Sequence record: NZ_CP016173.1
DNA length: 64,000 nucleotides
From: a plasmid
Strand: one strand, 5' to 3'
Below, piece after piece: positions 1 through 64,000 of this stretch; positions within the stretch are counted from its first letter, which is position 1, and every line of letters starts with the position of its first letter. The notes below the pieces were generated by a model, which worked only from the letters and a program-made list of their open reading frames with translations, had not been told where the DNA came from and did not search any database. A program made the translations under genes and the position numbers.

Positions 1-798
1 ATTTGTGCGCAAGTAGAGGTTGTTGTGGTACGACCACGCGACAGTGCCTTCGAGCCCACGCACGCGCAGCCTTTTTGCTTGCTCGGGCGGAGTTCCATCC
101 ATGAAATAGGGCAGATCGCTGTCGATCGTAGGAAGCGACGTGATGCTGACCGTGCCTGATGCATCCGGGTTTCTGCCCGGAACCTTGGCGTCAACTCGAA
201 CATCCACGTCGTCTTGGCCGCTAATAAGCGTCAAGATGACCGGCGTTGAAAGGCCATTGAGCTGTACAGACACGTTTCCGTAAACCACGGGGCTAAGTGG
301 CTCAAGAGCGAGCACATTGGTAGGCGTCTCGTCTTTGCCCGCGCCCCCTCCTTCCGTATGTCCGTCGCTAAACAACTGCCGATTGAGCGACACCCGCTTG
401 ATCATCCATGGATTGCCATTTACGTCGGAGAAGACGATAGAGGACTGCTGCCCCCGAGATAGCCGAATAATGGGTGGTGGTACCCCTGGTTCCAGATTCA
501 CGGCGAGGGTCCGGGTAACAGGCCTTGCAGGGGCGACGTAAGGGGTGGCTTTGTAGCCCTCTCTTTGCAGATAAAGCCGCTTTACGCGGGCAGTTTGTTC
601 AGGGGTGAGTTGCAGCTGCTCCAGATCTCGGATCATGTCCTCCGAAATCTGTGCGTCGCTTGGATACTCGACCCTGGGCGCGGCTGCGCCCAAATTATTG
701 GGAGGCATCGGTGGCGGTGGCGGCGGTGCGTCCTGTGCTTGCCCGAGCGAGGCGTAGCTCAGGCATAGTGCGACGACGAAAGATCGGTACCGGCGCAT
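1..798 (-). CDS. IcmK/DotH/TraN-like T4BSS outer-membrane core protein, partial (3' end runs off the window)
   Basis: Hand translation of the minus strand from ATG (rc of 796-798) gives MRRYRSFVVALCLSYASLGQA (signal peptide) then Pro-rich region and a continuous reading frame to position 1. The start lies 5 nt after the IcmL-like stop. Gene order icmM-icmL-icmK matches Legionella and R64 traLMN. Not in the ORF track because no stop occurs within the window. Confidence 0.5.
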   Translation of the reverse strand, partial: MRRYRSFVVALCLSYASLGQAQDAPPPPPPMPPNNLGAAAPRVEYPSDAQISEDMIRDLEQLQLTPEQTARVKRLYLQREGYKATPYVAPARPVTRTLAVNLEPGVPPPIIRLSRGQQSSIVFSDVNGNPWMIKRVSLNRQLFSDGHTEGGGAGKDETPTNVLALEPLSPVVYGNVSVQLNGLSTPVILTLISGQDDVDVRVDAKVPGRNPDASGTVSITSLPTIDSDLPYFMDGTPPEQAKRLRVRGLEGTVAWSYHNNLYLRTN

Positions 799-802
799 CG
801 CT

Positions 803-1579
803 TCAATTCCGGGGAGGCTTGAGGACGACTGACTCCACCGCGATGCCCTTCTGGTTGGCGGCGGACGCCTGTATGCGTACTACCTTCACTGAAGCGCGAA
901 ACTCCTGGCGGGAGAGCGGCTTCTCAGAGCCGCCGACGTAAAACTCGATCGCGATCGGCACAACGACCGTCCAAGATTGGGGGATGCCCGTAGCTGGGGA
1001 CATTTCCTCCAGCTGCGGCGTTCTGGTGGCCATGGAACGAAGAATCAAGCGTCCATCAATCACGCGGCGCAGGTTGCCAGAGCTATCAAGTCCTTCCATG
1101 AAGGCTCTTCGGCCCGCCTCGGTGTACCAACGTGCGGCAGCCTCGTTGATCAAGCTGCGGTAATTCACGTAGTCATATGAATATGAGTTCAGGACCGCAT
1201 CCTTTGCGAAGTTGGTGACATCCGCGCCGCTGACGCGCGGCGTGCTTTCGGGGGTCACCTCGCAGATGGCGCGGTTATCTGTGGTGGGGATGTACCGATA
1301 CTTCGGGAAGGCGTAGAGCGTCCCAGCGATCACAATCACTAGGCCCCCAGCCAAGACCAGGTTGGTACCCCAGACGCGCAAGTTCCGGCGCTTCAGGTGC
1401 ACAACTTCCAGTTGAAGCCGCGACACCTCGCGTAGTACCGATGGCGCTTCGCCTGGCGTGGTGTCGGACGCAAGCTGCAGGAGGCGATCCTCGGAACCGG
1501 CCCCATCAGTTTTCTGATCTACGCGCGTCTTTTTCTTACCGAACATGGGGGAGTCTCTGCGTGGTTCCATCCAAGACAC
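803..1579 (-). CDS. IcmL/DotI/TraM-like T4BSS inner-membrane protein
   Basis: 258-aa ORF with a single TM helix (LVLAGGLVIVIAGTLYAF) and a C-terminal periplasmic domain resembling the DotI/IcmL family. Lies between IcmM-like and IcmK-like genes. True start may be the internal Met at 1546 or 1570. Confidence 0.55.
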   Translation of the reverse strand: MSWMEPRRDSPMFGKKKTRVDQKTDGAGSEDRLLQLASDTTPGEAPSVLREVSRLQLEVVHLKRRNLRVWGTNLVLAGGLVIVIAGTLYAFPKYRYIPTTDNRAICEVTPESTPRVSGADVTNFAKDAVLNSYSYDYVNYRSLINEAAARWYTEAGRRAFMEGLDSSGNLRRVIDGRLILRSMATRTPQLEEMSPATGIPQSWTVVVPIAIEFYVGGSEKPLSRQEFRASVKVVRIQASAANQKGIAVESVVLKPPRN

Positions 1580-1811
1580 AGACCGTCGCGGTCCCGTCGT
1601 AAAAGCTGATGTTCTCCAGATTAGAGAAGGCCAGCAGCCATGCCGTCAGAAGCAACAACAGACAAAGCAGGATGGGGTTGAGCAGTTCCCCCGCTTGCGC
1701 CACAGCGGACAACAAGCGGCAGAAGCGGCGCAAGCCTCGGGTGTCAATCTCCCTTCTCGGATGACCCCACGAGCTGCCAGATGTCCGCGTAAGCATAGTA
1801 GTTTTCTCCAA
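1536..1811 (-). CDS. Small membrane protein, IcmM/DotJ-like by size and position
   Basis: 91 aa with a hydrophobic segment (ILLCLLLLLTAWLLAF). Immediately upstream of the IcmL-like gene. Legionella IcmM is about 94 aa and sits in the same position. Confidence 0.35.
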   Translation of the reverse strand: MEKTTMLTRTSGSSWGHPRREIDTRGLRRFCRLLSAVAQAGELLNPILLCLLLLLTAWLLAFSNLENISFYDGTATVCVLDGTTQRLPHVR

Positions 1812-1834
1812 TCAGCGTGACATTCTAGCGGGAA

Positions 1835-1931
1835 ATTAGAAATGCGCAACGAGAAGAATTTGATGCAGCCTCATCAAATTCCTTATCGTCATCAAATTTT
1901 GATGTCGCGTCGGCTGGCTGATTAGAAATGA
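1835..1931. promoter_or_regulatory. Repeat-rich candidate promoter/operator region upstream of the leftward icmM-L-K-like operon
   Basis: Direct repeats ATTAGAAATG at 1835-1844 and 1921-1930. Inverted repeat GAATTTGATG (1856-1865) / CATCAAATTC (1873-1882). Palindrome CATCAAATTTTGATG at 1890-1904. Confidence 0.4.
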
Positions 1932-2357
1932 TATGCGGTCGTCCTGCCACACGCTGACCCGGCTCCCAGCGCAAACTTGGCGCAAAGAACGCGTATTGAA
2001 AGCGTATGTAGTGCGGGATCTACGCGCAAGTATCGGAGCGATACAGCGTTAAAAATGCGCGTACTACCGCCATTAGAGTGCAGCCATAGCGGCTCCACCG
2101 CGCGGTGCGGCAACAAGGCGCCAGTTAGGTGGTCGCCTTTGCAATCCGCTGGCACCTGGGTCACGCGGTAGAACTTTTGACGCGTGGTTCACGTTATTAC
2201 TGCCCAGGCTCAGAGCAAGCGGCTGCGCTGGTGCCAGCGCCCCGACTAGGCGGACGCGGTGGGCAGCGTTGTAGCGTTTCGAAATGGCCTTCGGCAGGGC
2301 TAAAGGGCGTGCATCACAAGGGCTATTGGTATTTCATCGGTCGGTCGAAGCAGATTG

Positions 2358-3503
2358 TCACATGGCGCCGGGGCTCTTGAGCCACTCCGTAGCTGCCTGG
2401 AGCGTCCGGTCGTCCGGTCGAGCCACATCGGGCTTTGGCGATTGCCCGCTGACAGCCATAAGCGACTCTGGGGATGGGCGAAATGTGTTTTTCATCCATC
2501 CACTCATTTTTTTGCCATAGTGACTCTTTGCGGTGGCCGGGCTCACATGCCCAAACAGGGCCGCAATTTCACGATCGGTCAGCCCACTGGCTTTGGCATT
2601 GGCTACAGCTTGGTGACGGCTGCTATACAGGGTTGGACGTGCGGCGGAGCCTGGTCGATACCCTGCCCTCTTGAGCGCGTTGGACATGCAGTGCCGGAGC
2701 GGGCCGAAAAAAGACTTTGCGAGCTGATCTTGAGAAAGCGTCGGGTTCTTGGCTCGATGCGCTTCGATGAGTCCAAGAAAGTGAAGCAGTGTGGCCAGGT
2801 CTTCCGCGCTGATGGAATGCAGGAGGATCTCTCGGTGGGTTCCGTTGGCACGCCCGTGTGATGCCTTGCTATTACGCACTATGAGCCCGAGGCAGGAACT
2901 GCGCGCTCGCGCATTGGGGCCAAGGTATGAAAATGTCGCCGCGTCAAACCATTCCTCCGGGCGCAACCCAACAAGCAGGTTTGCTCTCAGAAAGGCGAGC
3001 AAAGTCCCCACGTAAACCACGCCAGGGGTGCTTTTCCCATAGAGCTCCAGGGTATCGAGTGCGTCCTTGGGGAGCGCCTTCAGTTTAGGACTCGAAGTTT
3101 GTGACGTTCGGCGCGGTAAGGAGTTGGTTGCAAGCGCGCGGACGCTTTCGTAGGCCTGTTCGTACTCGCTTAGCCCATCGCTGCCATGGGCAATGACAGC
3201 CTGCGCCGTTTCTGCGAGCCAGAAGAGGACTGCCGCCTTCAAGGAGCGGGCCGTAGCCTGGGCGATTTTCTGCTGTGCGAACAGCCAGGCCAGGTGTGCA
3301 GCCATCCTGGCCGGAGTGACCTTGGTGGCATTTCCCTCAGCGGCGCGGATCTGGTTTTCGAGGACCAGAATTTTTCGGGCGTAGTCATCGCGGCTTTTGC
3401 TCTGCAGGCTGGCGCCAACCCACTCTTCGCTGCTGATGCGATCAATAAGCGTTAGCGGCGTTTTGCTGCCATCGATTCGAACGTTGCCATCATTGATTGC
3501 CAT
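2358..3503 (-). CDS. Tyrosine recombinase / integrase-like protein (int1)
   Basis: 381 aa. C-terminal catalytic-like region LYSSRHQAVANAKASGLTDREIAALFGHVSPATAKSHYGKK (R-H..., GH...HY) and an upstream GLRPEEW box-I-like Arg. Lies between divergent T4BSS blocks. Confidence 0.6.
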   Translation of the reverse strand: MAINDGNVRIDGSKTPLTLIDRISSEEWVGASLQSKSRDDYARKILVLENQIRAAEGNATKVTPARMAAHLAWLFAQQKIAQATARSLKAAVLFWLAETAQAVIAHGSDGLSEYEQAYESVRALATNSLPRRTSQTSSPKLKALPKDALDTLELYGKSTPGVVYVGTLLAFLRANLLVGLRPEEWFDAATFSYLGPNARARSSCLGLIVRNSKASHGRANGTHREILLHSISAEDLATLLHFLGLIEAHRAKNPTLSQDQLAKSFFGPLRHCMSNALKRAGYRPGSAARPTLYSSRHQAVANAKASGLTDREIAALFGHVSPATAKSHYGKKMSGWMKNTFRPSPESLMAVSGQSPKPDVARPDDRTLQAATEWLKSPGAM

Positions 3504-3730
3504 TGAGGTTCCTTGGCGGATGTTGCGGGCCCGTGGCCCCAGCGGCGAAGTGTGTCGCCAATGGGTTCGCAGCCTTCGGGGTGTGCATGGGCGGGGCGTG
3601 CCGCCAACCAGGTGTCATTGCGGCGTTCCGTGCTGACAAGCAGCTTGAGTTGATCGCATGGGGGGGCTGGCTGGTCACATGTCCCGTTACTTCCCATACG
3701 TTGCCTCGTACACATATATTCACTCGCGTG

Positions 3731-3801
3731 TTCATTGAAAACGTCATTCGTTATTGCGGCTATTAAGCCCATTGCGGTAACAGAAAGTCGCGTTCATTGA
3801 A
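3731..3801. promoter_or_regulatory. Two copies of palindromic TTCATTGAA, candidate operator or att-associated sites upstream of int1
   Basis: TTCATTGAA at 3731-3739 and 3793-3801 within an AT-richer stretch about 230-300 bp upstream of the int1 start. ATTGCGG is also repeated at 3753 and 3771. Confidence 0.3.
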
Positions 3802-3832
3802 GCGGCTAGTGCATGTTATTTGAGATGCAGGC

Positions 3833-3864
3833 GGTTTGCATAGTATGTGCAGACCTTTTTTTTG
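3833..3864 (+). terminator. Rho-independent terminator-like hairpin with a 9-T run (orphan; no annotated plus-strand gene ends just upstream)
   Basis: GGTTTGCA (3833-3840), loop TAGTATG, TGCAGACC (3848-3855), then TTTTTTTTT (3856-3864). 8-bp stem with one G-U wobble. Confidence 0.5.
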
Positions 3865-4091
3865 TGGTGTACAGGGACGGGAAGTAACGGGAAGCTGCTG
3901 GACCGTGACCATCCCAAGTCGGTCGGCGATCACGTTTCAATTCGAATGCCCGGCACGGCCTAAGAAATTTGTTCTCCGTATCCGCAGACGTTTCTCATAC
4001 GGCGGGCAGCAATGCGTAGTTTTGTGGCAGCAAGCAGTCGTGTTGCCGTCTGAAAAACGTAATGAAGTTGCGCGCACCTGGCAGACAGAGC

Positions 4092-4106
4092 GTAAACATT
4101 GCGTCA
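4092..4106 (+). promoter_or_regulatory. Variant copy of the recurrent motif GTAAACA[A/T]TGCGT[A/C]A upstream of the dotD-C-B-like operon
   Basis: GTAAACATTGCGTCA followed by TAATGG. Compare 23608-23622 and 28139-28153. Confidence 0.35.
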
Positions 4107-4387
4107 TAATGGCGTGAGCTGTGCGATTATAACGTGGTGGTATGAGTAGAAACCGCGTACGGAACAGTGTGACGACTGCGCGGGTACCGTGTGTCAAAAA
4201 AGCTGAGTTTTGATGCCAGGGCGTTGTCTGTGCGTCGAGAATGTGTAATGATTCGGCTGGGCTCGGAGCCACGGCCTTGTATGGCTGTGCCAGCGAACGG
4301 ACGCAAGGCGTGTCGTACGGTCTTTTGCGTTCGGCGATAAACCTTAGAAAATTGACGTTATACGTTCTTGAGTGGAGCCATTACATG

Positions 4388-4870
4388 ATCTGGAAGATAA
4401 GGCGAGCGTGGGTCGTCCTGGCGGTATTCCTCGGCGGATGCTCCTCACTCCGGCCTGGTGACGACGTGACCCCCGACGTGTACGCAAATCGCCTAATGGC
4501 GGACAAGATGGCGGTGGCCGCGGATGCTCAGCGGCAGTACGCCGCCCTAGTGGCGGAAGGCAAAGCGAGGGTTGAGCGTAAGCAAGAGATGCTGGAACTG
4601 GACCTCATCAACGTCGATTACATCGGCTTGCCCCAGGAGCTGCTCCAGACTCTCGCGTACCGGTACGGTTATCGGTACGTCGAGGTGGGGCAGCCCACCC
4701 AACTTCGCGCTATCAACATAAAGATGACGAGCGTGACCCCGACGGATGTGCTGCGTTCTATCGGGCAGCAGATTGACCGGCAAGCCGACGTGGTGCTGAG
4801 CATGCCGGCAAGGACTATCCGGCTCACCTACAAAACCCCGGTGCCAGCAGGCGGCAAAAAGAGGGGATAG
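4388..4870 (+). CDS. DotD/TraH-like T4BSS lipoprotein
   Basis: Start chosen at the internal Met giving MIWKIRRAWVVLAVFLGGCSS (signal peptide plus LGGC lipobox), about 160 aa. Sits directly upstream of DotC-like and DotB-like genes as in the dotDCB / R64 traHIJ arrangement. RBS GAGTGGAG lies upstream. Confidence 0.45.
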   Translation: MWKIRRAWVVLAVFLGGCSSLRPGDDVTPDVYANRLMADKMAVAADAQRQYAALVAEGKARVERKQEMLELDLINVDYIGLPQELLQTLAYRYGYRYVEVGQPTQLRAINIKMTSVTPTDVLRSIGQQIDRQADVVLSMPARTIRLTYKTPVPAGGKKRG

Positions 4871-4873
4871 GCC

Positions 4874-5821
4874 ATGCCGATGGATATGCCGCCCATGAGC
4901 CTGGAGCAGGCCCAGCGGCTCTATGAGGGGTCTGCTTACGTCGAAGTGGTGGATCAGTCTCGTGGTGGCAGCGCGGCGACCGCTGCCGCGCTCATGGCGC
5001 AGCAGAACGATGCCCAACGCGCACGGTCGCAGGCGCTTCTGGATACCGCGTTGGGCATCGGTGTCAAGGCCGGCATTGCCTGGCAACTGGACAAGATCCG
5101 ACGTGACGTGAAGGCCAACGAGCGAAAGCTGGACACGATCTACGACTTCGGCAATTTGATGATTCAGGGCCGGGTGGTGCCGCCCGTGATCGTGCAGGCG
5201 ACTGATCTTTATAACCAGGACGGCGATCTTACGCTTCGACTTTCTGGGGCCTATTACAAAATCGAGTCCCAGGCAAAGTTCGCTTCCGTAGCACCGTCTT
5301 GGCGTGGTTACCTGTCATTCCCGACTGCGGGGACGTTGCCCTCATCTTTCAACATGATCAAGCCCGCGACTTCGGCGGAAAAGAGTCTGTGGGAGCAAGG
5401 GGTCGCTGATGGTTGGCGTCAAGGAATAGAGCAGGCCGACATCATGCTGGAGCACTCGATGGACAGGCTCAATCGAGACTTCATAGGCATGCTTCGCTTC
5501 CACGAGTTTGTTCTGCAGGGGAAGATAACCATGCCGCTTATTGCGAGCGAGTCCATCCCTGTGACGAACAACGGCTCGACCATGGCGGTGGACGAGACGC
5601 TGTTGCGCATTACGGCGCTATCGGAGTTCGACGGCGATATGAAGAAATGGACGGGTCTCACGCCTTCGGCAGCGCCGAACAGCGATGTTCGCACACCGTG
5701 GATCACATCGGCGCCCCGTGCGGCGGCGCCGGCGCCTAGCAGCGCCACGGCCCAGACCTTTCCCGTAGTAGGGCAGGGGAGTTCAGTCCCGAGCGGGGTG
5801 GTGGATGGACACGACAATTGA
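4874..5821 (+). CDS. DotC/TraI-like T4BSS protein
   Basis: 315 aa, encoded between the DotD-like and DotB-like genes. The call rests mainly on conserved gene order plus size. No obvious N-terminal signal peptide was seen, so it is tentative. Confidence 0.4.
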   Translation: MPMDMPPMSLEQAQRLYEGSAYVEVVDQSRGGSAATAAALMAQQNDAQRARSQALLDTALGIGVKAGIAWQLDKIRRDVKANERKLDTIYDFGNLMIQGRVVPPVIVQATDLYNQDGDLTLRLSGAYYKIESQAKFASVAPSWRGYLSFPTAGTLPSSFNMIKPATSAEKSLWEQGVADGWRQGIEQADIMLEHSMDRLNRDFIGMLRFHEFVLQGKITMPLIASESIPVTNNGSTMAVDETLLRITALSEFDGDMKKWTGLTPSAAPNSDVRTPWITSAPRAAAPAPSSATAQTFPVVGQGSSVPSGVVDGHDN

Positions 5822-7004
5822 CAATGGCGGCGAACCTGGAGCGCTCCTGGAGCGGCTGGAGTGGAGGACCGCATATCGAGATCCGTTCAGGTTCCAAACC
5901 TCGGAGGACTTCAAGGCTCTGATGCTGGAGACCCTTGCGCAGGGGGCCAGCGATATCCTGATTCAGCCCGGATATCCGGTTTGTGCCGAAGTGAACGGAG
6001 GCCTCCGGGCTGTCAGTCACCGCGCGCTCGATGATAGCGAAGTGCGCGAAATCCTCGTCCTGTGCGCAAACCGCGATACAGCGTGGACCGATATCGTCGG
6101 TGGAACGGCAGTCAACACTCGGTATGAGGTCTTTGATCCAAAGCTACGTGATTTCCGGGGCGACAAGGTGCGGCACAAGTATCGCGTCAATGCGTCGCCG
6201 ATTGCATACCACGGGCAGACATCATGCCAAATAGTGATGCGAGCCATTGCGAAAGATCCTCCGGTTTATACGGAACTGGGGCTGACGGAAGACATTGTTC
6301 GCGCTGCATGTCCGGAGGACGGCATAGTGTACGTCGCTGGGCGTACTGGGTCTGGAAAGACGACCACCTTTGCATCGATTCTTCGCTTCATTCTTGAGAA
6401 TGACACGCCTATAAAAGGCAATCTAGTTACTCACGAAGAGCCGATTGAATTCACTTTTGAGTCGATCGCCAGCAAGCACTCGATAATTGTACAGTCCCAG
6501 ATCCCCACCCATTTTGCGGATTTTTACGCTGCCAACCGTGAGGCGATGCGGCGTAAGCCAGGCCTCATAATGATTGGCGAAATGAGGGATGAAGAGACAA
6601 TCCGTGCAGCGGTGGAAGCCTCACAGACCGGACATCCAGTATTCGGTACGGTGCACGCCACTAACGTCGCTTCTGTTGTGCGCAGGCTTATTTCCAGATT
6701 CCCTGAGGCTGAGCGCGCTACAGCGATCTACGACATTATCGAAAGCGCCCGCTTTATTATGGCGCAAACTCTAGTGCCGGGCGCAAATGGGCGTCGAGTT
6801 GCAGCGCGAGAGTGGTTGCAATGCGATCAGAGGGTTCGAGATGAGCTCATGGTCATGTCCGATATGGGGCGAGTGACGGGTACGCTCCGAGACATCATGC
6901 GGGCGCGGGGCTGGTCGTTCGTCCAGGAGGCCGACAGGTTGCTCGCAGATGGCGCCATCAGTGCCGCCACGGCGGCACAACTGCGTCAAAAAGCCGAGGC
7001 TTAG
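5805..7004 (+). CDS. DotB/TraJ-like secretion ATPase (PilT/VirB11 family)
   Basis: Walker A GRTGSGKTT; MIGEMRD (GE[IL]RD-type motif); His-box GHPVFGTVHATN. 399 aa. Overlaps the upstream gene, which suggests translational coupling. Confidence 0.8.
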   Translation: MDTTIDNGGEPGALLERLEWRTAYRDPFRFQTSEDFKALMLETLAQGASDILIQPGYPVCAEVNGGLRAVSHRALDDSEVREILVLCANRDTAWTDIVGGTAVNTRYEVFDPKLRDFRGDKVRHKYRVNASPIAYHGQTSCQIVMRAIAKDPPVYTELGLTEDIVRAACPEDGIVYVAGRTGSGKTTTFASILRFILENDTPIKGNLVTHEEPIEFTFESIASKHSIIVQSQIPTHFADFYAANREAMRRKPGLIMIGEMRDEETIRAAVEASQTGHPVFGTVHATNVASVVRRLISRFPEAERATAIYDIIESARFIMAQTLVPGANGRRVAAREWLQCDQRVRDELMVMSDMGRVTGTLRDIMRARGWSFVQEADRLLADGAISAATAAQLRQKAEA

Positions 7005-7157
7005 CGTCGGCGACGGACGACAGTGCGTGACAATGGTGGCAGACAGTGTTGACACGGCGGTTGTATCGCGCGATGTTGTGTGGTACGATCGCGCCACATG
7101 TCGCCTTGATAGTGTCAAGAGTGTGTAATCAATTTGATAAGGGTGGCGTGAGGAAGC

Positions 7158-7430
7158 ATGAATAAAGGCCGTTATCACTGGTCGAATTTGGCCCGAGAGG
7201 TTTTGTTCTTTGCTGTCCATTGGGCTGCTGCCGTGCCGTGGATTGTCCTGATTTTTTATCAGACCTGGACCATTTTCAGCGCGGCAATCCTGTCAGTCCT
7301 GGTGCTGTTTTACGTACGCTTCATTTCCAAAATGACGTTGCCTGCTGCATGGCGGTCTGTTTGGTACTTGATAAGTGGGCGTGAAAAAGCAACGAATAAC
7401 TGGTTTAAAGAATTTATTCGTCAACGATAA
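7158..7430 (+). CDS. Small two-TM membrane protein, IcmT/TraK-like by position
   Basis: 90 aa with two hydrophobic helices. Follows the DotB-like gene as traK follows traJ in R64. Preceded by an AT-richer intergenic region (7005-7157). Confidence 0.3.
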   Translation: MNKGRYHWSNLAREVLFFAVHWAAAVPWIVLIFYQTWTIFSAAILSVLVLFYVRFISKMTLPAAWRSVWYLISGREKATNNWFKEFIRQR

Positions 7431-7454
7431 ATAAACTGCGAAGGGTAGGTACAT

Positions 7455-8462
7455 ATGGGCAAGGTAAGTGTTGTCGGCGTGGATGATGGCCACTACGCGA
7501 TCAAGGTGGTCCTGGAGAACGGGACGACTTTTTCTGTGCCGTCGCGCGGCCGCGCGGGGCGCCATATGATTTCCTGGCAAAGCGACGAGGCTGGCCTGTA
7601 CAAGACGGAAGAAGGTCATGATTTCACGGTGCACGAGCATCTTGAAGGCACCGACGACACGAGGTTTGCAGACTACCCGCGCTCGCCTCTGAATCGGGTG
7701 TTGGTCCATCACGCTTTGCGCAAAGCGGGCCTCTCTGGTAAAGATGTGTCCATCGCTACTGGGTTGCCGGTGTCCTATTACTACCTGGCCGATGGGCAGC
7801 GTAACGACGCACTGATCCACGCCAAGCAGGAGAATCTGCGCAAGAAGGTGAGCAGCGGTGGGCAGCCTATGGCGAACATCGTAAAGAACGTGGTGACCAC
7901 GGAAGCGATTGCTGCCTATTTCGATCAACTCATCGATATGGACGGTTCCCCTTCCGAACAGTTCGAGACTCTCAACGATTCCGTGGTCGGCGTCATCGAT
8001 ATCGGCGGAAAGACGACCGACTGCGCCGTGATCTTCCCCGGTGGACAGCAGGTGAATACGGAGCGTTCGGGTTCTAACGATGTTGGCGTTCTCAGTCTTT
8101 ACAGTGCTATCGAGTCGAGGCTGCGGTCGCAATTCGACTTGGACAACGTTCCCCCGCGAATAATCGAACATGCAATCAAGACGGGAACGGTCAAGCTTTC
8201 GGGACAGGTCGAGGACGTACGAGAGTTGTTGGTCCGCGAGAAGGAAAACCTGGCCGAACAGATTATGGCTGGTGTGCGTACCAAAATCGGCTCCGGGAAA
8301 GACTTGGATTCGGTTTTGTTTGTCGGCGGCGGCGCAATCGTGATGGAGGATCAGTTGAAGAAGTATTTCCCGCATCACCGTTTCGCCAAGCAGCCCGAGT
8401 TCGCGAATGCGCGTGGGATGTTCAAAATCGCCAAGTACGTTTTCGGCAACGAGGGTGAGTAA
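7455..8462 (+). CDS. ParM/StbA-like actin-type plasmid segregation ATPase
   Basis: Phosphate-1 motif VGVDDGHYAIKVV; phosphate-2 motif GVIDIGGKTTDCAVI; adenosine motif VLFVGGGA. 335 aa. Confidence 0.7.
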   Translation: MGKVSVVGVDDGHYAIKVVLENGTTFSVPSRGRAGRHMISWQSDEAGLYKTEEGHDFTVHEHLEGTDDTRFADYPRSPLNRVLVHHALRKAGLSGKDVSIATGLPVSYYYLADGQRNDALIHAKQENLRKKVSSGGQPMANIVKNVVTTEAIAAYFDQLIDMDGSPSEQFETLNDSVVGVIDIGGKTTDCAVIFPGGQQVNTERSGSNDVGVLSLYSAIESRLRSQFDLDNVPPRIIEHAIKTGTVKLSGQVEDVRELLVREKENLAEQIMAGVRTKIGSGKDLDSVLFVGGGAIVMEDQLKKYFPHHRFAKQPEFANARGMFKIAKYVFGNEGE

Positions 8463-8463
8463 G

Positions 8464-8679
8464 ATGGCGAGCAAACCGCTGAGAACCGGCGTGTTGCTTG
8501 CTCCACGCTACCCAGTGGAACGCGATGCAATAGCTCTGCTCAAGGCCGTACCCAGCGGGGAGCGCACAACGTTTTTGCGCTCGCTGGTTTTGATCGGCTA
8601 CAACGATCTTCGTAAAGATCGCGAGCAGGCACGTGAGCGCGTCCAACAACCCAACCGAACAGGGAGCGATCGTGACTAA
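8464..8679 (+). CDS. Small basic protein downstream of parM-like, possible ParR/StbB-like adaptor
   Basis: 71 aa starting MASKPLRTGVLLA, 1 nt after the ParM-like stop. Called from position only. Confidence 0.3.
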   Translation: MASKPLRTGVLLAPRYPVERDAIALLKAVPSGERTTFLRSLVLIGYNDLRKDREQARERVQQPNRTGSDRD

Positions 8680-9250
8680 TCAAGCCGCAAAAAAAGAGCG
8701 GTTCGAGATCCGATTGCGGGCCAATATCGCGGCCGAGGCGGATTTGCTGGCAGAGCTTGAGGCCCGGGATGGCGTATATGGGGGCAAAACCGAGCTGCTT
8801 CGAGAATGCCTACGGCGGGGGTTTGTCGCGCTACGCACGGCTGTCGATAAGCAGCCTGCTGACGCCACGGAAGAATCGATCCTTGACGCGTTGGCTTCAA
8901 CTTTTCCGACAGGCGAATATAGCTACCGAATCGGCAAGCTATACCTGGATGCAAGGGAAGCGGTTACTCACGGTACGCCTATGGAGCCGTCGGCGTCAGA
9001 CGTGACCCGGGATAACCGGGATGACCAAACTCGCAGCCCTGAGAGCGCCTTTCCTGCTTCAGAACTAGCAGAGGCCTCGTCACCTGCAGGCCCGGTGCCC
9101 CAACCTGAGGCGCCTGTATCGGCGGACTCGCCTGGCCCTGTGCAGGCATCAGAGCCCAGCGATAACCCGAAGCCAAGGCCTCCAGCGGTGGATTGGGGTC
9201 GGCTGCGCGGAATTGCGGGGCGTGAAGATGATGGAACGGAGAACAGGTAA
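8633..9250 (+). CDS. Hypothetical protein with a charged N-terminal helix region and a Pro/Ala/Ser-rich low-complexity tail
   Basis: 205-aa ORF. True start is uncertain; a GTG at about 8692 is possible. N-terminal ERFEIRLRANIAAEADLLAELEAR could be a ribbon-helix-helix or relaxosome-accessory fold (speculative). The C-terminus is acidic and proline-rich. Confidence 0.3.
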   Translation: MSASNNPTEQGAIVTNQAAKKERFEIRLRANIAAEADLLAELEARDGVYGGKTELLRECLRRGFVALRTAVDKQPADATEESILDALASTFPTGEYSYRIGKLYLDAREAVTHGTPMEPSASDVTRDNRDDQTRSPESAFPASELAEASSPAGPVPQPEAPVSADSPGPVQASEPSDNPKPRPPAVDWGRLRGIAGREDDGTENR

Positions 9251-9262
9251 AGCGCGGTAGAC

Positions 9263-9293
9263 AGGCCCTCAAGCGTGCTTGAGGGCCTTTTTT
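9263..9293 (+). terminator. Rho-independent terminator
   Basis: AGGCCCTCAAG-cgtg-CTTGAGGGCCT (perfect 11-bp stem) followed by TTTTTT. Lies between the 8633-9250 gene and the next gene. Confidence 0.7.
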
Positions 9294-9304
9294 GGATCTT
9301 GAGC

Positions 9305-10588
9305 ATGGCAACAAGCAAGTCCCAAGGGACAGACCGGACATTCCAATTCAGCGATCCAGCAGCCGTAGCCGGAATCATCGTTATGGTGATTGCCGCCGTA
9401 TGGATCGCATGGTATTTCGCACATACGCAAATCAGCGCGCTGTATGTATACGTGCGCTATGCAGAGGTGTGGGTTTTGAATTTGGCGGGCGCTTTTTTCA
9501 ATCTGCCCGGTATTTCGTCTGCTCACAATTGGGTGCAACGGGTATGTGCGCCCGAGAGAACTATTCTGCTATGTACGCGGGATTTTTCAACGCTTAGTTG
9601 GGGAGAAATCACTTCTTCATCCATGGTCTTTAATGGTCTATGCGTCATTATTCTCGGCGGTTGGTGTTTTCGCATGTTTCGCCAAGTGTCCCGCACCCAC
9701 CCCGGCTTTCGATTTACCAAGAATCACTCCATTAAGTCGTTCGTGAAAGAAAATGCCGCGCTGTACCCCCATCTAAAGCTTGTGGAGAGGCTAGACTTGG
9801 TAGCCAAGCCGCTTGCCGATCCGCTCTTTGGCATGAGCCTCACGTCTCGGCAATTTGCGTACAAACACCGCCTTATCAGCGGGTGGCAAAAAATGGCAGA
9901 TGGCCAGTATGTGCCCGTTTTGAACCGGGAGGCTGCTACGGCGGTATTTCTCGCGCAGCTCGGCCCTCATTGGACTCGTTCTGCGGATCTGACGCCTGGG
10001 GAGACGCTATTGCTCGCAATAGTCCTCCCACGGGTAGCTGCGACAGACCCCCGTATGGATGATGCGGCATTCAAGAATGCGATGGCCGATAGTGATGGTC
10101 TCATCAAGTGGTGTTGGGACCACTTCACGTCGTCGGTGGAGCGCCAGGGCAGAAAGCGGGAGAGCGGCGATGACGGCTATGCATGGTTGCGGCCTGCATT
10201 TGATCTGTCCTATCCCAGGCAAATAATCGCGCGCTATCTGATGCACCCGGAGGTAAAGCAGATCATCGAGCAGCATGCATTCCGCAGGACAATTCTGTAT
10301 GCGTGCTATGTCCGCGCAAGTGCCCTCGGCGTATTTCCGCCTGCGGACGTGCGATGGCTGCGGTTTTACGATCGGGAGCTCTGGTACCTACGCAGCAGCA
10401 TCGGCAGGCAGGTGGCTTTTGCGGAAGGCGGCTCGGCCGTCTATTGCCACTACCTATACGAAGCAAAAGCGGGCTGCGCCATCGTTGAGCCCCAGCTCGA
10501 CAAGGCCGTGAGCGGGCTGGAAGCTGCCATGCACGGGTTCCGCTACACCGAAGCCGACAAGAAGGCGTATGAGGAAGCCAGGGGATAA
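9305..10588 (+). CDS. Membrane protein, possibly DotM/IcmP/TrbA-like (tentative)
   Basis: Start moved to the ATG at 9305, downstream of the terminator; the ORF-track start at 9275 would include the terminator. N-terminal TM helices, about 427 aa, immediately upstream of the DsbC/TrbB-like gene as trbA precedes trbB in R64. Confidence 0.3.
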   Translation: MATSKSQGTDRTFQFSDPAAVAGIIVMVIAAVWIAWYFAHTQISALYVYVRYAEVWVLNLAGAFFNLPGISSAHNWVQRVCAPERTILLCTRDFSTLSWGEITSSSMVFNGLCVIILGGWCFRMFRQVSRTHPGFRFTKNHSIKSFVKENAALYPHLKLVERLDLVAKPLADPLFGMSLTSRQFAYKHRLISGWQKMADGQYVPVLNREAATAVFLAQLGPHWTRSADLTPGETLLLAIVLPRVAATDPRMDDAAFKNAMADSDGLIKWCWDHFTSSVERQGRKRESGDDGYAWLRPAFDLSYPRQIIARYLMHPEVKQIIEQHAFRRTILYACYVRASALGVFPPADVRWLRFYDRELWYLRSSIGRQVAFAEGGSAVYCHYLYEAKAGCAIVEPQLDKAVSGLEAAMHGFRYTEADKKAYEEARG

Positions 10589-10669
10589 ACGATTCGCTCT
10601 TTTGGTGATATGATCGGGCGGTTTTGTTAGAATTGTGAAACCGCTGATTTCTGACGAGAGAATAGAATC

Positions 10670-11518
10670 GTGAACATCGGAAAGTTGCTGGTTGCGACGG
10701 CTATTGCCGTGCTTCCCGCTGCGCAAAGCGTCGCCCAGTCCCCCGAGGCCGTCATTTCCCGCTATGGAAAGATCGTCCGCAAGCTCGATCCTGGCGTCGG
10801 CGGTTTGACGGCGTGGCAAGTAGAGAAAAACGGCAAGCAGATTACCCTATATACGACGCCCCCGGCGCCGAATATGGCGGTCATCGCAGGTGTGGTATGG
10901 GATGCGCAATCGGGACGAAACATCTCCGATATGCAGTTACCCGTGCTCACGCATGAATCGACGGGATCCACGCCACCCGCGATGGGTGTTGGAACTTCGC
11001 GCGCGTCGGCCATGTCCGGGAATTTTACGGGGGACATTCCCCAGGCCATGCATACGGTCGATTCTCTCCAGGGCGTCAAAGAAGGGCAGGGCGGCGTTGC
11101 GGACACGGTGTATGTCGTCATCGATCCACGGTGTCCCTATTGCCAACAGGCCTATGCAAAGACACGGCCATACGTCGCTAAGGGGTACTCCATTAAATGG
11201 ATCCCCACGACTGCTTTGGGCGACAAGGCCAACGGCACGCCGATCGCGGCGACGATTTTGCAATCAAGTGACCCTGCGGTGTTGGCCCGGATCCTCGGCA
11301 AGCATGAGCCCATCAAGTCAGAACCGACCCCTGAAACGATAAAGGCGCTTGATTTGAACCTGGCCTTCATGTTTGCGGCATTCGAGCAGAATCAGGAGCC
11401 AGGCCAGCAAGCGGGTGTGCCCGTAGCTTTCTATATCGACCATCGGACTGGGCGTCCCAAAATGATGACCGGCTTAACCGATGATGCCGTTCTGCAAGAT
11501 ATTTTCGGGAGTCTCTAG
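10670..11518 (+). CDS. Periplasmic thiol:disulfide interchange protein (DsbC/DsbG/TrbB-like)
   Basis: GTG start. Signal peptide MNIGKLLVATAIAVLPAAQSVAQS and the thioredoxin-fold active site DPRCPYCQ. 282 aa. Confidence 0.65.
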   Translation: MNIGKLLVATAIAVLPAAQSVAQSPEAVISRYGKIVRKLDPGVGGLTAWQVEKNGKQITLYTTPPAPNMAVIAGVVWDAQSGRNISDMQLPVLTHESTGSTPPAMGVGTSRASAMSGNFTGDIPQAMHTVDSLQGVKEGQGGVADTVYVVIDPRCPYCQQAYAKTRPYVAKGYSIKWIPTTALGDKANGTPIAATILQSSDPAVLARILGKHEPIKSEPTPETIKALDLNLAFMFAAFEQNQEPGQQAGVPVAFYIDHRTGRPKMMTGLTDDAVLQDIFGSL

Positions 11519-12226
11519 GTGAAACTTTCAAAAGTCTCCGGCACGAAGACGACGGAAAGGTTTTCGCCTTTCGTGCAAATCACCGCGATGGACAACCGTA
11601 TCGCAGTAATGTTTGACAGCGATTTTGCCGGGGACACCCTGCGTATGCCGCGCGTCGTGATGCTGCCTCGCCCCCCTACCGAGATCTCATGCGAAGTCGA
11701 AGGAGGGCAGTCCGAGTACAGAGTCAAGCTGCTTGCGTCGCATGATGGCAGCGTTCAGTGCCATGACCTGGCAACGATCGCAACGACGGATAACCTCCCC
11801 CTGGTCGATGTACGGCAGGCAGTCGCCAGCTCTTTCGGGCGTGCTCTTCAATCCTATCTCCGATGGGAGTGCCGTGCACTGGGAGCGTACAAGGAGCCGC
11901 AATTGACGAGCCCCGGGATGGTCGGCGCCGTCCCGGGCGAGCCGGCAATGTCGGCGCCTATCACGCAATCTGGAAAAGGCAACCGATCGGTCTGGAGGTC
12001 TGCGGCGGTGGTCGCCGCTGTCGCCGTTGTAGGGTTCTGCCTTGCCTATGGGCTATCGGCTCGGACTGGGCACGCCGCTGACCCTATCCAGGCCGCTGTC
12101 GCCGAGAACATGGCTCAGGATCCCGCCTCTATTACCGCTCAAGTTGAGCTGACCAAACAAACCCTGCGCTCCATGGGTCTGGATCCCGGGCGGGCAGGCG
12201 ATCTTGGCTGCCTAGCCGCGCAATGA
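11519..12226 (+). CDS. Hypothetical protein with one TM segment
   Basis: 235-aa ORF that starts 1 nt after the DsbC-like stop. TM helix AAVVAAVAVVGFCLAYG. Confidence 0.4.
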   Translation: MKLSKVSGTKTTERFSPFVQITAMDNRIAVMFDSDFAGDTLRMPRVVMLPRPPTEISCEVEGGQSEYRVKLLASHDGSVQCHDLATIATTDNLPLVDVRQAVASSFGRALQSYLRWECRALGAYKEPQLTSPGMVGAVPGEPAMSAPITQSGKGNRSVWRSAAVVAAVAVVGFCLAYGLSARTGHAADPIQAAVAENMAQDPASITAQVELTKQTLRSMGLDPGRAGDLGCLAAQ

Positions 12227-12501
12227 TGCCGGTGGTTGAGCCTTCCCTGCAGGGGGATTTCGGCCTGATCTCGGTCGCCGAGCGTGTCCAGTGGCGTGAG
12301 GCCTTGCCACGCCATTTACTGGGCGCCATGAAGCAGCGTGATGGGAGCGCACTCCCGGCCTGGAAGGTCGCAGAGCATATTCAGCCCACCCTGATCACGA
12401 TTCACGAATTGTTCAATACCGCCCCTCTCGCAACCTTGCACACGCTTGAAGAGTATTTCTCACCGGCCTCTCTCGCGCATCGGAGTGACTATGCATCCTG
12501 A
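12223..12501 (+). CDS. Hypothetical protein
   Basis: 92-aa ORF whose start overlaps the previous stop (ATGA), consistent with coupling. Confidence 0.3.
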   Translation: MMPVVEPSLQGDFGLISVAERVQWREALPRHLLGAMKQRDGSALPAWKVAEHIQPTLITIHELFNTAPLATLHTLEEYFSPASLAHRSDYAS

Positions 12502-13534
12502 CACCGCTATGAATGACGAAGCGGAAGATGTTCGCGAAATCCAAAAGTTCGCTCAAGGCTTTCGTAGCCTGCTGATCCCTTCGCCAGCGGTGCTGGCAAA
12601 TACCGCTATTCTGCTGAAGCGCCTTGTCCTCCTGAGCGACAAAGTGCTGCCGGTCAAGAGCTACTTCAACATGGTGCAGGAGATGCAGCGTGCGGCATTT
12701 CTCGCCGAAGGTATGGCAGCAGATGCGGTGCAAGCCGAAGGGCTCACGGGGGAGCGCGCGGCAGAGCGCACGCGAGAAATCATCCGCGAGGTCGAGGCCA
12801 AAGGTGCAACTTTCTGGTCTATAGCAGCCAAGGATGCCAAGGGCGAGCTCAAGGAGCGGCTTCAGCAGTTGGACCAAGATAGTCAGCGGGCCCTATGCAC
12901 CGAGGATACGTTTGTGATCGTCTGCTCGTACCTCAAAGGCGAAGTTGCCAAACAGGGTAGCGTCCACTATTTGCGTGGTCAGTCGCCGGACTTCAAGGAG
13001 ACCAAGAAGCATCGGAATCCTTTGGACCTGTCCAAAGAAGTGGTGCTCAAGGGGCTGTCATCCGCGCTGGCGCGACCTGATGCTGAGCGCGGCTCCATCG
13101 AGCGCGGACAGATCGACAGCGGCTTCAACCATCTTGCCCGCCTGAATAGCCTTGCAATCATCATGCTGGACGTGGTGGAGTGGATCCGCGTATGTGAGAA
13201 GAACGGCACTCCATGCCGGAAAATCGACGTGCGAGCGAAGTTCGACCTGTCGCATACCGACTACGAGCGGGTCATGGCCATGGCCAGGCGCGCGGGGCTG
13301 TACACGCTGCGAAGCCACAAGAAGGATCCGAGCAACAGGTACACGCTGAAGTCGAAGATCCACCAACGGATCGTGGATCAGGCCGCGATTTTTGGGTACA
13401 CGCCTCAGAAAACGCTCAACAAAATTCTGGACGATTTTTTCCGCCTTACCGACTACTCCGCGCGTCTCGGGCGAAGTCCGGAGCAAGTTTTCAATGCGCT
13501 CGTTGACCAATCCAAAGAAGATCCGAACGCGTAG
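12491..13534 (+). CDS. Hypothetical protein
   Basis: ORF 12446-13534; the start is probably at 12491 or 12509, overlapping the upstream stop. About 340-348 aa, no recognised motifs. Confidence 0.4.
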   Translation: MHPDTAMNDEAEDVREIQKFAQGFRSLLIPSPAVLANTAILLKRLVLLSDKVLPVKSYFNMVQEMQRAAFLAEGMAADAVQAEGLTGERAAERTREIIREVEAKGATFWSIAAKDAKGELKERLQQLDQDSQRALCTEDTFVIVCSYLKGEVAKQGSVHYLRGQSPDFKETKKHRNPLDLSKEVVLKGLSSALARPDAERGSIERGQIDSGFNHLARLNSLAIIMLDVVEWIRVCEKNGTPCRKIDVRAKFDLSHTDYERVMAMARRAGLYTLRSHKKDPSNRYTLKSKIHQRIVDQAAIFGYTPQKTLNKILDDFFRLTDYSARLGRSPEQVFNALVDQSKEDPNA

Positions 13535-13552
13535 GGCAAGGAAGGGTACGGT

Positions 13553-14122
13553 ATGGGCAAGCAAGACGGGGACGAGGGCCCCAAGATCAGCGCTGAAGAC
13601 CAGAAGCGCATCGAAAAGGGGGCTCGCCAACTGGCCGCGTACGCGGCCTTTTTGCGGTGGAGTGCCAACTTCTCGCGAAACGAGATCACAACGCACCCCA
13701 GTCATCGCCAAATCATGATGCTCTCGCCTGTGCAGAGCGGCAGGTTCGCGTTCACGCTGGAAGGGAGCACAATTCTGCTCGGCACCCAGCCTTTTGAGGC
13801 AGCGTGGATGGCGCATATGCCGTTTGACTGCGCGTACCTGTCAGACCGCCTTTATCTCTGCGTGACAGGCGTGTCGCTCATGGAGGTGCACTTCCCTCCC
13901 ATCGCCCTGGGCATTCATGTGGCGGGCGCGGAGAAGCGCGGGCAGTTATCGCAAGGCCGGTTTGTTCAGCCTGTCGGTGTCGAAGTGCAGAATGGCGCCG
14001 TGACGGCCGTAGGGCGTCCCTACGGCCTCGGTTTTCCCGTCAGGCAGGGTGAGATCACCTCGGGGCTATTGGAGGCCACAGCGGCCCGTATGCGGTCCCA
14101 GGATATGTCCCGGTTCTTCTGA
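13553..14122 (+). CDS. Hypothetical protein
   Basis: 189-aa ORF with RBS GGTACGG upstream. Last gene of a plus-strand run that ends at a strong terminator. Confidence 0.4.
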   Translation: MGKQDGDEGPKISAEDQKRIEKGARQLAAYAAFLRWSANFSRNEITTHPSHRQIMMLSPVQSGRFAFTLEGSTILLGTQPFEAAWMAHMPFDCAYLSDRLYLCVTGVSLMEVHFPPIALGIHVAGAEKRGQLSQGRFVQPVGVEVQNGAVTAVGRPYGLGFPVRQGEITSGLLEATAARMRSQDMSRFF

Positions 14123-14192
14123 AGAGAGGATTTCAGTGCGCCCTGTTACCCGGGCAAAAGCACCGTGTAGCGCATTAATTACCCATCCCAGC

Positions 14193-14219
14193 AAAAAGCC
14201 CGCGTTACGCGGGCTTTTT
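14193..14219. terminator. Bidirectional rho-independent terminator between convergent genes
   Basis: AAAAA-GCCCGCG-tta-CGCGGGC-TTTTT. Confidence 0.7.
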
Positions 14220-14296
14220 GCTGGCCGGACACATTCTATCCACAGAATCTGTGGAAATCTCTATGGGCGCAGTGAACGGTCGCGAAACAAGCAAGG

Positions 14297-14653
14297 TCAA
14301 GCTTCCGGCCGGTTCCACGAATCTTCTTCAGCGAGGCCAACTTCGTCCAGGCGACGGGTCATGCCACCTTCCGCCCATTCGCGGTCAAGGTTCACACCCT
14401 TTGCAGCGTTCTCGATCGCGAACTCTCGTCCGATGATGGCGGCTTGAACGGAAGACAGAAGGGCAGGCGAGGGCGCTTTGTATTCCGACAACAATTCCTT
14501 GGAGACTTCAGGTGGCAGCTTGCGGATGGCTTCACGTACGCCGGCGCCATATTCTGAAAGCACGGGCTGCTTGCCCAGGATGATCTCGCGATCCTGCGAT
14601 GGGAACATCGAGATCCCCATGCTTTGAAATTCTTGGGCCGTAGCCATAGTCAC
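14297..14653 (-). CDS. Hypothetical protein
   Basis: 118-aa ORF, last gene of a four-gene minus-strand operon (16553 to 14297). Confidence 0.4.
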   Translation of the reverse strand: MTMATAQEFQSMGISMFPSQDREIILGKQPVLSEYGAGVREAIRKLPPEVSKELLSEYKAPSPALLSSVQAAIIGREFAIENAAKGVNLDREWAEGGMTRRLDEVGLAEEDSWNRPEA

Positions 14654-14656
14654 CTC

Positions 14657-15247
14657 TTACCGGTTGTCGAAGTCGTCGCTACGGTCCAATGTCCTGTCGT
14701 AGCGAGAGAAGATCGCCGCCGCCTGGCGCGCCAGGCAACGCTTTTCAGCATTGTTGAGCAAGCTCCGAATGGTTTCCGGCTTCGAGCTCAAGCGCTGGGT
14801 TTGATCATGAAGCAGTCCTACGAGGGCCCGACGATCGTTGGTCGATCCAGGTGCAGCATCAATCGCTGTGTATGCCTCGCTGTAGGCTGATGTGAGCTGC
14901 TCCGCCGCAACGGCGTCGCCTGCCACCGCGCGCGGCCCGTAGGCCAGCGTCGAGACGGCAGCGCCACCAATCCGCCGCAGCGCGGCGATCTCTGCGGCAC
15001 GGCTCTGCATGACACGGCCAGAACTCATTGCATGCGGCGGGTTCGATCGGAACCACTCCGCCTGGCCATCAGCCAACGTTTCAACTGTCCGGCGAAGCTG
15101 CTTTCCTTCTTCTGTCGGCTGCAATATGGCTGCCGCCACGTTGTCGAAAGACAGCATTTGCGCGTGCTCGACGTGCTGCATCGCCTGCGCTCGAAGGAGC
15201 GCAGTGCCGATTACAAAACGACTGGCCTCGCGTATGGATAGCTGCAT
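14657..15247 (-). CDS. Hypothetical protein
   Basis: 196-aa ORF, 3 nt from the downstream gene. Confidence 0.4.
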   Translation of the reverse strand: MQLSIREASRFVIGTALLRAQAMQHVEHAQMLSFDNVAAAILQPTEEGKQLRRTVETLADGQAEWFRSNPPHAMSSGRVMQSRAAEIAALRRIGGAAVSTLAYGPRAVAGDAVAAEQLTSAYSEAYTAIDAAPGSTNDRRALVGLLHDQTQRLSSKPETIRSLLNNAEKRCLARQAAAIFSRYDRTLDRSDDFDNR

Positions 15248-15258
15248 AAGTTGGGCTT

Positions 15259-16107
15259 CTAGAGGGTTGGTCCGAGGTCTCCCAGACGATTATTGACCAA
15301 TGCGCGCGCGCGTTCCTTTACGCCTGGGCCTCCTGGCAGAAGCCCGATTGTGTTGGACCCGAGGACACTGAGCAAAATATCATTGCTGGCATAAGGGTTT
15401 TCTGTGAACAGGCTGGCAGTGGCAGGCGTTAGCGTGCTGCGGTCAAACACCCATCGTAGCTGTTCAAGATCCTTACAGACAGGAATTATAAAGGGGCCAT
15501 ACCCGTCTTCATACTGCTCAATCAGCGTATTGAAAACAAGCTGCTTGTCGGCCTCTAGCGCCTTTTCCTCGATCCTCATCCGGGGGCCGATATGCGACGC
15601 CACGGCTATGCGGACATCCCTGATGGGGTGTGACGCCAGGGGTAGCAGCGTCTGTGGATGGGTGGAAGGGTTTGCGGCTAATGCTCGCATTGCCTCCGTA
15701 TGATGGAACCCGTGTTCCAGAAGGGCATTTTGAAGCTCACGTGGAACGGTGGGCTGCCGCGCCGCTGCATGGGCAACGGCGCCTGATTCTCGCCCTTCCA
15801 TGAACAGCGCGACTTGTTCCGCACCGGACAGGCGGTTTGATTGGGCGAAGAAGAATTCGGTGGATATCCGCTCTGAGTCCTCGGAGAACTCTGCCAAACG
15901 GGCGCGGAAGGCCTGTTTTGTCGCGGAGGCAACCCCGCGTACGAGAGCACGCAAGCCAAGGGTATTGGCCTGGGCGGTGTGCGCGCCGGTCGGCAGGCTG
16001 ACGCCGGCATGCAGCGGCAGGCCGATGCGCTGCGCGATCGGCCCCCGGGCTTGCCTCTCGCTCAGGAAGTCCACCGCGCGCTGAAATTGTACGGTTCTGT
16101 CGGCCAT
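15259..16107 (-). CDS. Hypothetical protein
   Basis: 282-aa ORF with no recognised motifs. Confidence 0.45.
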   Translation of the reverse strand: MADRTVQFQRAVDFLSERQARGPIAQRIGLPLHAGVSLPTGAHTAQANTLGLRALVRGVASATKQAFRARLAEFSEDSERISTEFFFAQSNRLSGAEQVALFMEGRESGAVAHAAARQPTVPRELQNALLEHGFHHTEAMRALAANPSTHPQTLLPLASHPIRDVRIAVASHIGPRMRIEEKALEADKQLVFNTLIEQYEDGYGPFIIPVCKDLEQLRWVFDRSTLTPATASLFTENPYASNDILLSVLGSNTIGLLPGGPGVKERARALVNNRLGDLGPTL

Positions 16108-16118
16108 GGCAAGTCCGC

Positions 16119-16553
16119 CTAGGGTTTGGTCAGGAGCGTGGTGCCGGTCGCCTTCAAGACATGGCTCCGCACCTGCGGCCGGGACACGATGATCTCCGCG
16201 CCTCCTTCGCGGTAGCGAACCATATCGTTGCCGCTCACGCGCAGTTCGGCATCCAGGGCCGACCCGATTGCGGCGAGCGCGCGTGCAGACAAGCCAGGAA
16301 GCGCGGCATCGCTCGAAAGCGAAGCGGTGCGCTGCGCGCCCGTGTTTTCGAGGTCGTGGACGTATAGCACGTCCAAGTCGATGCCGGGAAAAAGGTCGGG
16401 TATCAAAAACGTCGAATTTGCATCCTCTGCCACGGTTGCCAGGGCCTCAAAGGCTTGTCGAAGCTCGCCTGTGTCTAAACATTCGAGCAACCCCGGATAG
16501 GCTTTGGTATGTACCCATTCGGCCGCTTTGTCAAAAATCTTATGTTCAATCAT
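16119..16553 (-). CDS. Hypothetical protein
   Basis: 144-aa ORF, first gene of the minus-strand operon. Divergent from the DotA-like gene across an AT-rich 77-bp region (16554-16630). Confidence 0.45.
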   Translation of the reverse strand: MIEHKIFDKAAEWVHTKAYPGLLECLDTGELRQAFEALATVAEDANSTFLIPDLFPGIDLDVLYVHDLENTGAQRTASLSSDAALPGLSARALAAIGSALDAELRVSGNDMVRYREGGAEIIVSRPQVRSHVLKATGTTLLTKP

Positions 16554-16630
16554 TCTAACTATCCGTCCAAATATCGGCTAATATTCTATGGATTCTATAT
16601 GTACCCTATCGCAAAGAAAAGGGGATAGTA

Positions 16631-19021
16631 ATGAGCATGCCATTCGCTCCGTGCACGGATGCAGCGTGTACGGACGACACCTCGGTAGAGATCCTCAAAT
16701 GGGTTTTCGGCCCCGTGATCAACGGTCTGTTGAACGGCGGAGACACTTCGAAAATTGAGACATCGGCCAATATCTTGGCGACGATGTTCAGCGTCTACGC
16801 CAGCGGAATCATGATCGTCGCCGGGTTCATCGTCAGTGGCGTGGTGATGGGCAGCGTCATGAATACGGCCAATGACGGAGAGGTCATGGGCAAAAACTGG
16901 TCAACGCCCAACACCATCATGCGGGTGGTCTCGGGCGGGGGAGTTCTGCTGCCTACGGCAAGTGGCTTTTCCATCATCCAGCTCATCGTGCTGATGCTTG
17001 CCCTTTGGGGGGTGGGCTTCGCAAACCTCACTTACCGGACTGGCATGACGATGGGGCTACTGAGCCCAGCCGGGATCGTAAGCAATGCGGCTGCGCCCGG
17101 TTCTTACTATGGCATGCGGGAATTCGCAAAACAGTACATGGGCGCAATGTATTGCGCCCGTGCTGCCAATGCCGCCTACACGATGGCCTCCGGATCACGA
17201 CCCTCGGTGCAATTGAACGGCGGCGCCGGCACGCCGATAGGTAGTCGCATGGAATACAGCTTCGCAATCAGCGACACCAACAGTGCGACCAACCTAGCCG
17301 GGGGAGCTCCCATTTGCGGAGTGGTGAAGCTTTCGCTGTATAGCGCTCAGAATCTCACGGACCCGACCGAGAAGGCGCTCGATTCCTTAAGGGTCGCGGT
17401 CCAGCAGCAGAAATACACCGAGGTCCAAAGCCTCATGGCGGACATCAAGTCCTTCGTGGACTCATGGCCCACATCAATCAACGCGGATGGATGGGACAGG
17501 GTTGATTCCTCTACCTTCAACGATATCGTCAAGCGACACGAGGACCGGATCGCTACTCAGCTCCTGAATAGCCTATCGCAACAGCAAGGCGCAATGGACA
17601 AAGGCATGGAGACGTATCTCAATGACACTTTGTCAAAAGGAGGATGGGCGTCGGCTGGGGGCTGGTTCCAGCGCGTCGGCATGGCTCGCGGCACCTTGGC
17701 GCAAATCTTCGCCGAATCAGTGGGGTCTGTTTCGGCTCCGACGACGAGCGGATTGCCGCAAAGCGAGCAAACCAGGGAATTTGCGAGCAGCGTCAACACC
17801 ATCCCTTATATCGTGCAAGCCAAAGCAGATGGAAAGCTGCCCGACGATGCCAAACGGAATTTGACCGCCGAGAGTTTGAACGGTCTTCTACCAAAAGACA
17901 TCGATGATTCCATCAATATTTCCACCGTGCAGCAGAACATGGCTTCGGCGGTGTCACGTTGGACAAACGGGATGATGGAAGCCATTGTTGGGATGGCAAC
18001 AGGAGCAGGGAATGATGGAAAAGCCAGCGCGATTTTTCCATGCGGCTCTGCAGGTGAAATTGGTGGCTCCATCAATCGCATGAAATGCGTTGGGGACTAT
18101 CTGACCCTGCAATATGTCGCGGTCCTCGGCACGGACGCGTTTCTCAAAACATCAGCGACAGGAGCCCGAATAGCTGCGGGCGTAGTCAGTGGCGGCAAGT
18201 TCCTGGGCACAGGTCTTGAAGTTGACAAGGTGGTCACCCCCTTCTGGGATTGGATGATGGCCGTTCCGATCCGCTGGCTGAGCACCATAGGCACCTATCT
18301 ACAAACCCTCGCATTCTATTTTGGCGTGATCATTCCCACGTTTCCTTACACGGTTTTCATGATCGTGGTGGTGGGTTGGATCCTTGCGGTCTTGCAAACG
18401 TGTGTGGCTGCACCCCTATGGGCAGTTATGCACATGACGCCCGATCGGACCTTCATTGGATCGCAAACCCAAGGCTATTTGATGCTACTTGCCCTGTTTG
18501 TTCGGCCTGCATTGGCGGTGCTGGGGCTTTTCGCGTCAATGCTGATCTCCGACCCCATCATCACCTATATCGCCAAAGCATTCTTCACCATGCACAGAGA
18601 CGTGGCCAGCTCTACTGGCGCGATCGGCTCTGTGGCTTCAATAGTGACGTTCTTTTGGTGGCTGATCGTGTTTGGCTTGACCCTTATGCCCGTGCTGTGG
18701 ATGACTTATGGGTTGCCCCAAGCTCTCCCAGACGAGGTGCTCCGCTGGATAAGCGCCGGCATTGGCGACCTGGGCGCAAGCGCCGCAATCCCCGAGGTGC
18801 GTGGCGGGCACCAGAACGCGCAACGTATGGTTGACCAGCTTTCCAACGGCCCCCGAACGACCAGAATCGGCGGACCTGAGCGTCCGCGCGGCGGAACGCC
18901 TCCAAATGGCGGGCCAGGCGGTGGCAGGGGAGGGGGTAGTGGGCGCAATGAAACTCTGCTGAGCGTCAACCAGCAGGGCGTGACACCAAGCCCCACCAAT
19001 TCACCCGGATCCACGTCCTAG
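16631..19021 (+). CDS. DotA/TraY-like polytopic inner-membrane T4BSS protein (tentative)
   Basis: 796 aa with multiple TM helices in both N- and C-terminal thirds, a large central soluble region and a Gly/Pro-rich C-terminal tail. Size and topology resemble R64 TraY / DotA. RBS AAAAGGGGA upstream. Confidence 0.45.
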   Translation: MSMPFAPCTDAACTDDTSVEILKWVFGPVINGLLNGGDTSKIETSANILATMFSVYASGIMIVAGFIVSGVVMGSVMNTANDGEVMGKNWSTPNTIMRVVSGGGVLLPTASGFSIIQLIVLMLALWGVGFANLTYRTGMTMGLLSPAGIVSNAAAPGSYYGMREFAKQYMGAMYCARAANAAYTMASGSRPSVQLNGGAGTPIGSRMEYSFAISDTNSATNLAGGAPICGVVKLSLYSAQNLTDPTEKALDSLRVAVQQQKYTEVQSLMADIKSFVDSWPTSINADGWDRVDSSTFNDIVKRHEDRIATQLLNSLSQQQGAMDKGMETYLNDTLSKGGWASAGGWFQRVGMARGTLAQIFAESVGSVSAPTTSGLPQSEQTREFASSVNTIPYIVQAKADGKLPDDAKRNLTAESLNGLLPKDIDDSINISTVQQNMASAVSRWTNGMMEAIVGMATGAGNDGKASAIFPCGSAGEIGGSINRMKCVGDYLTLQYVAVLGTDAFLKTSATGARIAAGVVSGGKFLGTGLEVDKVVTPFWDWMMAVPIRWLSTIGTYLQTLAFYFGVIIPTFPYTVFMIVVVGWILAVLQTCVAAPLWAVMHMTPDRTFIGSQTQGYLMLLALFVRPALAVLGLFASMLISDPIITYIAKAFFTMHRDVASSTGAIGSVASIVTFFWWLIVFGLTLMPVLWMTYGLPQALPDEVLRWISAGIGDLGASAAIPEVRGGHQNAQRMVDQLSNGPRTTRIGGPERPRGGTPPNGGPGGGRGGGSGRNETLLSVNQQGVTPSPTNSPGSTS

Positions 19022-19046
19022 TCCAAGAAATGTCGGTGGAACCATC

Positions 19047-19724
19047 ATGACACTACTTCCGGCGTTGCAACCTATCGTTTATGGGCTGACTTCCGAAGTC
19101 CTGGCATACGAAGCTCTTGCCCGTTGGCGCCGCGACGGCAAGATTTTAGGCCCGACGGATCTTCCTGAAGCTCCGCAATGGAGCGGAGTGGACATTGACA
19201 TGCTGTCGGCCATTCTCGACCGCGCAGAAACGGTGTCGGGTATCGCACCGAGGTTATTTATCAATGTCAGTGCGAGCACGATTTCCGAGCCAGGCCGCTT
19301 GGCTACGTGGATCTCGCACCTGGCGAAGATCACAAGCTACGCCACGTTCGCCGTCGTGATCGAAATAACAGAAGGAATTGGCGACGACAAACTGCAAGAG
19401 GCATGGCCTCAGCTCAAGCGCCTTGGTGTCAAGCTGGCTTTGGACGATTTCGGTGATGGGCGGTCATCCAGGGCACGGCTTGTCCGCTATGACTGGGACT
19501 ACTGCAAGTTCGAGGGTCACACTGTACGGGACCACCGCATCCAGGAAGCCATTAGGTATTGCCAGAACAGCGGCATTCTGCCCATCGTGGAGCGGGTGGA
19601 ACATCAGAAAAGCAGCGAAGAGTTCGCGGATATGGGACTGCATTGGCAGCAAGGCTTCCTACACGGGCGTCCCGTGCTTGTCGATAACCTCGCCGAGAGG
19701 ACTGGCAATGTCGTTATCGCATGA
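19047..19724 (+). CDS. Stand-alone EAL-domain c-di-GMP phosphodiesterase
   Basis: EALARW (EAL..R), NVS, VIEITE, LALDDFGDGRSS (DDFG.G.SS), DYCKFEG (catalytic-region Lys), ERVE and GLHWQQGFLHGRP motifs all present. 225 aa. Starts 25 nt after the DotA-like stop, with RBS GGTGGA. Confidence 0.75.
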   Translation: MTLLPALQPIVYGLTSEVLAYEALARWRRDGKILGPTDLPEAPQWSGVDIDMLSAILDRAETVSGIAPRLFINVSASTISEPGRLATWISHLAKITSYATFAVVIEITEGIGDDKLQEAWPQLKRLGVKLALDDFGDGRSSRARLVRYDWDYCKFEGHTVRDHRIQEAIRYCQNSGILPIVERVEHQKSSEEFADMGLHWQQGFLHGRPVLVDNLAERTGNVVIA

Positions 19725-19888
19725 GCGATGCAAAGTCGCCGCTGCCATCGCGCTTTTGCAGAACGCAACCGTACCCGGATGACCATGAATAGCCATCCAC
19801 GCAAGCCGCCGTAAGGCCTCCCAAAAAGTAAATCATCCAGTCCACGAGACGCCTATCTCCCGCCAAGCCATGGCGGGTAGGGATTCTT

Positions 19889-22594
19889 TTGCCCAAAAGG
19901 TTTGAACCTATGCCGACATCTCGCAATCAACAGGAAGGGTTTGCACGTCGAGCTCGCCGTATACGAAGCGTGAGCGCCCTAGTACTTCTCGCGTTCGCAG
20001 TCCAAGGCTGCACCGCGCCGCTGACGGGCACCCGCCTCCAGGCTGCTCCCCCAAGTGCAGCGCTCCCGGGGCAGCCTTCCTCGGCGGCAGATCCCCTTGG
20101 CAACGTCATGCCGCATCGTGTGCTTCCCCAAGAGACATCTCCCAATCAGGCGATGTCGGAGGCGAGCGCCCGAAGACAGTCTCAACAGGGAGGGGCGATT
20201 AATCTGGAAGGACAGACGATCGATATGGCTGGAAGTGGCCGCTCTGGCGCGGCCCAGTCATTCGTATCGGGCTTGGCCGTATCTGGGGCTCAGAAGGCCA
20301 TGCAAGACTGGCTGAATCAGTTCGGCACGGCACGCCTGGGGCTGGATGCGGGGTCTTTTCACGGTGGAAGCCTCGACATGTTATTTCCGCTGTACGACGC
20401 CAAGAAATCGTCGCTGATTTTCAGCCAGGTGGGGGTGCGCCGTAACGATCGGTTCACGGACAGCTACCGAACCACCGTCAATGTGGGCCTTGGGTATCGC
20501 CATTTCTTCGACAAGGTGATGTTGGGGGCCAACGCCTTCTACGATGCGGACGTGACGCGAGGGAATCGGCGGTATGGCCTGGGCGCGGAGGTGTGGGCCG
20601 ACTACCTCAAGCTCAATGCCAACGGGTACTTCCGCACGAGCGGCTGGAAGAAGTCGCCTGACATGGACAACATGCTGGAGCGACCGGCTAACGGCTTTGA
20701 CCTCCGCGCTGAAGGCTATCTGCCGCAATTACCTCAGGTGGGTGCCAAGCTCATCTACGAGAAATACTATGGGCACGATGTCGGGCTTTTTGGATCACAT
20801 GATCGCCAAGAAAACCCCTCAGCCTGGACAGTCGGGCTGACGTACACCCCGGTGCCGGCGATGACCTTCGGTATCGAGCAGCGCATGGGGCAAGGCGGTC
20901 GTAATGAGACGGCCTTAACTATTGGCATGCGGTATGCGATCGGTGTGCCGCTGAACAAGCAGTTTGCGTTCAATGAAAATGCGGTGGCGGCGAGCCGCAA
21001 GCTGAAGAATATGCGCCAGGATCTGGTTGAGCGCAACAATGACATCGTGCTGGAATATCGGCAGGATCGCATCATCGGCGTACAGCTGCCAGGCACTGCG
21101 AGCGGTATTGAAGGATCGCAGCTTACGTTTCCAGTGAATTTGGTAGCCAACAAAGGTACGCCACAAGTTCTGTGGTCGGGCTCAGCCGCAGGTTTTGCGT
21201 TGCCTTACGGTGGATCGGGTAGCGGAATCCTGACGCTGCCGGCATACAACCCGAACGGCAATAACACATACCAGCTCGTGGCAACGGCGGCCGAAGGGAC
21301 ATACAAAGTTCAATCCAATGCGATGACCATCACGGTGAACGCGGCGCCCGTGGCCGCTTTGCGCGTTATGCTGGAGCGCAGCAAAGCCGTCGCATCGGCC
21401 GATGGCACCGACGCGGTGACATTCACGGCCACCGTGAAAGACAGTAAAGAGCAGCCAGTGGCCGATACCGCGGTTGCCTGGAAAGTGACCAAGGGAACTG
21501 CATCGTTCAAGTCCTTGGCACGAACGACGAATCGTAATGGCCAGGCTGCGGCCGTCGTGACGAGTTTGAAAGCGGACGACGTTGCCGTGCAAGTCACGCT
21601 CGCGGATGGTACAGCGGCCCAAAGTGACACACGCTTTTCGGTCGATACGGCAAGCGCTGCGGTCATTCAGTTGGACGGCGCCCCGTCCACGCCTCAAGTT
21701 GCAAACAGCACCGACGTGTTGACGCTTAAGGCCACCATCAAGGACAAATCCGGCAGTAATGTCGGCGCGGGCATCGTCGTGCATTGGCATGCTGACCGGG
21801 GTGTACTAAGTGCGGCCTCGTCTCTGACAGATGACAACGGGGTGGCAGTGGTCAATTTCACCGCGCCCTCTACTGTCGGCGATGTGCATGTGACGGCAAC
21901 CGGCGCGGCGGGCGATCCCGGCAAGATGGCGACAATTACGTATGTAGCGGACCTGGCAACCGCCACGGTGGCGCAGTTAGATGGCGCACCAGCTGGCAGT
22001 CAGCCTGCTAATGGATCGGATGTCGTGACGCTGCAGGCCACGGTCAAAGACAGGAACGGCAACCCCGTAGGGCCTGGCGTTGCCGTGAGCTGGAGTACCG
22101 ACATTGGCACGTTGAGCGCCGGAACCTCTTCCACCGATGGCGACGGGAAGGCTCAAACGCGGCTGAAGGCGCCGTTGTCTGCAGGTACTGCCCACGTGAC
22201 GGCAAAAGCCGCAGCGAGCGATGCAGGCAAGACGTTAGCGATTGAATATGTGCTGGATTTAAATTCCGCACGCGCTGAGATTACTGACGTTTCGGAAAAT
22301 TGGGACCAGGGCGACTTCAGCAGCCGGTACTGGGACATCACGGTCAAAGCATGGGATGTCTCAGGAGACGTGAAAGCGCCGGGCGCGACAGTCACCTTCT
22401 CGTCCACCAGCGAGGGTAACTTCATGACGCCTGTTACTGTAATCGCAAGTGGATCGGGCAAGGCAAGTGCACTATTCCGAATCCCTTCGGGCGATCTAGC
22501 ATGCGGGGACTCAAGGTCTGCCACCCTTACAGTCAAGGCGTCGGCCAGCGATCCGGGCGTTACCAGGGTTCTTACGGCATTCGGTGACTGCTGA
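19889..22594 (+). CDS. Invasin/intimin-family inverse autotransporter adhesin with tandem bacterial Ig-like (Big_1-type) domains
   Basis: N-terminal signal peptide, then an intimin/invasin beta-barrel-like region (…VNVGLGYRHFFD…, GLTYTPVPAMTFGIEQRMG). At least four roughly 95-aa repeats of pattern DGxDAVTFTATVKD…G.PV…V.W…G follow. 901 aa; the true start may be the internal Met (MPTSRNQQ). Confidence 0.7.
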   Translation: MPKRFEPMPTSRNQQEGFARRARRIRSVSALVLLAFAVQGCTAPLTGTRLQAAPPSAALPGQPSSAADPLGNVMPHRVLPQETSPNQAMSEASARRQSQQGGAINLEGQTIDMAGSGRSGAAQSFVSGLAVSGAQKAMQDWLNQFGTARLGLDAGSFHGGSLDMLFPLYDAKKSSLIFSQVGVRRNDRFTDSYRTTVNVGLGYRHFFDKVMLGANAFYDADVTRGNRRYGLGAEVWADYLKLNANGYFRTSGWKKSPDMDNMLERPANGFDLRAEGYLPQLPQVGAKLIYEKYYGHDVGLFGSHDRQENPSAWTVGLTYTPVPAMTFGIEQRMGQGGRNETALTIGMRYAIGVPLNKQFAFNENAVAASRKLKNMRQDLVERNNDIVLEYRQDRIIGVQLPGTASGIEGSQLTFPVNLVANKGTPQVLWSGSAAGFALPYGGSGSGILTLPAYNPNGNNTYQLVATAAEGTYKVQSNAMTITVNAAPVAALRVMLERSKAVASADGTDAVTFTATVKDSKEQPVADTAVAWKVTKGTASFKSLARTTNRNGQAAAVVTSLKADDVAVQVTLADGTAAQSDTRFSVDTASAAVIQLDGAPSTPQVANSTDVLTLKATIKDKSGSNVGAGIVVHWHADRGVLSAASSLTDDNGVAVVNFTAPSTVGDVHVTATGAAGDPGKMATITYVADLATATVAQLDGAPAGSQPANGSDVVTLQATVKDRNGNPVGPGVAVSWSTDIGTLSAGTSSTDGDGKAQTRLKAPLSAGTAHVTAKAAASDAGKTLAIEYVLDLNSARAEITDVSENWDQGDFSSRYWDITVKAWDVSGDVKAPGATVTFSSTSEGNFMTPVTVIASGSGKASALFRIPSGDLACGDSRSATLTVKASASDPGVTRVLTAFGDC

Positions 22595-22609
22595 GTTCGC
22601 CCCGGTTTA

Positions 22610-22633
22610 TAGGCCGGTCCTGGGACCGGCCTA
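22610..22633. terminator. Perfect palindrome (hairpin) between convergent genes, possible terminator
   Basis: TAGGCCGGTCC-tgg-GACCGGCCTA with no flanking T-run. Confidence 0.35.
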
Positions 22634-22768
22634 CGCGCCTTGTTTGCGAGGGGATCGAAAATGCACCAGGTGCACCAGACCAATTTCTGAAGGTGCGGGG
22701 CGGCAGCGGCTATGCCGCGCCACATCACAGCGGTGGAGTGCTTCCGGCAAAGATAGGGCGTTCGCCCA

Positions 22769-23542
22769 CTACATGCCAGCCGACAAGCTCTCCGTCTTGT
22801 CTTCCTGGGCCATGACCAGCAGATCGGCGATAAATTGCCTTGTCTTAGGCAAATATCGGTCGAAGGTGGGGTCGAGATCAGGCGCCATCTTGATGGTGCC
22901 TTGTTGGAGGCCCTTATCCACCTCACGGGCATACTTTTCCGCGAACAGCTCCCTGGCATGTTGTGCCTGGGGCGTGTTTTCGCGCGTCAATTCCTCTAGG
23001 ACGCCTCCGACGGCCGAGACGAAGACCATGGTGCGGTTGTATTGCCAGAGCTGATCTGCGTACTGCTGGGTGCGCTCCCTATAGCTGGCATCTAGTTCTT
23101 TCACCTGCTGTTGCAGCTTCTCGTTCGCGCTCCGAAGCGAGATGATGAGCTCCCGCAGGCTGGTATCGGCTTTGCGAAGCAAGCCGTTCTCTTGGCGTAG
23201 CCGCTGATTCTCCTCTTCCATTGCGGCAACTCGCGCTTCCAGGGCGTCGATTATCTTGGCTTGCTTGTCCAGCTCTGCCTTCAGGCGCTCTTTGTCGGCG
23301 ACATGCTGTGCAGTGAAGGCGAGCTGCTGACGCAACCGATCATTCGCTTCCCGGACTGCCTCGTCCCACCCCTCTTGACGACCTTGAGCATACGCTTGGT
23401 CTGCTGCCACAGTCGCCTCCTCAGCCAGCCTGCGCAGCTCCATGGCATGGCCCGCATCAGATGCCAAGGCATGCTGATAGGATCCGATATAGGACGTATT
23501 GCTGCGATTGCCGCCGCCTGCCGGGATGCCGTTGTTGATCAT
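22769..23542 (-). CDS. Hypothetical coiled-coil protein
   Basis: 257-aa ORF. The central region is strongly heptad-like and rich in E, R, Q, L and A. Confidence 0.4.
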   Translation of the reverse strand: MINNGIPAGGGNRSNTSYIGSYQHALASDAGHAMELRRLAEEATVAADQAYAQGRQEGWDEAVREANDRLRQQLAFTAQHVADKERLKAELDKQAKIIDALEARVAAMEEENQRLRQENGLLRKADTSLRELIISLRSANEKLQQQVKELDASYRERTQQYADQLWQYNRTMVFVSAVGGVLEELTRENTPQAQHARELFAEKYAREVDKGLQQGTIKMAPDLDPTFDRYLPKTRQFIADLLVMAQEDKTESLSAGM

Positions 23543-23607
23543 GTCGCGTCCTTGTGCACGAGAGGTGAGTGCAAATTGTACTGCGGATAGTGTGCGGCGT
23601 TAATGTG

Positions 23608-23622
23608 TAAACAATGCGTAAA
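23608..23622 (+). promoter_or_regulatory. Copy of the recurrent 15-mer GTAAACAATGCGTAA
   Basis: Exact 15-mer also found at 28139-28153; the local context is GTAAAC-AATGC-GTAAAC. Lies between two minus-strand genes. Confidence 0.35.
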
Positions 23623-24225
23623 CTACGCGGCGCCTGACTTCTGCACAACTACCCGCTCTGCGGCCAGCACCGCCTTGTCGGTTGACAAGCCGAATGACGC
23701 CGCGCGGGCGAGTGCAGCTGGCACCCAGTCGGAAAATCGGCTGTCATCCAGCACAGACCGAAGCGCGAGCAAAGGGACGCAGTGTTCGACCGACGCGTCC
23801 ACGTAAAACAGGGCGAACCATTCTGGGATAAGCCACCGCTGGTCGTCATGCTCTTCGATCGAGAACGGAATGGCAAGCAGACCCGGCATGGAGGCAAGCT
23901 TGGGGCTTTGAAACCCTTGGCACAGCCAGTACGCAACCAGGTCCAGCTCACCCGCCTGTATAGGCACTAGCGCGATTACTTGGCGCGAGGTGGAACGGAC
24001 GTAGATCCCTGGCGCCAGTGCAAGGCTCGCGTCCTCGGTCGCCTGATACGGGAGCCTATCCATGAAGTGCCGGAGCAGCCCAAGCATCTCGGCCGCCACG
24101 GGAATGTCCTGGGCGACATGGGGATTCGATTTTCCCCCCATCAGTGCCAGTACAGATCCCGCCTCTGCGGCCTCGGCGACATCAAGCAGGTGCAGCAGCT
24201 CATTACGCATGGGGTTCTCGGTCAT
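23623..24225 (-). CDS. Hypothetical protein
   Basis: ORF 23623-24465; the probable start is the internal Met (MTENPMRNELL) at 24225, overlapping the stop of the upstream membrane-protein gene. Confidence 0.35.
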   Translation of the reverse strand: MTENPMRNELLHLLDVAEAAEAGSVLALMGGKSNPHVAQDIPVAAEMLGLLRHFMDRLPYQATEDASLALAPGIYVRSTSRQVIALVPIQAGELDLVAYWLCQGFQSPKLASMPGLLAIPFSIEEHDDQRWLIPEWFALFYVDASVEHCVPLLALRSVLDDSRFSDWVPAALARAASFGLSTDKAVLAAERVVVQKSGAA

Positions 24226-24731
24226 GCCAACGCGGGATGGTTTCGCAGGCTCAGGGAAACCGCCCAGCGCACGATGAAAGACCAGATGAGCCCTACGACA
24301 AGGGCTGTAGGAACCAAGGCCAAGAACGCCAGGATCCGGTCCTCCATGCTCAGTGCAGACACAAACATGACCGGGCACCACACAAAACAGGCCGTGATGA
24401 TAGGCATAACCAACAGGCGCCGCCCCACGTCGGCGTCGCGGGGGCTCGTCCCCAGGCAGAACCACACGAAGCCCACCATGTAGGCGGGCGAGTATAGGAA
24501 AGCCAGGATGAGATAGGCAAAAGACGCAATGCCAGTGGCTTTCAAGGCGCCTGTGAAATCACTCGGCACGACCTGTTGACCGATGATGGCCGTGGCCACC
24601 ACAAAGGCCATCACAGCGAGGAGGATGGGCAAGGATAGAAGCCATAAGGCGCGGCGCCGGAAGCTGCGCTGAAAAGCCGCATTGCGACCCGTAGTGTATA
24701 TCGTGGAAACGAACTGGCGTTGCGCAAGCAT
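24222..24731 (-). CDS. Hypothetical integral membrane protein (about 4 TM helices)
   Basis: 169-aa hydrophobic ORF. The AT-rich region upstream (24732-24830) carries direct repeats of TTCTAAC. Confidence 0.4.
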   Translation of the reverse strand: MLAQRQFVSTIYTTGRNAAFQRSFRRRALWLLSLPILLAVMAFVVATAIIGQQVVPSDFTGALKATGIASFAYLILAFLYSPAYMVGFVWFCLGTSPRDADVGRRLLVMPIITACFVWCPVMFVSALSMEDRILAFLALVPTALVVGLIWSFIVRWAVSLSLRNHPALA

Positions 24732-24833
24732 GCGGGCCTCGATATGGTTAAAAATGTTTTTCTAACACCCAATTCTAACCAAACCAACAGATTTATTGTG
24801 TTTCCGTAGCAACTTTCTCCGGGGCGGCGCGGC

Positions 24834-24861
24834 AAAAAAAAAGCATCCGGGCAGGATGCTT
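24834..24861 (-). terminator. Rho-independent terminator for the minus-strand TA/integrase transcript
   Basis: On the minus strand: GCATCC-tgccc-GGATGC followed by TTTTTTTTT. On the plus strand this reads as an A9 run 24834-24842 then hairpin 24843-24859. Confidence 0.65.
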
Positions 24862-24982
24862 TAAGCGAAAGGGCAACACGTTGGCATGCAGCGCATTGCA
24901 GAGGCACAGCTTACCATGTGGCTTCACCCTCAAAGGCCACTGCGCTGACGCGCTTCGCTTGTCGCCTTGCCAAAGTAGCGCG

Positions 24983-25276
24983 CTACTTCGCCAAGGTCCG
25001 GGGAGGGTACTCTTGTCGGGCGTGCAGCACCGATAGGACTTCGACGTAATCGGCCTGGACGCGATAGATGACGATGTAGTTGGGGTGCGCCACGATCTCC
25101 CGCGTGCCCGGCACCCGGCCGCGTTTGAAGATGTACGGGTGGTCCGCAACGGGATGCACGGCGCTTTCAATCAGCTCATGGATGGTGATGGCGGCATACA
25201 CATCGAACTCTGCGATGTGGTCCGTGATGCGATCCAAATCATCGAGCGCGGGCGCACTCCAGAAGATGGGAAGCAT
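24983..25276 (-). CDS. RelE/ParE-family type II toxin
   Basis: 97 aa. C-terminal IVIYRVQADYVEVLSVLHARQEY is typical of RelE/ParE. Preceded by a small antitoxin-like ORF. Confidence 0.7.
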   Translation of the reverse strand: MLPIFWSAPALDDLDRITDHIAEFDVYAAITIHELIESAVHPVADHPYIFKRGRVPGTREIVAHPNYIVIYRVQADYVEVLSVLHARQEYPPRTLAK

Positions 25277-25308
25277 GACCTATCGGGCTACCCGGCGGGC
25301 AGGTAAAG

Positions 25309-25521
25309 TCATGCCTGCGAAGGCGCTATGGGATTGCTTTCCGCATCTGCCAGCTTCGCGGCAAGTTTTTGACGAATCAGCGCCATAGCCTCGTCGTGCG
25401 GGATGCTGGGCCGAGGGTCGTCAAGACTGGCTTGCACCTTCGCACGGAACCAGCGGTCATAGCTATCCGCTTGTTCTTGCGTCTCGAACTCAGAGACTAT
25501 CGGGGAGAGGGCAGTGCTCAT
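25309..25521 (-). CDS. Putative antitoxin partner of the RelE/ParE toxin
   Basis: ORF 25309-25593; the probable start is the internal Met (MSTALSPIV), about 70 aa. Small and charged, 32 nt upstream of the toxin gene. Confidence 0.5.
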   Translation of the reverse strand: MSTALSPIVSEFETQEQADSYDRWFRAKVQASLDDPRPSIPHDEAMALIRQKLAAKLADAESNPIAPSQA

Positions 25522-25619
25522 GGCAAGCTCCTTGTGTCTCTTCATTTTAAGGCATTCCGGGGATGATAGGGGCCCCCGCTCCCCGGCCTGCATGGAGGTT
25601 TCACGCCATTCTGGGCCAG

Positions 25620-26750
25620 TCAGGGCAGGGCGCCAAGGTTGGCTTGCAGGTCGGCCAATTTCTGGGCATCTTCCTGGCGCTTGCGGTCAATCGTCTTGGC
25701 GTAGATCCGTGTCGTGCGCGGGTCGGCATGCCCTAGCTCGTCTTGGGTCGTTTCAAGCGAGGCTCCCGCTGCCAGGCGGTGGGTGGCATTGGTATGTCGC
25801 ATCCAATGCGTGGTCATTCGCATGACTTGGCTGCGGATGTGCTCATCCGGACAGTCGCCTGCGGCCGATTTTGCCAATTCGTGCACGATCAAGCCGATGG
25901 AGCGAGGCGTCAAGGCCCGCGAACGGGCTCCCACGTTGATTGTCGCCACGAGTGGGATGTTCTCGCCAGGCAGCGGGAAATCTGCCAGGCCCCAGCTTTT
26001 TCGGTAGCGCATGAGCTCCTGCAGCAAGCTGGAATTCACGGCCACCATGCGCTCTTTTTGCCCTTTGCCAATGACGCGCAACAGCCAGCCGCTGTCCGTC
26101 CGTAAGAAATCTCCCATCACGCCGTTGGCCGCTTCTTCACGGCGCAGTCCGGCATGGTAGAGCAGGGCGAATAGCCATCTGGCGCGAGCGGCGACCGCGC
26201 GGTCGCGTGTGCTGCGCTCCGGCCGGTTGCACACCCAATCCCAAAGCCAAAACCAGCTATCGAGGTGCAGAGCTCGTTGCTGCCGCTCCGAACTGATAAC
26301 AGCAGGCTTCATCGACAGCTTGAACACGTTGAATTGCAGATAGCCCGCGTCCTGCAGGTATGAGCACATGCCGCCTAGAATCGTCCTGGTCTGGGCTATC
26401 GAGGCTGATGATAGCGGCGCCGCGAGCACCTGCGTTGGTGCTAGGACAACACCGCGCGGCGGCTTTCGAGGCCGGAGCCAATGAGCTGGAGGATTGGCCA
26501 GGTGGGCGTAGAACAGATGGGCGTGGTCCACCTTCATTTCCTTAAGCGACAGGCCGTTCTCGCCTAGCCACAGCAGTAGCCTGATGGCTTCACGGCGGTA
26601 CGCGTCAAAGGTGTTCGCGGTGCGACTGCCCTTGGCCCTGATCCAGACCGCAGCCGCCTGGGCATCTGTTTGGACGCCCAGGGCATCGCCAACCGCCTGA
26701 TCGGCACCAGGCGCAAGCAAGCGTCCGGGATCCAGTTCGGCCAAATTCAT
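25620..26750 (-). CDS. Tyrosine integrase / site-specific recombinase (XerC/XerD-like, int2)
   Basis: 376 aa. LRREE (box I Arg); HWMRHTNATHRLAAGASLETTQDELGHADPRTTRIYA (box II H..R..H, GH, catalytic Y). Confidence 0.8.
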   Translation of the reverse strand: MNLAELDPGRLLAPGADQAVGDALGVQTDAQAAAVWIRAKGSRTANTFDAYRREAIRLLLWLGENGLSLKEMKVDHAHLFYAHLANPPAHWLRPRKPPRGVVLAPTQVLAAPLSSASIAQTRTILGGMCSYLQDAGYLQFNVFKLSMKPAVISSERQQRALHLDSWFWLWDWVCNRPERSTRDRAVAARARWLFALLYHAGLRREEAANGVMGDFLRTDSGWLLRVIGKGQKERMVAVNSSLLQELMRYRKSWGLADFPLPGENIPLVATINVGARSRALTPRSIGLIVHELAKSAAGDCPDEHIRSQVMRMTTHWMRHTNATHRLAAGASLETTQDELGHADPRTTRIYAKTIDRKRQEDAQKLADLQANLGALP

Positions 26751-26953
26751 TGCGTGAGAGTCCAGGTACCATCGGACGAGAGCCGCACGACGGTGGGGGT
26801 GTCAACGCCCTCGATAGTGACTCGAAACCATTCAGCACGACCCGGGACCGTGGGGTCAAGCGCCCAGCTTTGTCCGCGCCCATCCGCTGCCACTGCATGT
26901 TTTGCCAAGGCCGCTGCGGCTTCCTCTCCAGTCAGCGTTTTTTTCTTCATGCT
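26747..26953 (-). CDS. Small hypothetical protein immediately upstream of int2
   Basis: ORF 26747-27001; the probable start is MSMKKK. Its stop overlaps the int2 start (ATGA). Position is compatible with an excisionase or accessory role, but no HTH was recognised. Confidence 0.3.
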   Translation of the reverse strand, partial: SMKKKTLTGEEAAAALAKHAVAADGRGQSWALDPTVPGRAEWFRVTIEGVDTPTVVRLSSDGTWTLTQ

Positions 26954-26979
26954 CATCTCCAACAGACCGACATTGCCGC

Positions 26980-27843
26980 TCATGCGGCCTCGGGTTCCCA
27001 TGCTTCGAGCTTCTTTTCTAGAAAAGGGATCTCTCTTTTAAGCCCCGCAATTTCGCCTTCCAATTGAGCCACGTGACGGCGGAACGCCTGGGGCCAGAGC
27101 GGATCATCACGAGTGACCCTTTCGAGAGGTCCGTTGTACATGCGTTTCACGAGCAAAAATTCGGGATGCGTCCCTCGGCTGTCATAGGCACGGGTGGCGG
27201 TCGCAAGTTGCGCGTGCAGGGTCGAGATCAGCCATTCCAGTCCTTCGCTGGAGACCTCAAGTGGCTTGAATTGGATGCCAGGGCAGCTGGCCGTCTGCCA
27301 ACCGGAGCCAGGCCGCTCGTAGCCGTGATGAGCCATGGTTCCTCGCTGCACGGCAATACGGCGGAAGCATACCGGGCAGGTTTTGACGACCTTGTTGGGG
27401 TTCACCGGCTTGGACGGTGCCAGGCTCGGGGCTCGCCCTTTGACCACCTTATTTTTAAGGGACGCAACAGCCTCTGAAAGGGGCAACACCTCGGCGCAGA
27501 AGGTTCGCATCGCGTCCACGGCTGGCCCTGACGCTTTCGACCTGCTGACCTTCTTGCTCGTAGAGATGATGTCGTGCAGCCCCATAACCATGATGCTGTT
27601 GTAGAGCAGCCGCACGTCTTCCGGGTGGGATTCCCATTTTCCATAAAAAAAGGGCTCGCTCACGTGCAGCTTCCACGCCTTGTCGACAATCCGCGAGAGG
27701 GTTTCCTTGGCGTCGCGCCATACGACATTCCGAATGGAGCCTGCCTCCACCCCAGCTAGTACCTGTTCCACAGCCATATCGAACCGACTGGGATCCGCCA
27801 AGGAGTCGCGAAGGATGGGGAACTGCCGTGGAGTCATGAGCAT
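26980..27843 (-). CDS. Hypothetical protein with a Cys cluster (CPVC…C)
   Basis: 287-aa ORF, first gene of the minus-strand unit leading into int2. Confidence 0.4.
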   Translation of the reverse strand: MLMTPRQFPILRDSLADPSRFDMAVEQVLAGVEAGSIRNVVWRDAKETLSRIVDKAWKLHVSEPFFYGKWESHPEDVRLLYNSIMVMGLHDIISTSKKVSRSKASGPAVDAMRTFCAEVLPLSEAVASLKNKVVKGRAPSLAPSKPVNPNKVVKTCPVCFRRIAVQRGTMAHHGYERPGSGWQTASCPGIQFKPLEVSSEGLEWLISTLHAQLATATRAYDSRGTHPEFLLVKRMYNGPLERVTRDDPLWPQAFRRHVAQLEGEIAGLKREIPFLEKKLEAWEPEAA

Positions 27844-28027
27844 GTCCTTTTTCTAGGCTGGAGCGGAGGGGTCGCATCCCGCTGATTTTGTTCCACGGGA
27901 ATCTCGCGAGTCCGCATCTATCGCTTCAACCCATTGAAAACTAAAAAGCTTTTGGGATTTCATCGACATTGAGGCCGTGGAACATTTTCGTTGTCGGCGA
28001 CCTGCCGCCGACCATCACCCCCGATAT

Positions 28028-28051
28028 TTCCCATAATAACAGTTATGGGAA
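28028..28051. promoter_or_regulatory. Perfect inverted repeat TTCCCATAA-N6-TTATGGGAA
   Basis: 9-bp arms with a 6-bp spacer in the divergent intergenic region between the int2 unit and the plus-strand small-gene array. Confidence 0.35.
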
Positions 28052-28101
28052 GAAGAGCGCAAGAGAAGTACCAAAATGAACCATGTACGTTCATATATGT
28101 A

Positions 28102-28153
28102 TTGACATCGGGCCGGAGCGGGCTCACAATGCCAATACGTAAACAATGCGTAA
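28102..28153 (+). promoter_or_regulatory. Sigma70-like promoter (TTGACA-N17-CACAAT) followed by the recurrent 15-mer GTAAACAATGCGTAA
   Basis: TTGACA at 28102-28107 and CACAAT at 28125-28130. The motif at 28139-28153 would lie at or just after the transcription start. The downstream gene starts at 28170. Confidence 0.4.
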
Positions 28154-28169
28154 GCAGAGAGTGATCACG

Positions 28170-28475
28170 ATGAACAAGCCGCTTTATCCGATCGACATCG
28201 ACGCGCTGGCCGAAGACGCCCTGAACGCCGCGTGCCTGCTCATCCAGCAACGCCTGGGGGTTAAAGACGGCGACCTCGCGGGCGTTTTCTTCTCCGACGA
28301 CACCACCCGCAACGAGCTGCGGACCTACATCAAGCAAGAGCTGGAGATCGGTGAGGGCGATGTGGCCAGGCGCCTGCGCGGAGGCAGCGAGGATCACGAT
28401 GCTGACGATGGCGACGAGGCCGAATGCCATCCTGATAACCACGGGCCGCTGTCCAACCTCCCGCACGACGCCTGA
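28170..28475 (+). CDS. Hypothetical acidic protein
   Basis: ATG at 28170 within ORF 28146-28475, 101 aa. First of an array of small plus-strand genes, each with a plausible RBS. Confidence 0.4.
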   Translation: MNKPLYPIDIDALAEDALNAACLLIQQRLGVKDGDLAGVFFSDDTTRNELRTYIKQELEIGEGDVARRLRGGSEDHDADDGDEAECHPDNHGPLSNLPHDA

Positions 28476-28494
28476 GGCAGCACGAACCGGAGCA

Positions 28495-28722
28495 ATGACC
28501 ATGCGCGCCAAAACCAAGAAAGTAAAAGACGCACTCGCTGGCCTGCCGAGGCTTTGGGTTCGCACTTGGCCGAACGGCGTGTGTTTGGTCGGCCAAGAGG
28601 GCGTGCAAAGCGAAGAACGCCGCCAAGCAGCGCTTACCGCCCTGAAGAAAGCAGGAATTGCCGGCCGCGCTATAGGTGAACGCGGAACTAGCGGCGAGTA
28701 CGGTATCGAGATTGATGATTAA
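28495..28722 (+). CDS. Small hypothetical protein
   Basis: Internal ATG of ORF 28351-28722, 75 aa. Confidence 0.3.
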   Translation: MTMRAKTKKVKDALAGLPRLWVRTWPNGVCLVGQEGVQSEERRQAALTALKKAGIAGRAIGERGTSGEYGIEIDD

Positions 28723-28764
28723 CAACGCCGCCCCGGTTCGCCGGGGCAGCACGAAGGAAGGACC

Positions 28765-28995
28765 GTGAACAAAGACCGCCGTGCCAAACTGGCCGACCTG
28801 CAAGGCAAGATCGAAGACCTGAAGAGCGAGCTGGAATCGCTGCGCGACGAAGAGCAGGAGTATTACGACAACATGCCCGAAAACCTCCAACAGGGCGATA
28901 AGGGGCAAGGCGCCGAGAGCGTCGTATCCAGCATGGACGAGGCGATCTCAAGCCTGGATGACGCCATTTCCTCGATTGAATCCGCTTCGGAGTAG
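28765..28995 (+). CDS. Small coiled-coil hypothetical protein
   Basis: GTG start with GAAGGAAGG RBS. 76 aa with a serine-rich C-terminus. Confidence 0.4.
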   Translation: MNKDRRAKLADLQGKIEDLKSELESLRDEEQEYYDNMPENLQQGDKGQGAESVVSSMDEAISSLDDAISSIESASE

Positions 28996-29000
28996 TCGCG

Positions 29001-29366
29001 ATGTCCAAGACCAGCTTCAACACGCGTCACTTTCGCTGGGCCATATGCGAATGCTGTAGCGGCCACGGTAAGGTTGAGCATCCTGCCTTCAAAAATGGGT
29101 TCACATCCCAGGAATGGAGCGACATGGCGAACGACTGGGACGCCGAAGGCGAGACGAACGGCCAAGATCGCTACCTCGCCGGAGCGTATGACGTTCCGTG
29201 CGACGCTTGCGAAGGAACCGGCAAGGTGCAGCAGCCGGACTTCCGCGCCATGGGCCGTGATGAGCGGCGCGCCTATGTGAGCTACCTACGCGAACAGCGC
29301 GAGGTCGCCGAAATCGATCGCGTCATAAGCGCAGAATCGGCGGCGGAGCGCCGCCTGGGAGGCTAA
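29001..29366 (+). CDS. Hypothetical zinc-ribbon protein
   Basis: CECCSGHGKV … CDACEGTG (two CxxC pairs). 121 aa, with RBS GGAG. Confidence 0.45.
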   Translation: MSKTSFNTRHFRWAICECCSGHGKVEHPAFKNGFTSQEWSDMANDWDAEGETNGQDRYLAGAYDVPCDACEGTGKVQQPDFRAMGRDERRAYVSYLREQREVAEIDRVISAESAAERRLGG

Positions 29367-29370
29367 AGCT

Positions 29371-29718
29371 ATGGGGTCAAAACTGATCAGCACCGAGGAT
29401 TTGGAGTCGATATCCGAACTCGAAGTGGTTTTTGGCACGACGCGCTTTCTGCCTGCGGCAGAAGAAGTACCCAGCGCGTTTCACAGCAGGGGAAGCGTCT
29501 ACAGCCGCCTCGCCGAGGCGCTGTTCTATGGTGGAGAGCTGCCGAAGGGCGAAGTGCTCTTCCGCAAGGATTTGGCCGAAGATTCTTTGAAGACGGGCGC
29601 ACTGGTTGTCCGCTTTGCGACGGCACATCTGCGATCGTTTGAGCCGAAGCACGAACATAAGATCGCAGGCGTCGCCTACCTCCTATCGCAACTGTGCGAA
29701 ATCAGGGAGTCGATCTGA
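29371..29718 (+). CDS. Hypothetical protein
   Basis: 115 aa with RBS GGGAGG, 4 nt after the previous stop. Confidence 0.45.
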   Translation: MGSKLISTEDLESISELEVVFGTTRFLPAAEEVPSAFHSRGSVYSRLAEALFYGGELPKGEVLFRKDLAEDSLKTGALVVRFATAHLRSFEPKHEHKIAGVAYLLSQLCEIRESI

Positions 29719-29975
29719 TGTGCATCTATCCCTTTGCGGCGCAGCGTGCGGACCACCTGCAGGGCCATGTTGCGAAAGCCGTTGTGCGCTACACGCCCTG
29801 GTGGGGCATCCCGTCCGCCGTGCGAGTGCGGTTCAACCCCTGGTTGTGCGTGTTCCATGATGAACCAGGTGGCCCGAAGCCGTTCGTAGCGTTCGGTGGA
29901 CGCGAAGGCATGGAGGCTGCCGTAGAGCACGTGATCGGACCCGCAATTTCCTCACGCCAGGAAGCCCCCCGATGA
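29718..29975 (+). CDS. Hypothetical protein
   Basis: ATG at 29718 overlapping the upstream stop (TGATG). 85 aa. Its stop overlaps the start of the 1120-aa ORF (ATGA at 29972). Confidence 0.4.
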   Translation: MCIYPFAAQRADHLQGHVAKAVVRYTPWWGIPSAVRVRFNPWLCVFHDEPGGPKPFVAFGGREGMEAAVEHVIGPAISSRQEAPR

Positions 29976-32900
29976 ATGATCTCATCAAGACGAACGAACG
30001 TATCGAGAGCGTCGCCCGGTTTCAGTCTTTGCAAGCGGGCCAGTATTGGCGCGCCCTCGACACGATAGCCCACGAGGGCATTGACAAGGGAACGGTGCTG
30101 CTCATCCAGTCTATCCGCTGGATCGAGGACAAACCACACACTGTCGTCTTGCGGGCGCACCCTACCAAAATCGGCTTGCAGACCACGGTGAAATTCATCG
30201 ACGCCGACGGCGTGGAGCAAGAGCGTTGGCTGCGCTACGACGAGCATCGCTTCCTCCTGAAGGAGTTCCTTGACCGATTCGAGCACGAGCCCGATCACCA
30301 ACGAGTGCGCACTGCGGAAATTCAAGAAGTGCAAGGCCGCATCGGCGCCCTGCAGACTGAGCTGCTGCAAGCGCAGTCCGACCCGACTGTGCTTGCCCGA
30401 GTCGTGCAGGATCAACTCAATGCGCAACCTGCACTATCCAACACAGCCATTGCCGACATGGCAGTCATACCGACTAGCACATCGCACACTGATCCGGAGC
30501 TTGCAGGCGTCGTTACCGGAACCGTGGCCGACGCCATCGGCGCGGGGATCACCCCTGACTCGATCGATGCGCTCAGGCAAGCGGCCGGTCGTGAGCACCA
30601 AATCGCGACGATTAAAGCCCAGTGGATCCAAGGGAAAACTGCCGAGATCGCCGCGACGATCAAGGCCATTACGCCCTTCTATGAAGAGCAAGCTGCCGCC
30701 GCGCTGGCGCAGACCGAAGATGTCCGCACCTACGTCGCCCAGTTGATGGAGGGCATTGAATCCCTCGACCTGTATGTGGGCAAGGGCGTGGAAGTGACCA
30801 CAATCCGCGAGGGCCAAGCGGCGCCGAGAGCGGTGCCCCTGACGTTTGTCCAGAAGAAACTCATGATGGACGAAGAGCTCGCCGTGTGGGCCGACATCGA
30901 TGAGTGGTTCGACTTTTCCAAGGAGTCTTTGTTCTTCGACGCACTGCGAAACCACGATGACCTGGTGCGTCAAATCTTCCCGACTGAGCGTTGTGTCCTC
31001 GTGATGGCAACCACCCGACGCTATATAGACTATGGGGACACCTGGGCCAACAATGTTCGAAACAAGGAGAGCCACAACGTCTTCCTGATGATCCGCAACG
31101 GCATGAACATCCATCGGGTCTTTTCGCCGGTAGAAAGCCACTTGGGAAGCGCTCGATTGTTCCCCTCGCGCGACGATCAGGAACGGATCTTCCGTGGCCT
31201 GGACGGTAGCCAAATCAAGTTCGAGGACGTAGCCTACTCCGATCGGCATGCAGCGCACGAGCGGTTCGCATTGCACTACAAGCGATTCCTACTTTTGGCA
31301 TGTGGGCTGGATCATCGGCTCAAGTTGTTCGGCGACTTCTACGAAGGCCCTCCCAATCTGGATTTTGTTTCGCAACGGTTCCAGGAGCTGTATTGCCGCT
31401 TTCTGCATGACGACGATGGCTCGGGCATGCTGCCGGGTGAAGCGCGCATGCCCCTACAGGAGTGGATCAACGAGAAAAACGCCTTTCTTCGGTCGGGCTC
31501 GCGCGTTCTATGCAATTGGGCAGAAGTGATGAACCCTTCGACGGCCCCGGCCGCGTGCAAGCCCTACGGCAACCACGACCGATTCGAGCGCCGTTACCGC
31601 CCCGCCGAGGGCATGGGCGTCGCCATCGCGTATCGGAGCGCGCAGTCATTATGCGTGGATGTTCAGGTTGCTGGGCATACGGCCAGCTATGACGATCGCA
31701 CATTCAATTGCAAGGTCAACCTGACGAAATTTTCGAACGGCCATTGGGCCTATACGGACCTGCCCTACCTCTGCCTGGACGCCGTACAGCCCGAAGATCT
31801 GCACTGGTACATCCATAACCGCGACACGCGTCAAGACCACCTCTCTTACATTCGATTCTTCAAGCATGCGTTGAAGTTCCTGCAGAACGAACTGGCGCGT
31901 GAGCGAGATACTCGGCAGCGCCTAGCTCAAGCGCTACATGATGGCGCTATCGCGTCGGGCGAGGAAGCTTCCGCGATCGTCCAACAATCCGTCATCGCCT
32001 GGCGCGCGGCGCACCGTGGCAAGCCGCTGCCTCAATTTCACGATGGAGCGTCATCCGGCGCCTGGAAGTCCCTGCTCGACCAGATGTACATGCTTGCGGG
32101 TGAAGGTAAGCGCCAGGCCACGGAAGTCGCTCATTTTGTCGCCATGCTGGGCTACCAGCCACTGCGTCTTACCCTGTCGGGCGCCGCCAAGCTGGTCATA
32201 TACGCGGCCCCCATACAGTCCGAGATGGATGATCGCCTTGAACCTCACCTATGGGTGCATCGAATCTCCGTACAGCGCGGCAAGACCGGGTACACGGAAA
32301 AGTCACGCGGATGGGCAATATTGCCTCAAGCGCTGGCGTCCGAAACGACGATCCACCAGTGGCCGGAGGCCGAAGCCTGGATTGGCAAGACATCCATCTT
32401 CCAGTCTTTCGAGAATAAACAGGCCTTGTTCGCTACCGTAAGGGGTTCCACTGCTCGATTGCGCCCCTTCTCGAAAACCATGGATCCAGCCACGCATGCC
32501 CGCGAACTTTCTTTGTGGGGGGACTTACGTAGGGAACTGCTCGCCGCTGATAAGAAGTACGTACTCAATCCGGATTTCGCCGTGCCATTCGGTCTGGTCT
32601 ACTATCCCCGCAGCAAACAACTCGGCTTTCTGTGTGTTGGTACATGGAAGCCTCACACCGTTTTGCACCGCCTTGCCCCTGACGAGGCTTCGCGCGCACA
32701 CGTGCACGCAAGCTACTTGCGGCCCTATGCCAATAAGGAAGCGGCCTCGGAAAGGCTGACCGACGATGACCCTTATCCGTGGTCCCTCATAGAGGCCGCT
32801 GTTCCGTTCACTGGCGCCCTCCATCAAAACTATGTGCACAGCAAGGTGGGCGCCAGGCTGATGACGGCCAACGGCCGCAGCCCGATCAAGCCGCTGTTGC

Positions 32901-33334
32901 AACAGTGGTTCGTCGGATGGAAGGCTGATGCAGCCAAGGCCGGAGCGCGCTACTGGATTTCGGAAGAAGCGATCTCTGAAAACGGAGAGCTCGTCTTTGA
33001 CGAACTGTTGGGTATGAAACTGCCGGTAGACTACGAGCCCGTCACGGTGAAGGAGATCGAACTCCATGGCAGCGACCCACACACCACTATCAGCCATTGG
33101 TTTGACATCTGTCCCATCGGAACCGAAAGCGAGGCGCTATTGATTGGCGCTCAATACACGGGGTATAGCAGTCGCGAGCACATGGCCCATTCTCTGGCCG
33201 AAGCTCGGACCTTCATACAATCGCAAGCCACAGCCCATGGCGCGATCGCATTCCGCGAGACGAACGTGCCTGACGCGGCGCCGCCACCGCTCGGCATCGA
33301 ACGATGGTTCGTTTCCTCTAACGCCCAAAAATAG
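29972..33334 (+). CDS. Large hypothetical protein (1120 aa), no recognisable catalytic motifs
   Basis: Uninterrupted 3.36-kb ORF with codon usage consistent with its neighbours. Translationally coupled to the upstream small genes. Confidence 0.6.
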   Translation: MNDLIKTNERIESVARFQSLQAGQYWRALDTIAHEGIDKGTVLLIQSIRWIEDKPHTVVLRAHPTKIGLQTTVKFIDADGVEQERWLRYDEHRFLLKEFLDRFEHEPDHQRVRTAEIQEVQGRIGALQTELLQAQSDPTVLARVVQDQLNAQPALSNTAIADMAVIPTSTSHTDPELAGVVTGTVADAIGAGITPDSIDALRQAAGREHQIATIKAQWIQGKTAEIAATIKAITPFYEEQAAAALAQTEDVRTYVAQLMEGIESLDLYVGKGVEVTTIREGQAAPRAVPLTFVQKKLMMDEELAVWADIDEWFDFSKESLFFDALRNHDDLVRQIFPTERCVLVMATTRRYIDYGDTWANNVRNKESHNVFLMIRNGMNIHRVFSPVESHLGSARLFPSRDDQERIFRGLDGSQIKFEDVAYSDRHAAHERFALHYKRFLLLACGLDHRLKLFGDFYEGPPNLDFVSQRFQELYCRFLHDDDGSGMLPGEARMPLQEWINEKNAFLRSGSRVLCNWAEVMNPSTAPAACKPYGNHDRFERRYRPAEGMGVAIAYRSAQSLCVDVQVAGHTASYDDRTFNCKVNLTKFSNGHWAYTDLPYLCLDAVQPEDLHWYIHNRDTRQDHLSYIRFFKHALKFLQNELARERDTRQRLAQALHDGAIASGEEASAIVQQSVIAWRAAHRGKPLPQFHDGASSGAWKSLLDQMYMLAGEGKRQATEVAHFVAMLGYQPLRLTLSGAAKLVIYAAPIQSEMDDRLEPHLWVHRISVQRGKTGYTEKSRGWAILPQALASETTIHQWPEAEAWIGKTSIFQSFENKQALFATVRGSTARLRPFSKTMDPATHARELSLWGDLRRELLAADKKYVLNPDFAVPFGLVYYPRSKQLGFLCVGTWKPHTVLHRLAPDEASRAHVHASYLRPYANKEAASERLTDDDPYPWSLIEAAVPFTGALHQNYVHSKVGARLMTANGRSPIKPLLQQWFVGWKADAAKAGARYWISEEAISENGELVFDELLGMKLPVDYEPVTVKEIELHGSDPHTTISHWFDICPIGTESEALLIGAQYTGYSSREHMAHSLAEARTFIQSQATAHGAIAFRETNVPDAAPPPLGIERWFVSSNAQK

Positions 33335-33369
33335 CACTACACAAGCAAAGTTCCTCATAAAGAAAACCG

Positions 33370-33615
33370 ATGAAAGTCGATCGAAACTTCAACAAGCGTT
33401 CCGCACCGCTAATCGATTGTGGCCCGCTAATCAAACATGGCCGAGGTGATGCCCTAGGCATCTGTGTCACGTTGATCCCCTCGGCTGACCAGGTAGACCG
33501 GGTGGATATCGGTGATCTTCGAATGCACATGACCCCAGCCGATGCCATTCAATTTGGCCTGGATCTGATCGCTGCTGGCCGCGATCGCCTCAAGGCCATT
33601 GGGAAGCTCGAATGA
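33370..33615 (+). CDS. Small hypothetical protein
   Basis: 81 aa. Its stop overlaps the KfrA-like start (ATGA). Confidence 0.35.
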   Translation: MKVDRNFNKRSAPLIDCGPLIKHGRGDALGICVTLIPSADQVDRVDIGDLRMHMTPADAIQFGLDLIAAGRDRLKAIGKLE

Positions 33616-34610
33616 TCGACCTGAATGAAGTTTCCACCTCCCTGGCTGCGACGGCAGGGTGGGACAAGATGAGCGCCTACGAGCGCGCAAAGCTCGCCTG
33701 CGGCGCGCTGACGCGCGCGGGCGCTGCTGTTCCAAGCTGGACGACCATCCGCGACATCATAGGCAAAGGTAGCGCCGGGGACATCAATCGGGCCAAGAAA
33801 GACTTTCGTCTTGAGCACGCGGATACGCTGCGCAAACTGGAAGGGTTCTCTGCCGATGGGGTTCCGCAGTCCCTTACGCCCTATGTCGTCGGCTTATGGC
33901 GTGAAGCCATCTCGCACGCGCAACGCGCGTTTGCCGACAAGGAGCGAGTATGGGAAGAGGAAGTCGAGCAGGCCGTGGCGGGACATCAGCACGCTGAAGC
34001 GGAGCTTGAGCGCGCCCAGGCCGCAGCGCATGCAATGCAGGCAAAAATCGATGGCCTGGAGCAAGCGCGCCTCGCCCTGCAGGAGCAGTTGCAATCGGAA
34101 CAAGCAGCTCGCATTCAGGCCGAGAAAATGATTGACCAGATCCGCGCCGACCTGGTTGGACAGCGCAATCGCCTTGATGCCGCACTGGCGAATGCGCAAA
34201 CTGAGCTGGGGAAAGCCATCACCAGGCTCGAAGCGACTGAGAAACGGTCGATGATGGAAATCGAGCGAGCGCGGCAGGATGCCGCGCAGAAAATCGCAGA
34301 CGCGAATGCTCGCCTGAAGGGTGAGCAGGACAAGTTGCTGTTGGAAACGACGCGCCTCTCCAAGCAGCTCCAGGACGGTCGTGACAACGCCAAGCGCATA
34401 CAAGACCGGAACATCGTGCTTGAACGAGAGAACCGCACGCTTATTGACCGCGCCCAGCGAGCTGAGGCGCGCGCCAATGACCTGCAGGAACAGAACGCAA
34501 AACTACTTGCCAAACTAGGAAAGCCGGAGTTCGGCAGCGGCCGGGGAATCGTGAGAAGGCTCCGTCGCAAGAAAGGACAGCGCGCCCTCCCCGGCACCAA
34601 CCGTAGCTAA
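33612..34610 (+). CDS. KfrA-like DNA-binding protein with a long alpha-helical coiled-coil tail
   Basis: N-terminal …YERAKLACGALTRAGAAVPSWTTIRDIIGKGSAGDINRAKKDFR resembles the KfrA N-terminal DNA-binding domain. The remaining roughly 250 aa are A/E/Q/R-rich heptad-like coiled coil. Confidence 0.55.
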   Translation: MIDLNEVSTSLAATAGWDKMSAYERAKLACGALTRAGAAVPSWTTIRDIIGKGSAGDINRAKKDFRLEHADTLRKLEGFSADGVPQSLTPYVVGLWREAISHAQRAFADKERVWEEEVEQAVAGHQHAEAELERAQAAAHAMQAKIDGLEQARLALQEQLQSEQAARIQAEKMIDQIRADLVGQRNRLDAALANAQTELGKAITRLEATEKRSMMEIERARQDAAQKIADANARLKGEQDKLLLETTRLSKQLQDGRDNAKRIQDRNIVLERENRTLIDRAQRAEARANDLQEQNAKLLAKLGKPEFGSGRGIVRRLRRKKGQRALPGTNRS

Positions 34611-34669
34611 CTTACAGCGCACCCATCGGCGAGCGCCGCGCTGGATGCAGCATGGTGTTTTCCGTCCTG

Positions 34670-35182
34670 TTAGGCCGATACCGCTCGGGCCACCGCGTCA
34701 CGGTTCTCGGCGACGAACGCGTGAACTTGGCCCCTTACTTCCGTATCGGAGAATCCCCATGCGAGGCCCTGTCCAATCACATTGGCGGGTAGCATCATGA
34801 ACAGGATGCGTCGTTGCTCAACGGTCGGATCAGAGGCGATTCCGGCCGCGCTGAGTGCATCGGACAAGGCGTATAAATCTGAATCCGACTCGTCCGTGTT
34901 GACCCAATATGCCTTGCGGACCGCATCGAGCCGCTGGGCGTCGCGACGATCCTCTTCCTCCTGCCGCATACGTGCACGCTCCTTCTGTTCGGGAGTCGGT
35001 TCCAGTCGACGTTCAAGCTCTTCATAGGAGATTCCAAGTCTGTCCGCCTCCGCTTGCAGCAGTTGGCTCCTCCCCTTGCCCGTCGGCCCGATGATCATGA
35101 AGTGCTGGGGGCCATGCCCGATGATCATGAAGTGCTGGGGGCCATCACCCTCGTTCATAGCAGCCCAAGTTGGGGTGTTCAT
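34670..35182 (-). CDS. Hypothetical protein carrying an internal perfect 10-aa tandem duplication (GPQHFMIIGH/GPQHFMIIGP)
   Basis: 170-aa ORF. The duplication lies near the N-terminus, just before a GPTGKGRS segment. The C-terminal half is charged. Confidence 0.45.
   Translation of the reverse strand: MNTPTWAAMNEGDGPQHFMIIGHGPQHFMIIGPTGKGRSQLLQAEADRLGISYEELERRLEPTPEQKERARMRQEEEDRRDAQRLDAVRKAYWVNTDESDSDLYALSDALSAAGIASDPTVEQRRILFMMLPANVIGQGLAWGFSDTEVRGQVHAFVAENRDAVARAVSA
35087..35146. repeat. Perfect 30-bp direct tandem duplication inside the 34670-35182 CDS (in frame)
   Basis: CCCGATGATCATGAAGTGCTGGGGGCCATG (35087-35116) is repeated at 35117-35146 with only the last base differing. Confidence 0.9.
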
Positions 35183-35233
35183 ACGTGTTTCGTTCCTTGG
35201 TTTCCGAGCTGGTTAAGCTGCCACCTTTGTATC

Positions 35234-35644
35234 TCACCACCCTAATGGGTATGCCGGAAAGGTCACCCAAAAGGAAAGGGTCATATTGCTTTCCGGCTCC
35301 TTCGCCCAGATATAGATCCCCGCCTCGTCGATATAAAACACCGGCTGGCCCTCGATCTCCCCGATCTTGGCCGTGTGCGCCTTATAGCGCGGCGCATTGA
35401 TCACTTCACCGATCTTGGCGCCCCACTCCTCCGAGACCGCCCATTTCAACAGCGATTCACGCGTCTCGTCGGCAATGACATAAGACTTATCCAGGGCTCG
35501 CACGGTCCCCTCGACGGTGCATCCGCGATGGCGATAGAACTCCCATTGCTCGTCCGGCATAGCGGTCAAATGAGCCAGCACGATGGCGCTGAACTGCGGA
35601 AGGTACGGCTGAAGGTTGAGGCTGTCCATAGTGGCGCCCGTCAC
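35234..35644 (-). CDS. Hypothetical protein
   Basis: 136-aa ORF; its start overlaps the upstream gene stop. Confidence 0.4.
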   Translation of the reverse strand: MTGATMDSLNLQPYLPQFSAIVLAHLTAMPDEQWEFYRHRGCTVEGTVRALDKSYVIADETRESLLKWAVSEEWGAKIGEVINAPRYKAHTAKIGEIEGQPVFYIDEAGIYIWAKEPESNMTLSFWVTFPAYPLGW

Positions 35645-35826
35645 TTGATCATGCTCTTGACGGCGTTCTTGCGCGCGAGATCGGCATTGTGCTTTTCAAG
35701 TGCGGCCTGGTCAGCATTCGGCTGGCTGCTGGCAGCAGCTTTTTCATCGTTGCACCCGGAAAGAAGCGAACTGGATATCACGATCGCGGTGCACAGCAGG
35801 ACGCGGCACAGAATGGCATTGGGCAT
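35641..35826 (-). CDS. Small putative lipoprotein
   Basis: Internal Met of ORF 35641-36054 gives MPNAILCRVLLCTAIVISSSLLSGC (signal peptide plus LSGC lipobox), about 61 aa. Confidence 0.3.
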   Translation of the reverse strand: MPNAILCRVLLCTAIVISSSLLSGCNDEKAAASSQPNADQAALEKHNADLARKNAVKSMIK

Positions 35827-36158
35827 GATTCCCTCCACTAAAAAGTTGACGACATACGTACTATAGTCCACAATCCTCGCATCGCAAAACGTGTTTTCTG
35901 ATGGGTATACCTTGTGCTGGACACAGAAATCGAAGATCGCTGCAAGTCTGTACAAAGTGGGTGGCTTGAAGCCCTCATCGCCACCACTAAAAAGGACTGG
36001 CAGAGCTCTCTGCCGAGCTCGCATACGGCAATGCCGGCGCAAGCTGCTTTTCATCCCACTACACGCCGCAGTAGCCGCGCACGCACCCTTGAGGCCGAGC
36101 TTGTCCGCTAGGCAGATCCCAAAACCCTGCGCCGTGTAGCGGCGGCTGCTTTCCCCGG

Positions 36159-36734
36159 ATGTACAAGAGCCTCATGAATTTTCCCTGCAATTTTCTCGTT
36201 GTGGCCCTCATTTCCATGCAGGGCGTGGCGCAGGCGCGCCCCGACGCCCAAGACCCCCAAACCAGCAGAGGTCAGTTGGAAATGGCCCTGTCCTGCCATG
36301 GCGGTGCACAGCCTCACGAGCTGATCAGTTGGATATCGAACTTGGGCGGAGGGCCCATCATGGATTCCGCTCGCTCTACCACCGGAGCGGAGTACACAAT
36401 ACCCAATCCCGTCTACGTCCTTGGCTTCCCCGCGACGCGGTTCAATATCCGGTCCTTTCGTGGGCAGGACCGGGATTTCGCTGTCTACGAAACGGTCTTC
36501 ACAGACAAATCATTCAGGTCGATCGCAAGCATCGCGGGGCTTTCTCCCGATGTGGCGGGCAACTATGAGCGAAGGGTCGGGAACAACCACCTCTTCCTGC
36601 GGCAGCAGGGCGACGTCACATACGTGACGTGCGCGATGGGAGTGCATGGCCCCGGGCTCGCCCAAGCGCTGCATGCGCCCGAAACCGATGCTCCGCTCAG
36701 CAATATGGAGAGTCAGGATGCAGAGCCCCGGTGA
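36159..36734 (+). CDS. Secreted hypothetical protein
   Basis: N-terminal signal peptide (FLVVALISMQGVAQA). 191 aa. Confidence 0.45.
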   Translation: MYKSLMNFPCNFLVVALISMQGVAQARPDAQDPQTSRGQLEMALSCHGGAQPHELISWISNLGGGPIMDSARSTTGAEYTIPNPVYVLGFPATRFNIRSFRGQDRDFAVYETVFTDKSFRSIASIAGLSPDVAGNYERRVGNNHLFLRQQGDVTYVTCAMGVHGPGLAQALHAPETDAPLSNMESQDAEPR

Positions 36735-37065
36735 GCTGAGCATCGACACGCTCAGCGCTATCCGAGAGGTCAACCTCTCATACCTGTTGGTGGCAAAGCA
36801 CCTGCTGCGGGACAATCGCGCGAGCGCGATGTTTCGCCTGGGGCTGGATGAAGAGACCGCACAAATTCTGCTCGCATTGACTCCAGCTCAGACTGTCCAA
36901 ATCGCGAGTGCAGGTAGCCTGCTGTGCGGTTTCCGCTTGAATGAAGCGAACCTTCGAGCGCTCGGGCTGGATGAAAGTCGCCCCGCCGCGCGAGTCGCTG
37001 GTCATTACCTCCACCACGTGACCATACTGCTTGCCAAACAGGCGCTGGCCGGCGAAACGCGGTAA
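36718..37065 (+). CDS. Hypothetical protein (possible small regulator)
   Basis: Internal ATG with RBS AGGA inside ORF 36646-37065, about 115 aa. Overlaps the upstream gene end. Confidence 0.3.
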   Translation: MQSPGELSIDTLSAIREVNLSYLLVAKHLLRDNRASAMFRLGLDEETAQILLALTPAQTVQIASAGSLLCGFRLNEANLRALGLDESRPAARVAGHYLHHVTILLAKQALAGETR

Positions 37066-37091
37066 AAACTTGGGTCCACAAGGAGGTATCC

Positions 37092-37787
37092 ATGGGGGTC
37101 AACAATAGCGGTAGTGCGCGCTGCCAATTCTGCGGCGCGGAGTACCGACTGTTCACCATCTTCAATCGGGATATGCAAGGCCTATGCAAGGCATGGCGCC
37201 GCAGACATGAACGCGCGTGCAGCAGCCGCACCCCGGCCCAGCGCCGAAAATGGGCCAGGCCATACATCGGTAAAGGTATGACCGAGAGCAGTTTGACTGT
37301 GGATCTGAAGCACCCGGGTTTCCTTGAAAGCACTGCCGAAACTCCTACCGAAAGAAACCAGGTGAGCAAAGCGCGCGGTAAGCCCGCGATCGTCGCTATC
37401 ACGCCGGCAGGTGCCGACCACCAAGTGGTGACGGTGCAGGGCGGGCAAATGCTATATCGGCGTACACCGTGCTCGGATTGCCCGTGGCGCGTAGACGCCA
37501 CAGGTGAATTCCCCCCCGAAGCCTTTCGGCACTCCGCCACGACCGCATATGACATGGCGTCAAACACCTTCGCGTGCCATCAATCAGGTGCCAAGAAGCC
37601 TGCCATCTGTGCAGGCTTCCTATTGCGGGGCGCAGACCACAATCTGCGTGTTCGCGTCGCTCGAATCAAAGGCGAGATTCGCGATGACGTAACGGATGGT
37701 GGCCATGAGCTCCATGAAAGCTACAGAGACATGGCCGTCGCCAACGGCGTCGATGAAGACGACCCTATACTGAGACCCTGCAGGTAA
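37092..37787 (+). CDS. Hypothetical Cys-rich protein
   Basis: 231-aa ORF containing CQFC, CSDCPW and further Cys/His pairs. RBS AGGAGG upstream. Confidence 0.45.
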   Translation: MGVNNSGSARCQFCGAEYRLFTIFNRDMQGLCKAWRRRHERACSSRTPAQRRKWARPYIGKGMTESSLTVDLKHPGFLESTAETPTERNQVSKARGKPAIVAITPAGADHQVVTVQGGQMLYRRTPCSDCPWRVDATGEFPPEAFRHSATTAYDMASNTFACHQSGAKKPAICAGFLLRGADHNLRVRVARIKGEIRDDVTDGGHELHESYRDMAVANGVDEDDPILRPCR

Positions 37788-37790
37788 TCC

Positions 37791-37988
37791 ATGATCGAAA
37801 CCTGGAAGCAATATACCTGCGATGGGTGTGGCGAGACGGAACACTATCCAACGCCCAACGCCACAAACGCGGATGTCCGGCAGTACATGCGGCGTTATGG
37901 CTGGCAGAATCATGGACGCCTTGACTATTGTTCTAAATGCGTGAAAAACGGCAATGCCGCGCGCCGCGTTGATGACATGAACCATTGA
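37791..37988 (+). CDS. Small zinc-ribbon protein
   Basis: 65 aa with CDGCG … CSKC. Confidence 0.35.
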   Translation: MIETWKQYTCDGCGETEHYPTPNATNADVRQYMRRYGWQNHGRLDYCSKCVKNGNAARRVDDMNH

Positions 37989-38404
37989 CGAGACACCACA
38001 TGATCCAGGACGAGTTCCCCAAACCCGCGACAGCCAGCACCTTGGACCCCAGCCATGTCCGCATAACTGAGGTCAGCCAAGACCTTGCTCAGCTGCGAGC
38101 AGCCTACGATGAAACCCCACCGACAGAAGAAGAACGGACCGCGCTTCTGCGCCTGGTAAAGCACGCCCAGGGGAACACTGGTCAAAGCCGCCGCGTGGCA
38201 GACTTCCTTCTAGCGTGGTGGGATGCAGGCCGTTGTGGTGGTTTTGACATGACCAACCTGTGGGGCATAGACCGCGCCATCGCTCGTGACATAGTGACTG
38301 TGTTCGGCCTCATCGCGAGGCTGGCGAAATACCCGGACCATATCGACCAAGCGCTGGAAGCCGAATTCCAGGCTATCTCCAAGACCTGGGGGCCAGACGC
38401 ATGA
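37985..38404 (+). CDS. Hypothetical protein
   Basis: 139-aa ORF overlapping both its neighbours by 4 nt. Confidence 0.45.
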   Translation: MTRHHMIQDEFPKPATASTLDPSHVRITEVSQDLAQLRAAYDETPPTEEERTALLRLVKHAQGNTGQSRRVADFLLAWWDAGRCGGFDMTNLWGIDRAIARDIVTVFGLIARLAKYPDHIDQALEAEFQAISKTWGPDA

Positions 38405-38673
38405 TGTCTGGCCAGCAGTTTGAAGAACTGTCGCTGCCTGAACAAATCAAGGCAATGGGCGGCAACACTTATCTCGACGTTCGTCAGCTTGATGATGGCA
38501 CGATTGTCGGCTTGGGTAAGCTGCTATACACGACTGCCGTCTATATTGATATGTCGCTTTGGGGGTGGGCCCATAGGTACTGTTTCAAGGACCGCGATCT
38601 CGCCATCGCGGAATACCGCAAGCTCAAAAACGGCGATGAAACGCCAACGGGCTGGATCGCACATCGCCCGTGA
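38401..38673 (+). CDS. Hypothetical protein
   Basis: 90-aa ORF. Confidence 0.4.
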   Translation: MMSGQQFEELSLPEQIKAMGGNTYLDVRQLDDGTIVGLGKLLYTTAVYIDMSLWGWAHRYCFKDRDLAIAEYRKLKNGDETPTGWIAHRP

Positions 38674-38733
38674 AGTCGCACCTCCTTAGGCACGTTCCGT
38701 TCTACCTAAACCGCTGTTCAACCACCAACGATA

Positions 38734-39069
38734 ATGGACAAGAAGCTCAAGCAGATAGAAAGCGAAATCGCGAAACTGGAGGCGCAGAAAGAACGGCTTA
38801 TCCGGAACAAAGCGATCCCAGCCATCATCGCCCAAATGCGCAACGCCGGCATCACGCCGCAGGATATCGCCAACGCCTGGGAGCCCTACGCCGCCAAGCG
38901 GACGCGCCAGGATGGGCGCATCCTCGCTACCAAAGCGGCTAAGAGGAAACGAACGCCCAAGTACCGGAATCCAGAGACAGGGGCTACCTGGAGCGGCATG
39001 GGCAAGCGCCCCTTTTGGTTGCGCGACGCCTTGACGGCGGGCCGCAGCCTTGAAGATTTCCTGGCCTGA
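38734..39069 (+). CDS. H-NS-family nucleoid-associated protein
   Basis: N-terminal coiled-coil (KQIESEIAKLEAQKERLIRNK). C-terminal DNA-binding motif KYRNPETGATWSGMGKRPFWL matches the H-NS consensus (…TW.G.GR.P…). 111 aa. Confidence 0.7.
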   Translation: MDKKLKQIESEIAKLEAQKERLIRNKAIPAIIAQMRNAGITPQDIANAWEPYAAKRTRQDGRILATKAAKRKRTPKYRNPETGATWSGMGKRPFWLRDALTAGRSLEDFLA

Positions 39070-39516
39070 CCCAAGATCGGCTGCTCAACAGGCCCCGCCA
39101 TAGCAGGTCATGAAGAAAGCCCCTCGTCCAGCGTGCTGGGCGAGGGGCCGACAAGCGGAGCGCGTCAGTGTTTGTATGACGCAAACCCGACATCCCTTTC
39201 GTTTTCCGTGCTGCTTTCAGACTGTCGGCGGAGCCGGTGGCTCTGGATCGCAGCAATGCGTTGGGTACTCCGAGCGCGCGTCTTCGAGCTTCGCACCGCC
39301 TTGGTAAAACCATTCGAAGTCGTCTCCGCTGTCCGCTATCGCCAGCCGAGGCTTTTCCCAAGTCGGTGCCCACACCCAAAGCACCCTTCCTGCAAACCAC
39401 TCTTCCCCATCGTCAAACTCGCGCCATTCCGGTTGCATCACTTGCCTCTGCTCTTTGAAATATTCTCCGGTCTTCGTGCAGCGATTCGAGCGTGATACTA
39501 ACCTGACCGGCCGGTT

Positions 39517-41187
39517 TTAGATGCTGGGGCTCGGGCGGGCCATCCGCTCATCGTCCACGATGCCGGCGTCCTCCGGCAGCACGTCAGACATGCCCAAGGG
39601 CATCAGCACGTCATCATCGTCCTCATCGGACGCTGTCGTCAGCGCCTTGGCTGCGGGGCTTGCGTCCACAAGACGCTGAACAAACGCCGCGTCGATCACC
39701 GCGCCGGCATTGTCCTGACCGTACAGCACCTGGTGCAATGCCTGCTGTGTCTTCTGCGCGTCCCAACGGGCGTTCACGCTTTCGACCAGTACCTTCTGAT
39801 AGCGGCTGTTGATCTCCTGCAACGCCGACTCCACGACCTCGACCTCGATTCCGTTCGCCGATGTCCGCACCTTGCCGGCGAACTCCTCCCACTTTTGGTG
39901 GTGCACGTCGGCTTGCTTCATCTCGTCAATGATCTGGGCGCCGATCATCTGGTAGACCATATCCTCATCTACGCCCTTGGTTTTCATCCCATCCATGATC
40001 GTCGTGAAGTTCGGTTCGATCATGTCGAACACGGGGGCAATCGCCTCCGCGTTCAGCCCAGCTTTCTTGGCGGTTTCCAGCAGCGCTTTCTCGAATCCAG
40101 CCCAACGTGGATCGGCGCGCCCAGTTCGCACGACTGGCGCGGCCGGTTCAACGCCTGCAGGAATGAAATTGGGCAGTTCATCGCCGATCGGCAGCCGACG
40201 CTTTGAGCGATTTTCCGGCAGCATATTTGCTGCCAGTGCCCCGTCCACAATCTCACGCAACTCCGGGGCGTAGCCAAAAATGTGATCCACGATCAGCTCC
40301 GCGTCGCGCGCGGCACGGAAGATCTCGTGCTGATCACCCTTGAGCATCTCGCGCCACACACCGGCATACCTGCCGCCGTCGTCTTGTTTGCCTTGGATGC
40401 CAAGCATCGATGTCAGGAAAACCGTGGCAATATGAGCCCGCAGCTCTTCGCGCGCATGCGCCGCATCCCCGACAATATGCGGTAGGACTGGGGCTTTTCG
40501 ATCCAAGCGCGACGCATGGCCGGTCCAGCGTGCCAGCATGCCTATCACCGTAGCGTAATAGTCGTCCTGGCTCTTAAAGGCGTTGCGTGGAGGTACTAAG
40601 ATTTTGTCTGGCTCACGCGTGTAGTACGCGCCATTCACGACTACGTACGATCCGATCTGACTGGAGCTTTCATGCTCTATGTCGGCACCAGTGGCCCTGA
40701 TCAGCTTTTCAGCCACCTCATGTGCCTGCCAGGTTCGCTCGCGCACAATCTCCGGCAGACCCAACACGTCGGCGCCGTTGAAGAGGGCGGCATAGAATGG
40801 ACGGGGCTTGGTGCGAGCACGGGCCTGCTCTTCCGTTTCATCGTCTTCTGCTGAGGCATCTTTGTCATCGGCCTTGTTCAGCTTGAGCCAGGGCACGCCC
40901 CAGTCCCAGTATTCGACATAGGCTGCTTTCGCGCCTGCGCGGATGCGGTACCCGGCTTCATTGGCCTGCTTAAGCGTCATCCAGCGAGGATCCGAAGATC
41001 CGCGCCGCAACTGCTCCAGCAGCAAGCCCACATTGTTGCCACCTTTATATTTGACGCCAGACACGGGATTGAACGGGCGCGAAACCACATTGTTCCGCAC
41101 CTGTGCCCAAGGAAGTCCATCGTGCTCTTCCAGCCCCTGAATGAGCCCCTTCGTCAGCCGTTGCCGAAAACTGTCACGGGTCGCCAT
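39517..41187 (-). CDS. ArdC-like protein (N-terminal ssDNA-binding ArdC_N / DUF1738 domain; C-terminal zincin-like domain with a degenerate active site)
   Basis: N-terminal …SGVKYKGGNNVGLLLEQ…RWMTLKQANEAGYRIRAGAKAAYVEYW fits ArdC_N. Downstream YYATVIGMLARWTGHASRLDRK aligns to the canonical YYAT..HExxHWTGH..RL.R, but the HExxH positions read IGMLAR. Confidence 0.6.
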   Translation of the reverse strand: MATRDSFRQRLTKGLIQGLEEHDGLPWAQVRNNVVSRPFNPVSGVKYKGGNNVGLLLEQLRRGSSDPRWMTLKQANEAGYRIRAGAKAAYVEYWDWGVPWLKLNKADDKDASAEDDETEEQARARTKPRPFYAALFNGADVLGLPEIVRERTWQAHEVAEKLIRATGADIEHESSSQIGSYVVVNGAYYTREPDKILVPPRNAFKSQDDYYATVIGMLARWTGHASRLDRKAPVLPHIVGDAAHAREELRAHIATVFLTSMLGIQGKQDDGGRYAGVWREMLKGDQHEIFRAARDAELIVDHIFGYAPELREIVDGALAANMLPENRSKRRLPIGDELPNFIPAGVEPAAPVVRTGRADPRWAGFEKALLETAKKAGLNAEAIAPVFDMIEPNFTTIMDGMKTKGVDEDMVYQMIGAQIIDEMKQADVHHQKWEEFAGKVRTSANGIEVEVVESALQEINSRYQKVLVESVNARWDAQKTQQALHQVLYGQDNAGAVIDAAFVQRLVDASPAAKALTTASDEDDDDVLMPLGMSDVLPEDAGIVDDERMARPSPSI

Positions 41188-41188
41188 G

Positions 41189-41371
41189 TCACTCTTCCTC
41201 TTCTTCCACGATGCCGATCCCGTTGTATACGGGGTTGCTCAGGATCTCCTGAGGCATGTCCGCTTCGCACATCTCGGCGGGCAGCCGCTCGCCCGTTTCC
41301 ATCACTGCCTGGACGTATTCGTCACTGTATTGCATGACACACCTCAAAATGCTCAATGGTTTCGATTGCAA
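41189..41371 (-). CDS. Small acidic hypothetical protein
   Basis: 60-aa ORF ending in EEEEE, 2 nt downstream of the ArdC-like start. Weak call. Confidence 0.2.
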   Translation of the reverse strand: MQSKPLSILRCVMQYSDEYVQAVMETGERLPAEMCEADMPQEILSNPVYNGIGIVEEEEE

Positions 41372-41573
41372 TCAGATGGTCTTTCCCATCGGCACTCATC
41401 ACATGGATGAATGGCTCCTTGGGCATGCCGACAGCGCCAACGAGCTCGATCCCCAGGAACGTCCGCATCTTCGTCTCACCAAGAATCAGATCGCCCAATG
41501 GCGAGCGCCAATCGCGGATTTTGAATTCATAGGCCTGGTTGGGCACCAGGTGTACCGCCTCGCTTAGTTCCAT
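41322..41573 (-). CDS. Hypothetical protein
   Basis: 83-aa ORF, 17 nt downstream of the topB stop. Confidence 0.3.
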   Translation of the reverse strand: MELSEAVHLVPNQAYEFKIRDWRSPLGDLILGETKMRTFLGIELVGAVGMPKEPFIHVMSADGKDHLIAIETIEHFEVCHAIQ

Positions 41574-41589
41574 ATCAGCGTCGGCCCAC

Positions 41590-44049
41590 TCAACGCGGCT
41601 CGAAAACGAATTCGACCTTGCTGTTGTCGGCCGTCAATCGCAGGCCAGCAGAGAATGGTCGTTTCGTCTTGCTGCTGATAAAGCCGTGAACCGCACCCAA
41701 ACTGCCATTGGTGAGGAGTTCACGAGCCTCGTCATCGGACAAGTCCCGGCCCGCGACCTTGCGCCACAGTTTGAAATCGCCGTTTTCGCACACGAACTGA
41801 GGATGCTCACCCCACTTCACGTGTACGACACTGCCACAGTTCGGGCACGGCGCTCCAATCGAATTGCCCAGCGGCACCGGCTCGCGTTCCGCGAACTCGA
41901 ACTCAACCTTACTTTCGGCGCCAAGCTTCAGACCAGCTGAAAACTTCCGATTCGTCTTGCTGCTCACGAAGCCATCAAGCGGCTTGATGGACCCGTTCTG
42001 CAACAGTTCCTGCGCTTCCGCGTCGCTGAGATCGCGCTTGGCGATCTCGCGCCACATCTTCCAACCACATGCCGCCGCACACTCGAAGGTGCGAACCTTT
42101 GCCTGGACACCAGGGTTTCCGCACTTCGGGCACGGCACGGCCAGTTGCGCGACGGGCGCGACGGGCATATCTGAAGCTTTGCGCCGGATCACGTCGATCA
42201 TGTCGCGCGTCATCGCGGCGATTTCGTCCATGAAGGCACGACGGCTGTATTGCCCCTTCTCCATCAGCCGAAGCTTTTGCTCCCATTCCCCTGTCATCTT
42301 GGGCGAGGTCAACGAGCCCACGCCATTGGTCTCCAGGAAGGTCACCAGGCCCATGCCCTTCTCGGTAGGCACCAGGTGCTGTTCCTTGCCCTCGCGGCGC
42401 AAGTAGGGTTCTTTTGCACGCCCCTGGCCGTCCTGGTCCGACAGCAGCCCTTCGATCGTCGCGGCACGCGTTGCCGGCGTGCCTAGCCCACGCTCGCTCA
42501 TGGCGTGGCGCAGCTCGTCTTCATCCACGAGTTTGCCGGCGCCTTCCATAGCGGCCAGGAGCGTAGCTTCGGTGAAGCGTGCGGCAGGCTTGGTCTGCAA
42601 CCCCTTTGCCTCCACGCCTCGCGTCTGCACGGGCTCACCCGGCTGTACGGCGCAAAGTGCCGGCGTTCTGTCGTCGTCTCCCTGGCCACCGTAAACCACA
42701 CGCCAACCCGGATCCACAAGCACCTTGCCGGTGGACTTGAACGTCTCACCGGCCACCACGGATATCCGAGTGGTCAGGCTGTACTGTGCTGCCGGGTGAA
42801 ACACGGCGATGAACCGCCGTACCACCAGGTCGTAAATCTTGGCTTCATCCGGATCCAGCCCGCTGGGCGCGGTTTCGGTCGGGATGATGGCAAAGTGGTC
42901 GGAAATCTTGCTGTTGTCGAAAATCCGCTTGTCTGCGCGCACCCATCCGCTGTCCAATACACGCTTGGCGTGTTCGCCAAACGCTGCACGCGAACCCAAG
43001 CTTCCGAGCACCTGCTTTGCCGTGTCGATATAGTCCTCGGGCAGCGCCGTCGCATCCGTTCGCGGATAAGTCGTGGCCTTGTGTTTTTCGTACAACGCCT
43101 GTGCAATATCAAGGGTACGCTTGGCAGAGAACTTGAACCGCTTGTTCGCTTCCCGCTGCAACGTGGTCAGATCGAACAATCGGGGCGCAGCGTTCGAAGT
43201 GGTCTTGGACTCATCGGTAACCGAGCTGGGCGCCACGCCATCGCACATCGCGACGATCGCCAAGGCTTGGCCCTTATCGAAGATGCGGGCACCCGCCGCA
43301 TCAGGGTCTTCACCCTCGCCTGCCTTTTCCCCCTGTCGCATCCATCGGCCCGAATAGGTTCCGGCCTGTGCAGCGAAGGTCGCATGCACCTCCCAGTAAT
43401 CCTTCGGCACGAAATTGCGGATCTCACTTTCACGATGAACCACAATTGCCAGCGTGGGAGTCTGGACCCGCCCTGCCGTCATTTGCTCATAGGCGCCTTT
43501 CTGCCGCTCGCGCAGGCGCGTGATGCCACGCGAGCCGTTGATGCCGACCAGCCAGTCCGCCTCGCTGCGACATTTCGCGGCGTCGGCCAGCGCATTGAAC
43601 TCGTCCCCCGGCCGCATGCCTTCATAGGCCTGGCGGATCGCGTCCGCCGTCATGGATTGCAACCACATGCGTCGGATTGGCTTTTTGCAGCCAGCCGCCT
43701 CGTAGATCAGCCGAAAGATGAGCTCACCCTCGCGGCCCGCGTCGCAAGCGTTCACGACTTGCGTCACGTCTTCTCGCTTCATGAGCCGTGCGAGCAAATT
43801 GAATTGGGGCTTGGCGCGGTCCAGGACTTGAAGGCCGAAGCGCGGCGGAATTACCGGCAGCGTGTCGAGGTCTTTCCCTGTGGTCTGCGCTTCAGGCACA
43901 TGCAGAGTTACCAGATGCCCAACGGCAGAAGACACCAGCGCGTCGCCGCGTTCGAGCCAGCCGCCCTCGGCCTTTGAGAAACCGCCCAGGGCCTGCGCAA
44001 TATCGCGGGCGACCGACGGCTTTTCCGCGATGACAAGTATCTTCGACAT
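41590..44049 (-). CDS. topB: DNA topoisomerase III (type IA) with two C-terminal zinc-ribbon repeat domains
   Basis: Start at the Met of MSKILVIAEKPSVARDIAQALGG (RBS AAGGGG upstream); the ORF track extends further 5' to 44175. Toprim ACDAGREGE; ADWLVGINGSRGIT; catalytic LYEKHKATTYPRTDAT. Two roughly 80-aa C-terminal repeats follow (CPKCGNPGV…FSAGLKL and CPNCGSVVHV…FSAGLRL). Confidence 0.85.
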   Translation of the reverse strand: MSKILVIAEKPSVARDIAQALGGFSKAEGGWLERGDALVSSAVGHLVTLHVPEAQTTGKDLDTLPVIPPRFGLQVLDRAKPQFNLLARLMKREDVTQVVNACDAGREGELIFRLIYEAAGCKKPIRRMWLQSMTADAIRQAYEGMRPGDEFNALADAAKCRSEADWLVGINGSRGITRLRERQKGAYEQMTAGRVQTPTLAIVVHRESEIRNFVPKDYWEVHATFAAQAGTYSGRWMRQGEKAGEGEDPDAAGARIFDKGQALAIVAMCDGVAPSSVTDESKTTSNAAPRLFDLTTLQREANKRFKFSAKRTLDIAQALYEKHKATTYPRTDATALPEDYIDTAKQVLGSLGSRAAFGEHAKRVLDSGWVRADKRIFDNSKISDHFAIIPTETAPSGLDPDEAKIYDLVVRRFIAVFHPAAQYSLTTRISVVAGETFKSTGKVLVDPGWRVVYGGQGDDDRTPALCAVQPGEPVQTRGVEAKGLQTKPAARFTEATLLAAMEGAGKLVDEDELRHAMSERGLGTPATRAATIEGLLSDQDGQGRAKEPYLRREGKEQHLVPTEKGMGLVTFLETNGVGSLTSPKMTGEWEQKLRLMEKGQYSRRAFMDEIAAMTRDMIDVIRRKASDMPVAPVAQLAVPCPKCGNPGVQAKVRTFECAAACGWKMWREIAKRDLSDAEAQELLQNGSIKPLDGFVSSKTNRKFSAGLKLGAESKVEFEFAEREPVPLGNSIGAPCPNCGSVVHVKWGEHPQFVCENGDFKLWRKVAGRDLSDDEARELLTNGSLGAVHGFISSKTKRPFSAGLRLTADNSKVEFVFEPR

Positions 44050-44059
44050 GCCGCGCCCC

Positions 44060-44494
44060 TTACTGCTGGACGCTGTACTGCGCAGCGCGCGCGTGAATCC
44101 TGAGTGCCGCTGCTTCCTGTGCTTGTGCCGCCCGTACGGCCTGCCCATAGAGCGCGTCACCGGACATAGATTCATCGCTGTTCCGCGCCATTTCCCACAG
44201 CACGCGCATCACGAAAAGCGCATTACCTTCCGGGTCCAGGCCTTGATCGCGCAGATGGTCGATCACACCCTGGGCCGTATCCTGCAGACCGCTCGCCTGG
44301 AGAAAATCGGCGATGGATCCCAGACCTTTCGGATTCTGACTGGGGTGAATCACGATTGGCGTGATGCGATCCGCGTCGAGCATGTCCCAGTACGTCGAGC
44401 CGTCGCGCCCGACGCAGACGACCTTTCGGCCACCGGCCAGGTCGTCCATTTCAAGGTAAGTACCCGGCTGAAACTTCATCGTTTTCATTGTCAA
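44060..44494 (-). CDS. Hypothetical protein immediately upstream of topB
   Basis: 144-aa ORF. Not SSB-like: no OB-fold signature and no acidic tail. Confidence 0.4.
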   Translation of the reverse strand: MTMKTMKFQPGTYLEMDDLAGGRKVVCVGRDGSTYWDMLDADRITPIVIHPSQNPKGLGSIADFLQASGLQDTAQGVIDHLRDQGLDPEGNALFVMRVLWEMARNSDESMSGDALYGQAVRAAQAQEAAALRIHARAAQYSVQQ

Positions 44495-45980
44495 AATCCT
44501 GATGTCGGTCGGTAGAAATGGTGCTCAAACCACACATTTCTATCATATCAGCAACCATCATAGATGAGTCTTTTTTATTGACTTCGAGGTAATTCTCGAT
44601 CAATTTTGACAAATTTTGATGTCCGAAATGCCGCCCAACATTGGCGCTCCATTCCATGCCTTTCTTAGTCAAATCAAAGGATTGTGTGACAAGTTCGCGT
44701 GTCAGAAATTTGTTCACGTGATCGACCATCGTAGATGGTCGACCCAACCCGTTCTTGCTCATGAAATGCAGCAGCGACTGGGCCGGAGTCCACGCCTGGA
44801 ATCCCGGCGAGATCGGCTCGTTCCACAAGATCGACCCCTTTGCATCCCGTCGATGCCAAGCCAGGCCTTGCGCGGAAGAAGGCAACGTCGAAGTCTGCGC
44901 GGCATTTGGCATTTGCAGCTCACACGGCACGCCGCATTCGATCAAGCGCCTTGTCAGGTGTACAAGCACCCGCTCCTCAAAAGGCAGCAAGGAAAGCTCA
45001 CGGTTCAACGCCAAACCGATGACCATGGGGTTAGGGGCTTCATGCGCATACTCGCCTCCAGGTTCACGCACAGCCGTAAAGAGGCCAGGCACGAATCCGG
45101 CGCCGCTTGCGCGCGCGATCGCGGTAATTCGCCGCACCGCCTCGGGCGTAATCGCACAGTCCCTGGCCCTCGGGTAGGTCATCTGCCCACGCTCGTAGAG
45201 GTCTTGCATAGCGCTTGAGACCTCGGACACCTCACGCCCCGTCGCCAGGCTTGCGGACAACAAAATTTCATCGTGGTTCATCGGACGGCTCGCCATGGTG
45301 CCCTGTTTCACTGAACCCACGGACAGCCGCGCATCAAAGTGCGTGACATCAGGCACCGCCTCACCAGCGAAAATGGGTCTTCTGGCGATCCAATCCCCTT
45401 TCCCATCATCACTTGATGCTGCAAAAGTGACGATGCCCACGACCGGCACCTTCGATTGCAGCTCAAGCAGCAATGAACCCTGCACCCGCCCGACTGCCCC
45501 CTCTTCCCCCGACAGCGACCCGATAAGGCGATCCACAATGCGCCTGGCGTCACCACGGCAAGCCGTCATTTCATCGAATGGCCCGGCCGCAGCCAATGCA
45601 GCCTTCACTTCTGACGGGGCCAGCGATTTCAGCCGCACGCGCAACACCTTTGACCGATCCTTATCAGCGATGCAAAAGCGAAGCACGTCACGGGCGATCA
45701 CGTCCCCCTCTTGGTCGTCATCAGAGGCGAGATACACGTGCTTGGCTGACCTGGCCGCTTGCTCGATCTCCAAAGCGACACACTCGCGGTCGGGCTTCAG
45801 TCGATAGGCCAACTCGCGATACCTATCATCGATACCTATCGGCTTGAAGCCATCGGGATTGGTGCCGATATGCCCCACTGTAGCCAATACGCTGACATCC
45901 CGCATTCCGGCCGCGCGCAGCGCCGCAATCAACGCCTTGCGCTTTCCAGGCGCTTCAATCACAAAGACATTGGCAGGCAT
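44451..45980 (-). CDS. Second, short type IA topoisomerase-like protein (Toprim plus topo IA core only)
   Basis: VFVIEAPGKRKAL (Toprim Glu); YLASDDDQEGDVIARDV (DxD); RRIVDRLIG; LYERGQMTYPRARD (active-site Tyr motif); AHEAPNP. 509 aa. Confidence 0.6.
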   Translation of the reverse strand: MPANVFVIEAPGKRKALIAALRAAGMRDVSVLATVGHIGTNPDGFKPIGIDDRYRELAYRLKPDRECVALEIEQAARSAKHVYLASDDDQEGDVIARDVLRFCIADKDRSKVLRVRLKSLAPSEVKAALAAAGPFDEMTACRGDARRIVDRLIGSLSGEEGAVGRVQGSLLLELQSKVPVVGIVTFAASSDDGKGDWIARRPIFAGEAVPDVTHFDARLSVGSVKQGTMASRPMNHDEILLSASLATGREVSEVSSAMQDLYERGQMTYPRARDCAITPEAVRRITAIARASGAGFVPGLFTAVREPGGEYAHEAPNPMVIGLALNRELSLLPFEERVLVHLTRRLIECGVPCELQMPNAAQTSTLPSSAQGLAWHRRDAKGSILWNEPISPGFQAWTPAQSLLHFMSKNGLGRPSTMVDHVNKFLTRELVTQSFDLTKKGMEWSANVGRHFGHQNLSKLIENYLEVNKKDSSMMVADMIEMCGLSTISTDRHQDFDNENDEVSAGYLP

Positions 45981-45988
45981 AGATTCCC

Positions 45989-47683
45989 TTACATGCTTAG
46001 GGTCGGACGCGACTCATCGGACAGCACGTCGTTCTGTTGGGCCTGGACGGCGCGCCCTATTTCGATGGCGCCGATGACCAGGCCGTTTTCGTCTTCCACT
46101 CCTCTCTCACCAGCCAGCGCTGCCCGTGCCACCAAAGCAGCTACCTCCGATGCTGATCTTCCAGGAGAAAGCCGGATGGAGATCCGCACATCATCGTCTG
46201 CCACAGCTTGCTCCGGCTCTGCAAAAGAAATGGAACCGACCGTGTTTCCGTTGATGTCGCATACGTCAACCTCCTCCCCTGGCGTGCGGTCCATCTGCTC
46301 AGCAACCGCACGAACGATATTGGCAAGCTCATTGCGCATGCCCACGTCCATGAAAGCCGCGGTATCGGGGCGAATCGTGATCACCGCGACGGAAGGCGCA
46401 ACCTCGACCTCGGCGTCCAGCCAACGATCGACCTTCAGGTGCGAGACCTCGGTAACCGCAACCCCTTTGTATTCGCCATGCTTTTTCACCTTGAAGCGTG
46501 CCGCAAAGGTGCGGTCCACAGCTTGAGGCTTGAGCAGATCGTCGGGCGGACTGGAGGTGCGCCATGACAGCCGATTTCCGTTTGAATCCCGGAAATTTAA
46601 ACGCCATTGCAACCCGTACTGGGTATCCCAGCTCGTCACAGAGTGGAACGTGAGCGGTTCATCACGCTTCTGGCCAACCTCACCGACATGAACCGATGGA
46701 ATCTCGGCGTCACGTTCCTTGGCGTGCTGCCGCTGGTGCCCTGCTACCGCGCCCGCCGCAAAGGCCAGATACTTGCTCTTGAGCTCTATGTTTTCGTTTG
46801 AGAACAGGGTCTTTACGTTGCTCGTGAATGAGTCGTCGTTCTCCGATTTCAGCCACCAAGCAATGATCTTATCGGCGTATTGGGCGTGACGCTCGTAGTC
46901 CTGATAGAAGCGATCGCGACGCCTTGCATCCCGTTGAAGCTCTCGATCAAGCCCAGCGGCACGTTCATACGTGGCGAGCACGAAAGCCTCTTTGGCCTTG
47001 GCAGCCGACACAAAGCCCTTATCTACTTCCATGCAGAAGAGAACACGAGCAAGATAACCTTTGACCGGCATCGCGGTCACGCGCCCGGTGTCGGCGCTGA
47101 ACGATTCTTCACCGTAGTCGCTCCAGAACGCATGCATCTGCTGCGTGAAAAGCGCAATGCTCGGATCGACTCCGGCGAAATCTTCCAGGCAGGTAGAGCC
47201 AACTTCTTTGTAATTGCCTTGTCGATCTTTGAGCAAGTAACTGAGCTTCCTGGCACGCTTCGTGTTGCAGTGCTCGCAATTGATTGCGCAGTTAGCATGT
47301 GAGCGCATCACTTCCACGTCATCGGGATCGGTAGAGACGGAGAACAACAAGTTGCCCGCTTCTGTCGCCTCGATCTGACCCACAACGGACCAGTCGCCCA
47401 ACTTGACAATCGGGTAGTCCAACGAAAGGCGATTGACCAGGAATACCGCGCGTCCGAAGGGCGGCTCATCTCCCTCCATGAGCCGGACAATATATGCCTC
47501 GGTACCCGCGCTCGTATCCTGCGTCTTCCAGTAGTAGCGTTGCTGGCTTGTTGCGACCACCTTTATGGGGTCGAGCCCAAAGGCCTCCGCCTTCTTGTTC
47601 AACCGTGCAAGCGAAGACTCGAAATCGTCCATCCCGTGAAGGGGAACAAGGACATCGCTTTGAAGACGCGTAGCCATAGTCAC
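45989..47683 (-). CDS. Large hypothetical protein with a Cys cluster (CAINCEHC) and two C-terminal copies of a roughly 65-aa DINGNxVG repeat domain
   Basis: 564 aa. C-terminal …ITIRPDTAAFMDVGMRNELANIVRAV…VCDINGNTVGSISF matches repeats in the 49516-51717 protein. Confidence 0.5.
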   Translation of the reverse strand: MTMATRLQSDVLVPLHGMDDFESSLARLNKKAEAFGLDPIKVVATSQQRYYWKTQDTSAGTEAYIVRLMEGDEPPFGRAVFLVNRLSLDYPIVKLGDWSVVGQIEATEAGNLLFSVSTDPDDVEVMRSHANCAINCEHCNTKRARKLSYLLKDRQGNYKEVGSTCLEDFAGVDPSIALFTQQMHAFWSDYGEESFSADTGRVTAMPVKGYLARVLFCMEVDKGFVSAAKAKEAFVLATYERAAGLDRELQRDARRRDRFYQDYERHAQYADKIIAWWLKSENDDSFTSNVKTLFSNENIELKSKYLAFAAGAVAGHQRQHAKERDAEIPSVHVGEVGQKRDEPLTFHSVTSWDTQYGLQWRLNFRDSNGNRLSWRTSSPPDDLLKPQAVDRTFAARFKVKKHGEYKGVAVTEVSHLKVDRWLDAEVEVAPSVAVITIRPDTAAFMDVGMRNELANIVRAVAEQMDRTPGEEVDVCDINGNTVGSISFAEPEQAVADDDVRISIRLSPGRSASEVAALVARAALAGERGVEDENGLVIGAIEIGRAVQAQQNDVLSDESRPTLSM

Positions 47684-48513
47684 GGCTCCAGCCCGCGTGC
47701 GTCCAAATCAATTTCATTGCCATCCGCATCAGTGATGAATAGCTCCTTGTCATCACTCCCTGCGTAGTCGCCGAACCATGCTTTGCGGTAAACACCTATC
47801 GCATCGCCTCCGGCATCGCGAACATAGAACTCCTTGGTAAGGAATCCATCCAGCTCGACCCAACCCGTCAGAGACACATCGGGATAAAGCGCGCCATGCT
47901 CGTTCTTATCCCGGTTCCACGCTGCGATCTCGGCTTCCGACAGGATCTCCAAGCCGAGAGCTCGAAGCCGCCGCTCCGCTTCGTCCACACGAGCCGACAC
48001 ATCGTCCGGGCCCACGCTGGCGTGCTGCCCAAGCGCGGTGGCCGGGCGTACATCATCAAGCGTCAATCCGCATGCGCGCGCCGACTTCACATACTCGATG
48101 CAGAAATGGGACAACATCACGCTACCGAACACCCGCGTGATCTCCGAATCGGCCAAGCTCGCGATATCCTGAGTCCTCATCGTCTCAATCAACTGATCAA
48201 GCCATTTCGGATCATCCCCGCCCTGGGCGAGCCGATTTTTTATGCCATTAATGCGTTCGTACCGATCGACCTGAGGGCTCTTCTGCAATTCCGGCACGCG
48301 ATACTTCATCAGCCATTCCGGGCCGAGCGTGTTGCGCACCCGCTGCAACGCCGCCGAGTGCTCCTCTGTCATTCCGGGATAACGGGCTCGCTCCCAGCAA
48401 TCTCGCAGCGCGGATTTCCAGTTTCGGCCGTTCTTGTCGCGAAAGGTCGCCAGCGCTTCCTCCTGCAAAGGCGTCAGCGCTTCTACCTCGTGGGATTTCG
48501 GGTGCTCGGCCAT
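47680..48513 (-). CDS. Hypothetical protein, paralog of the 48521-49477 gene
   Basis: 277 aa. Shares DPKWLDQLIETMRTQDIASLADSEITRVFGSVMLSHFCIEYVKSARACGLTLDDV with its neighbour. Confidence 0.5.
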   Translation of the reverse strand: MAEHPKSHEVEALTPLQEEALATFRDKNGRNWKSALRDCWERARYPGMTEEHSAALQRVRNTLGPEWLMKYRVPELQKSPQVDRYERINGIKNRLAQGGDDPKWLDQLIETMRTQDIASLADSEITRVFGSVMLSHFCIEYVKSARACGLTLDDVRPATALGQHASVGPDDVSARVDEAERRLRALGLEILSEAEIAAWNRDKNEHGALYPDVSLTGWVELDGFLTKEFYVRDAGGDAIGVYRKAWFGDYAGSDDKELFITDADGNEIDLDARGLEP

Positions 48514-48520
48514 ACGTCAC

Positions 48521-49477
48521 CTACATCGGGCTCGGGGCATCGTCGTCTGCACGATTGCCGTTCTTCTTGGCCGCTTCCACGGCCTCCTCCACGCTGCCGA
48601 CTGAAGAAAGAAAATCGCGCATGTCTTGTGTGATCGTCAGTTGATCCGATTCGCGTACCCACTCACCCTTCCCACGAATGGTCACATAATCGGTACTCCA
48701 GCCGTCGGTGATGGCAATATGCCCGTTCGGCATTTGGGCGACATAGCTTTCGCAAGACGGCGACGTGTACAGGACGAGCTCGCCACTTTCATCGCGCAGC
48801 CCATTCCGTGCCTCACCGCTGCTAACAACCAGCTCATCTTCGATGTCGCGATCCAGCGCTGTGAGAGGATAAAGGTCATCGAGGATCAAGCCACACTGGC
48901 GCGCAGCTTTCGCATACTCAATGCAGAATCCTGACAGCACAACTTGGTCAAATACGCGCTCGATTTCCGCATCATCCAGGCTCGTAATTTTCTCGGCCTG
49001 CATCTTTCCCAAGATCCCATCCAGCCATCGGGGATCCTGGCCATTGGTGGCGAGCCGCTCCTTCAGGTCTTCTTTCCAATTGAGCGCATCGAGCAGGGCA
49101 TCGCCATCGATGGCTTCGAGCATTTCGGCGCTTACGGAAATCCCCCAACTGCCGTCCATCCGATTCGCATGCCCGGACGCGAGGCGCAAATTCACGGTGG
49201 TCGCACGGGGGTCGAATCCGAACTCCACGTCTTGGATCAGTGCGAAGTTGCCGCTCTCAATCGTCACGCGGTTCACTTCTTGCAGCAGCTCCCGTACGTG
49301 AGCGCGCGCCATCTCTTTCGCGATATCCAACCGATCCTGGTCGTACCCGCCCTCTGAAGCCATTACGGCCAGCTTCGTATGCCTTTCAGCCAAGTAGGCG
49401 AGCCGTACAGAAAAATTGTGCGCGTCGGCATTCTTCATGCCGCGCTCCTGAAGGCGCAAGGCCAAATCACGATCCAT
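48521..49477 (-). CDS. Hypothetical protein, paralog of the 47680-48513 gene
   Basis: 318 aa. DPRWLDGILGKMQAEKITSLDDAEIERVFDQVVLSGFCIEYAKAARQCGLILDDL aligns with its neighbour. Confidence 0.5.
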   Translation of the reverse strand: MDRDLALRLQERGMKNADAHNFSVRLAYLAERHTKLAVMASEGGYDQDRLDIAKEMARAHVRELLQEVNRVTIESGNFALIQDVEFGFDPRATTVNLRLASGHANRMDGSWGISVSAEMLEAIDGDALLDALNWKEDLKERLATNGQDPRWLDGILGKMQAEKITSLDDAEIERVFDQVVLSGFCIEYAKAARQCGLILDDLYPLTALDRDIEDELVVSSGEARNGLRDESGELVLYTSPSCESYVAQMPNGHIAITDGWSTDYVTIRGKGEWVRESDQLTITQDMRDFLSSVGSVEEAVEAAKKNGNRADDDAPSPM

Positions 49478-49515
49478 GTTGTTTCCTCTCGGCTTCCGGC
49501 AAGGATGATGGTTAA

Positions 49516-51717
49516 TTACGCTAGTTCAGGCGCATCGCCACTCATGCGGCGCTCGTACTCTTCGAAGGAGACACGCCCCAGCACGACATCTTCAAGCGAT
49601 TTAAATTGGTCGCCACTGAGCTTGTCGAACTGGTTTTCTCGCACTATCTGCGGCTCTTCATAGCCGTTGGCGACCTCGCCCTTGGCGTTCACAAGCCACA
49701 CCTCGCCCTCGCCCTGCCCGTATCCTGGCTCGAAATCGGGCGCAGTCACCACGTACCGATACTCGTCTTCGGCAATGCCCGAGTAGCCATCTTCGGCGAG
49801 ATAGACCCGGCCCTCGGCAAGGGCCTTTCTCATGTCAATCACGCCATCTTGCTCCAACGACGGCGCGGCCTGGTACAGGTAGGAGCCGACGACATTGCCA
49901 TTGATATCAGTCAGCGGAAAATCATCTTTCCCACTACGGACTGTCGAGGCAGCGTCCCGCAGGATGCGGGCCACTTCACTTGCAGCATCGTTTTCGAATG
50001 CCGCATTGCCAGTCTCGATAACAACTCGCACCGCTCCATCCTGCAAGGGTCCGTCTGGGAGCTTGTCCGCGACATCCATGCAGCCAACGCGATTGCCATT
50101 GATGTCGTATAGCTTGAAGTCGGCGCCCCAAAGGCCTGGCAGCGATTTGATCTTGTCGCCGGCATTTTGGATGATGCGAGCAACCTCTTCATTGCGTCCC
50201 GTATCGACAAAAGCGGCATTGCCCGTATCTTCGATCAAGAGCGTCACATACAGCTTTTTCATTTGAAAATCCTCCCAAAACCGTTCGTCGCTCAGTTCCC
50301 GCACGCGCTTTTCATCCAGGGGCACCCAAAGCGGTTGACCCCGAAGATCAATCTTGATGGTGCGGTCATGCGGATCGTCGTGGAAGGTCAGACCATCCAC
50401 ACCAGGCAAGTCACCAAATAGCGCCTTTACGCTCGCCTCGATTGTGCAAATGGCATGGTCCTCCTTACTACTGAGCCCCCCTTCGTGAGCGCTCAGCCGC
50501 GCCAAAATGCAATGTTGCGCCGCGAGCTCTCGCATCTGCTCCTGCAATTGCAACGCGGCCGAGAGCGATAGCCCAGTCCCTTCGCGCAGCGCCTCCACGA
50601 ATTGCCGCTGATTCTCTGCGAGGTTTGCCATCCGCGCGGCATCGCCGACCGCTTGTATCTGCCCGATCAACTCAAGAGACTCGTCACATTGCTCTTGGGC
50701 ATACTCTTGGAAGTCGCATACAACAAACGGCCCTTCTTCCGGGCACGCTTTCATGAGCTCCGCCATCGCATATTCGGCTCCTGTCTTGGAGAGAAGGGTC
50801 ACGCCCTCGAAGTCGGGGTCCGGCAATTTCAGGCTTAGGGATGTCTTACCGTTCGCATATAGTCTGCCAAACGCGCGGCCATGCTTATCCAGCACGATAA
50901 GGCGGTTCGTGGTGAGTACGTTGGGAGGCCGGTTGGCGGCTTCTTGCCACGCATTTGCGTGCTGTCGCAGTGTGGCGATGGTCTCAGTGCGAAGGTCTTC
51001 GGTGTCCTTCACCACGAGCGTCTCGCCGTCCATGTCGAAGGAAAGCTGGACGGTCTCTCCAAGCTGATTTTTCACCTGCACATGCTTATGGCTCTCGACT
51101 AGCTCCGCCAATTGATCCTCTGGGACGTTGGCGCCATGGGCGGTCAAGCCGTCTTCATCCCGCGTCGTCTGCACCACCACCGGCTTTCCGTCCACCAGCC
51201 AGAAGCCGTCTTTGCCTTGCGAGATCTCCATACGAATTCCTTGCTCGTTCATAAAATAAGCGCGCACCTGCGCTGACTCTTCGGGCGACAACCGGCGAAC
51301 ATTCTGGATGTCCCAGACAAAGACGCTTGAAGGCGAAGCCCAATCGTCGTTCTCCCATACTTGGATCCCCCCGTACCCAAGCTGCCGCGCCGCTTGAGGA
51401 AGCGGAAGCTCGTCGGCCAGGAAGTAGTCCACGAAAGGCTTTCCGCGCTGCGCGGATTCCAGCGCTTCGGTCAGTCTCTCGCGATCCTGCTCAAACAATC
51501 CTGGGTGCTCCAACGCCCTGGTCAGAATCGACTCGGCGACATCTTTGTCTGTGGTGTCCGCTATGCGTACCTGACCCAGGTCATAGACCTCGACGCCGGC
51601 GTTGGTCGGATCGAAATAGGTGCTACTTCCCTGCGTGGAAAAATAGGCACCATTGGGGCCTATATCGCCGCGCCTGACGCCCAGCAGACCCACAGAACGT
51701 GGAAGTTCAAAAGCCAT
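49516..51717 (-). CDS. Large hypothetical protein with two tandem DINGNxVG repeat domains
   Basis: 733 aa. Repeats …IEDTGNAAFVDTGRNEEVARIIQNAGDKIKSLPGLWGADFKLYDINGNRVGCMDV and …IETGNAAFENDAASEVARILRDAASTVRSGKDDFPLTDINGNVVGSYLY. Confidence 0.5.
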   Translation of the reverse strand: MAFELPRSVGLLGVRRGDIGPNGAYFSTQGSSTYFDPTNAGVEVYDLGQVRIADTTDKDVAESILTRALEHPGLFEQDRERLTEALESAQRGKPFVDYFLADELPLPQAARQLGYGGIQVWENDDWASPSSVFVWDIQNVRRLSPEESAQVRAYFMNEQGIRMEISQGKDGFWLVDGKPVVVQTTRDEDGLTAHGANVPEDQLAELVESHKHVQVKNQLGETVQLSFDMDGETLVVKDTEDLRTETIATLRQHANAWQEAANRPPNVLTTNRLIVLDKHGRAFGRLYANGKTSLSLKLPDPDFEGVTLLSKTGAEYAMAELMKACPEEGPFVVCDFQEYAQEQCDESLELIGQIQAVGDAARMANLAENQRQFVEALREGTGLSLSAALQLQEQMRELAAQHCILARLSAHEGGLSSKEDHAICTIEASVKALFGDLPGVDGLTFHDDPHDRTIKIDLRGQPLWVPLDEKRVRELSDERFWEDFQMKKLYVTLLIEDTGNAAFVDTGRNEEVARIIQNAGDKIKSLPGLWGADFKLYDINGNRVGCMDVADKLPDGPLQDGAVRVVIETGNAAFENDAASEVARILRDAASTVRSGKDDFPLTDINGNVVGSYLYQAAPSLEQDGVIDMRKALAEGRVYLAEDGYSGIAEDEYRYVVTAPDFEPGYGQGEGEVWLVNAKGEVANGYEEPQIVRENQFDKLSGDQFKSLEDVVLGRVSFEEYERRMSGDAPELA

Positions 51718-51721
51718 CGCG

Positions 51722-52162
51722 TCACTGCATCACAGATGCCGACGTGCCGCCCAGATAGCTGGCATATAGCCGGAGCACATCATCCAGGCGCCGCAAGCTG
51801 CTTTCGTCCACCTTCGCGTCGAAGTTGTAGTCCATATCGGCTTCTGACACCACATTGAGCAACACTTCCTCGTCATCGAGCACCACCGTCGCGTAGAGGA
51901 CGTTGCGCGCTTCATCCCCTTCGCGCTGGAGCAGCCCGAACTCGATGACGTTATCTCGATGGCTCAGGGTCGCCGAGAGACTGGACTCATCCGGCGAACG
52001 GCGGACCACCCATTGACGTCCGAACTCCCGCACACCGTCGGGGCGCACGATCACCTCTTCGTCTTTCTCCTCGCCTGGTCCAGGCAGCGAGCTCATAAAC
52101 GACAGGACGTGCTCCCGCACCATCCGGCAGGTTGCTGCGGTCATGTTGATGCTCCTTCGCAA
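51722..52162 (-). CDS. Hypothetical acidic protein
   Basis: 146-aa ORF; the start may be the internal Met at about 52144. 4 nt upstream of the 733-aa gene. Confidence 0.4.
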   Translation of the reverse strand: MRRSINMTAATCRMVREHVLSFMSSLPGPGEEKDEEVIVRPDGVREFGRQWVVRRSPDESSLSATLSHRDNVIEFGLLQREGDEARNVLYATVVLDDEEVLLNVVSEADMDYNFDAKVDESSLRRLDDVLRLYASYLGGTSASVMQ

Positions 52163-52695
52163 AAAAGGCGCGACCCGTCAAAGACGAGTGCCGCGCCCGA
52201 TTGATGTTCCAGTTTGGCGATCGCAACATCCAACGGATGCCCTTCAAGCCATGATGATCGCTGGTGATAAAGCCGCACGAAAGCGGCCAACCCGTCCAGG
52301 GTGTCGAACTGTTGCGCCCGCGACGCTCCCAAGCTCACCAGCTCGATAGGTAGGCCAAGGTCGAACAGGTAACGCACCGTCTGCTGCGGCGCGCGCGCTT
52401 GTATTTCAGCGTGAGTTTCCCCAAGTACTGTGGGCTGCATTTCAGCGGTCACCACAAGGAGGCGACTCGTATCCGCGCACATTGATCGCGCGAAAGTCCC
52501 GGCCACAAGGTGCCCGCCTGCGCAGGCAAAGGCTCGTGTACGGCACAAGGCCTTCCCCAGCCCTGCCGCCTCGTACTCGGGCAAGGCAAGCTCAACGATT
52601 GGGGTGCCAGGCAGCGTGGGCAAGTTTTGGCCAGGCGGAATCCAGGCCGACATCGCCTTCGCGCTTAGTTGTGGGCCAAGCAGATCCGTTCCCAT
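52141..52695 (-). CDS. Hypothetical protein (first gene of the 11-kb minus-strand operon)
   Basis: 184-aa ORF. Preceded by an AT-rich region with TTGACG/TTGACA hexamers (52700-52800). Confidence 0.4.
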   Translation of the reverse strand: MGTDLLGPQLSAKAMSAWIPPGQNLPTLPGTPIVELALPEYEAAGLGKALCRTRAFACAGGHLVAGTFARSMCADTSRLLVVTAEMQPTVLGETHAEIQARAPQQTVRYLFDLGLPIELVSLGASRAQQFDTLDGLAAFVRLYHQRSSWLEGHPLDVAIAKLEHQSGAALVFDGSRLFCEGAST

Positions 52696-52801
52696 GAGCC
52701 ACCATTTCTTAGCATGGCCGCATGTTAACTCACATGGACATCAAAAAACAATTTTTTTGACGGGTCAGATTGACACACTACCGACGAGGCCCCGCCGTTT
52801 T

Positions 52802-53083
52802 TTAGAATAGCAGCGGGCCAGCAACCCACACCAAGGCATAAAGCGCACCCCCACCACAATATATGTGCTGGGGGTCTCCCTCCGGCTCAGCGCTCACTGC
52901 GAACAGCACGGCAAGCAGCGACGTGCCCACGCCAAAGAGCGCGGCTGGCAGATTCATGTTCATCCTTGATTCGACGGTGGGTGGCCCCGCATAACGTCCG
53001 CTTGTCCGGACGCTATGGTTCAAACTCCTGACGCTCAGCAGGAGCGATATCCCACACGTCATCGAGCACGGCTGTCGATGCAA
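52802..53083 (-). CDS. Small membrane peptide
   Basis: ORF of 93 aa; the likely start is the internal MNMNLPAALFGVGTSLLAVLFAV, giving about 53 aa with two hydrophobic segments. Confidence 0.3.
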   Translation of the reverse strand: MHRQPCSMTCGISLLLSVRSLNHSVRTSGRYAGPPTVESRMNMNLPAALFGVGTSLLAVLFAVSAEPEGDPQHIYCGGGALYALVWVAGPLLF

Positions 53084-53759
53084 GCGTTTCCTCGGCGTTC
53101 ATGACGTGGGTCTGCGGCGCCCGATCAATCGCCTCTACTGTGCGCCATAGCTGTTTTCCCAGAGCTGCGGAAACGCTATCCTGGCCCGCTGAGCCGATGG
53201 CTCTCACACCAGCGCTGATGAGCGTCTCCGCGCGGCAACCCGCTTCGACGCCAAGTGCGGCCTCTACGGTTTCTATCGTCCGCGATGCACGCGCAAGCAC
53301 CGCGTAGGTGTGCCCGGCCAGCCAACCCACATCTGGCGTATGCCCCACTTGGACCGATTGCTCTAGATGCTGCGCAACATCGCGTAGATAGGTTTCGTAA
53401 TCCACGATGGCGCCATTAAGGAACACGGCGGCCGCACCGGCATAGCCTCGCACGCCAGTGGTTTCGTCACCCTCTTCCTTCAGGCGAGCATAAAGCTCCA
53501 GAACGGCCGCTATAACTGCACTGCGCTTGCGCGAGCTGCGCTCTTCCGGATCCTCGCTATCCCCGTTTGCCGCCGTGAATGCCTCTGCGAGCCTATCGCG
53601 GCATTCGGCGAGCACCCGCATCACATAGCCGTCCTGAGCAAAGAGCAATACATCCCGATCAAACGCCCCGCTACGTTCCGCGTCCTGCAGGTCCGCGATC
53701 ACAAGCTCCTTTAGGAAGGGCTGGTAAACGGGGGTAGGACATTTGCGATCCGGTTCCAT
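53013..53759 (-). CDS. Hypothetical protein
   Basis: 248-aa ORF. Confidence 0.45.
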   Translation of the reverse strand: MEPDRKCPTPVYQPFLKELVIADLQDAERSGAFDRDVLLFAQDGYVMRVLAECRDRLAEAFTAANGDSEDPEERSSRKRSAVIAAVLELYARLKEEGDETTGVRGYAGAAAVFLNGAIVDYETYLRDVAQHLEQSVQVGHTPDVGWLAGHTYAVLARASRTIETVEAALGVEAGCRAETLISAGVRAIGSAGQDSVSAALGKQLWRTVEAIDRAPQTHVMNAEETLASTAVLDDVWDIAPAERQEFEP

Positions 53760-53766
53760 GTCCCCT

Positions 53767-54267
53767 CTACCTTCCCAGGCTAAGGCCCCCGGTGCCCATC
53801 ACGGCGCGACGGTTGTCCATCGCCCCTGCCGGGATCGCCGGCACATCATCGCGCGCGGGCCGCTCCATGCTCTCGGGCAGGACGTAACCCATCTGCTCGA
53901 CTGCCAGCGCATATACCCGCACCAGGTCGTGCCGCAGGTGGAAGATGACGCCTTCAAACACATCGGTGACGTAAGGCGCAACCTCGGAAAAAGCTCGGGG
54001 CTTCACCGGAATCGCATGCACCGGAAATACCGGATTCGGTGCGCCGAGCTCAAACTCATAACCGCAGCCACCCATGCCAAGACGGCGCGACAGCGAATCT
54101 GCCATGACCAAGGCACAAGGCAAGGCGATTTCGGCTACATCACTGGCGAAAAGCCGCCCACCGTCATAAATGAAATTTGCCCCAGCTTTGATTTTTTGGT
54201 CAGCCAAGCCCGTCATCAGCGCTGTCAGTTGCGCGCCCAATCCTACGTGTGAATCCATAATCCTCAC
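53767..54267 (-). CDS. Hypothetical protein
   Basis: 166-aa ORF, 7 nt downstream of the next gene. Confidence 0.4.
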   Translation of the reverse strand: MRIMDSHVGLGAQLTALMTGLADQKIKAGANFIYDGGRLFASDVAEIALPCALVMADSLSRRLGMGGCGYEFELGAPNPVFPVHAIPVKPRAFSEVAPYVTDVFEGVIFHLRHDLVRVYALAVEQMGYVLPESMERPARDDVPAIPAGAMDNRRAVMGTGGLSLGR

Positions 54268-54272
54268 CAGTT

Positions 54273-55181
54273 TCAGCGTCTCTTCTGAGACTCGACAATG
54301 AGCTCCGACATCTCGGATACTCGTTCAAGCGTCCTCGAATGGGCCTCGATAACATGGTCATACGACATGCCACCAAGGCGCTCGTACTGCGCGATCATGA
54401 TGGACCGATCCACCGGCGCCATCGACCGCAGGCGCATTACGTCCCGCGCGGCGTGGTGCTTGTAGACTTCACACATCAGCCCGACGCTCACACCGTAAAG
54501 ACGTTGGAGCACAGACTGCCTGGTGAACTCGATCGCGTCGGAGGGAGTCAGCATGTTTGCGTGCTTCTCCGCTTCGGCCACCACAGCCAGCAACAAACGA
54601 TTTACCAGGGCCTCATGGTCGGCTTGGTAGTAGTCAAAGAGATTGACCAGCCCATAGACCTTCGGCAAAGCCTCCATCGCGCATAGCTTGCGCGCGCGCT
54701 CAAGATCAGGCGCCTCGGGGTATCCGACCATCACCCCGATGGCCTGATGGTTCACGACCTGCTCGAAAAGCCGCAGTAGCACCGGTTTGGATAGCGAACG
54801 GCTCTTGCCAGGAGCAAGTTGGGCCCACTTCCATTCCTCTGTCACAACATCCAACGCAATGTTGGTCAAAGCGTTGAAGGCGGGCGCAAAGTCGCTGCTA
54901 TCGGAACGGACACCAAGCAAGCCGAGCCCAGCCTCGCGAATGGAGGCGACACGATCCATTATGGAATCCAAACTGCGCAGCAGATCGGCATCGATCACGT
55001 CACCGCTCATCGCCGTGGCCATGCCCACGACGCGCGACGCGAGTTTGATTCCGGCGCACCGGCGCCGCGTCTCGGCCGCAGCGATCCGACGAACCTCGTC
55101 GTCATCGACCTGGACGATTGTGCTGTCATCGTCCAGCGTCTGATCAAGGCCATACAGCGCCTGGGGATCAAAGTTGGTCAC
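54273..55181 (-). CDS. Hypothetical protein (first gene of a minus-strand operon)
   Basis: 302-aa ORF. An AT-rich 145-bp promoter region lies upstream (55182-55325). Confidence 0.45.
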   Translation of the reverse strand: MTNFDPQALYGLDQTLDDDSTIVQVDDDEVRRIAAAETRRRCAGIKLASRVVGMATAMSGDVIDADLLRSLDSIMDRVASIREAGLGLLGVRSDSSDFAPAFNALTNIALDVVTEEWKWAQLAPGKSRSLSKPVLLRLFEQVVNHQAIGVMVGYPEAPDLERARKLCAMEALPKVYGLVNLFDYYQADHEALVNRLLLAVVAEAEKHANMLTPSDAIEFTRQSVLQRLYGVSVGLMCEVYKHHAARDVMRLRSMAPVDRSIMIAQYERLGGMSYDHVIEAHSRTLERVSEMSELIVESQKRR

Positions 55182-55325
55182 AACAACTCCACCACTGAAT
55201 CAAAACGTATCATTTGATACTTTATATGAATTTATCAGTTCTTTTCTGTTTATCGGCTTACGGAAGGCCTTCTTAAATTTGTCTGCTTTCCAAGACAAAG
55301 CGCCCATATTCCCCGAACTTGGCCC

Positions 55326-56225
55326 TTACTGAGACAATTTGGCCCACATCATCACTCCAACGCACGTTACAAAAAAAATCACAAGTATGTTGAATTGATA
55401 CCGCATCCATAGCTGCCGACATGCCCAGCGCAGCGGCCTGGCCCGAGCAGCCTCAATTTCGGCCACCAAGTCGCGACGGACGCGCTCCAGGCGATTGTTG
55501 CTATACGACAGGTCTTTTATCTGCGCGCAGCCGTGCCGGAGATACTCCACTAAGCCCCATTCCTCAATGTTCTCGCCCCATACCTCCGGGGCAACGGGGG
55601 TCAGCTGCGCAGCGACCATCGTGGAGAGCGATACCCCAGATCGACGGTCTGGGGTGTATTCGAAGACGATGCCGAATTGCTCATATAAGCGGTTCCTCCG
55701 CTCACGATTCTCGTCGGACCCATCCACAGTCGATAGCGAAATCTGGCGCACTTGCGCTGTCGGCCATTGCTTGGCCCAGCGCACCACCTCGTCAAGCAGG
55801 TATGTGCCGATGTGAGCGCCACGGGGAATCCCCTCGCCATTGACCATCACGCTGCCGCCCGTGATGCTTACTCTTCCTGACCCGTCGGGAGACCAATCCC
55901 ATCTCCCCATAAAACGGTGGTTGTTGAATCCCCCGCGCGCCCCATCAAGCGCCACATAGGAAAGCGTAATCGCCGCGTGATGCTCGCTGCGGGACTCTTC
56001 GCGGTACACCAGCAAACGACATTGAATGCGGCTTGGCTCCTTTCGATCCCTTACCACCAGCACTCTCGCCGACGGTGGCATTTCATCGCTGGATCGGCCA
56101 CGCCAGTTTTTCCAGAACAGGAGCGACATGCCCGCGCCCTCAAATGAATTGACCGTAGGAGCCGAGCACGTATTCGGCTTGCCGATCCACGCAGATCCAG
56201 CGACGCCCCAACCTTTCGGCGGCAA
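55326..56225 (-). CDS. Hypothetical protein overlapping the 3' end of the methyltransferase gene (candidate cognate partner)
   Basis: 299-aa ORF with a C-terminal hydrophobic helix. An alternative start at MSLLF (56129) lies 10 nt after the methyltransferase stop. No nuclease motif was confidently identified. Confidence 0.45.
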   Translation of the reverse strand: MPPKGWGVAGSAWIGKPNTCSAPTVNSFEGAGMSLLFWKNWRGRSSDEMPPSARVLVVRDRKEPSRIQCRLLVYREESRSEHHAAITLSYVALDGARGGFNNHRFMGRWDWSPDGSGRVSITGGSVMVNGEGIPRGAHIGTYLLDEVVRWAKQWPTAQVRQISLSTVDGSDENRERRNRLYEQFGIVFEYTPDRRSGVSLSTMVAAQLTPVAPEVWGENIEEWGLVEYLRHGCAQIKDLSYSNNRLERVRRDLVAEIEAARARPLRWACRQLWMRYQFNILVIFFVTCVGVMMWAKLSQ

Positions 56226-57327
56226 GTCCTACCTTGCACCGACCGGCCAGGCAATCGACAACCAGTTGGCCCCTCTCCGTCAAAAACTCGATGAGAAACT
56301 GAGCCAGGCGCACGGGCATCGATGCGCCATGAGTGGCCAGGCCATGCTCCGCGCAATACCGGCGATACGCGGCGTCACGATCGTCTGCACAGCGCGCAAA
56401 TTCAAGGACATTCTTCGGAATTCTTCCTTCGGTTTGCCTGGAATACGCCCCCACGCGCTTTCTATAGGCGCCGTCGGAATGCACCGCGCCTGCCTTTATC
56501 CCGCCCGCCCGCACGAAGCGGGAGTGCTGCTCGCTATGCGGCTCCAAAACCCTCCGGTTGTCCGCGAGAACGCGGTCCGGATCGTTGGTAAGCCAGTACA
56601 CGGGCTCATATGCCGTATTGAGCTGCACGCGCTTCTTGCTCGCCCATGCGACCGGGCCAGGTGGCTTGGGAGAAGTCCAAATGATCTCGTCCATCTTGTA
56701 CAAGCCCAGGCGAGCGTGCAACGCCAGTATCAACCGTTCCCGATACAGCGAACGTGCCGGCGACCTCTGCATGAAAACGTCATTGCCGACGTTCAAGCAA
56801 ATGGATCCGCCTTGCACCAGGTTGCGCACGACAGGCTCAAGAACCTTGCACAGCCAATCGACATAGCGCGATTCGGGCACATTGCCATAGGCGCGTGGCT
56901 GTGCAAGTGGATATGGCGGCGATGTCACGATCAAGTGGATGGGCTCCGAGATCTTCGTGAAGAAATGCTCGCACGATGAAATAACAGCGATACCCAGCTC
57001 CGTCGAAAAGCCGAGGATAGCGGCGCCATCGGCAATCAACGGCAGTCCGCTTCCGTCAATGCCCTTTCCTGTCAATTGCCACAAACCACGCTGGCCTGCA
57101 GGTTCAATTACCCCGGCATGCTTTAACGTCTGCTGATACCACCGCACGCGGCGTTTCAAGAGACTCACGGGGGACTGCGCCTGGCCCACAGGCCGCCGCT
57201 CCTCAAAAGCCTCGCTACTGATACCTGTTGCCCTCGCCACAGCGTCGTAAAGACGCTCCTGGCTCACGGGTTCACCGGCCTGCACGTAAGTCTCAGCCAC
57301 CGCCGCGAAGAGATTCAAATCCTTCAC
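56140..57327 (-). CDS. Beta-class DNA methyltransferase (N4-cytosine or N6-adenine), with an N-terminal winged-helix-like region
   Basis: Motif IV LIVTSPPY (SPPY) precedes motif I VVDCLAGRCKVGLAAERLGRRWICVDRQAEYV (FxGxG-like AdoMet pocket). This beta-class order (IV before I) is typical of ParB-associated and orphan methyltransferases on mobile elements. 395 aa. Confidence 0.75.
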   Translation of the reverse strand: MKDLNLFAAVAETYVQAGEPVSQERLYDAVARATGISSEAFEERRPVGQAQSPVSLLKRRVRWYQQTLKHAGVIEPAGQRGLWQLTGKGIDGSGLPLIADGAAILGFSTELGIAVISSCEHFFTKISEPIHLIVTSPPYPLAQPRAYGNVPESRYVDWLCKVLEPVVRNLVQGGSICLNVGNDVFMQRSPARSLYRERLILALHARLGLYKMDEIIWTSPKPPGPVAWASKKRVQLNTAYEPVYWLTNDPDRVLADNRRVLEPHSEQHSRFVRAGGIKAGAVHSDGAYRKRVGAYSRQTEGRIPKNVLEFARCADDRDAAYRRYCAEHGLATHGASMPVRLAQFLIEFLTERGQLVVDCLAGRCKVGLAAERLGRRWICVDRQAEYVLGSYGQFI

Positions 57328-57378
57328 TCTAGCCCCTTAATCAAAGAAGGTATTCTGAAAATAAGGTTGATGGATGTT

Positions 57379-57696
57379 CTAGCGGCGGTCCCGCAGCCAC
57401 CACTCCCGCCCAGGTGCCCATTCCTTTTCTGGAACAGGCGGGGCGTCTATGCGTTGATATTGCTGACGCCCCATCCACTCGTAGTCGTCGCAGGTTTCGA
57501 GAAAAACGAACTTCCCTTCTGAATGAAGAAACGCAGGCATCTTCGGTGCTGGGTCTTCCCGGAACGGACCGCTCACGATGGCGATATTGTCCACTTCGCT
57601 GGCTTCCGAATTTGCCGCGATGCAGATTGGTGTATCAGGGCTTACGCCCGACTTCAGCAGCGCATCAAGATAGTCACGCAATTGTTGGACGTTCAT
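57379..57696 (-). CDS. Hypothetical protein
   Basis: 105-aa ORF. Confidence 0.35.
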   Translation of the reverse strand: MNVQQLRDYLDALLKSGVSPDTPICIAANSEASEVDNIAIVSGPFREDPAPKMPAFLHSEGKFVFLETCDDYEWMGRQQYQRIDAPPVPEKEWAPGREWWLRDRR

Positions 57697-57810
57697 TTTT
57701 AAGCTTCCATGAAAGAACTACGCCTTTTACAAGCGGCTTTTTTTGTATACCGTCCATAGAATGCGGCACGCCGCGCACTCGCTGGCGTTTCATATCCGGG
57801 CACCCGCCCA

Positions 57811-58014
57811 TCAGATCCCGGCGTCTCGCAGGGCAACGCACTGCTTCGTCGTAAGGGATTCTTCCGCGACCGTTTCGAGACCTTCGTAGACCATCACGGC
57901 CCAGATGTCGGCAAGGAGGCCAACCACCGGGCCCACCGAAACGCCATCGCCAGGGCCTTCACGCTCGCCCCAATACGCCAATGCGAGCTGAATCTGATTC
58001 AGCGTGTACTGCAT
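57811..58014 (-). CDS. Small hypothetical protein
   Basis: Internal Met (MQYTLNQIQLALAYW…) of ORF 57811-58047, about 67 aa. Confidence 0.3.
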   Translation of the reverse strand: MQYTLNQIQLALAYWGEREGPGDGVSVGPVVGLLADIWAVMVYEGLETVAEESLTTKQCVALRDAGI

Positions 58015-58658
58015 GCGTCCTCCCGCAGAAACGCTGCTACACCGCACTTGTCAAAACCGTGCTTTGCCTCCCACTGGCGCGCTGCCGATTCCAGCACACC
58101 ATGCTTGTCGACTTGGCTCAAGGTTCCACCCCAATCGCGGATGGCATCGATAGTCCTCCCGATAGCGAAAGCGCCTTTCGCCGCACCATCGGCCCTGGCG
58201 TCCCCGTACTCCTGAATGCACGCGATGATGTGCTCCGGTACGCGAGGCCGTTTGTCGTCCTGGGCAACGGGATTCGGCTCTATCTGGCGTTGTTGCAACA
58301 AGCGGGCCTCATGAGGCCCGCCGTCGCCGGTCCCCTCCATCGGATCGACACCGATCACTTCGACATCACGTTTGTCAGAAGCTTCCATCACAAGAGGACG
58401 GAGTTGCCGAATCGACTTCAGGCGCAGCCGCTGCGCCCCGTCCTCCACGGAGCTATACGCGGCGCCGATAGCACCGCTCATTAAGTGAAGGAGATCCGCC
58501 TTGGCGACAACGTACTCCTCGCTTTTCGGCATAACCACGCCGGCAATGATCTCTGTGAAGGCCTCATGCGCCCTCACTGCATTGGCTGTGTCGCCCTTGA
58601 AGTGCCGAGCGATGATAGTGCTCGCGTAAGCAAGCAGTTCCTGGGGACTATTCGCCAT
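57999..58658 (-). CDS. Hypothetical protein downstream of the parB-like gene
   Basis: Internal Met (MANSPQELLAYA) of ORF 57999-58760, about 219 aa. Its start is 10 nt from the ParB-like stop. Confidence 0.4.
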   Translation of the reverse strand: MANSPQELLAYASTIIARHFKGDTANAVRAHEAFTEIIAGVVMPKSEEYVVAKADLLHLMSGAIGAAYSSVEDGAQRLRLKSIRQLRPLVMEASDKRDVEVIGVDPMEGTGDGGPHEARLLQQRQIEPNPVAQDDKRPRVPEHIIACIQEYGDARADGAAKGAFAIGRTIDAIRDWGGTLSQVDKHGVLESAARQWEAKHGFDKCGVAAFLREDACSTR

Positions 58659-59616
58659 TGTCCACCCCCAGTTCTTGCTGCGACGCCGCTTGGGCGCTAT
58701 CGCGCTTACGAGAAGCAATCTTCGCTTCGGCCTCTTTGATCTCGGCGGTCGCACGAACAAGGTTCAGCAACGTCAGGGCATCAACCTCGATCCGCTCACC
58801 CTTCAGGTCTTCAGGATTTTTCTTCTCCATAGCTGCCAGGCGACGGCGCGTCGCGCTGTCGAAGCTCTCAACTGCGCCGCGCAGGGCGGTCACCACAGAC
58901 CCGACCACTTTCGGGGGCAGCGTGGGCCCGCGCATCGTGCTCCGCGTTACCTTGGCCTTCCCTTGCGCAACCGCTTTCTCGTACTCCCCTCGCAAGAATG
59001 CGCCTGCCTTCTCCCGGTACTTGCGCACAGCTTCGATAGCCACGTCGGCAGTCACGACCCCATCGCGTACCAGCTGATGCACATCCGGCTCGGCCGTCGC
59101 CAACAGCAGCATCTGCTCGACGCGGGCGGGCGTGACGAGCTGCTTCCTGGCGATATCGACGTTCGAGTGCCCGTTCCGGTGGAGACGCAAGTACCCCTCA
59201 GCAATCTTCAACGGCTTGAACTTCAGGCCATCGTTGCTCTTGAGCATCATATGGACCCGATCGGACTCGTTCCCACGGAAGGGCACGGTATCAACGAAAG
59301 GCAGCTCTGCACCCCGTTCGATGGCCAACAGGGCACCGCGCCGACGGCAATGCCCCTCGACAACAAGGATGCGCCCGTCGCCGTCCGTGCGAACAATCCA
59401 GGGCGGTACGAAGTTACCCGCCATATAGGACTGCGCGAATCCCTCGATATGGGCGATCACCTCGGGATCGTCATAGTCCCTCAGATTGAATCCCTCTTCC
59501 TCTTCCACCAAACGGGGATCGATGCGGTAGAGGTCGTTCTTCTTGACGCCAGGGATATTGGTGTCAGCGGCCATGCTTTTCAGGGACCGGGACTTTTCAG
59601 GTTGAGACGAAGCCAT
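58648..59616 (-). CDS. ParB-like nuclease-domain protein (ParB/Srx N-terminal domain)
   Basis: Start at MASSQPEKS. …ILVVEGHCRRRGALLAIERG… and FKPLKIAEGYLRLHRNGHSNVDIARKQL are ParB-box-like, followed by a C-terminal coiled coil. 322 aa. Confidence 0.6.
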   Translation of the reverse strand: MASSQPEKSRSLKSMAADTNIPGVKKNDLYRIDPRLVEEEEGFNLRDYDDPEVIAHIEGFAQSYMAGNFVPPWIVRTDGDGRILVVEGHCRRRGALLAIERGAELPFVDTVPFRGNESDRVHMMLKSNDGLKFKPLKIAEGYLRLHRNGHSNVDIARKQLVTPARVEQMLLLATAEPDVHQLVRDGVVTADVAIEAVRKYREKAGAFLRGEYEKAVAQGKAKVTRSTMRGPTLPPKVVGSVVTALRGAVESFDSATRRRLAAMEKKNPEDLKGERIEVDALTLLNLVRATAEIKEAEAKIASRKRDSAQAASQQELGVDNGE

Positions 59617-59659
59617 GATCACTCCTTTGTTGGGTCGGGCGAGGTTGCGATATGGACTA

Positions 59660-59692
59660 TAGTACATGTTGCACGATCATTTTGCAAGACTA
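59660..59692 (+). promoter_or_regulatory. Sigma70-type promoter TTGCAC-N16-TATAAT followed by CCACAT, driving the small HTH gene
   Basis: TTGCAC at 59660-59665 and TATAAT at 59682-59687. The 12-mer TATAATCCACAT recurs at 60031-60042. Confidence 0.45.
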
Positions 59693-59788
59693 TAATCCAC
59701 ATTAGATGCATTGATCATGCTCCATCCTTATTTTGCCGCGTCACCCACGGGTTGGCGCTCATTTTTTCGTCTCAAGGAATAGCCGTTC

Positions 59789-60001
59789 ATGAGCAAGCCC
59801 GATCCCACCGCGACACGACTATCCCAGCACGATTTCAAGACTGAAGTAACAAAGCGCGGCTGGACGTATGCCGCGCTGAGTAAGCGTTGGGGCGTCTCAG
59901 CGAATTGGATTAGCAAGCTTTCCCGGGACACCGACCGGGCGATGCACTGGGATGACGCCGTGCGTGGCCTGCCGTATGTCACCGAGAAGGCTGGACCATA
60001 A
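59789..60001 (+). CDS. Small putative helix-turn-helix DNA-binding protein
   Basis: 70 aa. RGWTYAALSKRWGVSANWISKLSRD is HTH-like. Divergent from the parB-like gene. Confidence 0.45.
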   Translation: MSKPDPTATRLSQHDFKTEVTKRGWTYAALSKRWGVSANWISKLSRDTDRAMHWDDAVRGLPYVTEKAGP

Positions 60002-60030
60002 TCATTTCGTTTCATCTTATAAAAGTGGCG

Positions 60031-60042
60031 TATAATCCACAT
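60031..60042 (+). promoter_or_regulatory. Second copy of TATAATCCACAT (-10 element plus discriminator) upstream of the ATPase operon
   Basis: TATAAT at 60031-60036, RBS AAGGAG at 60051-60056 and ATG at 60063. The -35 element is weak. Confidence 0.4.
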
Positions 60043-60062
60043 AAAAATCGAAGGAGCACGCC

Positions 60063-61559
60063 ATGCATGTTCGCTTTGGCACGGACGCCGGGGCGCGAAG
60101 TCGCGGTCAAAGCCAACCCATCACATGGGACAGCACAAAGGTAGTGAACGGTCACTGCCTCATCGTCGGGATGTCTGGCGCCGGAAAAACTCACCGGCTC
60201 CGTGACCTGATTCGACAGATGCAAGACACTTGCGGCGGGAAACCGCTGCGGGTCCACGTATTCGATGTGCATGGCGATATCGAGCTGCCCCAGGCCAGCA
60301 GCGTCATGTTCAGCGAACAGACTTCTTACGGCATGAATCCGCTGCGGGTTAATCCTGATCCGCACTATGGCGGCGTGCGCAAGCGCGTCCAGGGCTTCAT
60401 CGCCACGGTAAATCGCGTCATGCGGGCTCTCGGCCCCAAGCAAGAGGCCGCGCTTCGCAACATCCTCTACGACTTGTACGCCCGGCACGGTTTCAAGCAC
60501 GACGATCCCAGCACCTGGGTCATCGATGAGGGTAAGGCCCAACTCGTTTCAGATGGGTCCGACGGCAAGCTGTACATTGATGTGCCCCTAGCGGAAATCC
60601 CTGATGCCAAGGCACTGGGTGCCGAATGGTGCCCAACGCAGCGCTGCTTGCGCGTTGCCACGGACCAGTACACCGGAGCCATCACACGATGGCCCCCAAA
60701 GATCGCCGCGCAAACGCACCCCGCGATTAGCGATGCCCTGCGCATGGCACGCCACATCCTCCAGATGAGTTTCCTGGGTACTGGGGTGGAGGCAATCACC
60801 AAGCTGGAAATTGCGAACAAAGCCGCCGCTGCGTACCAACGCAAACGCATGGAGGCGCTGCGTCGCGGCGACAAGTCATTCGCGGACGAGAAGCTAGAGG
60901 CGGATCTCACGAAGGCCAAGACGAAGGCGATCGAGGCCTATAGCGCTTATGCGGAAGCCATCATGACCGGGAACGAGCTCACCGATGTCATGAAGTACGA
61001 CTCCACTGACGTACTGAAATCCGTCGTTGACCGCCTGGAGAACCTGAATGCCATCGGCGTATTCAAGGCCCAGCAACCGCCTTTTGATCCCGACAATCAG
61101 GTCTGGCGCTACAACATCAAGGCGCTTTCGATGGAAGAGCGCAAGTTGTTTGTACTCTTCCGACTGGAAGAGCTCTTCGCCCAGGCTGTGCAGCGCGGCG
61201 AGCAAGACGACATCGTAGAGGTGGTGGTTCTCGATGAGGCGCACATCTATGCAGACGATGACCCTGAGAACATCATCAACACTATCGCCAAGGAAGCTCG
61301 TAAATTTGGCATGGCACTGATCTGCGCGAGCCAGTCGCCCACCCATTTCCCTGAAGACTTCATTTCATCGGTCTCCACCAAGATCATTCTCGGGATCGAT
61401 GAAAGTTACTGGCGCGGCTCAATAGCCAAGATGCGCGTGACAGAAGAAGCGCTGGCTTGGATCAAGTTGCGCAAAAGCATGCTTGTGCAGATGAAGCGCA
61501 GCGGCGAGACCCGCAACGAATGGCTTTGGACATACCTCGAACAATCCCCGCAGAACTGA
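60063..61559 (+). CDS. P-loop NTPase of the FtsK/HerA/TraG-like (AAA-like, DUF87-type) superfamily, no TM segment
   Basis: Walker A CLIVGMSGAGKTH near the N-terminus; Walker B VVVLDEAHIYADDD; ALICASQSP. 498 aa. Confidence 0.6.
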   Translation: MHVRFGTDAGARSRGQSQPITWDSTKVVNGHCLIVGMSGAGKTHRLRDLIRQMQDTCGGKPLRVHVFDVHGDIELPQASSVMFSEQTSYGMNPLRVNPDPHYGGVRKRVQGFIATVNRVMRALGPKQEAALRNILYDLYARHGFKHDDPSTWVIDEGKAQLVSDGSDGKLYIDVPLAEIPDAKALGAEWCPTQRCLRVATDQYTGAITRWPPKIAAQTHPAISDALRMARHILQMSFLGTGVEAITKLEIANKAAAAYQRKRMEALRRGDKSFADEKLEADLTKAKTKAIEAYSAYAEAIMTGNELTDVMKYDSTDVLKSVVDRLENLNAIGVFKAQQPPFDPDNQVWRYNIKALSMEERKLFVLFRLEELFAQAVQRGEQDDIVEVVVLDEAHIYADDDPENIINTIAKEARKFGMALICASQSPTHFPEDFISSVSTKIILGIDESYWRGSIAKMRVTEEALAWIKLRKSMLVQMKRSGETRNEWLWTYLEQSPQN

Positions 61560-61567
61560 GCAGGAAC

Positions 61568-61870
61568 ATGAACCGTCAAGAGCTGATCGAAATCGTTGCG
61601 GCCCAAACCGAGCAATCTCAACGTGCCGTCGATCGCATGTTGGCCGCACTGATCAACACCATACAGGACACCGTAGCCGGCGGCGAGAAAGTGTCCATCC
61701 AAGGTTTCGGAACCTTTGAACCGAAACATCAGCAGGCGCGGACCGGTCGCAACATCGCGACCGGCGATCCCGTTGAAATTCCAGCCACTATCAAGCCCCG
61801 GTTCAAGCCTGGCGTGAACTTTCGCAAGATTGTCGCTCCAGGTTCTTTTCCGGAACAAATTTCTGAATAG
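61568..61870 (+). CDS. HU/IHF-family DNA-binding protein
   Basis: MNRQELIEIVA…GEKVSIQGFGTFEPKHQQARTGRNIATGDPVEIPATIKPRFKPGVNFRKIV matches the HU consensus (GFG.F…R.GRNP.TG..I.I). Start is the internal ATG of ORF 61457-61870. Confidence 0.8.
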   Translation: MNRQELIEIVAAQTEQSQRAVDRMLAALINTIQDTVAGGEKVSIQGFGTFEPKHQQARTGRNIATGDPVEIPATIKPRFKPGVNFRKIVAPGSFPEQISE

Positions 61871-61878
61871 GGAATGCC

Positions 61879-62445
61879 ATGAGAAAAGCCATCACACTCG
61901 CCCTCGTCACCCTGTTTGCGCCCGCAGTAGCGTGCGCATCTCCGGTATCACAAGACACACATGGACCGACTGACGGCATGGGGCAGTACGTCATCACGTC
62001 TCAAATGTTGAAAAACGGCACGTCAATGCATCAAAGCAAGATATCGACATTTGGCGACGGAACTGCCGGGGGAGAAGAACAGTTCGAATATCCAATTATC
62101 AGCGGCGCCACGTGGCGTGCTTCGTCTACAGAGCCAGAAATCCAACGTAGTGTGGTAAAGACTGGCTACGCGTTTTTTGCCACCTGCAAGCCCGCTGCGG
62201 CTCCGGACGTGGGCAAAATAGAGTGCCTGTTGCAAGGTCATGTCACCGACCTTGAGAACCCACAGATGGTTTCTCCGGAAACCCAGGACGCGATAGAGAA
62301 GGCCATCAAGAAGGGTTACTTGACGCTTGCGCTGCCCACAGTTGACACCCATTACTGGAGCCAGTCGGTCGTGCTGCGTGACGGCGAGCAAGCTGTCCTG
62401 AAGATGGAGCCATACGAGCTCAAGGTGACGGTCCAGAAACACTGA
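61879..62445 (+). CDS. Secreted hypothetical protein
   Basis: Signal peptide MRKAITLALVTLFAPAVACA. 188 aa. Confidence 0.45.
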   Translation: MRKAITLALVTLFAPAVACASPVSQDTHGPTDGMGQYVITSQMLKNGTSMHQSKISTFGDGTAGGEEQFEYPIISGATWRASSTEPEIQRSVVKTGYAFFATCKPAAAPDVGKIECLLQGHVTDLENPQMVSPETQDAIEKAIKKGYLTLALPTVDTHYWSQSVVLRDGEQAVLKMEPYELKVTVQKH

Positions 62446-62447
62446 TT

Positions 62448-62786
62448 ATGGATCACACGACATCAATCAATCGCGGCATCGAATTGTTGGCATTGTGCCA
62501 AGCGCTTCAGAGCGAAAAGGACGGCGTTGTCCGGCCCGCGCCGTCCACGGTGGACAGGTCAAAGACGCTTGACCAGTTCGCGAAGGACATCGATGCAGCG
62601 ACAACCTATATGGCTGCGCTGCACAAACTGATTCCGCAGATGTTGCGCCTGGCAGAGCTTGGCCGGAAGCTTGAGACCGAAGGCAAGCTGAAACTTGAAA
62701 ACGGCGATGATTATTCAGCCGCTGCGCTGAATTTCGTCCTGCAGGAATATGGCCTCGCCCAAAAAGCTCACGACGAAAGGAAGTGA
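62448..62786 (+). CDS. Hypothetical protein
   Basis: 112-aa ORF, 2 nt after the previous stop. Its stop overlaps the next start. Confidence 0.4.
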   Translation: MDHTTSINRGIELLALCQALQSEKDGVVRPAPSTVDRSKTLDQFAKDIDAATTYMAALHKLIPQMLRLAELGRKLETEGKLKLENGDDYSAAALNFVLQEYGLAQKAHDERK

Positions 62787-63952
62787 AGAACATGACCAGG
62801 ACTCCCACGCCACACGACCGCTTGCAGCGCTTTGCGCTAGGTGGCCGAGAAACTTGGAAAGCCTACTGGCACAGAGGCACAACGCTTCTGTGTGACCACG
62901 GGGGTCGCACGCTTTGGATGGCTGTTCTGCTGATAATTACTGGCATGGCATACAGCACGCGCCACTACCCAGTCGAGCTGGGTGTGCAACGCGTGGTAGC
63001 TATCGTGGAGGCACTCGGCCTCGCCATTACGCTTTCGTTGCCGGTGATTGGCGCATTAGCACATGCCCACAATTCGTGGAGCTGGCATACAGTTCACGGC
63101 GAACTTTATCGTTTCATACATGGCTTGGCGATTTATGTCATCACACTTTGGACGATTGGAGCTGTGGGTGATGACACCTATCGTTGGATCTCAGCAAATC
63201 CAAACGATGCGGCAGCGGCTGCGGTGGCAGTGTGGATCTGTTGGCTCATGCTACGCGTCACATTAAGACCGGCACACAACCCGAGCTTCGCTCGCAGCGA
63301 CGCCGCTGTGGCGCCCGGTATTGCGCTTCTGCCTCGCAGAGCCACAGCGCGGGACGCTAGGTACACCGCTGCCCATGAAGCCGGACATGCACTGGTGTAT
63401 GCCGCACTCGGTAGGCTCCCACCAAATGTGCGGTTAGTTGTGAATCCGCATGCCGATGAGAACGGCGTCATCGGGTTTGTCACGGCCATCGACAGCGAGC
63501 ACAGGCTAGACGAAACATCTTTCGTGGAATGGCACATGCTGGCTTTGTTGGCCGGAAAACTCGGCGAGACTTCCCTGTATCGCGAATCCACGCTAGGAAG
63601 CCGTAACGACCATACACGATGGCTCAACATTGCACGCGTTTATCTTTCCAATCACCATCGTGGCATCTACTACACCGAACCCCAGAACAAGTTTGAGCAG
63701 GAGCAAAATGAGGCCAAGCTCAACGCACTACGCAGCGAGCACTTGAAGCTGCTGGAGGCGCTTTTCGAGCGTAATGCTGACGTGTTCAAGCAACTTGCGG
63801 CAGCGCTACTGGACAAGCGGAGCTTGGGCCGCGAAGACCTACTCCCGTTTCTCGCCCGCGTGCAGCTCCCTCCACGCTTCCCTCTTCCGTTCGGCCCCTT
63901 CCAGCAGTTCAGCAATGAATGGCCCATGAGGGCAGAGACAGCCGAAAGTTAG
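62783..63952 (+). CDS. Membrane-anchored FtsH-type (M41-like) zinc metallopeptidase without an AAA domain
   Basis: Four to five N-terminal TM helices, then AAHEAGHALVYAALG (HEAGH zinc motif identical to FtsH). Downstream, LAGKLGETSLYRESTLGSRNDHTRWLNIARVY aligns to the FtsH peptidase-domain region (GG.AEE…G.TGA.NDL..AT.IAR.MV). 389 aa. Confidence 0.55.
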   Translation: MKNMTRTPTPHDRLQRFALGGRETWKAYWHRGTTLLCDHGGRTLWMAVLLIITGMAYSTRHYPVELGVQRVVAIVEALGLAITLSLPVIGALAHAHNSWSWHTVHGELYRFIHGLAIYVITLWTIGAVGDDTYRWISANPNDAAAAAVAVWICWLMLRVTLRPAHNPSFARSDAAVAPGIALLPRRATARDARYTAAHEAGHALVYAALGRLPPNVRLVVNPHADENGVIGFVTAIDSEHRLDETSFVEWHMLALLAGKLGETSLYRESTLGSRNDHTRWLNIARVYLSNHHRGIYYTEPQNKFEQEQNEAKLNALRSEHLKLLEALFERNADVFKQLAAALLDKRSLGREDLLPFLARVQLPPRFPLPFGPFQQFSNEWPMRAETAES

Positions 63953-64000
63953 CCTACTTCTGGTCGGGGGGCCCATCCACTAACGAAAGCCATCGCGGGA

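Follow-up and report, generated by a model that had tools for sequence, protein, structure and literature searches.

Among the systems closest to the locus analysed here are three groups of transfer systems. The IncI1 plasmids R64 and ColIb-P9 carry homologous MPF_I transfer genes, with traH/I/J/K equivalent to dotD/C/B/icmT and traM/N/O/U/Y to dotI/H/G/O/A. In R64, all blocks are co-oriented, and the MOBP relaxase NikAB and the oriT are found at the far end. Rci, a shufflon and a thin pilus are further features of R64, and precedents for DNA inversion come from Rci and the fim recombinases. The second group consists of the Pseudomonas plasmids pND6-2, pS04 90 and pPAD8 and the 153-kb plasmid of Yersinia pseudotuberculosis IP31758, which share the T4BSS type of this element. 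Conjugation was demonstrated experimentally for the three Pseudomonas plasmids (PMC6133989, PMC11826091), and the dotD promoter of pPAD8, a member of the pND6-2 family, is active and regulated (PMC11826091).

The third group is that of the MOB_M relaxases TcpM (pCW3), MobK (pIGRK) and MpsA/MpsB (SGI1). For TcpM, MobK and MpsA, the oriT lies directly upstream of the gene (PMC8152469, PMC6414798, PMC12857230). MOB_M relaxases usually carry the database label 'integrase' (preprint 10.64898/2026.01.13.699239), as does the protein discussed below.

Organization of the Dot/Icm transfer region

The DNA analysed, here called the window, is a stretch of 64,000 nucleotides from a ~118.7-kb replicon of Bordetella flabilis. 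This replicon belongs to a broad family whose members, plasmids and integrated elements, span roughly 100-200 kb. Its conjugation system is of the Dot/Icm type (type IVB), and the region described here is the central junction of that system. Two blocks of transfer genes diverge from a ~0.9-kb control region, and the gene for a tyrosine-recombinase-fold protein (TR) heads the left block, in the order TR, small ORF, dotI-dotH-dotG-...-dotO. The right block reads dotD-dotC-dotB-icmT-parM-...-dotM-...-dotA. The following features were mapped:

1-798, minus strand: DotH/IcmK (TraN-like), first 266 aa in the window (PF12293, E=2.9e-43)
803-1579, minus strand: DotI/IcmL (TraM-like) (PF11393, E=2.2e-22; NF038072, E=3.7e-24)
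1536-1811, minus strand: small membrane ORF of 86-91 aa that opens the dotI-side block (by position)
1856-1904, unstranded: operator-like palindromes GAATTTGATG-6-CATCAAATTC and CATCAAATTTTGATG, 5' of the small ORF/dotI block (repeat search and sequence reading)
2358-3503, minus strand: TR, 381 aa, candidate relaxase (fold model and catalytic residues)
4385-4870, plus strand: DotD/TraH lipoprotein, encoded at the head of the right-hand block (PF16816, E=2.1e-11)
4874-5821, plus strand: DotC / T4SS_TraI lipoprotein (PF16932, E=8.6e-51)
5805-7004, plus strand: DotB ATPase (PF00437, E=1.9e-33; TIGR02524, E=2.4e-83)
7158-7430, plus strand: IcmT/TraK (NF038220, E=9e-7, below the curated cut-off)
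7455-8462, plus strand: actin-like segregation protein ParM/StbA, encoded within the T4SS block (PF06406, PF21522)
9275-10588, plus strand: DotM/IcmP (PF23127, E=4.8e-34)
16631-19021, plus strand: DotA/TraY (TIGR04346, E=3.8e-112, 376 bits against a cut-off of 100)
25620-26750: second, canonical tyrosine recombinase (Pfam, 1.1e-14), kept in pF
44451-45980: compact type-IA-topoisomerase-like protein whose Toprim motif and TYPR active site are intact, also present in pND6-2

Profile matches and the fold model agree with the preliminary description that Dot/Icm (MPF_I) genes form two divergent blocks flanking a real tyrosine-recombinase-fold gene; the DotH, DotI, DotD, DotC and DotB profiles all matched their ORFs. 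The remaining core genes had been placed to the left of the window, which is correct for DotG and DotO (loci L001/L002) but not for DotM and DotA, found to the right and within the window. The full dotH (310 aa) extends left of the window in the same loci, and gene callers start dotI at 1546 (247 aa). The label 'traL/IcmM-like' given earlier to the small ORF at 1536-1811 suits its position but not its sequence, for which no Pfam or NCBIfam family match and no similarity to R64 TraL was detected; the ORF is kept at the same place in relatives, with 30-62% identity. On the right side, dotD starts at the ATG at 4385 and not at 4388 (gene call of 161 aa, locus L002), and a lipobox (LGGC) is visible in its translation. 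DotB scored 280 bits with TIGR02524 (Dot/Icm DotB) against 191 bits with the IncI TraJ model; this better fit to the Legionella-type model indicates that the system is not R64-like in detail. The IcmT homologue of locus L097 matches PF28014 (IcmT_2). The position of parM is kept in the plasmid relatives, and the gene is absent from the Lautropia-type elements.

The split layout is the fixed, ancestral order of a large conjugative plasmid family and does not stem from a recent inversion or insertion. An identical split order is found in plasmids of P. syringae, Xanthomonas, Yersinia and Aeromonas. Among 71 genome and metagenome loci with a TR homologue, TR adjoins these T4SS genes in ~39, nearly all of them split the same way (TR identity 28-100%). 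The divergence of TR tracks that of DotB, DotI and ParM (Spearman 0.91, 0.81 and 0.94, respectively), which marks the order as fixed and co-inherited. No inversion polymorphism was found: three independent assemblies of the element are identical, and collinearity also holds for six near-identical Xanthomonas plasmids. The first proposals, that an R64-like order was rearranged or inverted or that an integrase module inserted into the operon, are contradicted by the occurrence of the same split across the family. The comparison with R64 itself needed correction: traH-N are co-oriented there but not contiguous, as nuc and sog (~4.4 kb), between traK and traL, separate traH-K from traL-Y. A fixed ancestral order had also been envisaged as one with no recombinase involvement; the order is indeed fixed, but TR is an invariant part of it, and the absence of recombinase involvement is thus unsupported too.

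The TR protein and the adjacent cis element

TR seems to be diverged but catalytically intact. Its match to the Pfam Phage_integrase model (E=0.024, 14.8 bits) is under the 27.1 cut-off, and it is 100% identical to the database entry 'site-specific integrase [Bordetella flabilis]'. The AlphaFold model (pLDDT 84) predicts a complete two-domain tyrosine recombinase, aligning over ~330 columns with XerA, lambda Int, Cre and XerH (Foldseek probability 1.0). The active site, R181-K213-Y293-R296-H319-Y329, is retained in the family alignment, with catalytic residues that are invariant or almost so in 27 diverse members and a set that spans 28-100% identity.

A family-wide cis element is located directly 5' of TR. 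It comprises two composite arms in inverted orientation (TGGTCAC plus a GGAGTAAC-type core), an invariant octamer and three short hairpins:

3527-3606, minus strand: three tandem hairpins, TG-stem(4-5)-CAC..loop-stem, between the proximal arm and the TR start codon (H1 3591-3606, H2 3545-3560, H3 3527-3541)
3651-3658, minus strand: invariant octamer TGCGATCA on the TR-sense strand (13/13 aligned family members)
3672-3695, unstranded: TR-proximal arm, TGGTCAC + 3 nt + TCCCGTTACTTCCC
3696-3878, unstranded: interior between the arms, 183 bp
3879-3911, unstranded: dotD-proximal arm, GGGAAGTAACGGGA + 12 nt + GTGACCA

Within the 64 kb, the 14-mer GGGAAGTAACGGGA occurs only at 3682-3695 (minus strand) and 3879-3892 (plus strand), with a chance expectation of 0. 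The intergenic DNA had been called repeat-rich, a term that can be kept for this one significant inverted repeat and the palindrome cluster at 1856-1904 but for no more. The arms covary: 106 double changes were counted in 26 lineages versus 39.5±4.7 in shuffles, with compensatory changes at 14 of the 20 arm positions, and the observed score was reached by 0/500 shuffles. A comparable arm pair, with 151-204 bp between the arms, is present in 54 loci. The interior is kept in length, although that of Yersinia is only 103 bp, and variable in sequence; here it contains a terminator-like hairpin followed by T8 (3833-3863, plus strand). All 364 interior-to-interior matches among the 54 loci are on the same strand, the 36 opposite-strand hits being an internal palindrome. 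Relative to the TR gene, the interior has one orientation in all 54 loci, so it is very unlikely to be a flipping switch. The hairpins occupy matching positions in relatives, with stems that differ yet stay complementary (55 versus 7.5±2.8 in shuffles, 20 loci); RNAalifold support is modest and no thermodynamic excess was detected (z=0.05). We infer from these patterns that the cis element is probably TR's own site.

Possible roles of TR

No relaxase family match was obtained in any large ORF of the 64-kb window (~45 kb of the replicon being outside the inspected DNA), and NikAB is absent. Nor is a relaxase named in the annotation table of the Xanthomonas plasmid pF or in roughly 69 kb of pND6-2. 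The related PLSDB plasmids, whose annotation tables are incomplete, are typed as non-mobilizable despite MPF_I in 34 of 39 cases (14/14 and 20/25), yet pND6-2, pS04 90 and pPAD8 do conjugate; a coupling protein is found in relatives. With no recognisable relaxase in these plasmids, TR and the conserved site beside it are the strongest candidates for this function.

The reading that we tentatively favour, and rate at slightly under an even chance, takes TR for a MOB_M-like relaxase whose oriT is the intergenic element. TR would then initiate transfer by processing the DNA, as a relaxase of the tyrosine-recombinase-like (MOB_M) type. Both arms of the oriT would be bound by TR molecules, Tyr329 would nick one strand, and the nucleoprotein would be handed to a DotL-type coupling protein; the divergent promoters would share the control region. 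If true, TR stands in for the relaxase that is missing from this family of plasmids. The fixed layout, the active-site conservation, the dedicated cis site, the failure to find a relaxase and the precedent of TcpM, MobK and MpsA, with their oriT just upstream of the gene, are all in favour. In addition, a Lautropia element (1.72-Mb contig) has TR between T4SS blocks without ParM, and Comamonadaceae chromosomal islands contain TR and its cis module without nearby T4SS genes, with TR >5 kb from either end and the repeat intact; these copies suggest that TR is independent of plasmid maintenance and of integration. Counting against a MOB_M-like relaxase, tyrosine recombinases form 3'-phosphotyrosyl links, a polarity opposite to that of classical relaxases. 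The full recombinase architecture and intact catalytic set also suit a true recombinase such as a multimer resolvase; ParM is in the same gene block, with maintenance functions interleaved with T4SS genes; and the topoisomerase-IA-like protein (44451-45980) is another conserved candidate nicking enzyme.

The main rival, which we consider unlikely, is that TR is a plasmid multimer (dimer) resolvase acting on the upstream repeat as its resolution site, in a stability module with ParM, and that an unrecognised relaxase is encoded elsewhere. TR would be functionally akin to Cre/loxP, ResD/rfsF and Rsd/crs. It has the full two-domain fold with all catalytic residues, and its site adjoins the gene as in resolution systems; ParM is 4 kb off in the neighbouring block, the plasmids are large and presumably low-copy (as their size and ParM gene suggest), and the topoisomerase-like protein could supply the nicking activity. 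However, TR is kept between T4SS blocks in the ParM-less Lautropia element and also occurs in chromosomal islands, where dimer resolution would be pointless. Known resolution sites have a core-site geometry unlike that of two inverted arms ~180 bp apart, the second, canonical recombinase (25620-26750) could serve instead, and the missing relaxase would be left unexplained.

Another, improbable reading makes catalysis secondary: TR, together with its sites, would chiefly regulate the two divergent transfer promoters by DNA binding or serve them as an architectural factor. The sites do lie between divergent operons, the region upstream of dotD is a regulated promoter in pPAD8, and the fixed arm spacing (~160-200 bp) would suit DNA looping; but the R, K, Y, R, H, Y set is kept over 28-100% identity, which argues for selection on chemistry, and the module is also found away from T4SS promoters.

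Quite improbable, too, is an integrase/excisionase serving an integrative conjugative lifestyle with insertion into the chromosome. The label 'site-specific integrase' and the relatives in chromosome-size contigs (Lautropia, Ottowia, Comamonas) would fit such an enzyme. However, the TR of the integrated Lautropia copy is embedded in at least 5 kb of T4SS genes on either side, between-host homology extends >5 kb either side of TR in the Comamonadaceae islands, and the inverted-repeat element is whole in every chromosomal copy, never split into attL/attR. There is no tRNA gene nearby, and a canonical integrase is present elsewhere on the replicon.

Inversion by TR, of a whole T4SS block or of the 183-bp segment as a fim-like switch for the divergent operons, is the least probable role and is largely refuted at the assembly level: perfect 14-nt inverted repeats do surround a short segment adjoining the TR gene, 5' of dotD, with a terminator-like hairpin and a weak promoter-like site inside, but the promoter-like matches are no more than chance, and the same-strand interiors, identical assemblies, collinear Xanthomonas plasmids and family-wide block order all oppose it.

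Comparison with known systems

Both domains of TR find their best structural matches in Cre/loxP, XerH/difH and lambda Int (Foldseek probability 1.0, TM 0.4-0.5), at an identity of only 12-16%. Unlike these enzymes, TR has a Tyr in place of the first His of the pentad, a replacement also seen in telomere resolvases, and a conserved C-terminal tail of roughly 50 aa (FRPSPES...); the arms of its adjacent site are ~180 bp apart, compared with their 30-bp core. R64 differs in that Rci, the shufflon and the thin pilus are not present here, and the resemblance between Rci and the TR family is confined to catalytic box II (hhalign probability 11%).

With TcpM, MobK and MpsA/MpsB, TR shares the tyrosine-recombinase catalytic fold, the conserved nucleophilic Tyr and an RK(H/Y)RH-type pentad, a gene directly adjoining a repeat-rich cis region, and a host element without a classical relaxase. 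No sequence similarity to TcpM was detectable. TR has its own N-terminal core-binding-like domain, which TcpM and MobK lack and which MpsA receives in trans from MpsB; this difference and the lack of detectable similarity to TcpM count against the MOB_M-like reading. MOB_M has been reported with MPF_G ICEs, IMEs or the Gram-positive pCW3 system, whereas TR goes with MPF_I/Dot-Icm plasmids.

The pND6-2 group and the IP31758 plasmid are likewise MPF_I typed without a relaxase. pND6-2 itself has its dotI block at another place and mvaT and other genes after TR; its repeat motif is different (TAGGTCACCTGTGACC copies) and its TR is shorter (323 aa). In all of these plasmids, a TR homologue (31-34% identity) is divergent from dotD-dotC-dotB-icmT-parM.

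Divergent transfer blocks

The transfer genes do lie, as the preliminary description had it, in two divergent blocks around a tyrosine recombinase gene (TR), and the Dot/Icm genes that it had called in 1-7430 were borne out by profile searches.

Transfer genes of the window and the recombinase gene between them (positions, strand, assignment)
1-798, minus: DotH/IcmK, above the Pfam gathering score, gene cut by the window edge
803-1579, minus: DotI/IcmL, above the Pfam gathering score
1536-1811, minus: small membrane ORF, no family match in the profile searches
2358-3503, minus: TR, 381 aa
start 4385, plus: DotD lipoprotein, above the Pfam gathering score
4874-5821, plus: DotC/T4SS_TraI, TraI/DotC above the Pfam gathering score
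5805-7004, plus: DotB, T2SSE above the Pfam gathering score
7158-7430, plus: IcmT, profile match below the cut-off
7455-8462, plus: ParM, continuing the plus-strand block between icmT and dotM
9275-10588, plus: DotM, DotM_C above the Pfam gathering score
16631-19021, plus: DotA/TraY, TIGR04346 (DotA_TraY) at 376 bits for a cut-off of 100

The core components of a Dot/Icm (MPF_I, type IVB) system found in the window are thus DotB, DotC, DotD, DotH, DotI, DotM, DotA, and IcmT, with DotB scoring 280 bits on the Legionella-type DotB model versus 191 on the IncI TraJ model. The remaining core genes had been expected to the left of the window. This probably holds for DotG and DotO: in two other assemblies of the same element (L001/L002), DotH is followed there by a 465-aa TrbI-like (DotG-like) ORF and a 1029-aa ORF, and Pseudomonas syringae pSP13-1, Xanthomonas pF, and the 153-kb plasmid of Yersinia pseudotuberculosis IP31758 have homologues with the annotations DotG and DotO. 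DotM and DotA lie to the right, inside the window. A coupling protein is present in the relatives, according to the pF and pND6-2 annotations; none was seen in the window or the L001/L002 flank. Two independent assemblies and the NCBI Bordetella flabilis record of ~118.7 kb are 100% identical to the window.

Several other features were seen. The block of the small ORF and dotI is closely preceded by operator-like palindromes at 1856-1904 (GAATTTGATG-6-CATCAAATTC and CATCAAATTTTGATG), probably a repressor-binding site at its promoter. The genes directly after dotA (19047-22594, plus strand) are those of an EAL-domain protein and of an inverse autotransporter of 901 aa, an intimin/invasin-type adhesin that could have a role in mating-pair or host-cell attachment. 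The cumulative GC skew has its maximum near 29 kb (~29000-30000), where the predominant gene orientation also switches, and declines steadily from there on. A KfrA-like gene is found at 33612-34610, and no replication gene was identified within the window.

No match to 1-8500 was found in PLSDB by megablast, and relatives were therefore sought by protein search. The layout of the window, [..parM-icmT-dotB-dotC-dotD] <- intergenic -> [TR-small ORF-dotI-dotH-dotG..dotO], recurs in pSP13-1, pF, the Yersinia plasmid, an Aeromonas plasmid, and a Lautropia dentalis element within a 1.72-Mb contig. TR adjoins T4SS genes in ~39 of the 71 genome and metagenome loci with a TR homologue (28-100% TR identity), nearly all of them in the same layout. 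In pND6-2, TR is divergent from dotD-dotC-dotB-icmT-parM and the dotI block is elsewhere; in a few metagenome contigs (L081-83, L091), dotI-dotH are instead divergent from TR. The divergence of TR follows that of DotB, DotI, and ParM (Spearman 0.91, 0.81, and 0.94, respectively).

The split had been attributed to a rearrangement or inversion of the transfer region, or to an integrase module inserted into the operon. The first explanation is refuted by the same split order being fixed across the relatives, an outcome that the preliminary description had itself named as refuting; insertion of an integrase module and inversion of a whole block were both rejected on synteny, that is, on the conserved gene order of annotated plasmids and metagenome loci. 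The split order is an ordinary, ancestral trait of the TR-linked Dot/Icm family and no rearrangement, and it was already present in public plasmids without comment.

A diverged tyrosine recombinase

TR scored below the gathering score of Pfam PF00589 (Phage_integrase; 14.8 bits versus 27.1, E=0.024), had no NCBIfam match, and gave no significant match in a sequence/profile search of the PDB. An AlphaFold model built from 27 homologues reached a pLDDT of 84.4, and all the Foldseek matches listed for it in the PDB were tyrosine recombinases, including XerA, lambda Int, Cre, XerH, and Tn1549 Int, aligned over 300-350 columns and both domains. In the 27-member alignment, conservation is complete or at least 90% for R181, K213, Y293, R296, H319, and Y329, with Y293, in a Y293-x-x-R296 motif, standing where the first His of the catalytic set is usual. 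Because the fold match extends over both domains and the catalytic residues are conserved, the modelled 381-aa protein is a real, diverged tyrosine recombinase with a core-binding and a catalytic domain. The family, with 292 clusters at E<=1e-30 out of 1.84 billion representatives, is a compact one. In P0069, a protein of the family alignment with eight member sequences, a Phe is aligned at the nucleophile position Tyr329, so that either this variant is inactive or the alignment is locally wrong.

The window encodes a further tyrosine recombinase, a canonical one, at 25620-26750 on the minus strand (Pfam Phage_integrase, 1.1e-14). It shares 55% identity with a recombinase of pF and might serve in resolution or integration. 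The hhalign comparison of the TR profile with this protein found no similarity, the target being a single sequence and the result hence uninformative.

A bipartite site upstream of TR

An alignment of the intergenic DNA between TR and dotD from distant relatives left few conserved blocks, giving three features. The first is a pair of inverted arms, located by alignment and repeat search.

Arms of the site upstream of TR
3672-3695: TR-proximal arm, TGGTCAC-N3-TCCCGTTACTTCCC
3879-3911: dotD-proximal arm, GGGAAGTAACGGGA-N12-GTGACCA

The 14-mer of the arms has no further copy in the 64-kb window (chance expectation 0). In 54 loci, a comparable pair was found, with a GGAGTAAC/T core, arms of 13-26 nt, and a spacing of 151-204 bp (103 bp in Yersinia), 180-500 bp upstream of the TR start. 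Arm sequences vary between lineages with their complementarity kept, compensatory changes occurring at 14 of 20 positions. Among arms that had been picked by complementarity, double changes numbered 106 versus 39.5±4.7 in shuffles, and the covariation score was 0.48 in the real register versus 0.08-0.14 in slid controls. The second feature is an invariant element, TGCGATCA. The third is a set of three short hairpins of the form TG-stem-CAC..-stem, found at matching positions in the relatives with differing stems (55 versus 7.5±2.8 in shuffles) and weakly supported by RNAalifold. Folding of 3504-3681 showed no energy excess, so it is conservation only that speaks for the hairpins. No Rfam family was found in 1500-4600, and the matches of a sigma-70 promoter scan were not above chance.

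The sequence between the arms is not conserved across loci. In the window, it holds a terminator-like hairpin followed by T8 (3833-3863, plus strand), pointing toward dotD, with a weak promoter-like site upstream on the same strand (3691-3720). A small RNA of ~135 nt is conceivable from these two elements, and would recall the sRNA required by the mobilisation module of SGI1. In other lineages, the interior contains different palindromes, or phased GCGATACGTAC repeats together with T-tracts. In the Yersinia element (L005, 8569-8636 and ~8790-8860), the 103-bp spacing encloses a perfect 21-nt inverted repeat, and four tandem TGRCAGCAYAYCTGYA hairpin repeats precede the recombinase gene. In the Rhodanobacter contig L024 (190-410 and 5959), the recombinase gene is separated by ~5.5 kb from a typical upstream arm pair, versus the usual 0.2-0.5 kb, which suggests an insertion between site and gene; the 6-kb upstream flank had no match to DotD/C/B.

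A family-wide recombinase with such a bipartite site is new and, whether TR is a resolvase or a relaxase, the conserved site represents a new recombination-site architecture.

Elements lacking ParM or transfer genes

In every plasmid relative, the transfer block includes ParM, encoded between icmT and dotM. The Lautropia-type elements (L025, the one in the 1.72-Mb contig, L075, and L076) lack it and yet keep the recombinase. Recombinase and inverted-repeat module also occur together in a cluster of Comamonadaceae loci (L014-L018, L021, L023, L028, L050, L052, L054-L059, L063, L067, L071-L073), where a search of ±5-6 kb around the recombinase detected no queried Dot/Icm gene. Several of these copies are in contigs of about 0.4 Mb or more, the largest a complete chromosome, and they adjoin variable defence cargo (type I R-M, HipA, Schlafen/AlbA_2, TIR). 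The recombinase gene is interrupted in one of them, L028. The closest relative of the island recombinases is found in a normal T4BSS context. The islands might be mobilisable by exploiting the plasmids.

No recognised relaxase

In profile searches covering 64 kb of the ~118.7-kb replicon, no large ORF of the window matched a relaxase family, and none is named in the pF annotation table or in ~69 of the 117 kb of pND6-2, where a coupling protein is present. MOB-suite typed as non-mobilizable 14 of 14 plasmids with a TR homologue at E<=1e-45 and 20 of 25 pND6-2-type plasmids. Experimental conjugation has been reported for pND6-2, pS04 90, and pPAD8, in accounts that mention neither a relaxase nor an oriT (PMC6133989, PMC11826091). 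Dot/Icm plasmids of 100-200 kb are thus classed as non-mobilizable by MOB-suite and PGAP because no relaxase is recognised, yet members conjugate and spread carbapenemase genes in Pseudomonas.

The few non-T4SS proteins common to the window plasmid and pND6-2 include TR, ParM, an ArdC-like protein, and a compact topo-IA-like protein. Three large unannotated ORFs (1120, 733, and 564 aa) have no family match and are unlikely as a family-wide relaxase because they were not found in the ~69 of 117 kb of pND6-2 inspected.

Topoisomerase-like genes and their neighbour
39517-41187: ArdC-like protein, near the topo-IA-like gene
41590-44175: full Topo III, adjoining the topo-IA-like gene
44451-45980, minus: compact type-IA-topoisomerase-like protein, 509 aa, with Toprim DxDxEG and a 'TYPR' tyrosine aligned to E. 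coli Topo I Y319

The topo-IA-like protein is conserved in pF and pND6-2 and, judging by its motifs, could be an alternative nicking enzyme of the family.

Possible roles of the recombinase

TR could be the DNA-processing enzyme of conjugation, with the cis region as its oriT. Such a role fits because TR has an invariant position at the head of the transfer block, a dedicated site in the divergent control region, and conserved catalytic residues, because a recognised relaxase is absent, and because TR is kept in a ParM-less chromosome-borne element and in Comamonadaceae defence islands without nearby T4SS genes. Against it stand the full recombinase architecture, the interleaving of ParM with T4SS genes, and the topo-IA-like protein, which has an intact active site and could nick instead. 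A sequence link to TcpM is also absent, as hhalign of the TR profile found no similarity to it, in a comparison made uninformative by its single-sequence target (pCW3 sequence NC_010937). With support that comes from sequence and model comparison, we put the chance that TR is the relaxase, and the adjacent intergenic element the oriT, of Dot/Icm-type conjugative plasmids at slightly below even. Slightly less probable is the wider proposal of a clade of MPF_I plasmids and ICEs that would use a full-length tyrosine recombinase as relaxase on a bipartite oriT (two co-evolving inverted arms ~180 bp apart and three hairpins), the detached cassette making chromosomal defence islands of Comamonadaceae hitchers on the plasmids.

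Alternatively, TR might resolve plasmid multimers, which would leave the family still without an identified relaxase. This is unlikely, given that TR is kept in chromosome-borne elements lacking ParM, that TR and its site occur in chromosomal islands, and that the canonical recombinase is also available. A regulator, an integrase, and an invertase are, taken together, about as unlikely as a resolvase. An integrase is disfavoured, TR being internal and the inverted-repeat site intact in integrated copies, with no tRNA gene nearby. An inverton, in the manner of a fim-like switch or the Rci shufflon, was rejected, since every one of the 364 inter-locus matches of the arm interior (54 loci) has the same orientation, and since collinearity holds for six near-identical Xanthomonas plasmids; at the assembly level, three assemblies of the window element are identical with no inverted form, and a freely flipping switch is not supported.

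The hypothesis that TR and its site supply the unrecognised relaxase and oriT of Dot/Icm-type plasmids is new. Were it correct, mobility predictions would be systematically wrong for a family that covers clinically relevant pND6-2-type Pseudomonas resistance plasmids, plant-pathogen plasmids, and Yersinia plasmids. Tyrosine recombinases make 3'-phosphotyrosyl links, and the module would be a tractable system for how such an enzyme initiates conjugative transfer.

Comparison with known systems

The homologous blocks of R64 (IncI1) had been described as contiguous and co-oriented. They are co-oriented (traE-K ... traL-Y), with nuc and sog separating traK from traL, whereas those of the window diverge. 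R64 has the NikA/NikB (MOBP) relaxase and Rci with its shufflon, whereas no window ORF matches a relaxase and the relatives are typed non-mobilizable; Rci matched the TR profile over 48 columns only (hhalign probability 11%).

The MOB_M relaxases TcpM, MobK, and MpsA/MpsB have their oriT just upstream of the gene (PMC8152469, PMC6414798, PMC12857230), and TcpM, MobK, and MpsA lack significant mutual similarity (PMC8152469). According to a 2026 preprint, MOB_M is almost exclusively chromosomal and goes with MPF_G ICEs or with IMEs (10.64898/2026.01.13.699239). TR differs in that its model and fold matches include an N-terminal helical domain, whereas known MOB_M proteins have the catalytic domain without a core-binding or arm-binding domain. 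It is similar in that its host family has a T4SS and a coupling protein without another relaxase, and in that a repeat-rich cis region abuts its gene. If TR is a relaxase, the poorly understood MOB_M class would extend to type IVB systems and to enzymes of full recombinase architecture.

Follow-up and report, generated by a model that had tools for sequence, protein, structure and literature searches.

Two described plasmid systems, ParR-parC and StbA-stbDR, are the nearest analogues of the repeats analysed here. ParR proteins bind direct repeats, and R1 ParR requires two 11-bp repeats (PMC9426499). In the IncW plasmid R388, 9-bp repeats with 2-bp spacers give stbDR an 11-bp period, with arrays of 2, 3, 5 or 10 units at five promoters, and StbA is both a centromere-binding protein and a repressor, linking stability to conjugation (bioRxiv 10.1101/2022.04.29.490116; PMC3098194). 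The published description of pSK41, in outline, presents ArtA as an RHH-motif master regulator of transmission genes (PMC2777438). In the Pseudomonas aeruginosa plasmid pPAD8, a single plasmid-encoded repressor binds the dotA, dotD, icmP and icmL promoters, in which the authors found no motif in common (PMC11826091).

The window analysed here, a 64-kb stretch of DNA, comes from a ~119-kb Dot/Icm-type (MPF-I) conjugative plasmid of Bordetella flabilis. It carries arrays of an 11-bp-period direct repeat, which we read, with a probability of roughly 0.55, as operator/centromere-like sites for a plasmid protein, the likeliest being RHH1/RHH2, in a ParMRC-like module.

A recurring 15-mer marks 11-bp repeat arrays

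A first-pass annotation had described a 15-bp motif recurring in three copies on the plus strand, which an exact pattern search bore out, with three matches to GTAAACAWTGCGTMA in the window, a number reached in 0 of 100 dinucleotide shuffles. The two outer copies lie where they had been placed, the middle one 1 nt to the left of the reported 23608-23622 (Table 1), and a search allowing up to three mismatches found no further copies in the window. The middle copy contains the reported GTAAAC-N5-GTAAAC internal repeat (23607-23623) and is indeed flanked by two minus-strand genes; the third copy lies 8 nt past its promoter, as described, and 16 nt, not 17 nt, from the ATG of the first small-array gene at 28170. 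By itself, the exact 15-mer pair is unremarkable, because the window holds six direct pairs of exact repeats of at least 15 nt, along with several inverted ones. The significance of the motif derives from its context, namely repeat arrays with an 11-bp period and conserved placement.

The 15-mer is the junction between two units of this repeat, which has a window consensus of about AATGCGTAAAC and a core of A-W-K-G-Y-G-K across lineages. Arrays of 3-6 units occur at five loci, all intergenic, three of them in front of transfer operons (icmL..., dotDCB and, in the dotB/icmT-parM gap, icmT-parM...) and two in front of other operons (the coiled-coil gene and, at the small-gene-array promoter, the small-gene/1120-aa/KfrA-like operon). 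A0 sits in the intergenic gap preceding the minus-strand icmL/dotI operon, where TRF reports period 11 at 1987-2007 and a lag-11 scan selects 1968-2016. A1, upstream of dotD-dotC-dotB, includes the first motif copy, and A1b, placed between A1 and the dotD start (4385), has a GCGT-N7-GCGT match at 4221. A1c occupies a parC-like position, with looser units additionally at 7020-7052, while A2 and A3 include the second and third copies, a fifth unit of A2 reaching into the upstream gene's stop codon. A-rich spacers (AAAC) separate the repeat cores and recur roughly once per helical turn.

Table 1 Repeat features and candidate genes of the window, with array counterparts found at the A3 offset from the -10 hexamer in related plasmids; PWM scores come from a three-unit matrix tuned with the window motif known.
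Feature	Positions	Strand	Units, sequence or description	PWM score
Motif copy 1	4092-4106	+	GTAAACATTGCGTCA	
Motif copy 2	23607-23621	+	GTAAACAATGCGTAA	
Motif copy 3	28139-28153	+	GTAAACAATGCGTAA	
Array A0	1966-2031	+	~6 units: CCAGCGCAAAC TTGGCGCAAAG AACGCGTATTG AAAGCGTATGT AGTGCGGGATC TACGCGCAAGT	17.5 (1988-2016)
Array A1	4087-4141	+	5 units: AGAGCGTAAAC ATTGCGTCATA ATGGCGTGAGC TGTGCGATTAT AACGTGGTGGT	17.2, 15.9
Array A1b	4218-4250	+	3 units: AGGGCGTTGTC TGTGCGTCGAG AATGTGTAATG	18.3
Array A1c	7098-7141	+	weak, irregular; units ATGTCGCCTTG ATAGTGTCAAG AGTGTGTAATC	16.2
Array A2	23580-23623	+	4 units: ACTGCGGATAG TGTGCGGCGTT AATGTGTAAAC AATGCGTAAAC	21.5-25.2 (window maximum)
Array A3	28134-28166	+	3 units: AATACGTAAAC AATGCGTAAGC AGAGAGTGATC	14.8
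Sigma-70-like promoter	28102-28130	+	TTGACA-N17-CACAAT; conserved at DNA level	
ParM-like actin-type ATPase gene	7455-8462	+	within Dot/Icm operon, after icmT (7158-7430)	
RHH1	8464-8679	+	small ribbon-helix-helix-like candidate; directly after parM in every lineage	
RHH2	8672-9250	+	192-aa second candidate; basis: alignment of 19 homologues	
A3 counterpart, L021			ACCGT-N6-CGCGT-N6-CGAGT	
A3 counterpart, L022			4 units	
A3 counterpart, L024			GGCGTAAACATTGCGTTTAAAAGGCGT	
A3 counterpart, pSP13-1			4 x ATTGTGG/AGTGTGT	
A3 counterpart, Aeromonas type			3 units	

The repeats are specific to a period of 11 bp

TRF reports period 11 at 23602-23623 and 28133-28153, two of the three sites first noted. 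Pairs of the form GCGT-N7-GCGT scored intergenic in 5 of 11 matches in the window (one of the five, at 55964, falls inside an ORF missing from the gene list), compared with 0-2 at other spacings. A three-unit PWM scan at a threshold of at least 14 bits gave nine positions at period 11 against 0-1 at the other periods from 8 to 14; this matrix was tuned knowing the window motif, and the independent evidence consists of the period specificity and the newly found arrays only. The window arrays are shorter and more degenerate than those of pSP13-1, a complete Pseudomonas syringae plasmid, where TGTG[GT]-N6-TGTG[GT] has 23 matches at period 11, all intergenic, and such pairs number 0-1 at each other period tested (6-16). 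Also, 28 of the 43 ATTGTGK matches in pSP13-1 are intergenic, intergenic DNA making up 12% of the plasmid. Motif-free lag autocorrelation of three T4SS intergenic regions placed lag 11 or 22 at the top in 9/9 lineages, with z between 2.4 and 5.6.

Arrays contact predicted promoters and keep their places in related plasmids

All three of the copies first reported abut or overlap predicted sigma-70-like promoters. A1 overlaps the promoter-like CAGACA-N17-CATAAT (4082-4110), A2 overlaps the minus-strand promoter-like TTAACG-N17-TACAAT (23603-23575) of the coiled-coil gene (22769-23542), and A3 begins 4 nt past the -10 hexamer of its promoter and so covers the predicted transcription start. The latter promoter is predicted to serve the small-gene array, the 1120-aa gene and the KfrA-like operon, and the -35 region CATGTACGTTCATATATGTATTGACA is DNA-conserved in L003/L004, pSP13-1, L021, L022, L023 and L024. 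Searches for a sigma-70 consensus promoter at A0 and for a consensus promoter at A1c found none.

Eight other plasmid lineages, at 40-70% protein identity, have arrays of the same period in matching syntenic positions, and those of pSP13-1 map one-to-one onto A0, A1, A1c, A2 and A3. The A0 counterpart there lies at 18788-18916. Counterparts of A1 are far longer than A1 itself in pSP13-1 (21284-21471), the Aeromonas plasmid L006 (10110-10380) and the Xanthomonas plasmid L012 (about 4260-4420), and those of A1c are strong and form two clusters (24321-24461 in pSP13-1, 13170-13274 in L006). Besides the window, each of the five lineages checked at the A2 site keeps an array there, with counterparts in L021-L024 and at 39073-39145 of pSP13-1, which has the identical unit AATGTGTAAAC. 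At the A3 site, the array sits at a fixed offset past the DNA-conserved promoter in six of seven lineages, L023 having no evident array there, and the promoter spacer is unconserved. The repeat core drifts among lineages (TGTGG, TGGTG, GCGT), although it is uniform across all sites of one plasmid, a change in concert that is expected if one protein reads all sites. An extra pSP13-1 array (615-663) directly follows an HTH-domain gene near repA, which hints at another possible binder.

The promoter contact, the 11-bp arrays and the syntenic arrays in the eight other lineages support the earlier suggestion of a shared operator or promoter-proximal element and take it further, and the recurring repeat is most likely a shared protein-binding operator rather than the ends of an inserted element.

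A ParM-like gene and two candidate binders

The ParM-like protein matches the NCBIfam ParM model with E=2e-20, below the curated cut-off, and is 65% identical to a pSP13-1 product annotated 'ParM/StbA family protein'; for the identical gene in L013, precomputed Pfam matches are StbA_N, ParM_N and MreB-like_C. RHH1 probably resembles the N-domain of R1-type ParR, at the level of remote similarity: hhalign against a ParR profile (three sequences, R1/IncL-M) gave a probability of 82.8% and E 9.3e-6 over 39 columns in the same register, spanning two helices only, and the RHH1 family matched Pfam Plasmid_stab_B weakly (two of seven members, best E 0.0059, under the Pfam threshold).

RHH2 may belong to the RHH class, judging from a strand-helix-helix-like pattern at its N-terminus (ERFEIRLR...), and it could be an adaptor contacting ParM. 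Across the 19 homologues the linker after this pattern is variable and the C-terminal W-x-R-x-R-x-x-AG motif invariant. RHH2 had no sequence matches in Pfam or PDB, and AF2 modelled the monomer at low confidence (pLDDT 52.6), placing helices at 20-31 and 40-59. Every array-bearing lineage keeps parM, RHH1 and RHH2.

In the model that we propose, RHH1 or RHH2 or both, encoded right after the ParM-like gene, would bind the arrays cooperatively, with one subunit or dimer per helical turn, all on the same face of the DNA. Because the array overlaps the -35/-10 hexamers or the transcription start at the three sites first reported, binding there should repress transcription, co-regulating transfer and maintenance genes. 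The Dot/Icm operon would then contain a ParMRC-like module whose parC-type repeats are scattered among several promoters, and the arrays may also have a role in segregation.

Other explanations of the arrays

A different plasmid-encoded regulator, to which the ParM/RHH module would be unrelated, is a possible but rather unlikely reader of the arrays. It could be an HTH protein like the one beside the sixth pSP13-1 array (615-663), a StbA-like protein as in R388, a KfrA-like or H-NS-like protein, or a TA antitoxin such as pPAD8 MtvA. The window itself has genes for a KfrA-like and an H-NS-like protein and for a PaaA2/ParE pair. The MazE-like antitoxin of pPAD8 represses the dotA, dotD, icmP and icmL promoters, and its own operator TAACATTGTTA has AACATTG in common with the window motif (PMC11826091); however, pPAD8 itself is without arrays, and the PaaA2/ParE pair of the window is missing from most array-keeping lineages. 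The pSP13-1 HTH gene has no homologue in the window, and an 11-bp-phased G-rich core is not read by H-NS-type proteins. Predicted beta-strand residues of RHH1/RHH2 vary independently of the repeat core, with no covariation found between them, as another reader would allow, but RHH1 and RHH2 are the sole small DNA-binding-like proteins seen co-occurring with the arrays everywhere, and RHH1 is ParR-like.

It is improbable that the similarity has no sequence-specific function and reflects chance, a duplicated-promoter remnant, phased bendable DNA or an RNA-level 5'-UTR element. In favour of this view, the window has many exact 15-mer pairs, its arrays are short and degenerate with phased A-rich spacers, and transcripts would carry site 3 in their 5' UTR. 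Against it, the restriction to period 11 and intergenic DNA seen in the window is very strong in pSP13-1, array positions are conserved in nine lineages despite diverged surrounding intergenic DNA, and the conserved portion is the G-rich core, not the A-tract. The orientation of A0 and A2, antisense to the genes downstream of them, argues against an RNA element; an Rfam search also gave no matches.

The further proposal of the first-pass annotation, that the 23607 and 28139 copies are att-like direct repeats from site-specific integration of a 4.5-kb int2/TA module, drew on two identical direct 15-mers flanking a tyrosine recombinase gene (25620-26750, Pfam Phage_integrase) and the ParE/PaaA2 pair, and is rejected as exceedingly improbable, since all relatives examined carry the integrase block as backbone. 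In L001/L003/L004, pSP13-1 and L021-L024, the same pair of array positions encloses the recombinase with its neighbouring genes, and in every relative examined it also encloses the coiled-coil gene; no empty site was found among these relatives, and the only variable cargo is the ParE/PaaA2 pair. The two copies agree at 19 of 22 bp, that is, two 11-bp units, beyond which flank identity is at background (14/40 and 9/43), the repeat is found at three further loci, and int adjoins neither copy.

Comparison with known systems

The plasmid pPAD8 has the same T4SS type and operon layout as the window (dotDCB-icmT-parM, icmL...), but its repressor is the antitoxin of MtvTA, which has the MazE/AbrB fold and whose operator is palindromic, unlike the direct repeats here, and the plasmid lacks RHH1/RHH2 and any 11-bp periodicity (lag-11 signal) upstream of dotD. 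ArtA, as outlined in its source, is a small RHH protein and global regulator of plasmid genes, as RHH1 or RHH2 may be; pSK41 has a Gram-positive host, and ArtA is separate from pSK41 ParR. R388 carries a P-type T4SS. Its stbDR layout is like that of the window, but the repeat TTGCATCAT is unrelated in sequence, and StbA is an HTH protein without an NTPase partner that represses leading-region genes, not T4SS structural operons; no StbA homologue was identified in the window.

The window differs from R1 in that its parM and parR-like genes follow icmT within a Dot/Icm transfer operon, that it has two RHH-like genes rather than a single one, and that its repeats are spread over five or six promoter regions, including those of T4SS operons, and not confined to one parC; the array next to parM (A1c) is the weakest of the five, and the similarity of RHH1 to R1 ParR is remote and under the Pfam threshold. 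One-strand G-rich cores are seen in both (TGGGT/TGGTG in R1, TGTGG/TGGTG/TGCGT in the window family), which we take as a lead only. Like the window, R1/NR1 ParR-parC (type II, ParMRC; StbB, Pfam Plasmid_stab_B) has 11-bp direct repeats overlapping a promoter, which TRF resolves in an R1-type parC (L028) into two promoter-flanking clusters of period 11, and an actin-like ParM gene directly followed by a small RHH-type gene.

The 15-mer is the junction of two 11-bp repeat units

The degenerate 15-mer GTAAACAWTGCGTMA described by the first-pass annotation was recovered exactly three times in the window, always on the plus strand, and three matches arose in 0/100 dinucleotide-preserving shuffles. 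Allowing up to three mismatches added no further copies in the window, and the motif details were as reported, except that the middle copy lies one base to the left of its original coordinates. A fourth AACATTGCGT at 54854 (minus strand) lies inside a gene, without array context, and was taken as a chance occurrence. The window is 58% G+C and, counting exact repeats of 15 nt or more, contains six direct ones and several inverted ones; an exact 15-mer pair alone is not unusual in it, and the case for function must therefore rest on context and conservation.

In pSP13-1, a complete relative plasmid from P. syringae, the counterpart of the site-3 promoter (TTGACA-N17-TAGAAT) is followed by ATTGTGGttag ATTGTGGcgtt ATTGTGGtagg AGTGTGTaagg, and about 14 such ATTGTGG-type units lie upstream of dotD. 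Placing the three window sites in a common register with this repeat reveals 11-bp units at each of them, showing that the 15-mer is the tail of one 11-bp unit plus most of the following unit. Readings of the 15-mer as an IHF site or as a palindrome were dropped by eye, because the direct-repeat register accounts for every site and the matches were partial (8/15 positions self-complementary).

The 11-bp period was also called by TRF at 23602-23623 and 28133-28153. GCGT-N7-GCGT gave 11 matches, five of which were scored as intergenic, compared to 0-2 at other spacings, with one of the five (55964) actually lying inside an ORF missing from the gene list; the relaxed pattern RYGT-N7-GCGT gave 10 intergenic matches versus 0-3 at other spacings. 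A three-unit position weight matrix (PWM) scored at least 14 bits at nine positions at period 11, versus 0-1 at periods 8-14, and revealed three arrays absent from the first-pass annotation (A0, A1b and A1c). All arrays in the window are intergenic and on the plus strand. Absolute orientation is uniform in 5/5 window arrays and 5/6 pSP13-1 arrays, regardless of the direction of the adjacent gene. Rfam gave no matches on window 1-30 kb.

Arrays, motif sites, genes and other features in the window. Promoters are predicted.
Feature	Position	Sequence or units	Remark
IcmL	803-1579		
Array A0	1966-2031		found by PWM scan
14-bp inverted repeat, first arm	3682-3695	TCCCGTTACTTCCC	between 381-aa gene and dotD
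14-bp inverted repeat, second arm	3879-3892	GGGAAGTAACGGGA	exact; ~185 bp from first arm
Site 1 (15-mer in array A1)	4092-4106	AGAGCGTAAAC ATTGCGTCATA ATGGCGTGAGC TGTGCGATTAT AACGTGGTGGT	A1 fills spacer and -10 hexamer of CAGACA-N17-CATAAT
Array A1b	4218-4250		found by PWM scan
DotD	4385-4870		
DotC/TraI	4874-5821		
DotB	5805-7004		
Array A1c	7098-7141		found by PWM scan
IcmT-like	7158-7430		
ParM-like gene	7455-8462		transfer system also has DotM and further transfer genes
RHH1	8464-8679	KPLRTGVLLAPRYPVERDAIALLKAVPSGERTTFLRSLVLIGY	71 aa
RHH2	8672-9250		192 aa
Site 2 (15-mer in array A2)	23607-23621	ACTGCGGATAG TGTGCGGCGTT AATGTGTAAAC AATGCGTAAAC	A2 covers -35 hexamer and spacer of TTAACG-N17-TACAAT (minus-strand promoter)
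ParE toxin / PaaA2-type antitoxin pair	24983-25593		
Tyrosine recombinase	25620-26750		
Palindrome	28029-28052	TTCCCATAATAnCAGTTATGGGAA	~50-75 bp upstream of -35 hexamer of small-gene-array promoter
Site 3 (15-mer in array A3)	28139-28153	AATACGTAAAC AATGCGTAAGC AGAGAGTGATC	A3 begins 4 nt past -10 hexamer of TTGACA-N17-CACAAT
1120-aa protein gene	29972-33334		
KfrA-like gene	33612-34610		
ORF (minus strand)	34670-35182		
30-bp tandem duplication, exact	35086-35145	GCCCGATGATCATGAAGTGCTGGGGGCCAT x2	overlaps start of the ORF 34670-35182
H-NS-like gene	38734-39069		Pfam Histone_HNS, E 9e-15

The arrays lie in a conserved Dot/Icm-type plasmid backbone

Part of a Bordetella flabilis assembly (GCA_965137895.1, contig CBCSCL010000020.1, 118,710 bp) has the same sequence as the window, whose transfer system is of the Dot/Icm type (MPF-I). 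A megablast search of PLSDB with the 22-30 kb region as query found no near-identical DNA. Relatives share almost identical gene order at 40-70% protein identity and include plasmids of P. syringae (pSP13-1), Xanthomonas, Aeromonas/Stutzerimonas, Achromobacter and Castellaniella, along with several metagenomic contigs. Hosts of Dot/Icm-type plasmids outside IncI and IncM are Bordetella, Achromobacter, Pseudomonas, Xanthomonas, Aeromonas and Stutzerimonas.

Other genes in the window encode invasin-like, EAL, ParE/PaaA2, KfrA-like and H-NS-like proteins and a conserved protein of 1120 aa. The latter, without a Pfam domain, has full-length homologues (42-66% identity) in 1318 PLSDB plasmids, mostly from Klebsiella, Enterobacter and E. 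coli, and is uncharacterised and very widespread among plasmids; when used as a query against genome contigs it returned three loci, two of which are one element. In this plasmid family its gene is followed by the KfrA-like gene, annotated as 'DNA-binding protein' in pSP13-1. The Castellaniella relative likewise carries an H-NS-like gene.

Arrays are conserved in position while their core drifts

A pattern search found the exact degenerate 15-mer to be absent from relatives, and this first impression of non-conservation was overturned by a diverged cognate motif in the homologous promoter of the relatives. In pSP13-1, a search for TGTG[GT]-N6-TGTG[GT] (period 11) gave 23 matches, all in intergenic DNA, compared to 0-1 at each other period from 6 to 16. 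The resulting arrays at 18.8, 21.3-21.5, 24.3-24.5, 39.1 and 48.2 kb correspond one-to-one, by protein synteny, to A0, A1, A1c, A2 and A3 of the window, and a sixth lies near repA. Motif-free autocorrelation of three type IV secretion system (T4SS) intergenic regions placed lag 11 or 22 at the top in 9/9 lineages (z 2.4-5.6).

The site-3 array starts at a constant offset past the -10 hexamer in the window, in three comparison loci (L021, L022 and L024), in pSP13-1 and in the Aeromonas type, unlike the spacer of the same promoter, which is not conserved across lineages. Site 3 of L024 contains GGCGTAAACATTGCGT, identical to window site 1. The site-2 array is kept in L021-L024 and pSP13-1, with the unit AATGTGTAAAC identical in the latter. 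Cores differ by lineage, being GCGT in the window, TGTGG in pSP13-1, TGGTG/TGTGG in the Aeromonas type and GGTG/GCGT in Xanthomonas, and are uniform across sites within any one plasmid. Such drift between lineages with uniformity within each plasmid is as expected if one protein reads all sites.

The palindrome near site 3 is conserved in DNA across lineages (L003 9385-9408; L021-L024), in a degenerate, imperfect form in pSP13-1, and is probably a site for a second, dimeric regulator.

Arrays are putative operators, three of them at predicted promoters

All three copies noted in the first-pass annotation touch predicted sigma-70-like promoters. Its suggestion that the motif is a shared operator or promoter-proximal element is supported by the arrays, their promoter contact and their positional conservation, and is widened to further loci; the 15-mer pattern is genuine and looks functional. 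If a protein occupied one face of the DNA, with one binding event per helical turn, RNA polymerase would be occluded, and because of this we propose, from the overlap with predicted promoters, that array binding represses transcription.

To our knowledge, the regulation of Dot/Icm-type (MPF-I) conjugative plasmids is almost unknown outside IncI and IncM. The conserved, easily spotted putative operator defines a testable regulon for this plasmid family, comprising the icmL, dotD, icmT-parM, coiled-coil-gene and maintenance-operon promoters. No description of the arrays was found in a limited literature collection, which is weak evidence for novelty.

The repeats do not mark an inserted module

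It had also been suggested that the copies at 23607 and 28139 are att-like ends of an inserted int2/TA module. Identity between sites 2 and 3 is limited to two units (19/22 positions) and drops to 14/40 and 9/43 in the flanks. In relatives the enclosed block is backbone: each of the eight other lineages examined has the integrase block between its counterparts of sites 2 and 3, and every relative has the recombinase, its adjoining genes and the coiled-coil gene there. The same 11-bp units also occur at three more window loci, arguing against unique element ends. The att reading of the two exact copies is rejected, removing a false lead from annotation, in which the int2 block should appear as backbone and not as an integrated module. 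The ParE/PaaA2 pair is found in this plasmid only, with different small genes at this place in relatives, and is variable cargo, the sole variable part of the conserved int block. Replication-origin iterons (17-22-bp repeats beside rep) were dismissed, given the 11-bp period, the dispersal of arrays at promoters and no rep gene near arrays in the window; by contrast, the P. aeruginosa Dot/Icm plasmid pPAD8 has 22-bp iterons adjoining its rep gene.

An inverted repeat lies upstream of dotD

The inverted repeat upstream of dotD, exact over 14 bp in the window, is also present in L006, L007, L012 and L016-L020, and a second inverted repeat (TGTACAC ... GTGTACA) is nested inside it. Its core, CCGTTACT...AGTAACGG, occurs in 9/9 lineages at a spacing of 199-220 bp, with inner sequence that is not conserved and too diverged for orientation to be compared between lineages. 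The three assemblies of this plasmid are identical, with no inversion of the flanked segment among them. In the Xanthomonas and Aeromonas plasmids the adjoining gene bears the annotation site-specific integrase. This conserved structure may be an oriT, a recombination site or an invertible switch.

A ParR-like protein is the best candidate for array binding

Between icmT and dotM, inside the Dot/Icm operon, all relatives carry a parM-like gene and two genes for candidate ribbon-helix-helix-like proteins, RHH1 and RHH2 (7455-9250 in the window); wherever a lineage has arrays, two small genes come directly after its parM. The ParM-like protein has the Pfam domains of an actin-like ATPase (StbA_N, ParM_N and MreB-like_C, in the identical gene of L013) and matches NCBIfam ParM at E 2e-20, below the equivalog cut-off. 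The Pfam name StbA_N denotes ParM of NR1 here.

An R1 ParR query, 100% identical to genes annotated beside parM in >1000 plasmids, was used to build a small ParR profile. RHH1 aligned to this profile (hhalign) in matching register over 39 columns, with a probability of 82.8% (E 9.3e-6), and to R1 ParR alone with a probability of 35% (E 4e-4), while two of seven members of its family matched Pfam Plasmid_stab_B weakly (E 0.006). Homologue alignment of RHH2 shows a strand-like ERFEIRLR segment and two helices, together with a linker that varies and a C-terminal W-x-R-x-R-x-x-AG motif that is invariant. RHH2 had no match in Pfam, PDB sequence or other database searches, PDB sequence searches with profiles of both proteins gave nothing meaningful, and the AF2 monomer model of RHH2 was of low confidence (pLDDT 52.6).

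Repeats resembling parC, judged by sequence alone, are present as 11-bp-period arrays between dotB and icmT-parM. They are weak in the window (A1c); in pSP13-1 (24321-24461) and the Aeromonas plasmid they are strong and form two clusters. In pPAD8, the only negative control, icmT-parM is present with a different downstream protein, and no lag-11 signal was found upstream of dotD. Together, the RHH1-ParR match, the R1-type parC period, the R1 ParR literature and the pPAD8 contrast make a ParR-like protein the best candidate and our leading choice as predicted array binder. Against this, one pSP13-1 array adjoins an HTH gene. The proposal that an RHH1 strand residue (Ile or else Ser/Asn/Gly) tracks the core base (T or else C) failed, as L017, L019 and L020 are polar yet have GTGT units, and no protein-DNA covariation was found between RHH strand residues and the repeat core.

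RHH1 and RHH2, two small and uncharacterised proteins, are candidate master regulators. Should the ParR link hold, a type IVB secretion system would be under global repression by a partition adaptor, and vertical inheritance would be tied to horizontal transfer. A bolder reading, which we consider unlikely, is that ParM and two ParR-like proteins are integral to the Dot/Icm operon, that centromere-type repeats have spread to all major transfer promoters, and that one nucleoprotein complex couples segregation or positioning, transfer-gene repression and perhaps plasmid delivery to the T4SS. Upstream of dotD, the largest array adjoins the inverted-repeat structure that all lineages conserve. If true, this single complex would give ParMRC its own version of the balance that StbA/StbB strike between stability and conjugation.

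Comparison with known systems

Dispersed arrays of at least two short direct repeats with an 11-bp period, at several promoters, were found as five arrays in the window and at six loci in pSP13-1, a layout that is closest to R1 ParR-parC and R388 StbA-stbDR. The likeness to R1 lies in the 11-bp period, in a gene order with a putative parR after parM, and in probable remote homology; for an R1-type parC the same tool gave 11-bp repeats in two clusters that surround the promoter, and R1 ParR needs two 11-bp repeats (PMC9426499). R388 shares the 11-bp period and the presence of arrays at several promoters of one plasmid, where five promoters carry arrays of 2-10 units for StbA, centromere binder and repressor in one protein (bioRxiv 10.1101/2022.04.29.490116), a dual role that the array binder here may share. 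Unlike in both systems, the putative par module here lies within a type IVB transfer operon, two RHH-like genes are present, and the repeats lie at the T4SS promoters themselves.

Follow-up and report, generated by a model that had tools for sequence, protein, structure and literature searches.

The switch between motile and sessile life is governed by c-di-GMP, and conjugation needs cell contact, surface structures and matrix. Does a gene for a stand-alone EAL-domain protein, lying directly behind a dotA/traY gene in Bordetella flabilis, place this second messenger under the influence of a transfer machinery? The gene is found in a 64,000 nt stretch (referred to here as the window, and the source of all positions given) of a ~118.7 kb element, sequence record NZ_CP016173.1. 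The element is probably a plasmid, and plasmid-typical genes in the window include ParM, ParB-like, ArdC-like, TopoIII and toxin-antitoxin genes.

Structure of the dotA-EAL locus

The features of the locus, in order, are:

16554–16630, no strand assigned: divergent intergenic region upstream of dotA; candidate promoter/operator and ribosome-binding site of the dotA-EAL unit
16631–19021, plus strand: dotA/traY, 796 aa, polytopic inner-membrane component of a type IVB (I-type) secretion/conjugation system
19022–19046, plus strand: dotA-EAL spacer, 25 nt, with the Shine-Dalgarno-like sequence GGTGGA at 19035–19040, 6 nt before the ATG
19047–19724, plus strand: EAL gene, encoding a 225 aa protein with a lone EAL domain; putative cytoplasmic c-di-GMP phosphodiesterase
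19725–19759, plus strand: hairpin GCGATG(15 nt)CATCGC followed by GCTTTTGC, directly 3′ of the EAL stop codon; perhaps acting as a weak terminator
19889–22594, plus strand: inverse autotransporter (intimin/invasin-type adhesin; Pfam IAT_beta 295 bits, three Big_1, Invasin_D3)
22769–23542, minus strand: convergent coiled-coil gene, the ancestral right-hand neighbour closing the dotA-EAL unit

The first gene was identified as dotA/traY using the NCBIfam profile TIGR04346 (376 bits against a cut-off of 100, E 3.8e-112, profile positions 2–655 of 656), which was needed because Pfam gave no DotA match to the 796 aa ORF and only an OmpA_like match below threshold. Annotated DotA/TraY proteins of Pseudomonas syringae, P. 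aeruginosa, Aeromonas and Xanthomonas plasmids share ~50 % identity with the product. The gene is surrounded by further T4BSS genes, encoding DotD, a TraI/DotC-like protein (PF16932), a DotB/TraJ-like ATPase, DotM and DotI/IcmL. A DNA-transferring I-type system, unlike an effector-translocating Dot/Icm system, would be expected to have its relaxase, coupling protein and oriT together on the element. Neither a relaxase nor a coupling protein of the DotL type could be recognised within the 64 kb window, in which several large ORFs had no family match; the rest of the element amounts to ~55 kb. A megablast search of PLSDB with positions 16000–23000 returned zero matches.

Strong conservation marks the sequence preceding dotA. 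Across five plasmids in which synonymous sites are saturated, 49 of 101 aligned columns were invariant, and the conserved blocks preceding the dotA ATG are GGCTAATAT, ATTCTATATGTACCC and AAAGGAAAGGGGA. A simple sigma-70 scan made no call in 16554–16630, but this conservation suggests that the promoter/operator of the unit, together with its ribosome-binding site, probably lies here. The EAL gene, in contrast, was preceded by no conserved promoter-like block. The 25 nt spacer is too short for a terminator, and scanning it called neither a terminator-like nor a sigma-70-like site. Orthologous spacers are 15–37 nt long and include the Shine-Dalgarno-like GATGGA, AGGGGA or CTGGAG.

The initial annotation had placed the EAL gene, with its own ribosome-binding site and no intervening terminator, 25 nt past the dotA stop codon, and these coordinates proved exact. 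It had also described the two genes as apparently co-transcribed, and the layout favours this: they are on the same strand, separated by a short spacer in which nothing was called, and this arrangement is retained in relatives. Judged on layout, dotA and the EAL gene would form a single transcript, although a further promoter within the 3′-terminal part of dotA is possible. The description of the whole as a conjugation operon needs to be narrowed. The EAL gene does follow dotA, but the unit comprises these two genes only, flanked by a divergent block on one side and followed in relatives by a convergent gene on the other.

The hairpin at 19725–19759 was read from the sequence and seen in the fold, but was not called by the terminator scan, and folding of the region 19715–19915 was not above that of shuffled sequences (z −0.46). 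In the Castellaniella ortholog a perfect 13 bp hairpin is found at the same place after the EAL gene. The adhesin gene that follows, for which gene callers place the start at ~19910, is a lineage-specific insertion; the Achromobacter, Castellaniella, Thauera and Logan plasmids have no such gene here. In six related loci a homolog of the coiled-coil gene lies directly after the EAL gene, and one of these (L008) includes a strong hairpin after the EAL stop codon, which favours the operon reading.

Features of the EAL protein

Pfam identified a single domain in the 225 aa protein, EAL (PF00563, 106 bits against a cut-off of 31.3), which spans residues 3–209 and profile positions 13–236 of 236. 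No second domain was found with Pfam, hence neither a sensor nor a GGDEF domain is present. The AF2 model was of high confidence (pLDDT 95.7, pTM 0.91), and all of the top 50 PDB matches found with Foldseek were EAL domains, with query-normalised TM-scores of ~0.68–0.79. The EAL domains of YahA, MorA, TBD1265, PdeA, PA3825 and RocR were among the best of these (TM-scores up to 0.79).

The signature residues are all present, namely E22-A-L-x-R26, N73, E106-x-x-E109, D133-D134-F-G, K154, E182-x-V-E185 and Q202. The metal ligands of PA3825 are Glu39, Asn98, residue 130, Asp160, Asp161, Asp183 and Glu217 (PMC5301497), and these align, in order, with E22, N73, E106, D133, D134, E156 and E182. In an alignment with PdeH, PdeL and PA3825, the shared positions were Q8, E22, N73, E106, E109, D133, D134, K154, E182, E185 and Q202. 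E156 replaces the usual aspartate of the K-x-D motif, which is a conservative change. Among 60 representatives of the clade to which the protein belongs (see below), E22, R26, N73, E106, D134 and K154 were conserved in every one, E109 and D133 in 59 and E182 and Q202 in 58. As the metal-binding and catalytic residues are intact when compared with PA3825, PdeL/YahA and PdeH, and no catalytic position is substituted, a degenerate, inactive EAL of the YdiV, FimX or LapD type was ruled out.

Three regions depart from the canonical sequence. Loop 6 (beta5-alpha5) reads DDFGDGRSS rather than DDFG[T/A]GYSS, the form linked to constitutively active enzymes, with DFGDGRSS matching DFG(T/A)GYSS at six of eight positions. 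In the clade only D-D-[FY]-G is retained, together with S140 in most members. At the Tyr position of this loop, the active PA3825 and PdeH deviate as well. A degenerate loop 6 has been cited as a cause of lost phosphodiesterase activity in a review (PMC10333796), and since the loop is reported to be important and is unconserved here beyond DDFG, constitutive high activity is not assured. In addition, eight residues are missing after K154, and the usual FIPxAE segment is replaced by a clade-specific segment containing W45 and D49, so substrate preference or activity could differ. W45, D49, W150, C153 and C172 are invariant in the clade and are candidate surface residues.

Thus, the description of the protein as a stand-alone EAL lacking sensor and GGDEF domains was borne out, and so was the claim of an intact EAL signature for every catalytic and metal-binding residue; the DDFG.G.SS motif is not one that the clade conserves beyond DDFG.

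The second and third of these departures bear on the possibility that the protein in fact acts on a different cyclic (oligo)nucleotide, for example 3′3′-cGAMP or c-di-AMP. It would then help the plasmid to counter defence or to interfere with signalling. The PDB contains a stand-alone EAL protein of Vibrio cholerae described as a 'versatile' cyclic-dinucleotide phosphodiesterase (6ifq). However, the catalytic architecture is canonical for EALs acting on c-di-GMP, nothing in the sequence hints at another specificity, and the gene is found among donor-expressed structural genes rather than in the leading region. The protein also matched no PADLOC model, and a role in anti-phage defence or anti-defence was rejected on that basis. 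We consider a different substrate highly improbable.

The variable loop 6 and the invariant surface candidates would also be compatible with a protein that acts mainly as a c-di-GMP sensor or trigger, binding c-di-GMP and metal with low or conditional turnover, relaying the signal through contact with a T4SS component or regulator, its activity switched by dimerisation or by a partner. Set against this, catalytic and metal residues are near-invariant over ~60 divergent representatives, which is expected of an enzyme and not needed in a receptor. The inactive EAL of FimX is without the DDFGTG metal-coordinating motif (PMC5301497).

A role as an effector translocated by the T4SS was also considered; the C-termini of the orthologs are highly variable in both length and sequence, so no conserved C-terminal signal is evident. 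A search of the window for other c-di-GMP components revealed no GGDEF, PilZ-like or plausible HD-GYP motif, no c-di-GMP riboswitch or other Rfam family, and no MshEN-type N-domain on the DotB-like ATPase.

The dotA-EAL pair in related plasmids

At least six further plasmid lineages carry the tandem, their EAL proteins being 56–81 % identical, and this recurrence excludes chance juxtaposition. Related elements of ~116–122 kb in Achromobacter, Castellaniella and Thauera have the pair with a gap of 15–37 nt. The dN/dS ratio of the EAL gene was ~0.07–0.09, similar to that of dotA, though these figures are rough as dS is near saturation. In each plasmid, the GC and GC3 content of the EAL gene follow those of dotA. 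Judging from these ratios, the EAL gene has been retained under purifying selection over a long period of plasmid divergence.

In the nearest type IVB plasmids in PLSDB, those of P. syringae and Xanthomonas, there is no EAL gene behind dotA, and a homolog of the coiled-coil gene follows dotA either directly or past one small ORF. The absence of the EAL gene from these plasmids indicates that it was gained at the junction of dotA and the coiled-coil gene.

Gain at this junction, which later took up the adhesin gene in the B. flabilis lineage, raises the alternative that the EAL gene is cargo, inserted at a permissive site, maybe with its own promoter, and acting on host lifestyle (biofilm, motility or virulence) independently of transfer. 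Enzymes of c-di-GMP metabolism are often carried as cargo by mobile elements (PMC10333796). The purifying selection on the gene and the lack of a conserved promoter-like element upstream of it speak against this alternative, to which the wider distribution of the family is also relevant.

EAL proteins in IncA/C-like transfer operons

The next-closest EAL proteins (~40 % identity, E 1e-43) belong without exception to F-type transfer operons of the IncA/C-like kind, in which the gene is flanked by traW/trbC and traU. Genome contigs were scanned with a 14-sequence alignment. Of the 33 loci with EALs at least 34 % identical, 31 either adjoined DotA or placed the EAL between TraW/TrbC and TraU. At the pRA1-type loci, the start and stop codons of the EAL gene overlap its neighbours on both sides. 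A tree built by a fast distance method grouped the dotA-linked and IncA/C-like proteins in one clade (99 of 100 bootstraps). Hence, there is a clade of compact EAL proteins embedded in the T4SS gene clusters of two unrelated machineries. The initial annotation had called an EAL in this setting unusual for IncI-type systems, and this stands to the extent that the closest DotA plasmids in PLSDB have none. It is not a one-off, as the clade is otherwise found in IncA/C-like F-type operons.

At the IncA/C-like loci, the EAL proteins are 41–72 % identical whereas TraU and TraC are 82–98 % identical, and this faster divergence is in keeping with cargo. Against it, members of the clade are nearly confined to T4SS gene clusters, these being of two unrelated types, and at the pRA1-type loci stop and start codons overlap. 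We regard the cargo explanation as unlikely. The sensor explanation is helped by the position of the EAL tightly beside structural T4SS genes in both machineries, but no partner is common to the DotA and TraW/TraU contexts, and we judge it to be equally unlikely.

A literature search for the function of the EAL protein of IncA/IncC plasmids found only a passing mention, with no phenotype (PMC11721120). Salmonella with IncC plasmids carrying the putative phosphodiesterase had no apparent biofilm phenotype (PMC11721120).

A possible role in transfer

The reading we favour, and consider somewhat more probable than not, is that the EAL protein is a cytoplasmic, sensor-less c-di-GMP phosphodiesterase made from the same transcript as dotA, in an amount tied to expression of the type IVB transfer machinery. 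The two-gene transcript would start in the conserved region at 16554–16630 and, if the EAL protein is made from it, its amount would follow expression of the machinery. Once bound by the protein, c-di-GMP would be hydrolysed to pGpG at a predicted two-metal centre formed by E22, N73, E106, D133, D134 and E182, assisted by K154 and Q202 and with E156 standing in for the usual aspartate. Lacking an input domain, the protein would be controlled through its amount, in the manner of Escherichia coli PdeH, and its activity possibly tuned by dimerisation through the atypical loop 6.

[quoted passage not shown] This would shift host matrix, adhesion and motility, or free secretion from inhibition by c-di-GMP, in either case favouring transfer. 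The initial annotation had likewise expected less c-di-GMP in the host, with possible effects in favour of motility and dispersal or on the pilus and T4SS. There are precedents for effects on secretion, in which the enzymes are chromosomal: a type IVA system of Agrobacterium can be down-regulated by c-di-GMP (PMC6771610), which also affects the timing of Dot/Icm translocation in Legionella (bioRxiv 10.1101/754762).

The gene contexts suggest that some plasmids may reset c-di-GMP when they express their transfer genes. A broader and distinctly more tentative proposal is that the minimal EAL clade is a functional module of conjugation machinery that moved from IncA/C-like F-type systems to type IVB DotA/TraY systems. 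Expressed with the T4SS, it would allow donors to clear c-di-GMP globally or at the secretion machine, with measurable effects on how efficiently transfer proceeds, on mating aggregates or biofilms, or on assembly of the T4SS. If this is true, plasmids widely manipulate a core second messenger of the host as part of the transfer programme. A degrading enzyme would be encoded inside the transfer clusters of two unrelated machineries, including those of the clinically important IncA/IncC resistance plasmids. Should the enzyme be active and affect transfer, it would constitute a plasmid-encoded lever on host signalling, maybe one relevant to the spread of resistance; without such an effect, the gene would simply join the other EAL genes borne by plasmids.

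Comparison with known systems

The activity of PdeH (YhjH) of E. coli and Salmonella is set by transcription, within the flagellar regulon. Like the window protein, PdeH is a single EAL domain without a sensor, and the E, N, ExxE, DDFG, K, E and Q positions of the two align. They are only 19 % identical. PdeH is chromosomal, belongs to the flagellar regulon and reads DDFGTG, the canonical sequence, in loop 6; in the window protein this loop is DDFGDGRSS, 8 aa are missing after the catalytic Lys, and the clade-specific Trp and Cys residues are present. We propose that the locus is a T4SS unit with a PdeH-like logic, in which expression would set phosphodiesterase activity.

The closest relatives outside the DotA-linked family are the 'EAL domain-containing proteins' of IncA (pRA1), IncC plasmids and of related F-type/MOBH elements, which are 218–244 aa long, share W45, D49, DWDYCKF and C172, and are likewise embedded in a conjugative transfer operon. 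They differ in their neighbours, which are F-type pilus assembly genes rather than type IVB DotA/TraY, and in their coupling to them; the pRA1-type gene is translationally overlapped on both sides, while the window gene is the last of a two-gene unit.

PA3825-EAL, PdeL/YahA, RocR, TBD1265 and MorA have the same fold (Foldseek probability 1.00, query-normalised TM-scores 0.72–0.79) and the same set of metal ligands. However, they are only 19–27 % identical to the window protein, have sensor, regulatory or DNA-binding domains of their own and a canonical loop 6, and none is encoded in a T4SS operon.

Genes for c-di-GMP turnover are already known from mobile elements, among them DgcK and DgcL of SXT/R391 ICEs, PvrR of PAPI-1 and urf2 of Tn21, and are thought to reprogramme host behaviour (PMC10333796). 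These are cyclases, response-regulator EALs or transposon cargo located outside mating-pair-formation operons, whereas the window clade consists of minimal EAL proteins encoded among the structural genes of the T4SS.

Gene content around the EAL gene

The EAL gene lies behind a dotA/traY gene in the setting below, and the positions of both ORFs and of the gap between them were exactly those of the initial annotation.

803–1579, minus strand: DotI/IcmL, type IVB (I-type) system gene
4241–4870: DotD, type IVB (I-type) system gene
4874–5821: TraI/DotC-like protein (PF16932)
5805–7004: DotB/TraJ-like ATPase, in the type IVB neighbourhood
7455–8462: ParM, gene near the type IVB set
9275–10588: DotM, type IVB (I-type) system gene
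10670–11518: DsbG-like protein, gene near the type IVB set
16631–19021, plus strand: dotA/traY, 796 aa, 'DotA/TraY family protein' (NCBIfam TIGR04346)
19022–19046, plus strand: spacer of 25 nt between the dotA and EAL ORFs
19047–19724, plus strand: EAL gene, 225 aa (PF00563)
19889–22594: inverse autotransporter (intimin/invasin-type adhesin) with IAT_beta, three Big_1 stretches and Invasin_D3

The first ORF was not recognised in a Pfam search but matched TIGR04346 over its full length (376 bits, cut-off 100, E 3.8e-112). In the second, Pfam detected PF00563 (106 bits, cut-off 31.3, residues 3–209 of 225) and no other domain, in agreement with the earlier description of a protein without a sensor or GGDEF domain. 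That the gene has its own ribosome-binding site and no preceding terminator was also borne out: a Shine–Dalgarno-like GGTGGA (19035–19040) lies 6 nt 5' of the ATG, and a consensus scan of the gap called no terminator-like or promoter-like site.

By their sequences, the genes around the pair constitute a type IVB (I-type) system. The initial annotation placed the EAL gene in a conjugation operon. The type IVB surroundings fit, but the genes preceding dotA run on the opposite strand, so dotA and the EAL gene form a small unit of their own instead of belonging to a long tra operon. Neither a relaxase nor a coupling protein was recognised in the 64 kb window, so that the system's role in conjugation is no more than likely. 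PLSDB held no close DNA match to the region around the pair.

Genes typical of plasmids were found farther along the window, including one for a ParB-like methyltransferase. The toxin ParE and the antitoxin PaaA2 are encoded as a pair (about 24983–25521, minus strand) that adjoins a tyrosine recombinase gene (25620–26750, minus strand); related plasmids keep this recombinase downstream of the EAL unit, a few genes away. After an ArdC-like antirestriction/metallopeptidase gene (39517–41187, minus strand) come a full topoisomerase III gene (41590–44175, minus strand) and a shorter second ORF (44451–45980, minus strand), which gave Toprim and partial topoisomerase matches only. The ORF at 60063–61559 (plus strand) encodes a HerA/DndH-like ATPase that includes a DUF5710 segment, and a nearby ORF (62783–63952, plus strand) is weakly similar to the C-terminal region of FtsH. 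Three large ORFs (29972–33334, 1120 aa; 45989–47683, 564 aa; 49516–51717, 733 aa) matched no family in Pfam or NCBIfam, and the 1120 and 733 aa products lacked a PADLOC match as well. A relaxase or coupling protein, if inside the window, may be among these three.

Catalytic site and fold

The best alignment partner of the EAL protein in a phmmer search of PDB sequences was the active enzyme PA3825-EAL. The metal ligands of PA3825 (Glu39, Asn98, residue 130, Asp160, Asp161, Asp183 and Glu217; PMC5301497) align with E22, N73, E106, D133, D134, E156 and E182, the sole change being a Glu (E156) in place of the Asp of K-x-D. A MAFFT alignment with Escherichia coli PdeH and PdeL/YahA, PA3825 and the pRA1 homologue showed that Q8, E22, L24, N73, E106, E109, D133, D134, G136, K154, E182, E185 and Q202 are kept, and the claim of an intact catalytic site thus stood. 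An AlphaFold2 model built with 37 homologues (pLDDT 95.7, pTM 0.91) matched best the EAL domains of YahA, MorA, TBD1265, PdeA, PA3825 and RocR. The aligned residues and the fold rule out a degenerate EAL of the YdiV type.

Apart from the loop-6 motif, which departs from the canon, all sequence and fold tests placed the protein in the EAL family, and the test for a degenerate EAL was negative. The signature reported earlier is present as DDFGDGRSS, against the usual DDFG(T/A)GYSS, but it is not a fixed feature, as the positions after DDFG vary freely among 60 short EAL proteins of the clade. This variability motivates a rival explanation, in which the protein would be a sensor or trigger. The protein also has an 8-residue deletion after K154 in the PDB and MAFFT alignments, and a clade-specific segment with W45 and D49 stands where FIPxAE is usual.

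Conservation and selection

HMMER, run exhaustively over 1.84 billion cluster representatives, gave 47 815 EAL-like matches, of which about 60–70 were short stand-alone proteins (about 214–247 aa) that clearly outscored generic multidomain EALs. All 60 short proteins compared keep E22, R26, N73, E106, D134 and K154, while E109 and D133 are kept in 59 and E182 and Q202 in 58. Among 37 homologues with identities as low as 27%, the columns without variation were exactly the catalytic ones together with W45, W88, D49, W150, C153 and C172. The pattern of constraint is, at sequence level, that of an enzyme. Where dS could be estimated, dN/dS for the DotA-linked EAL orthologues was 0.07–0.09, in the same range as for DotA, although dS is near saturation. 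In every plasmid compared, the EAL gene tracks dotA in both GC and GC3. Together, these features mark the EAL gene as a long-standing resident under selection; the rival view is that it is plain cargo.

Within the T4SS-embedded clade, W45, D49, W150, C153 and C172 are invariant or nearly so. C153 directly precedes the catalytic K154, and the second cysteine, C172, is in the next helix. Candidate roles for the clade-specific residues and the 8-residue deletion are redox control, partner binding or specificity.

An EAL clade within T4SS clusters

The best PLSDB matches (40.8% identity, E 1e-43) were genes annotated 'EAL domain-containing protein' on pRA1 (IncA) and on many related enterobacterial and Aeromonas plasmids, located between a TrbC/TraW-type gene and traU, where start and stop codons overlap. 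Through context look-ups and scans of collections, the layout DsbC-TraC-S26-TraW/TrbC-EAL-TraU-TraN was found at 24 loci, complete as far as the contigs extend; the sources were Aeromonas, Vibrio, Shewanella, Edwardsiella, Eoetvoesiella, Halomonas and metagenomes. Including the DotA-linked loci, T4SS genes adjoin the EAL gene in 31 of 33 loci with EALs at least 34% identical. The exceptions are L035, a contig too short to judge, and L011, where the gene lies beside one for a RecD2-like helicase. No T4SS-gene neighbours were found for more distant EALs (<30% identity).

In a neighbour-joining tree, the 37 close homologues formed one clade (99/100 bootstraps), with the DotA-linked group (84/100 bootstraps) nested among TraW-TraU-linked sequences. 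This nesting suggests that an I-type plasmid acquired the gene from an F-type operon, the direction being tentative because the rooting and tree method were simple.

The L011 gene (6001–6657, 49% identical, 14.5 kb contig) follows the helicase gene and one for a 380 aa protein, and may represent a third mobile-element context. In L037, a metagenome contig, the TraW-TraU-linked EAL (16–653) is split over two reading frames, apparently as a frameshift or pseudogene, which suggests that the gene is dispensable in some lineages. In two IncA/C-like transfer clusters with a related EAL (L012 and L014), the gene for a giant Ig-like/cadherin-like protein lies upstream of dsbC, where a third locus (L042) has a large uncharacterised ORF.

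The dotA–EAL tandem in related plasmids

A Bordetella flabilis contig of 118.7 kb carries a protein identical to the EAL protein of the window. The tandem recurs in 116–122 kb contigs from several sources, with the following EAL identities.

Achromobacter insolitus: 79%
Castellaniella: 65%
Thauera metagenome-assembled genome: 64%
Sequencing-run assemblies: 56%
Two metagenome contigs: 81% and 71%

In every tandem relative a divergent 144 aa gene lies upstream of dotA, and the dotA to EAL spacing is 15–37 nt with a purine-rich Shine–Dalgarno-like element in each spacer. The nearest DotA plasmids in PLSDB, from Pseudomonas syringae and Xanthomonas (DotA about 50% identical), have dotA and then the coiled-coil gene with no EAL gene between them, though one small ORF occupies this position in the Xanthomonas plasmid. 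This gene order indicates that the EAL gene was gained at the dotA/coiled-coil gene junction. A homologue of the convergent coiled-coil gene (22769–23542) directly follows the EAL gene in all but the B. flabilis type, and only there does the adhesin gene (19889–22594) separate the two, which identifies it as a later, lineage-specific insertion.

Transcription signals

The 77 nt divergent intergenic region upstream of dotA (16554–16630) is far better conserved than the adjoining coding DNA in an alignment of five plasmids with saturated synonymous sites. Of 101 aligned columns, 49 were invariant, and the conserved blocks were GGCTAATAT, ATTCTATATGTACCC and a strong Shine–Dalgarno sequence. The region is probably a shared promoter/operator for a regulator. 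Over the 150 nt before the EAL gene there was only coding-type conservation plus the variable spacer, and the data fit one promoter/operator region before dotA serving both genes. Alternatively, the EAL gene may have an internal promoter in place of a sole one upstream of dotA. A weak 6 bp hairpin with GCTTTTGC lies 3' of the EAL stop codon (19725–19759), and the adhesin gene may be co-transcribed with the EAL gene past it. In Castellaniella, a perfect 13 bp hairpin immediately follows the EAL stop codon.

Proposed function and comparison with known systems

Given its intact two-metal site and its lack of both a signal peptide and an input domain, the protein is most economically read as a dose-controlled c-di-GMP phosphodiesterase, predicted to work like its analogue PdeH. 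Transcription of the T4SS unit would determine its amount, and c-di-GMP would fall in cells expressing the transfer genes. Another cyclic nucleotide as substrate is a rival possibility. A link between the messenger and T4SS has precedent: an Agrobacterium T4SS can be turned down by c-di-GMP (PMC6771610), and in Legionella c-di-GMP influences when Dot/Icm translocation takes place (bioRxiv 10.1101/754762). The dotA-linked EAL gene is a well-supported feature with a predicted function that is easy to test and bears on resistance plasmids.

The IncC EAL gene carries a routine annotation, and no functional study of it was found in the searchable open literature; the sole mention found reports no biofilm phenotype for IncC-carrying Salmonella (PMC11721120). 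The IncA/C EAL may already have been remarked on in earlier literature. The DotA-linked form is, as far as we could determine, undescribed. Enzymes of c-di-GMP metabolism are known from other mobile elements, namely the SXT/R391 cyclases, PvrR and Tn21 urf2 (PMC10333796). The EAL proteins described here belong to an ordinary enzyme family, yet by sequence and gene context they form a distinct compact clade specifically embedded in the transfer operons of two unrelated machineries.
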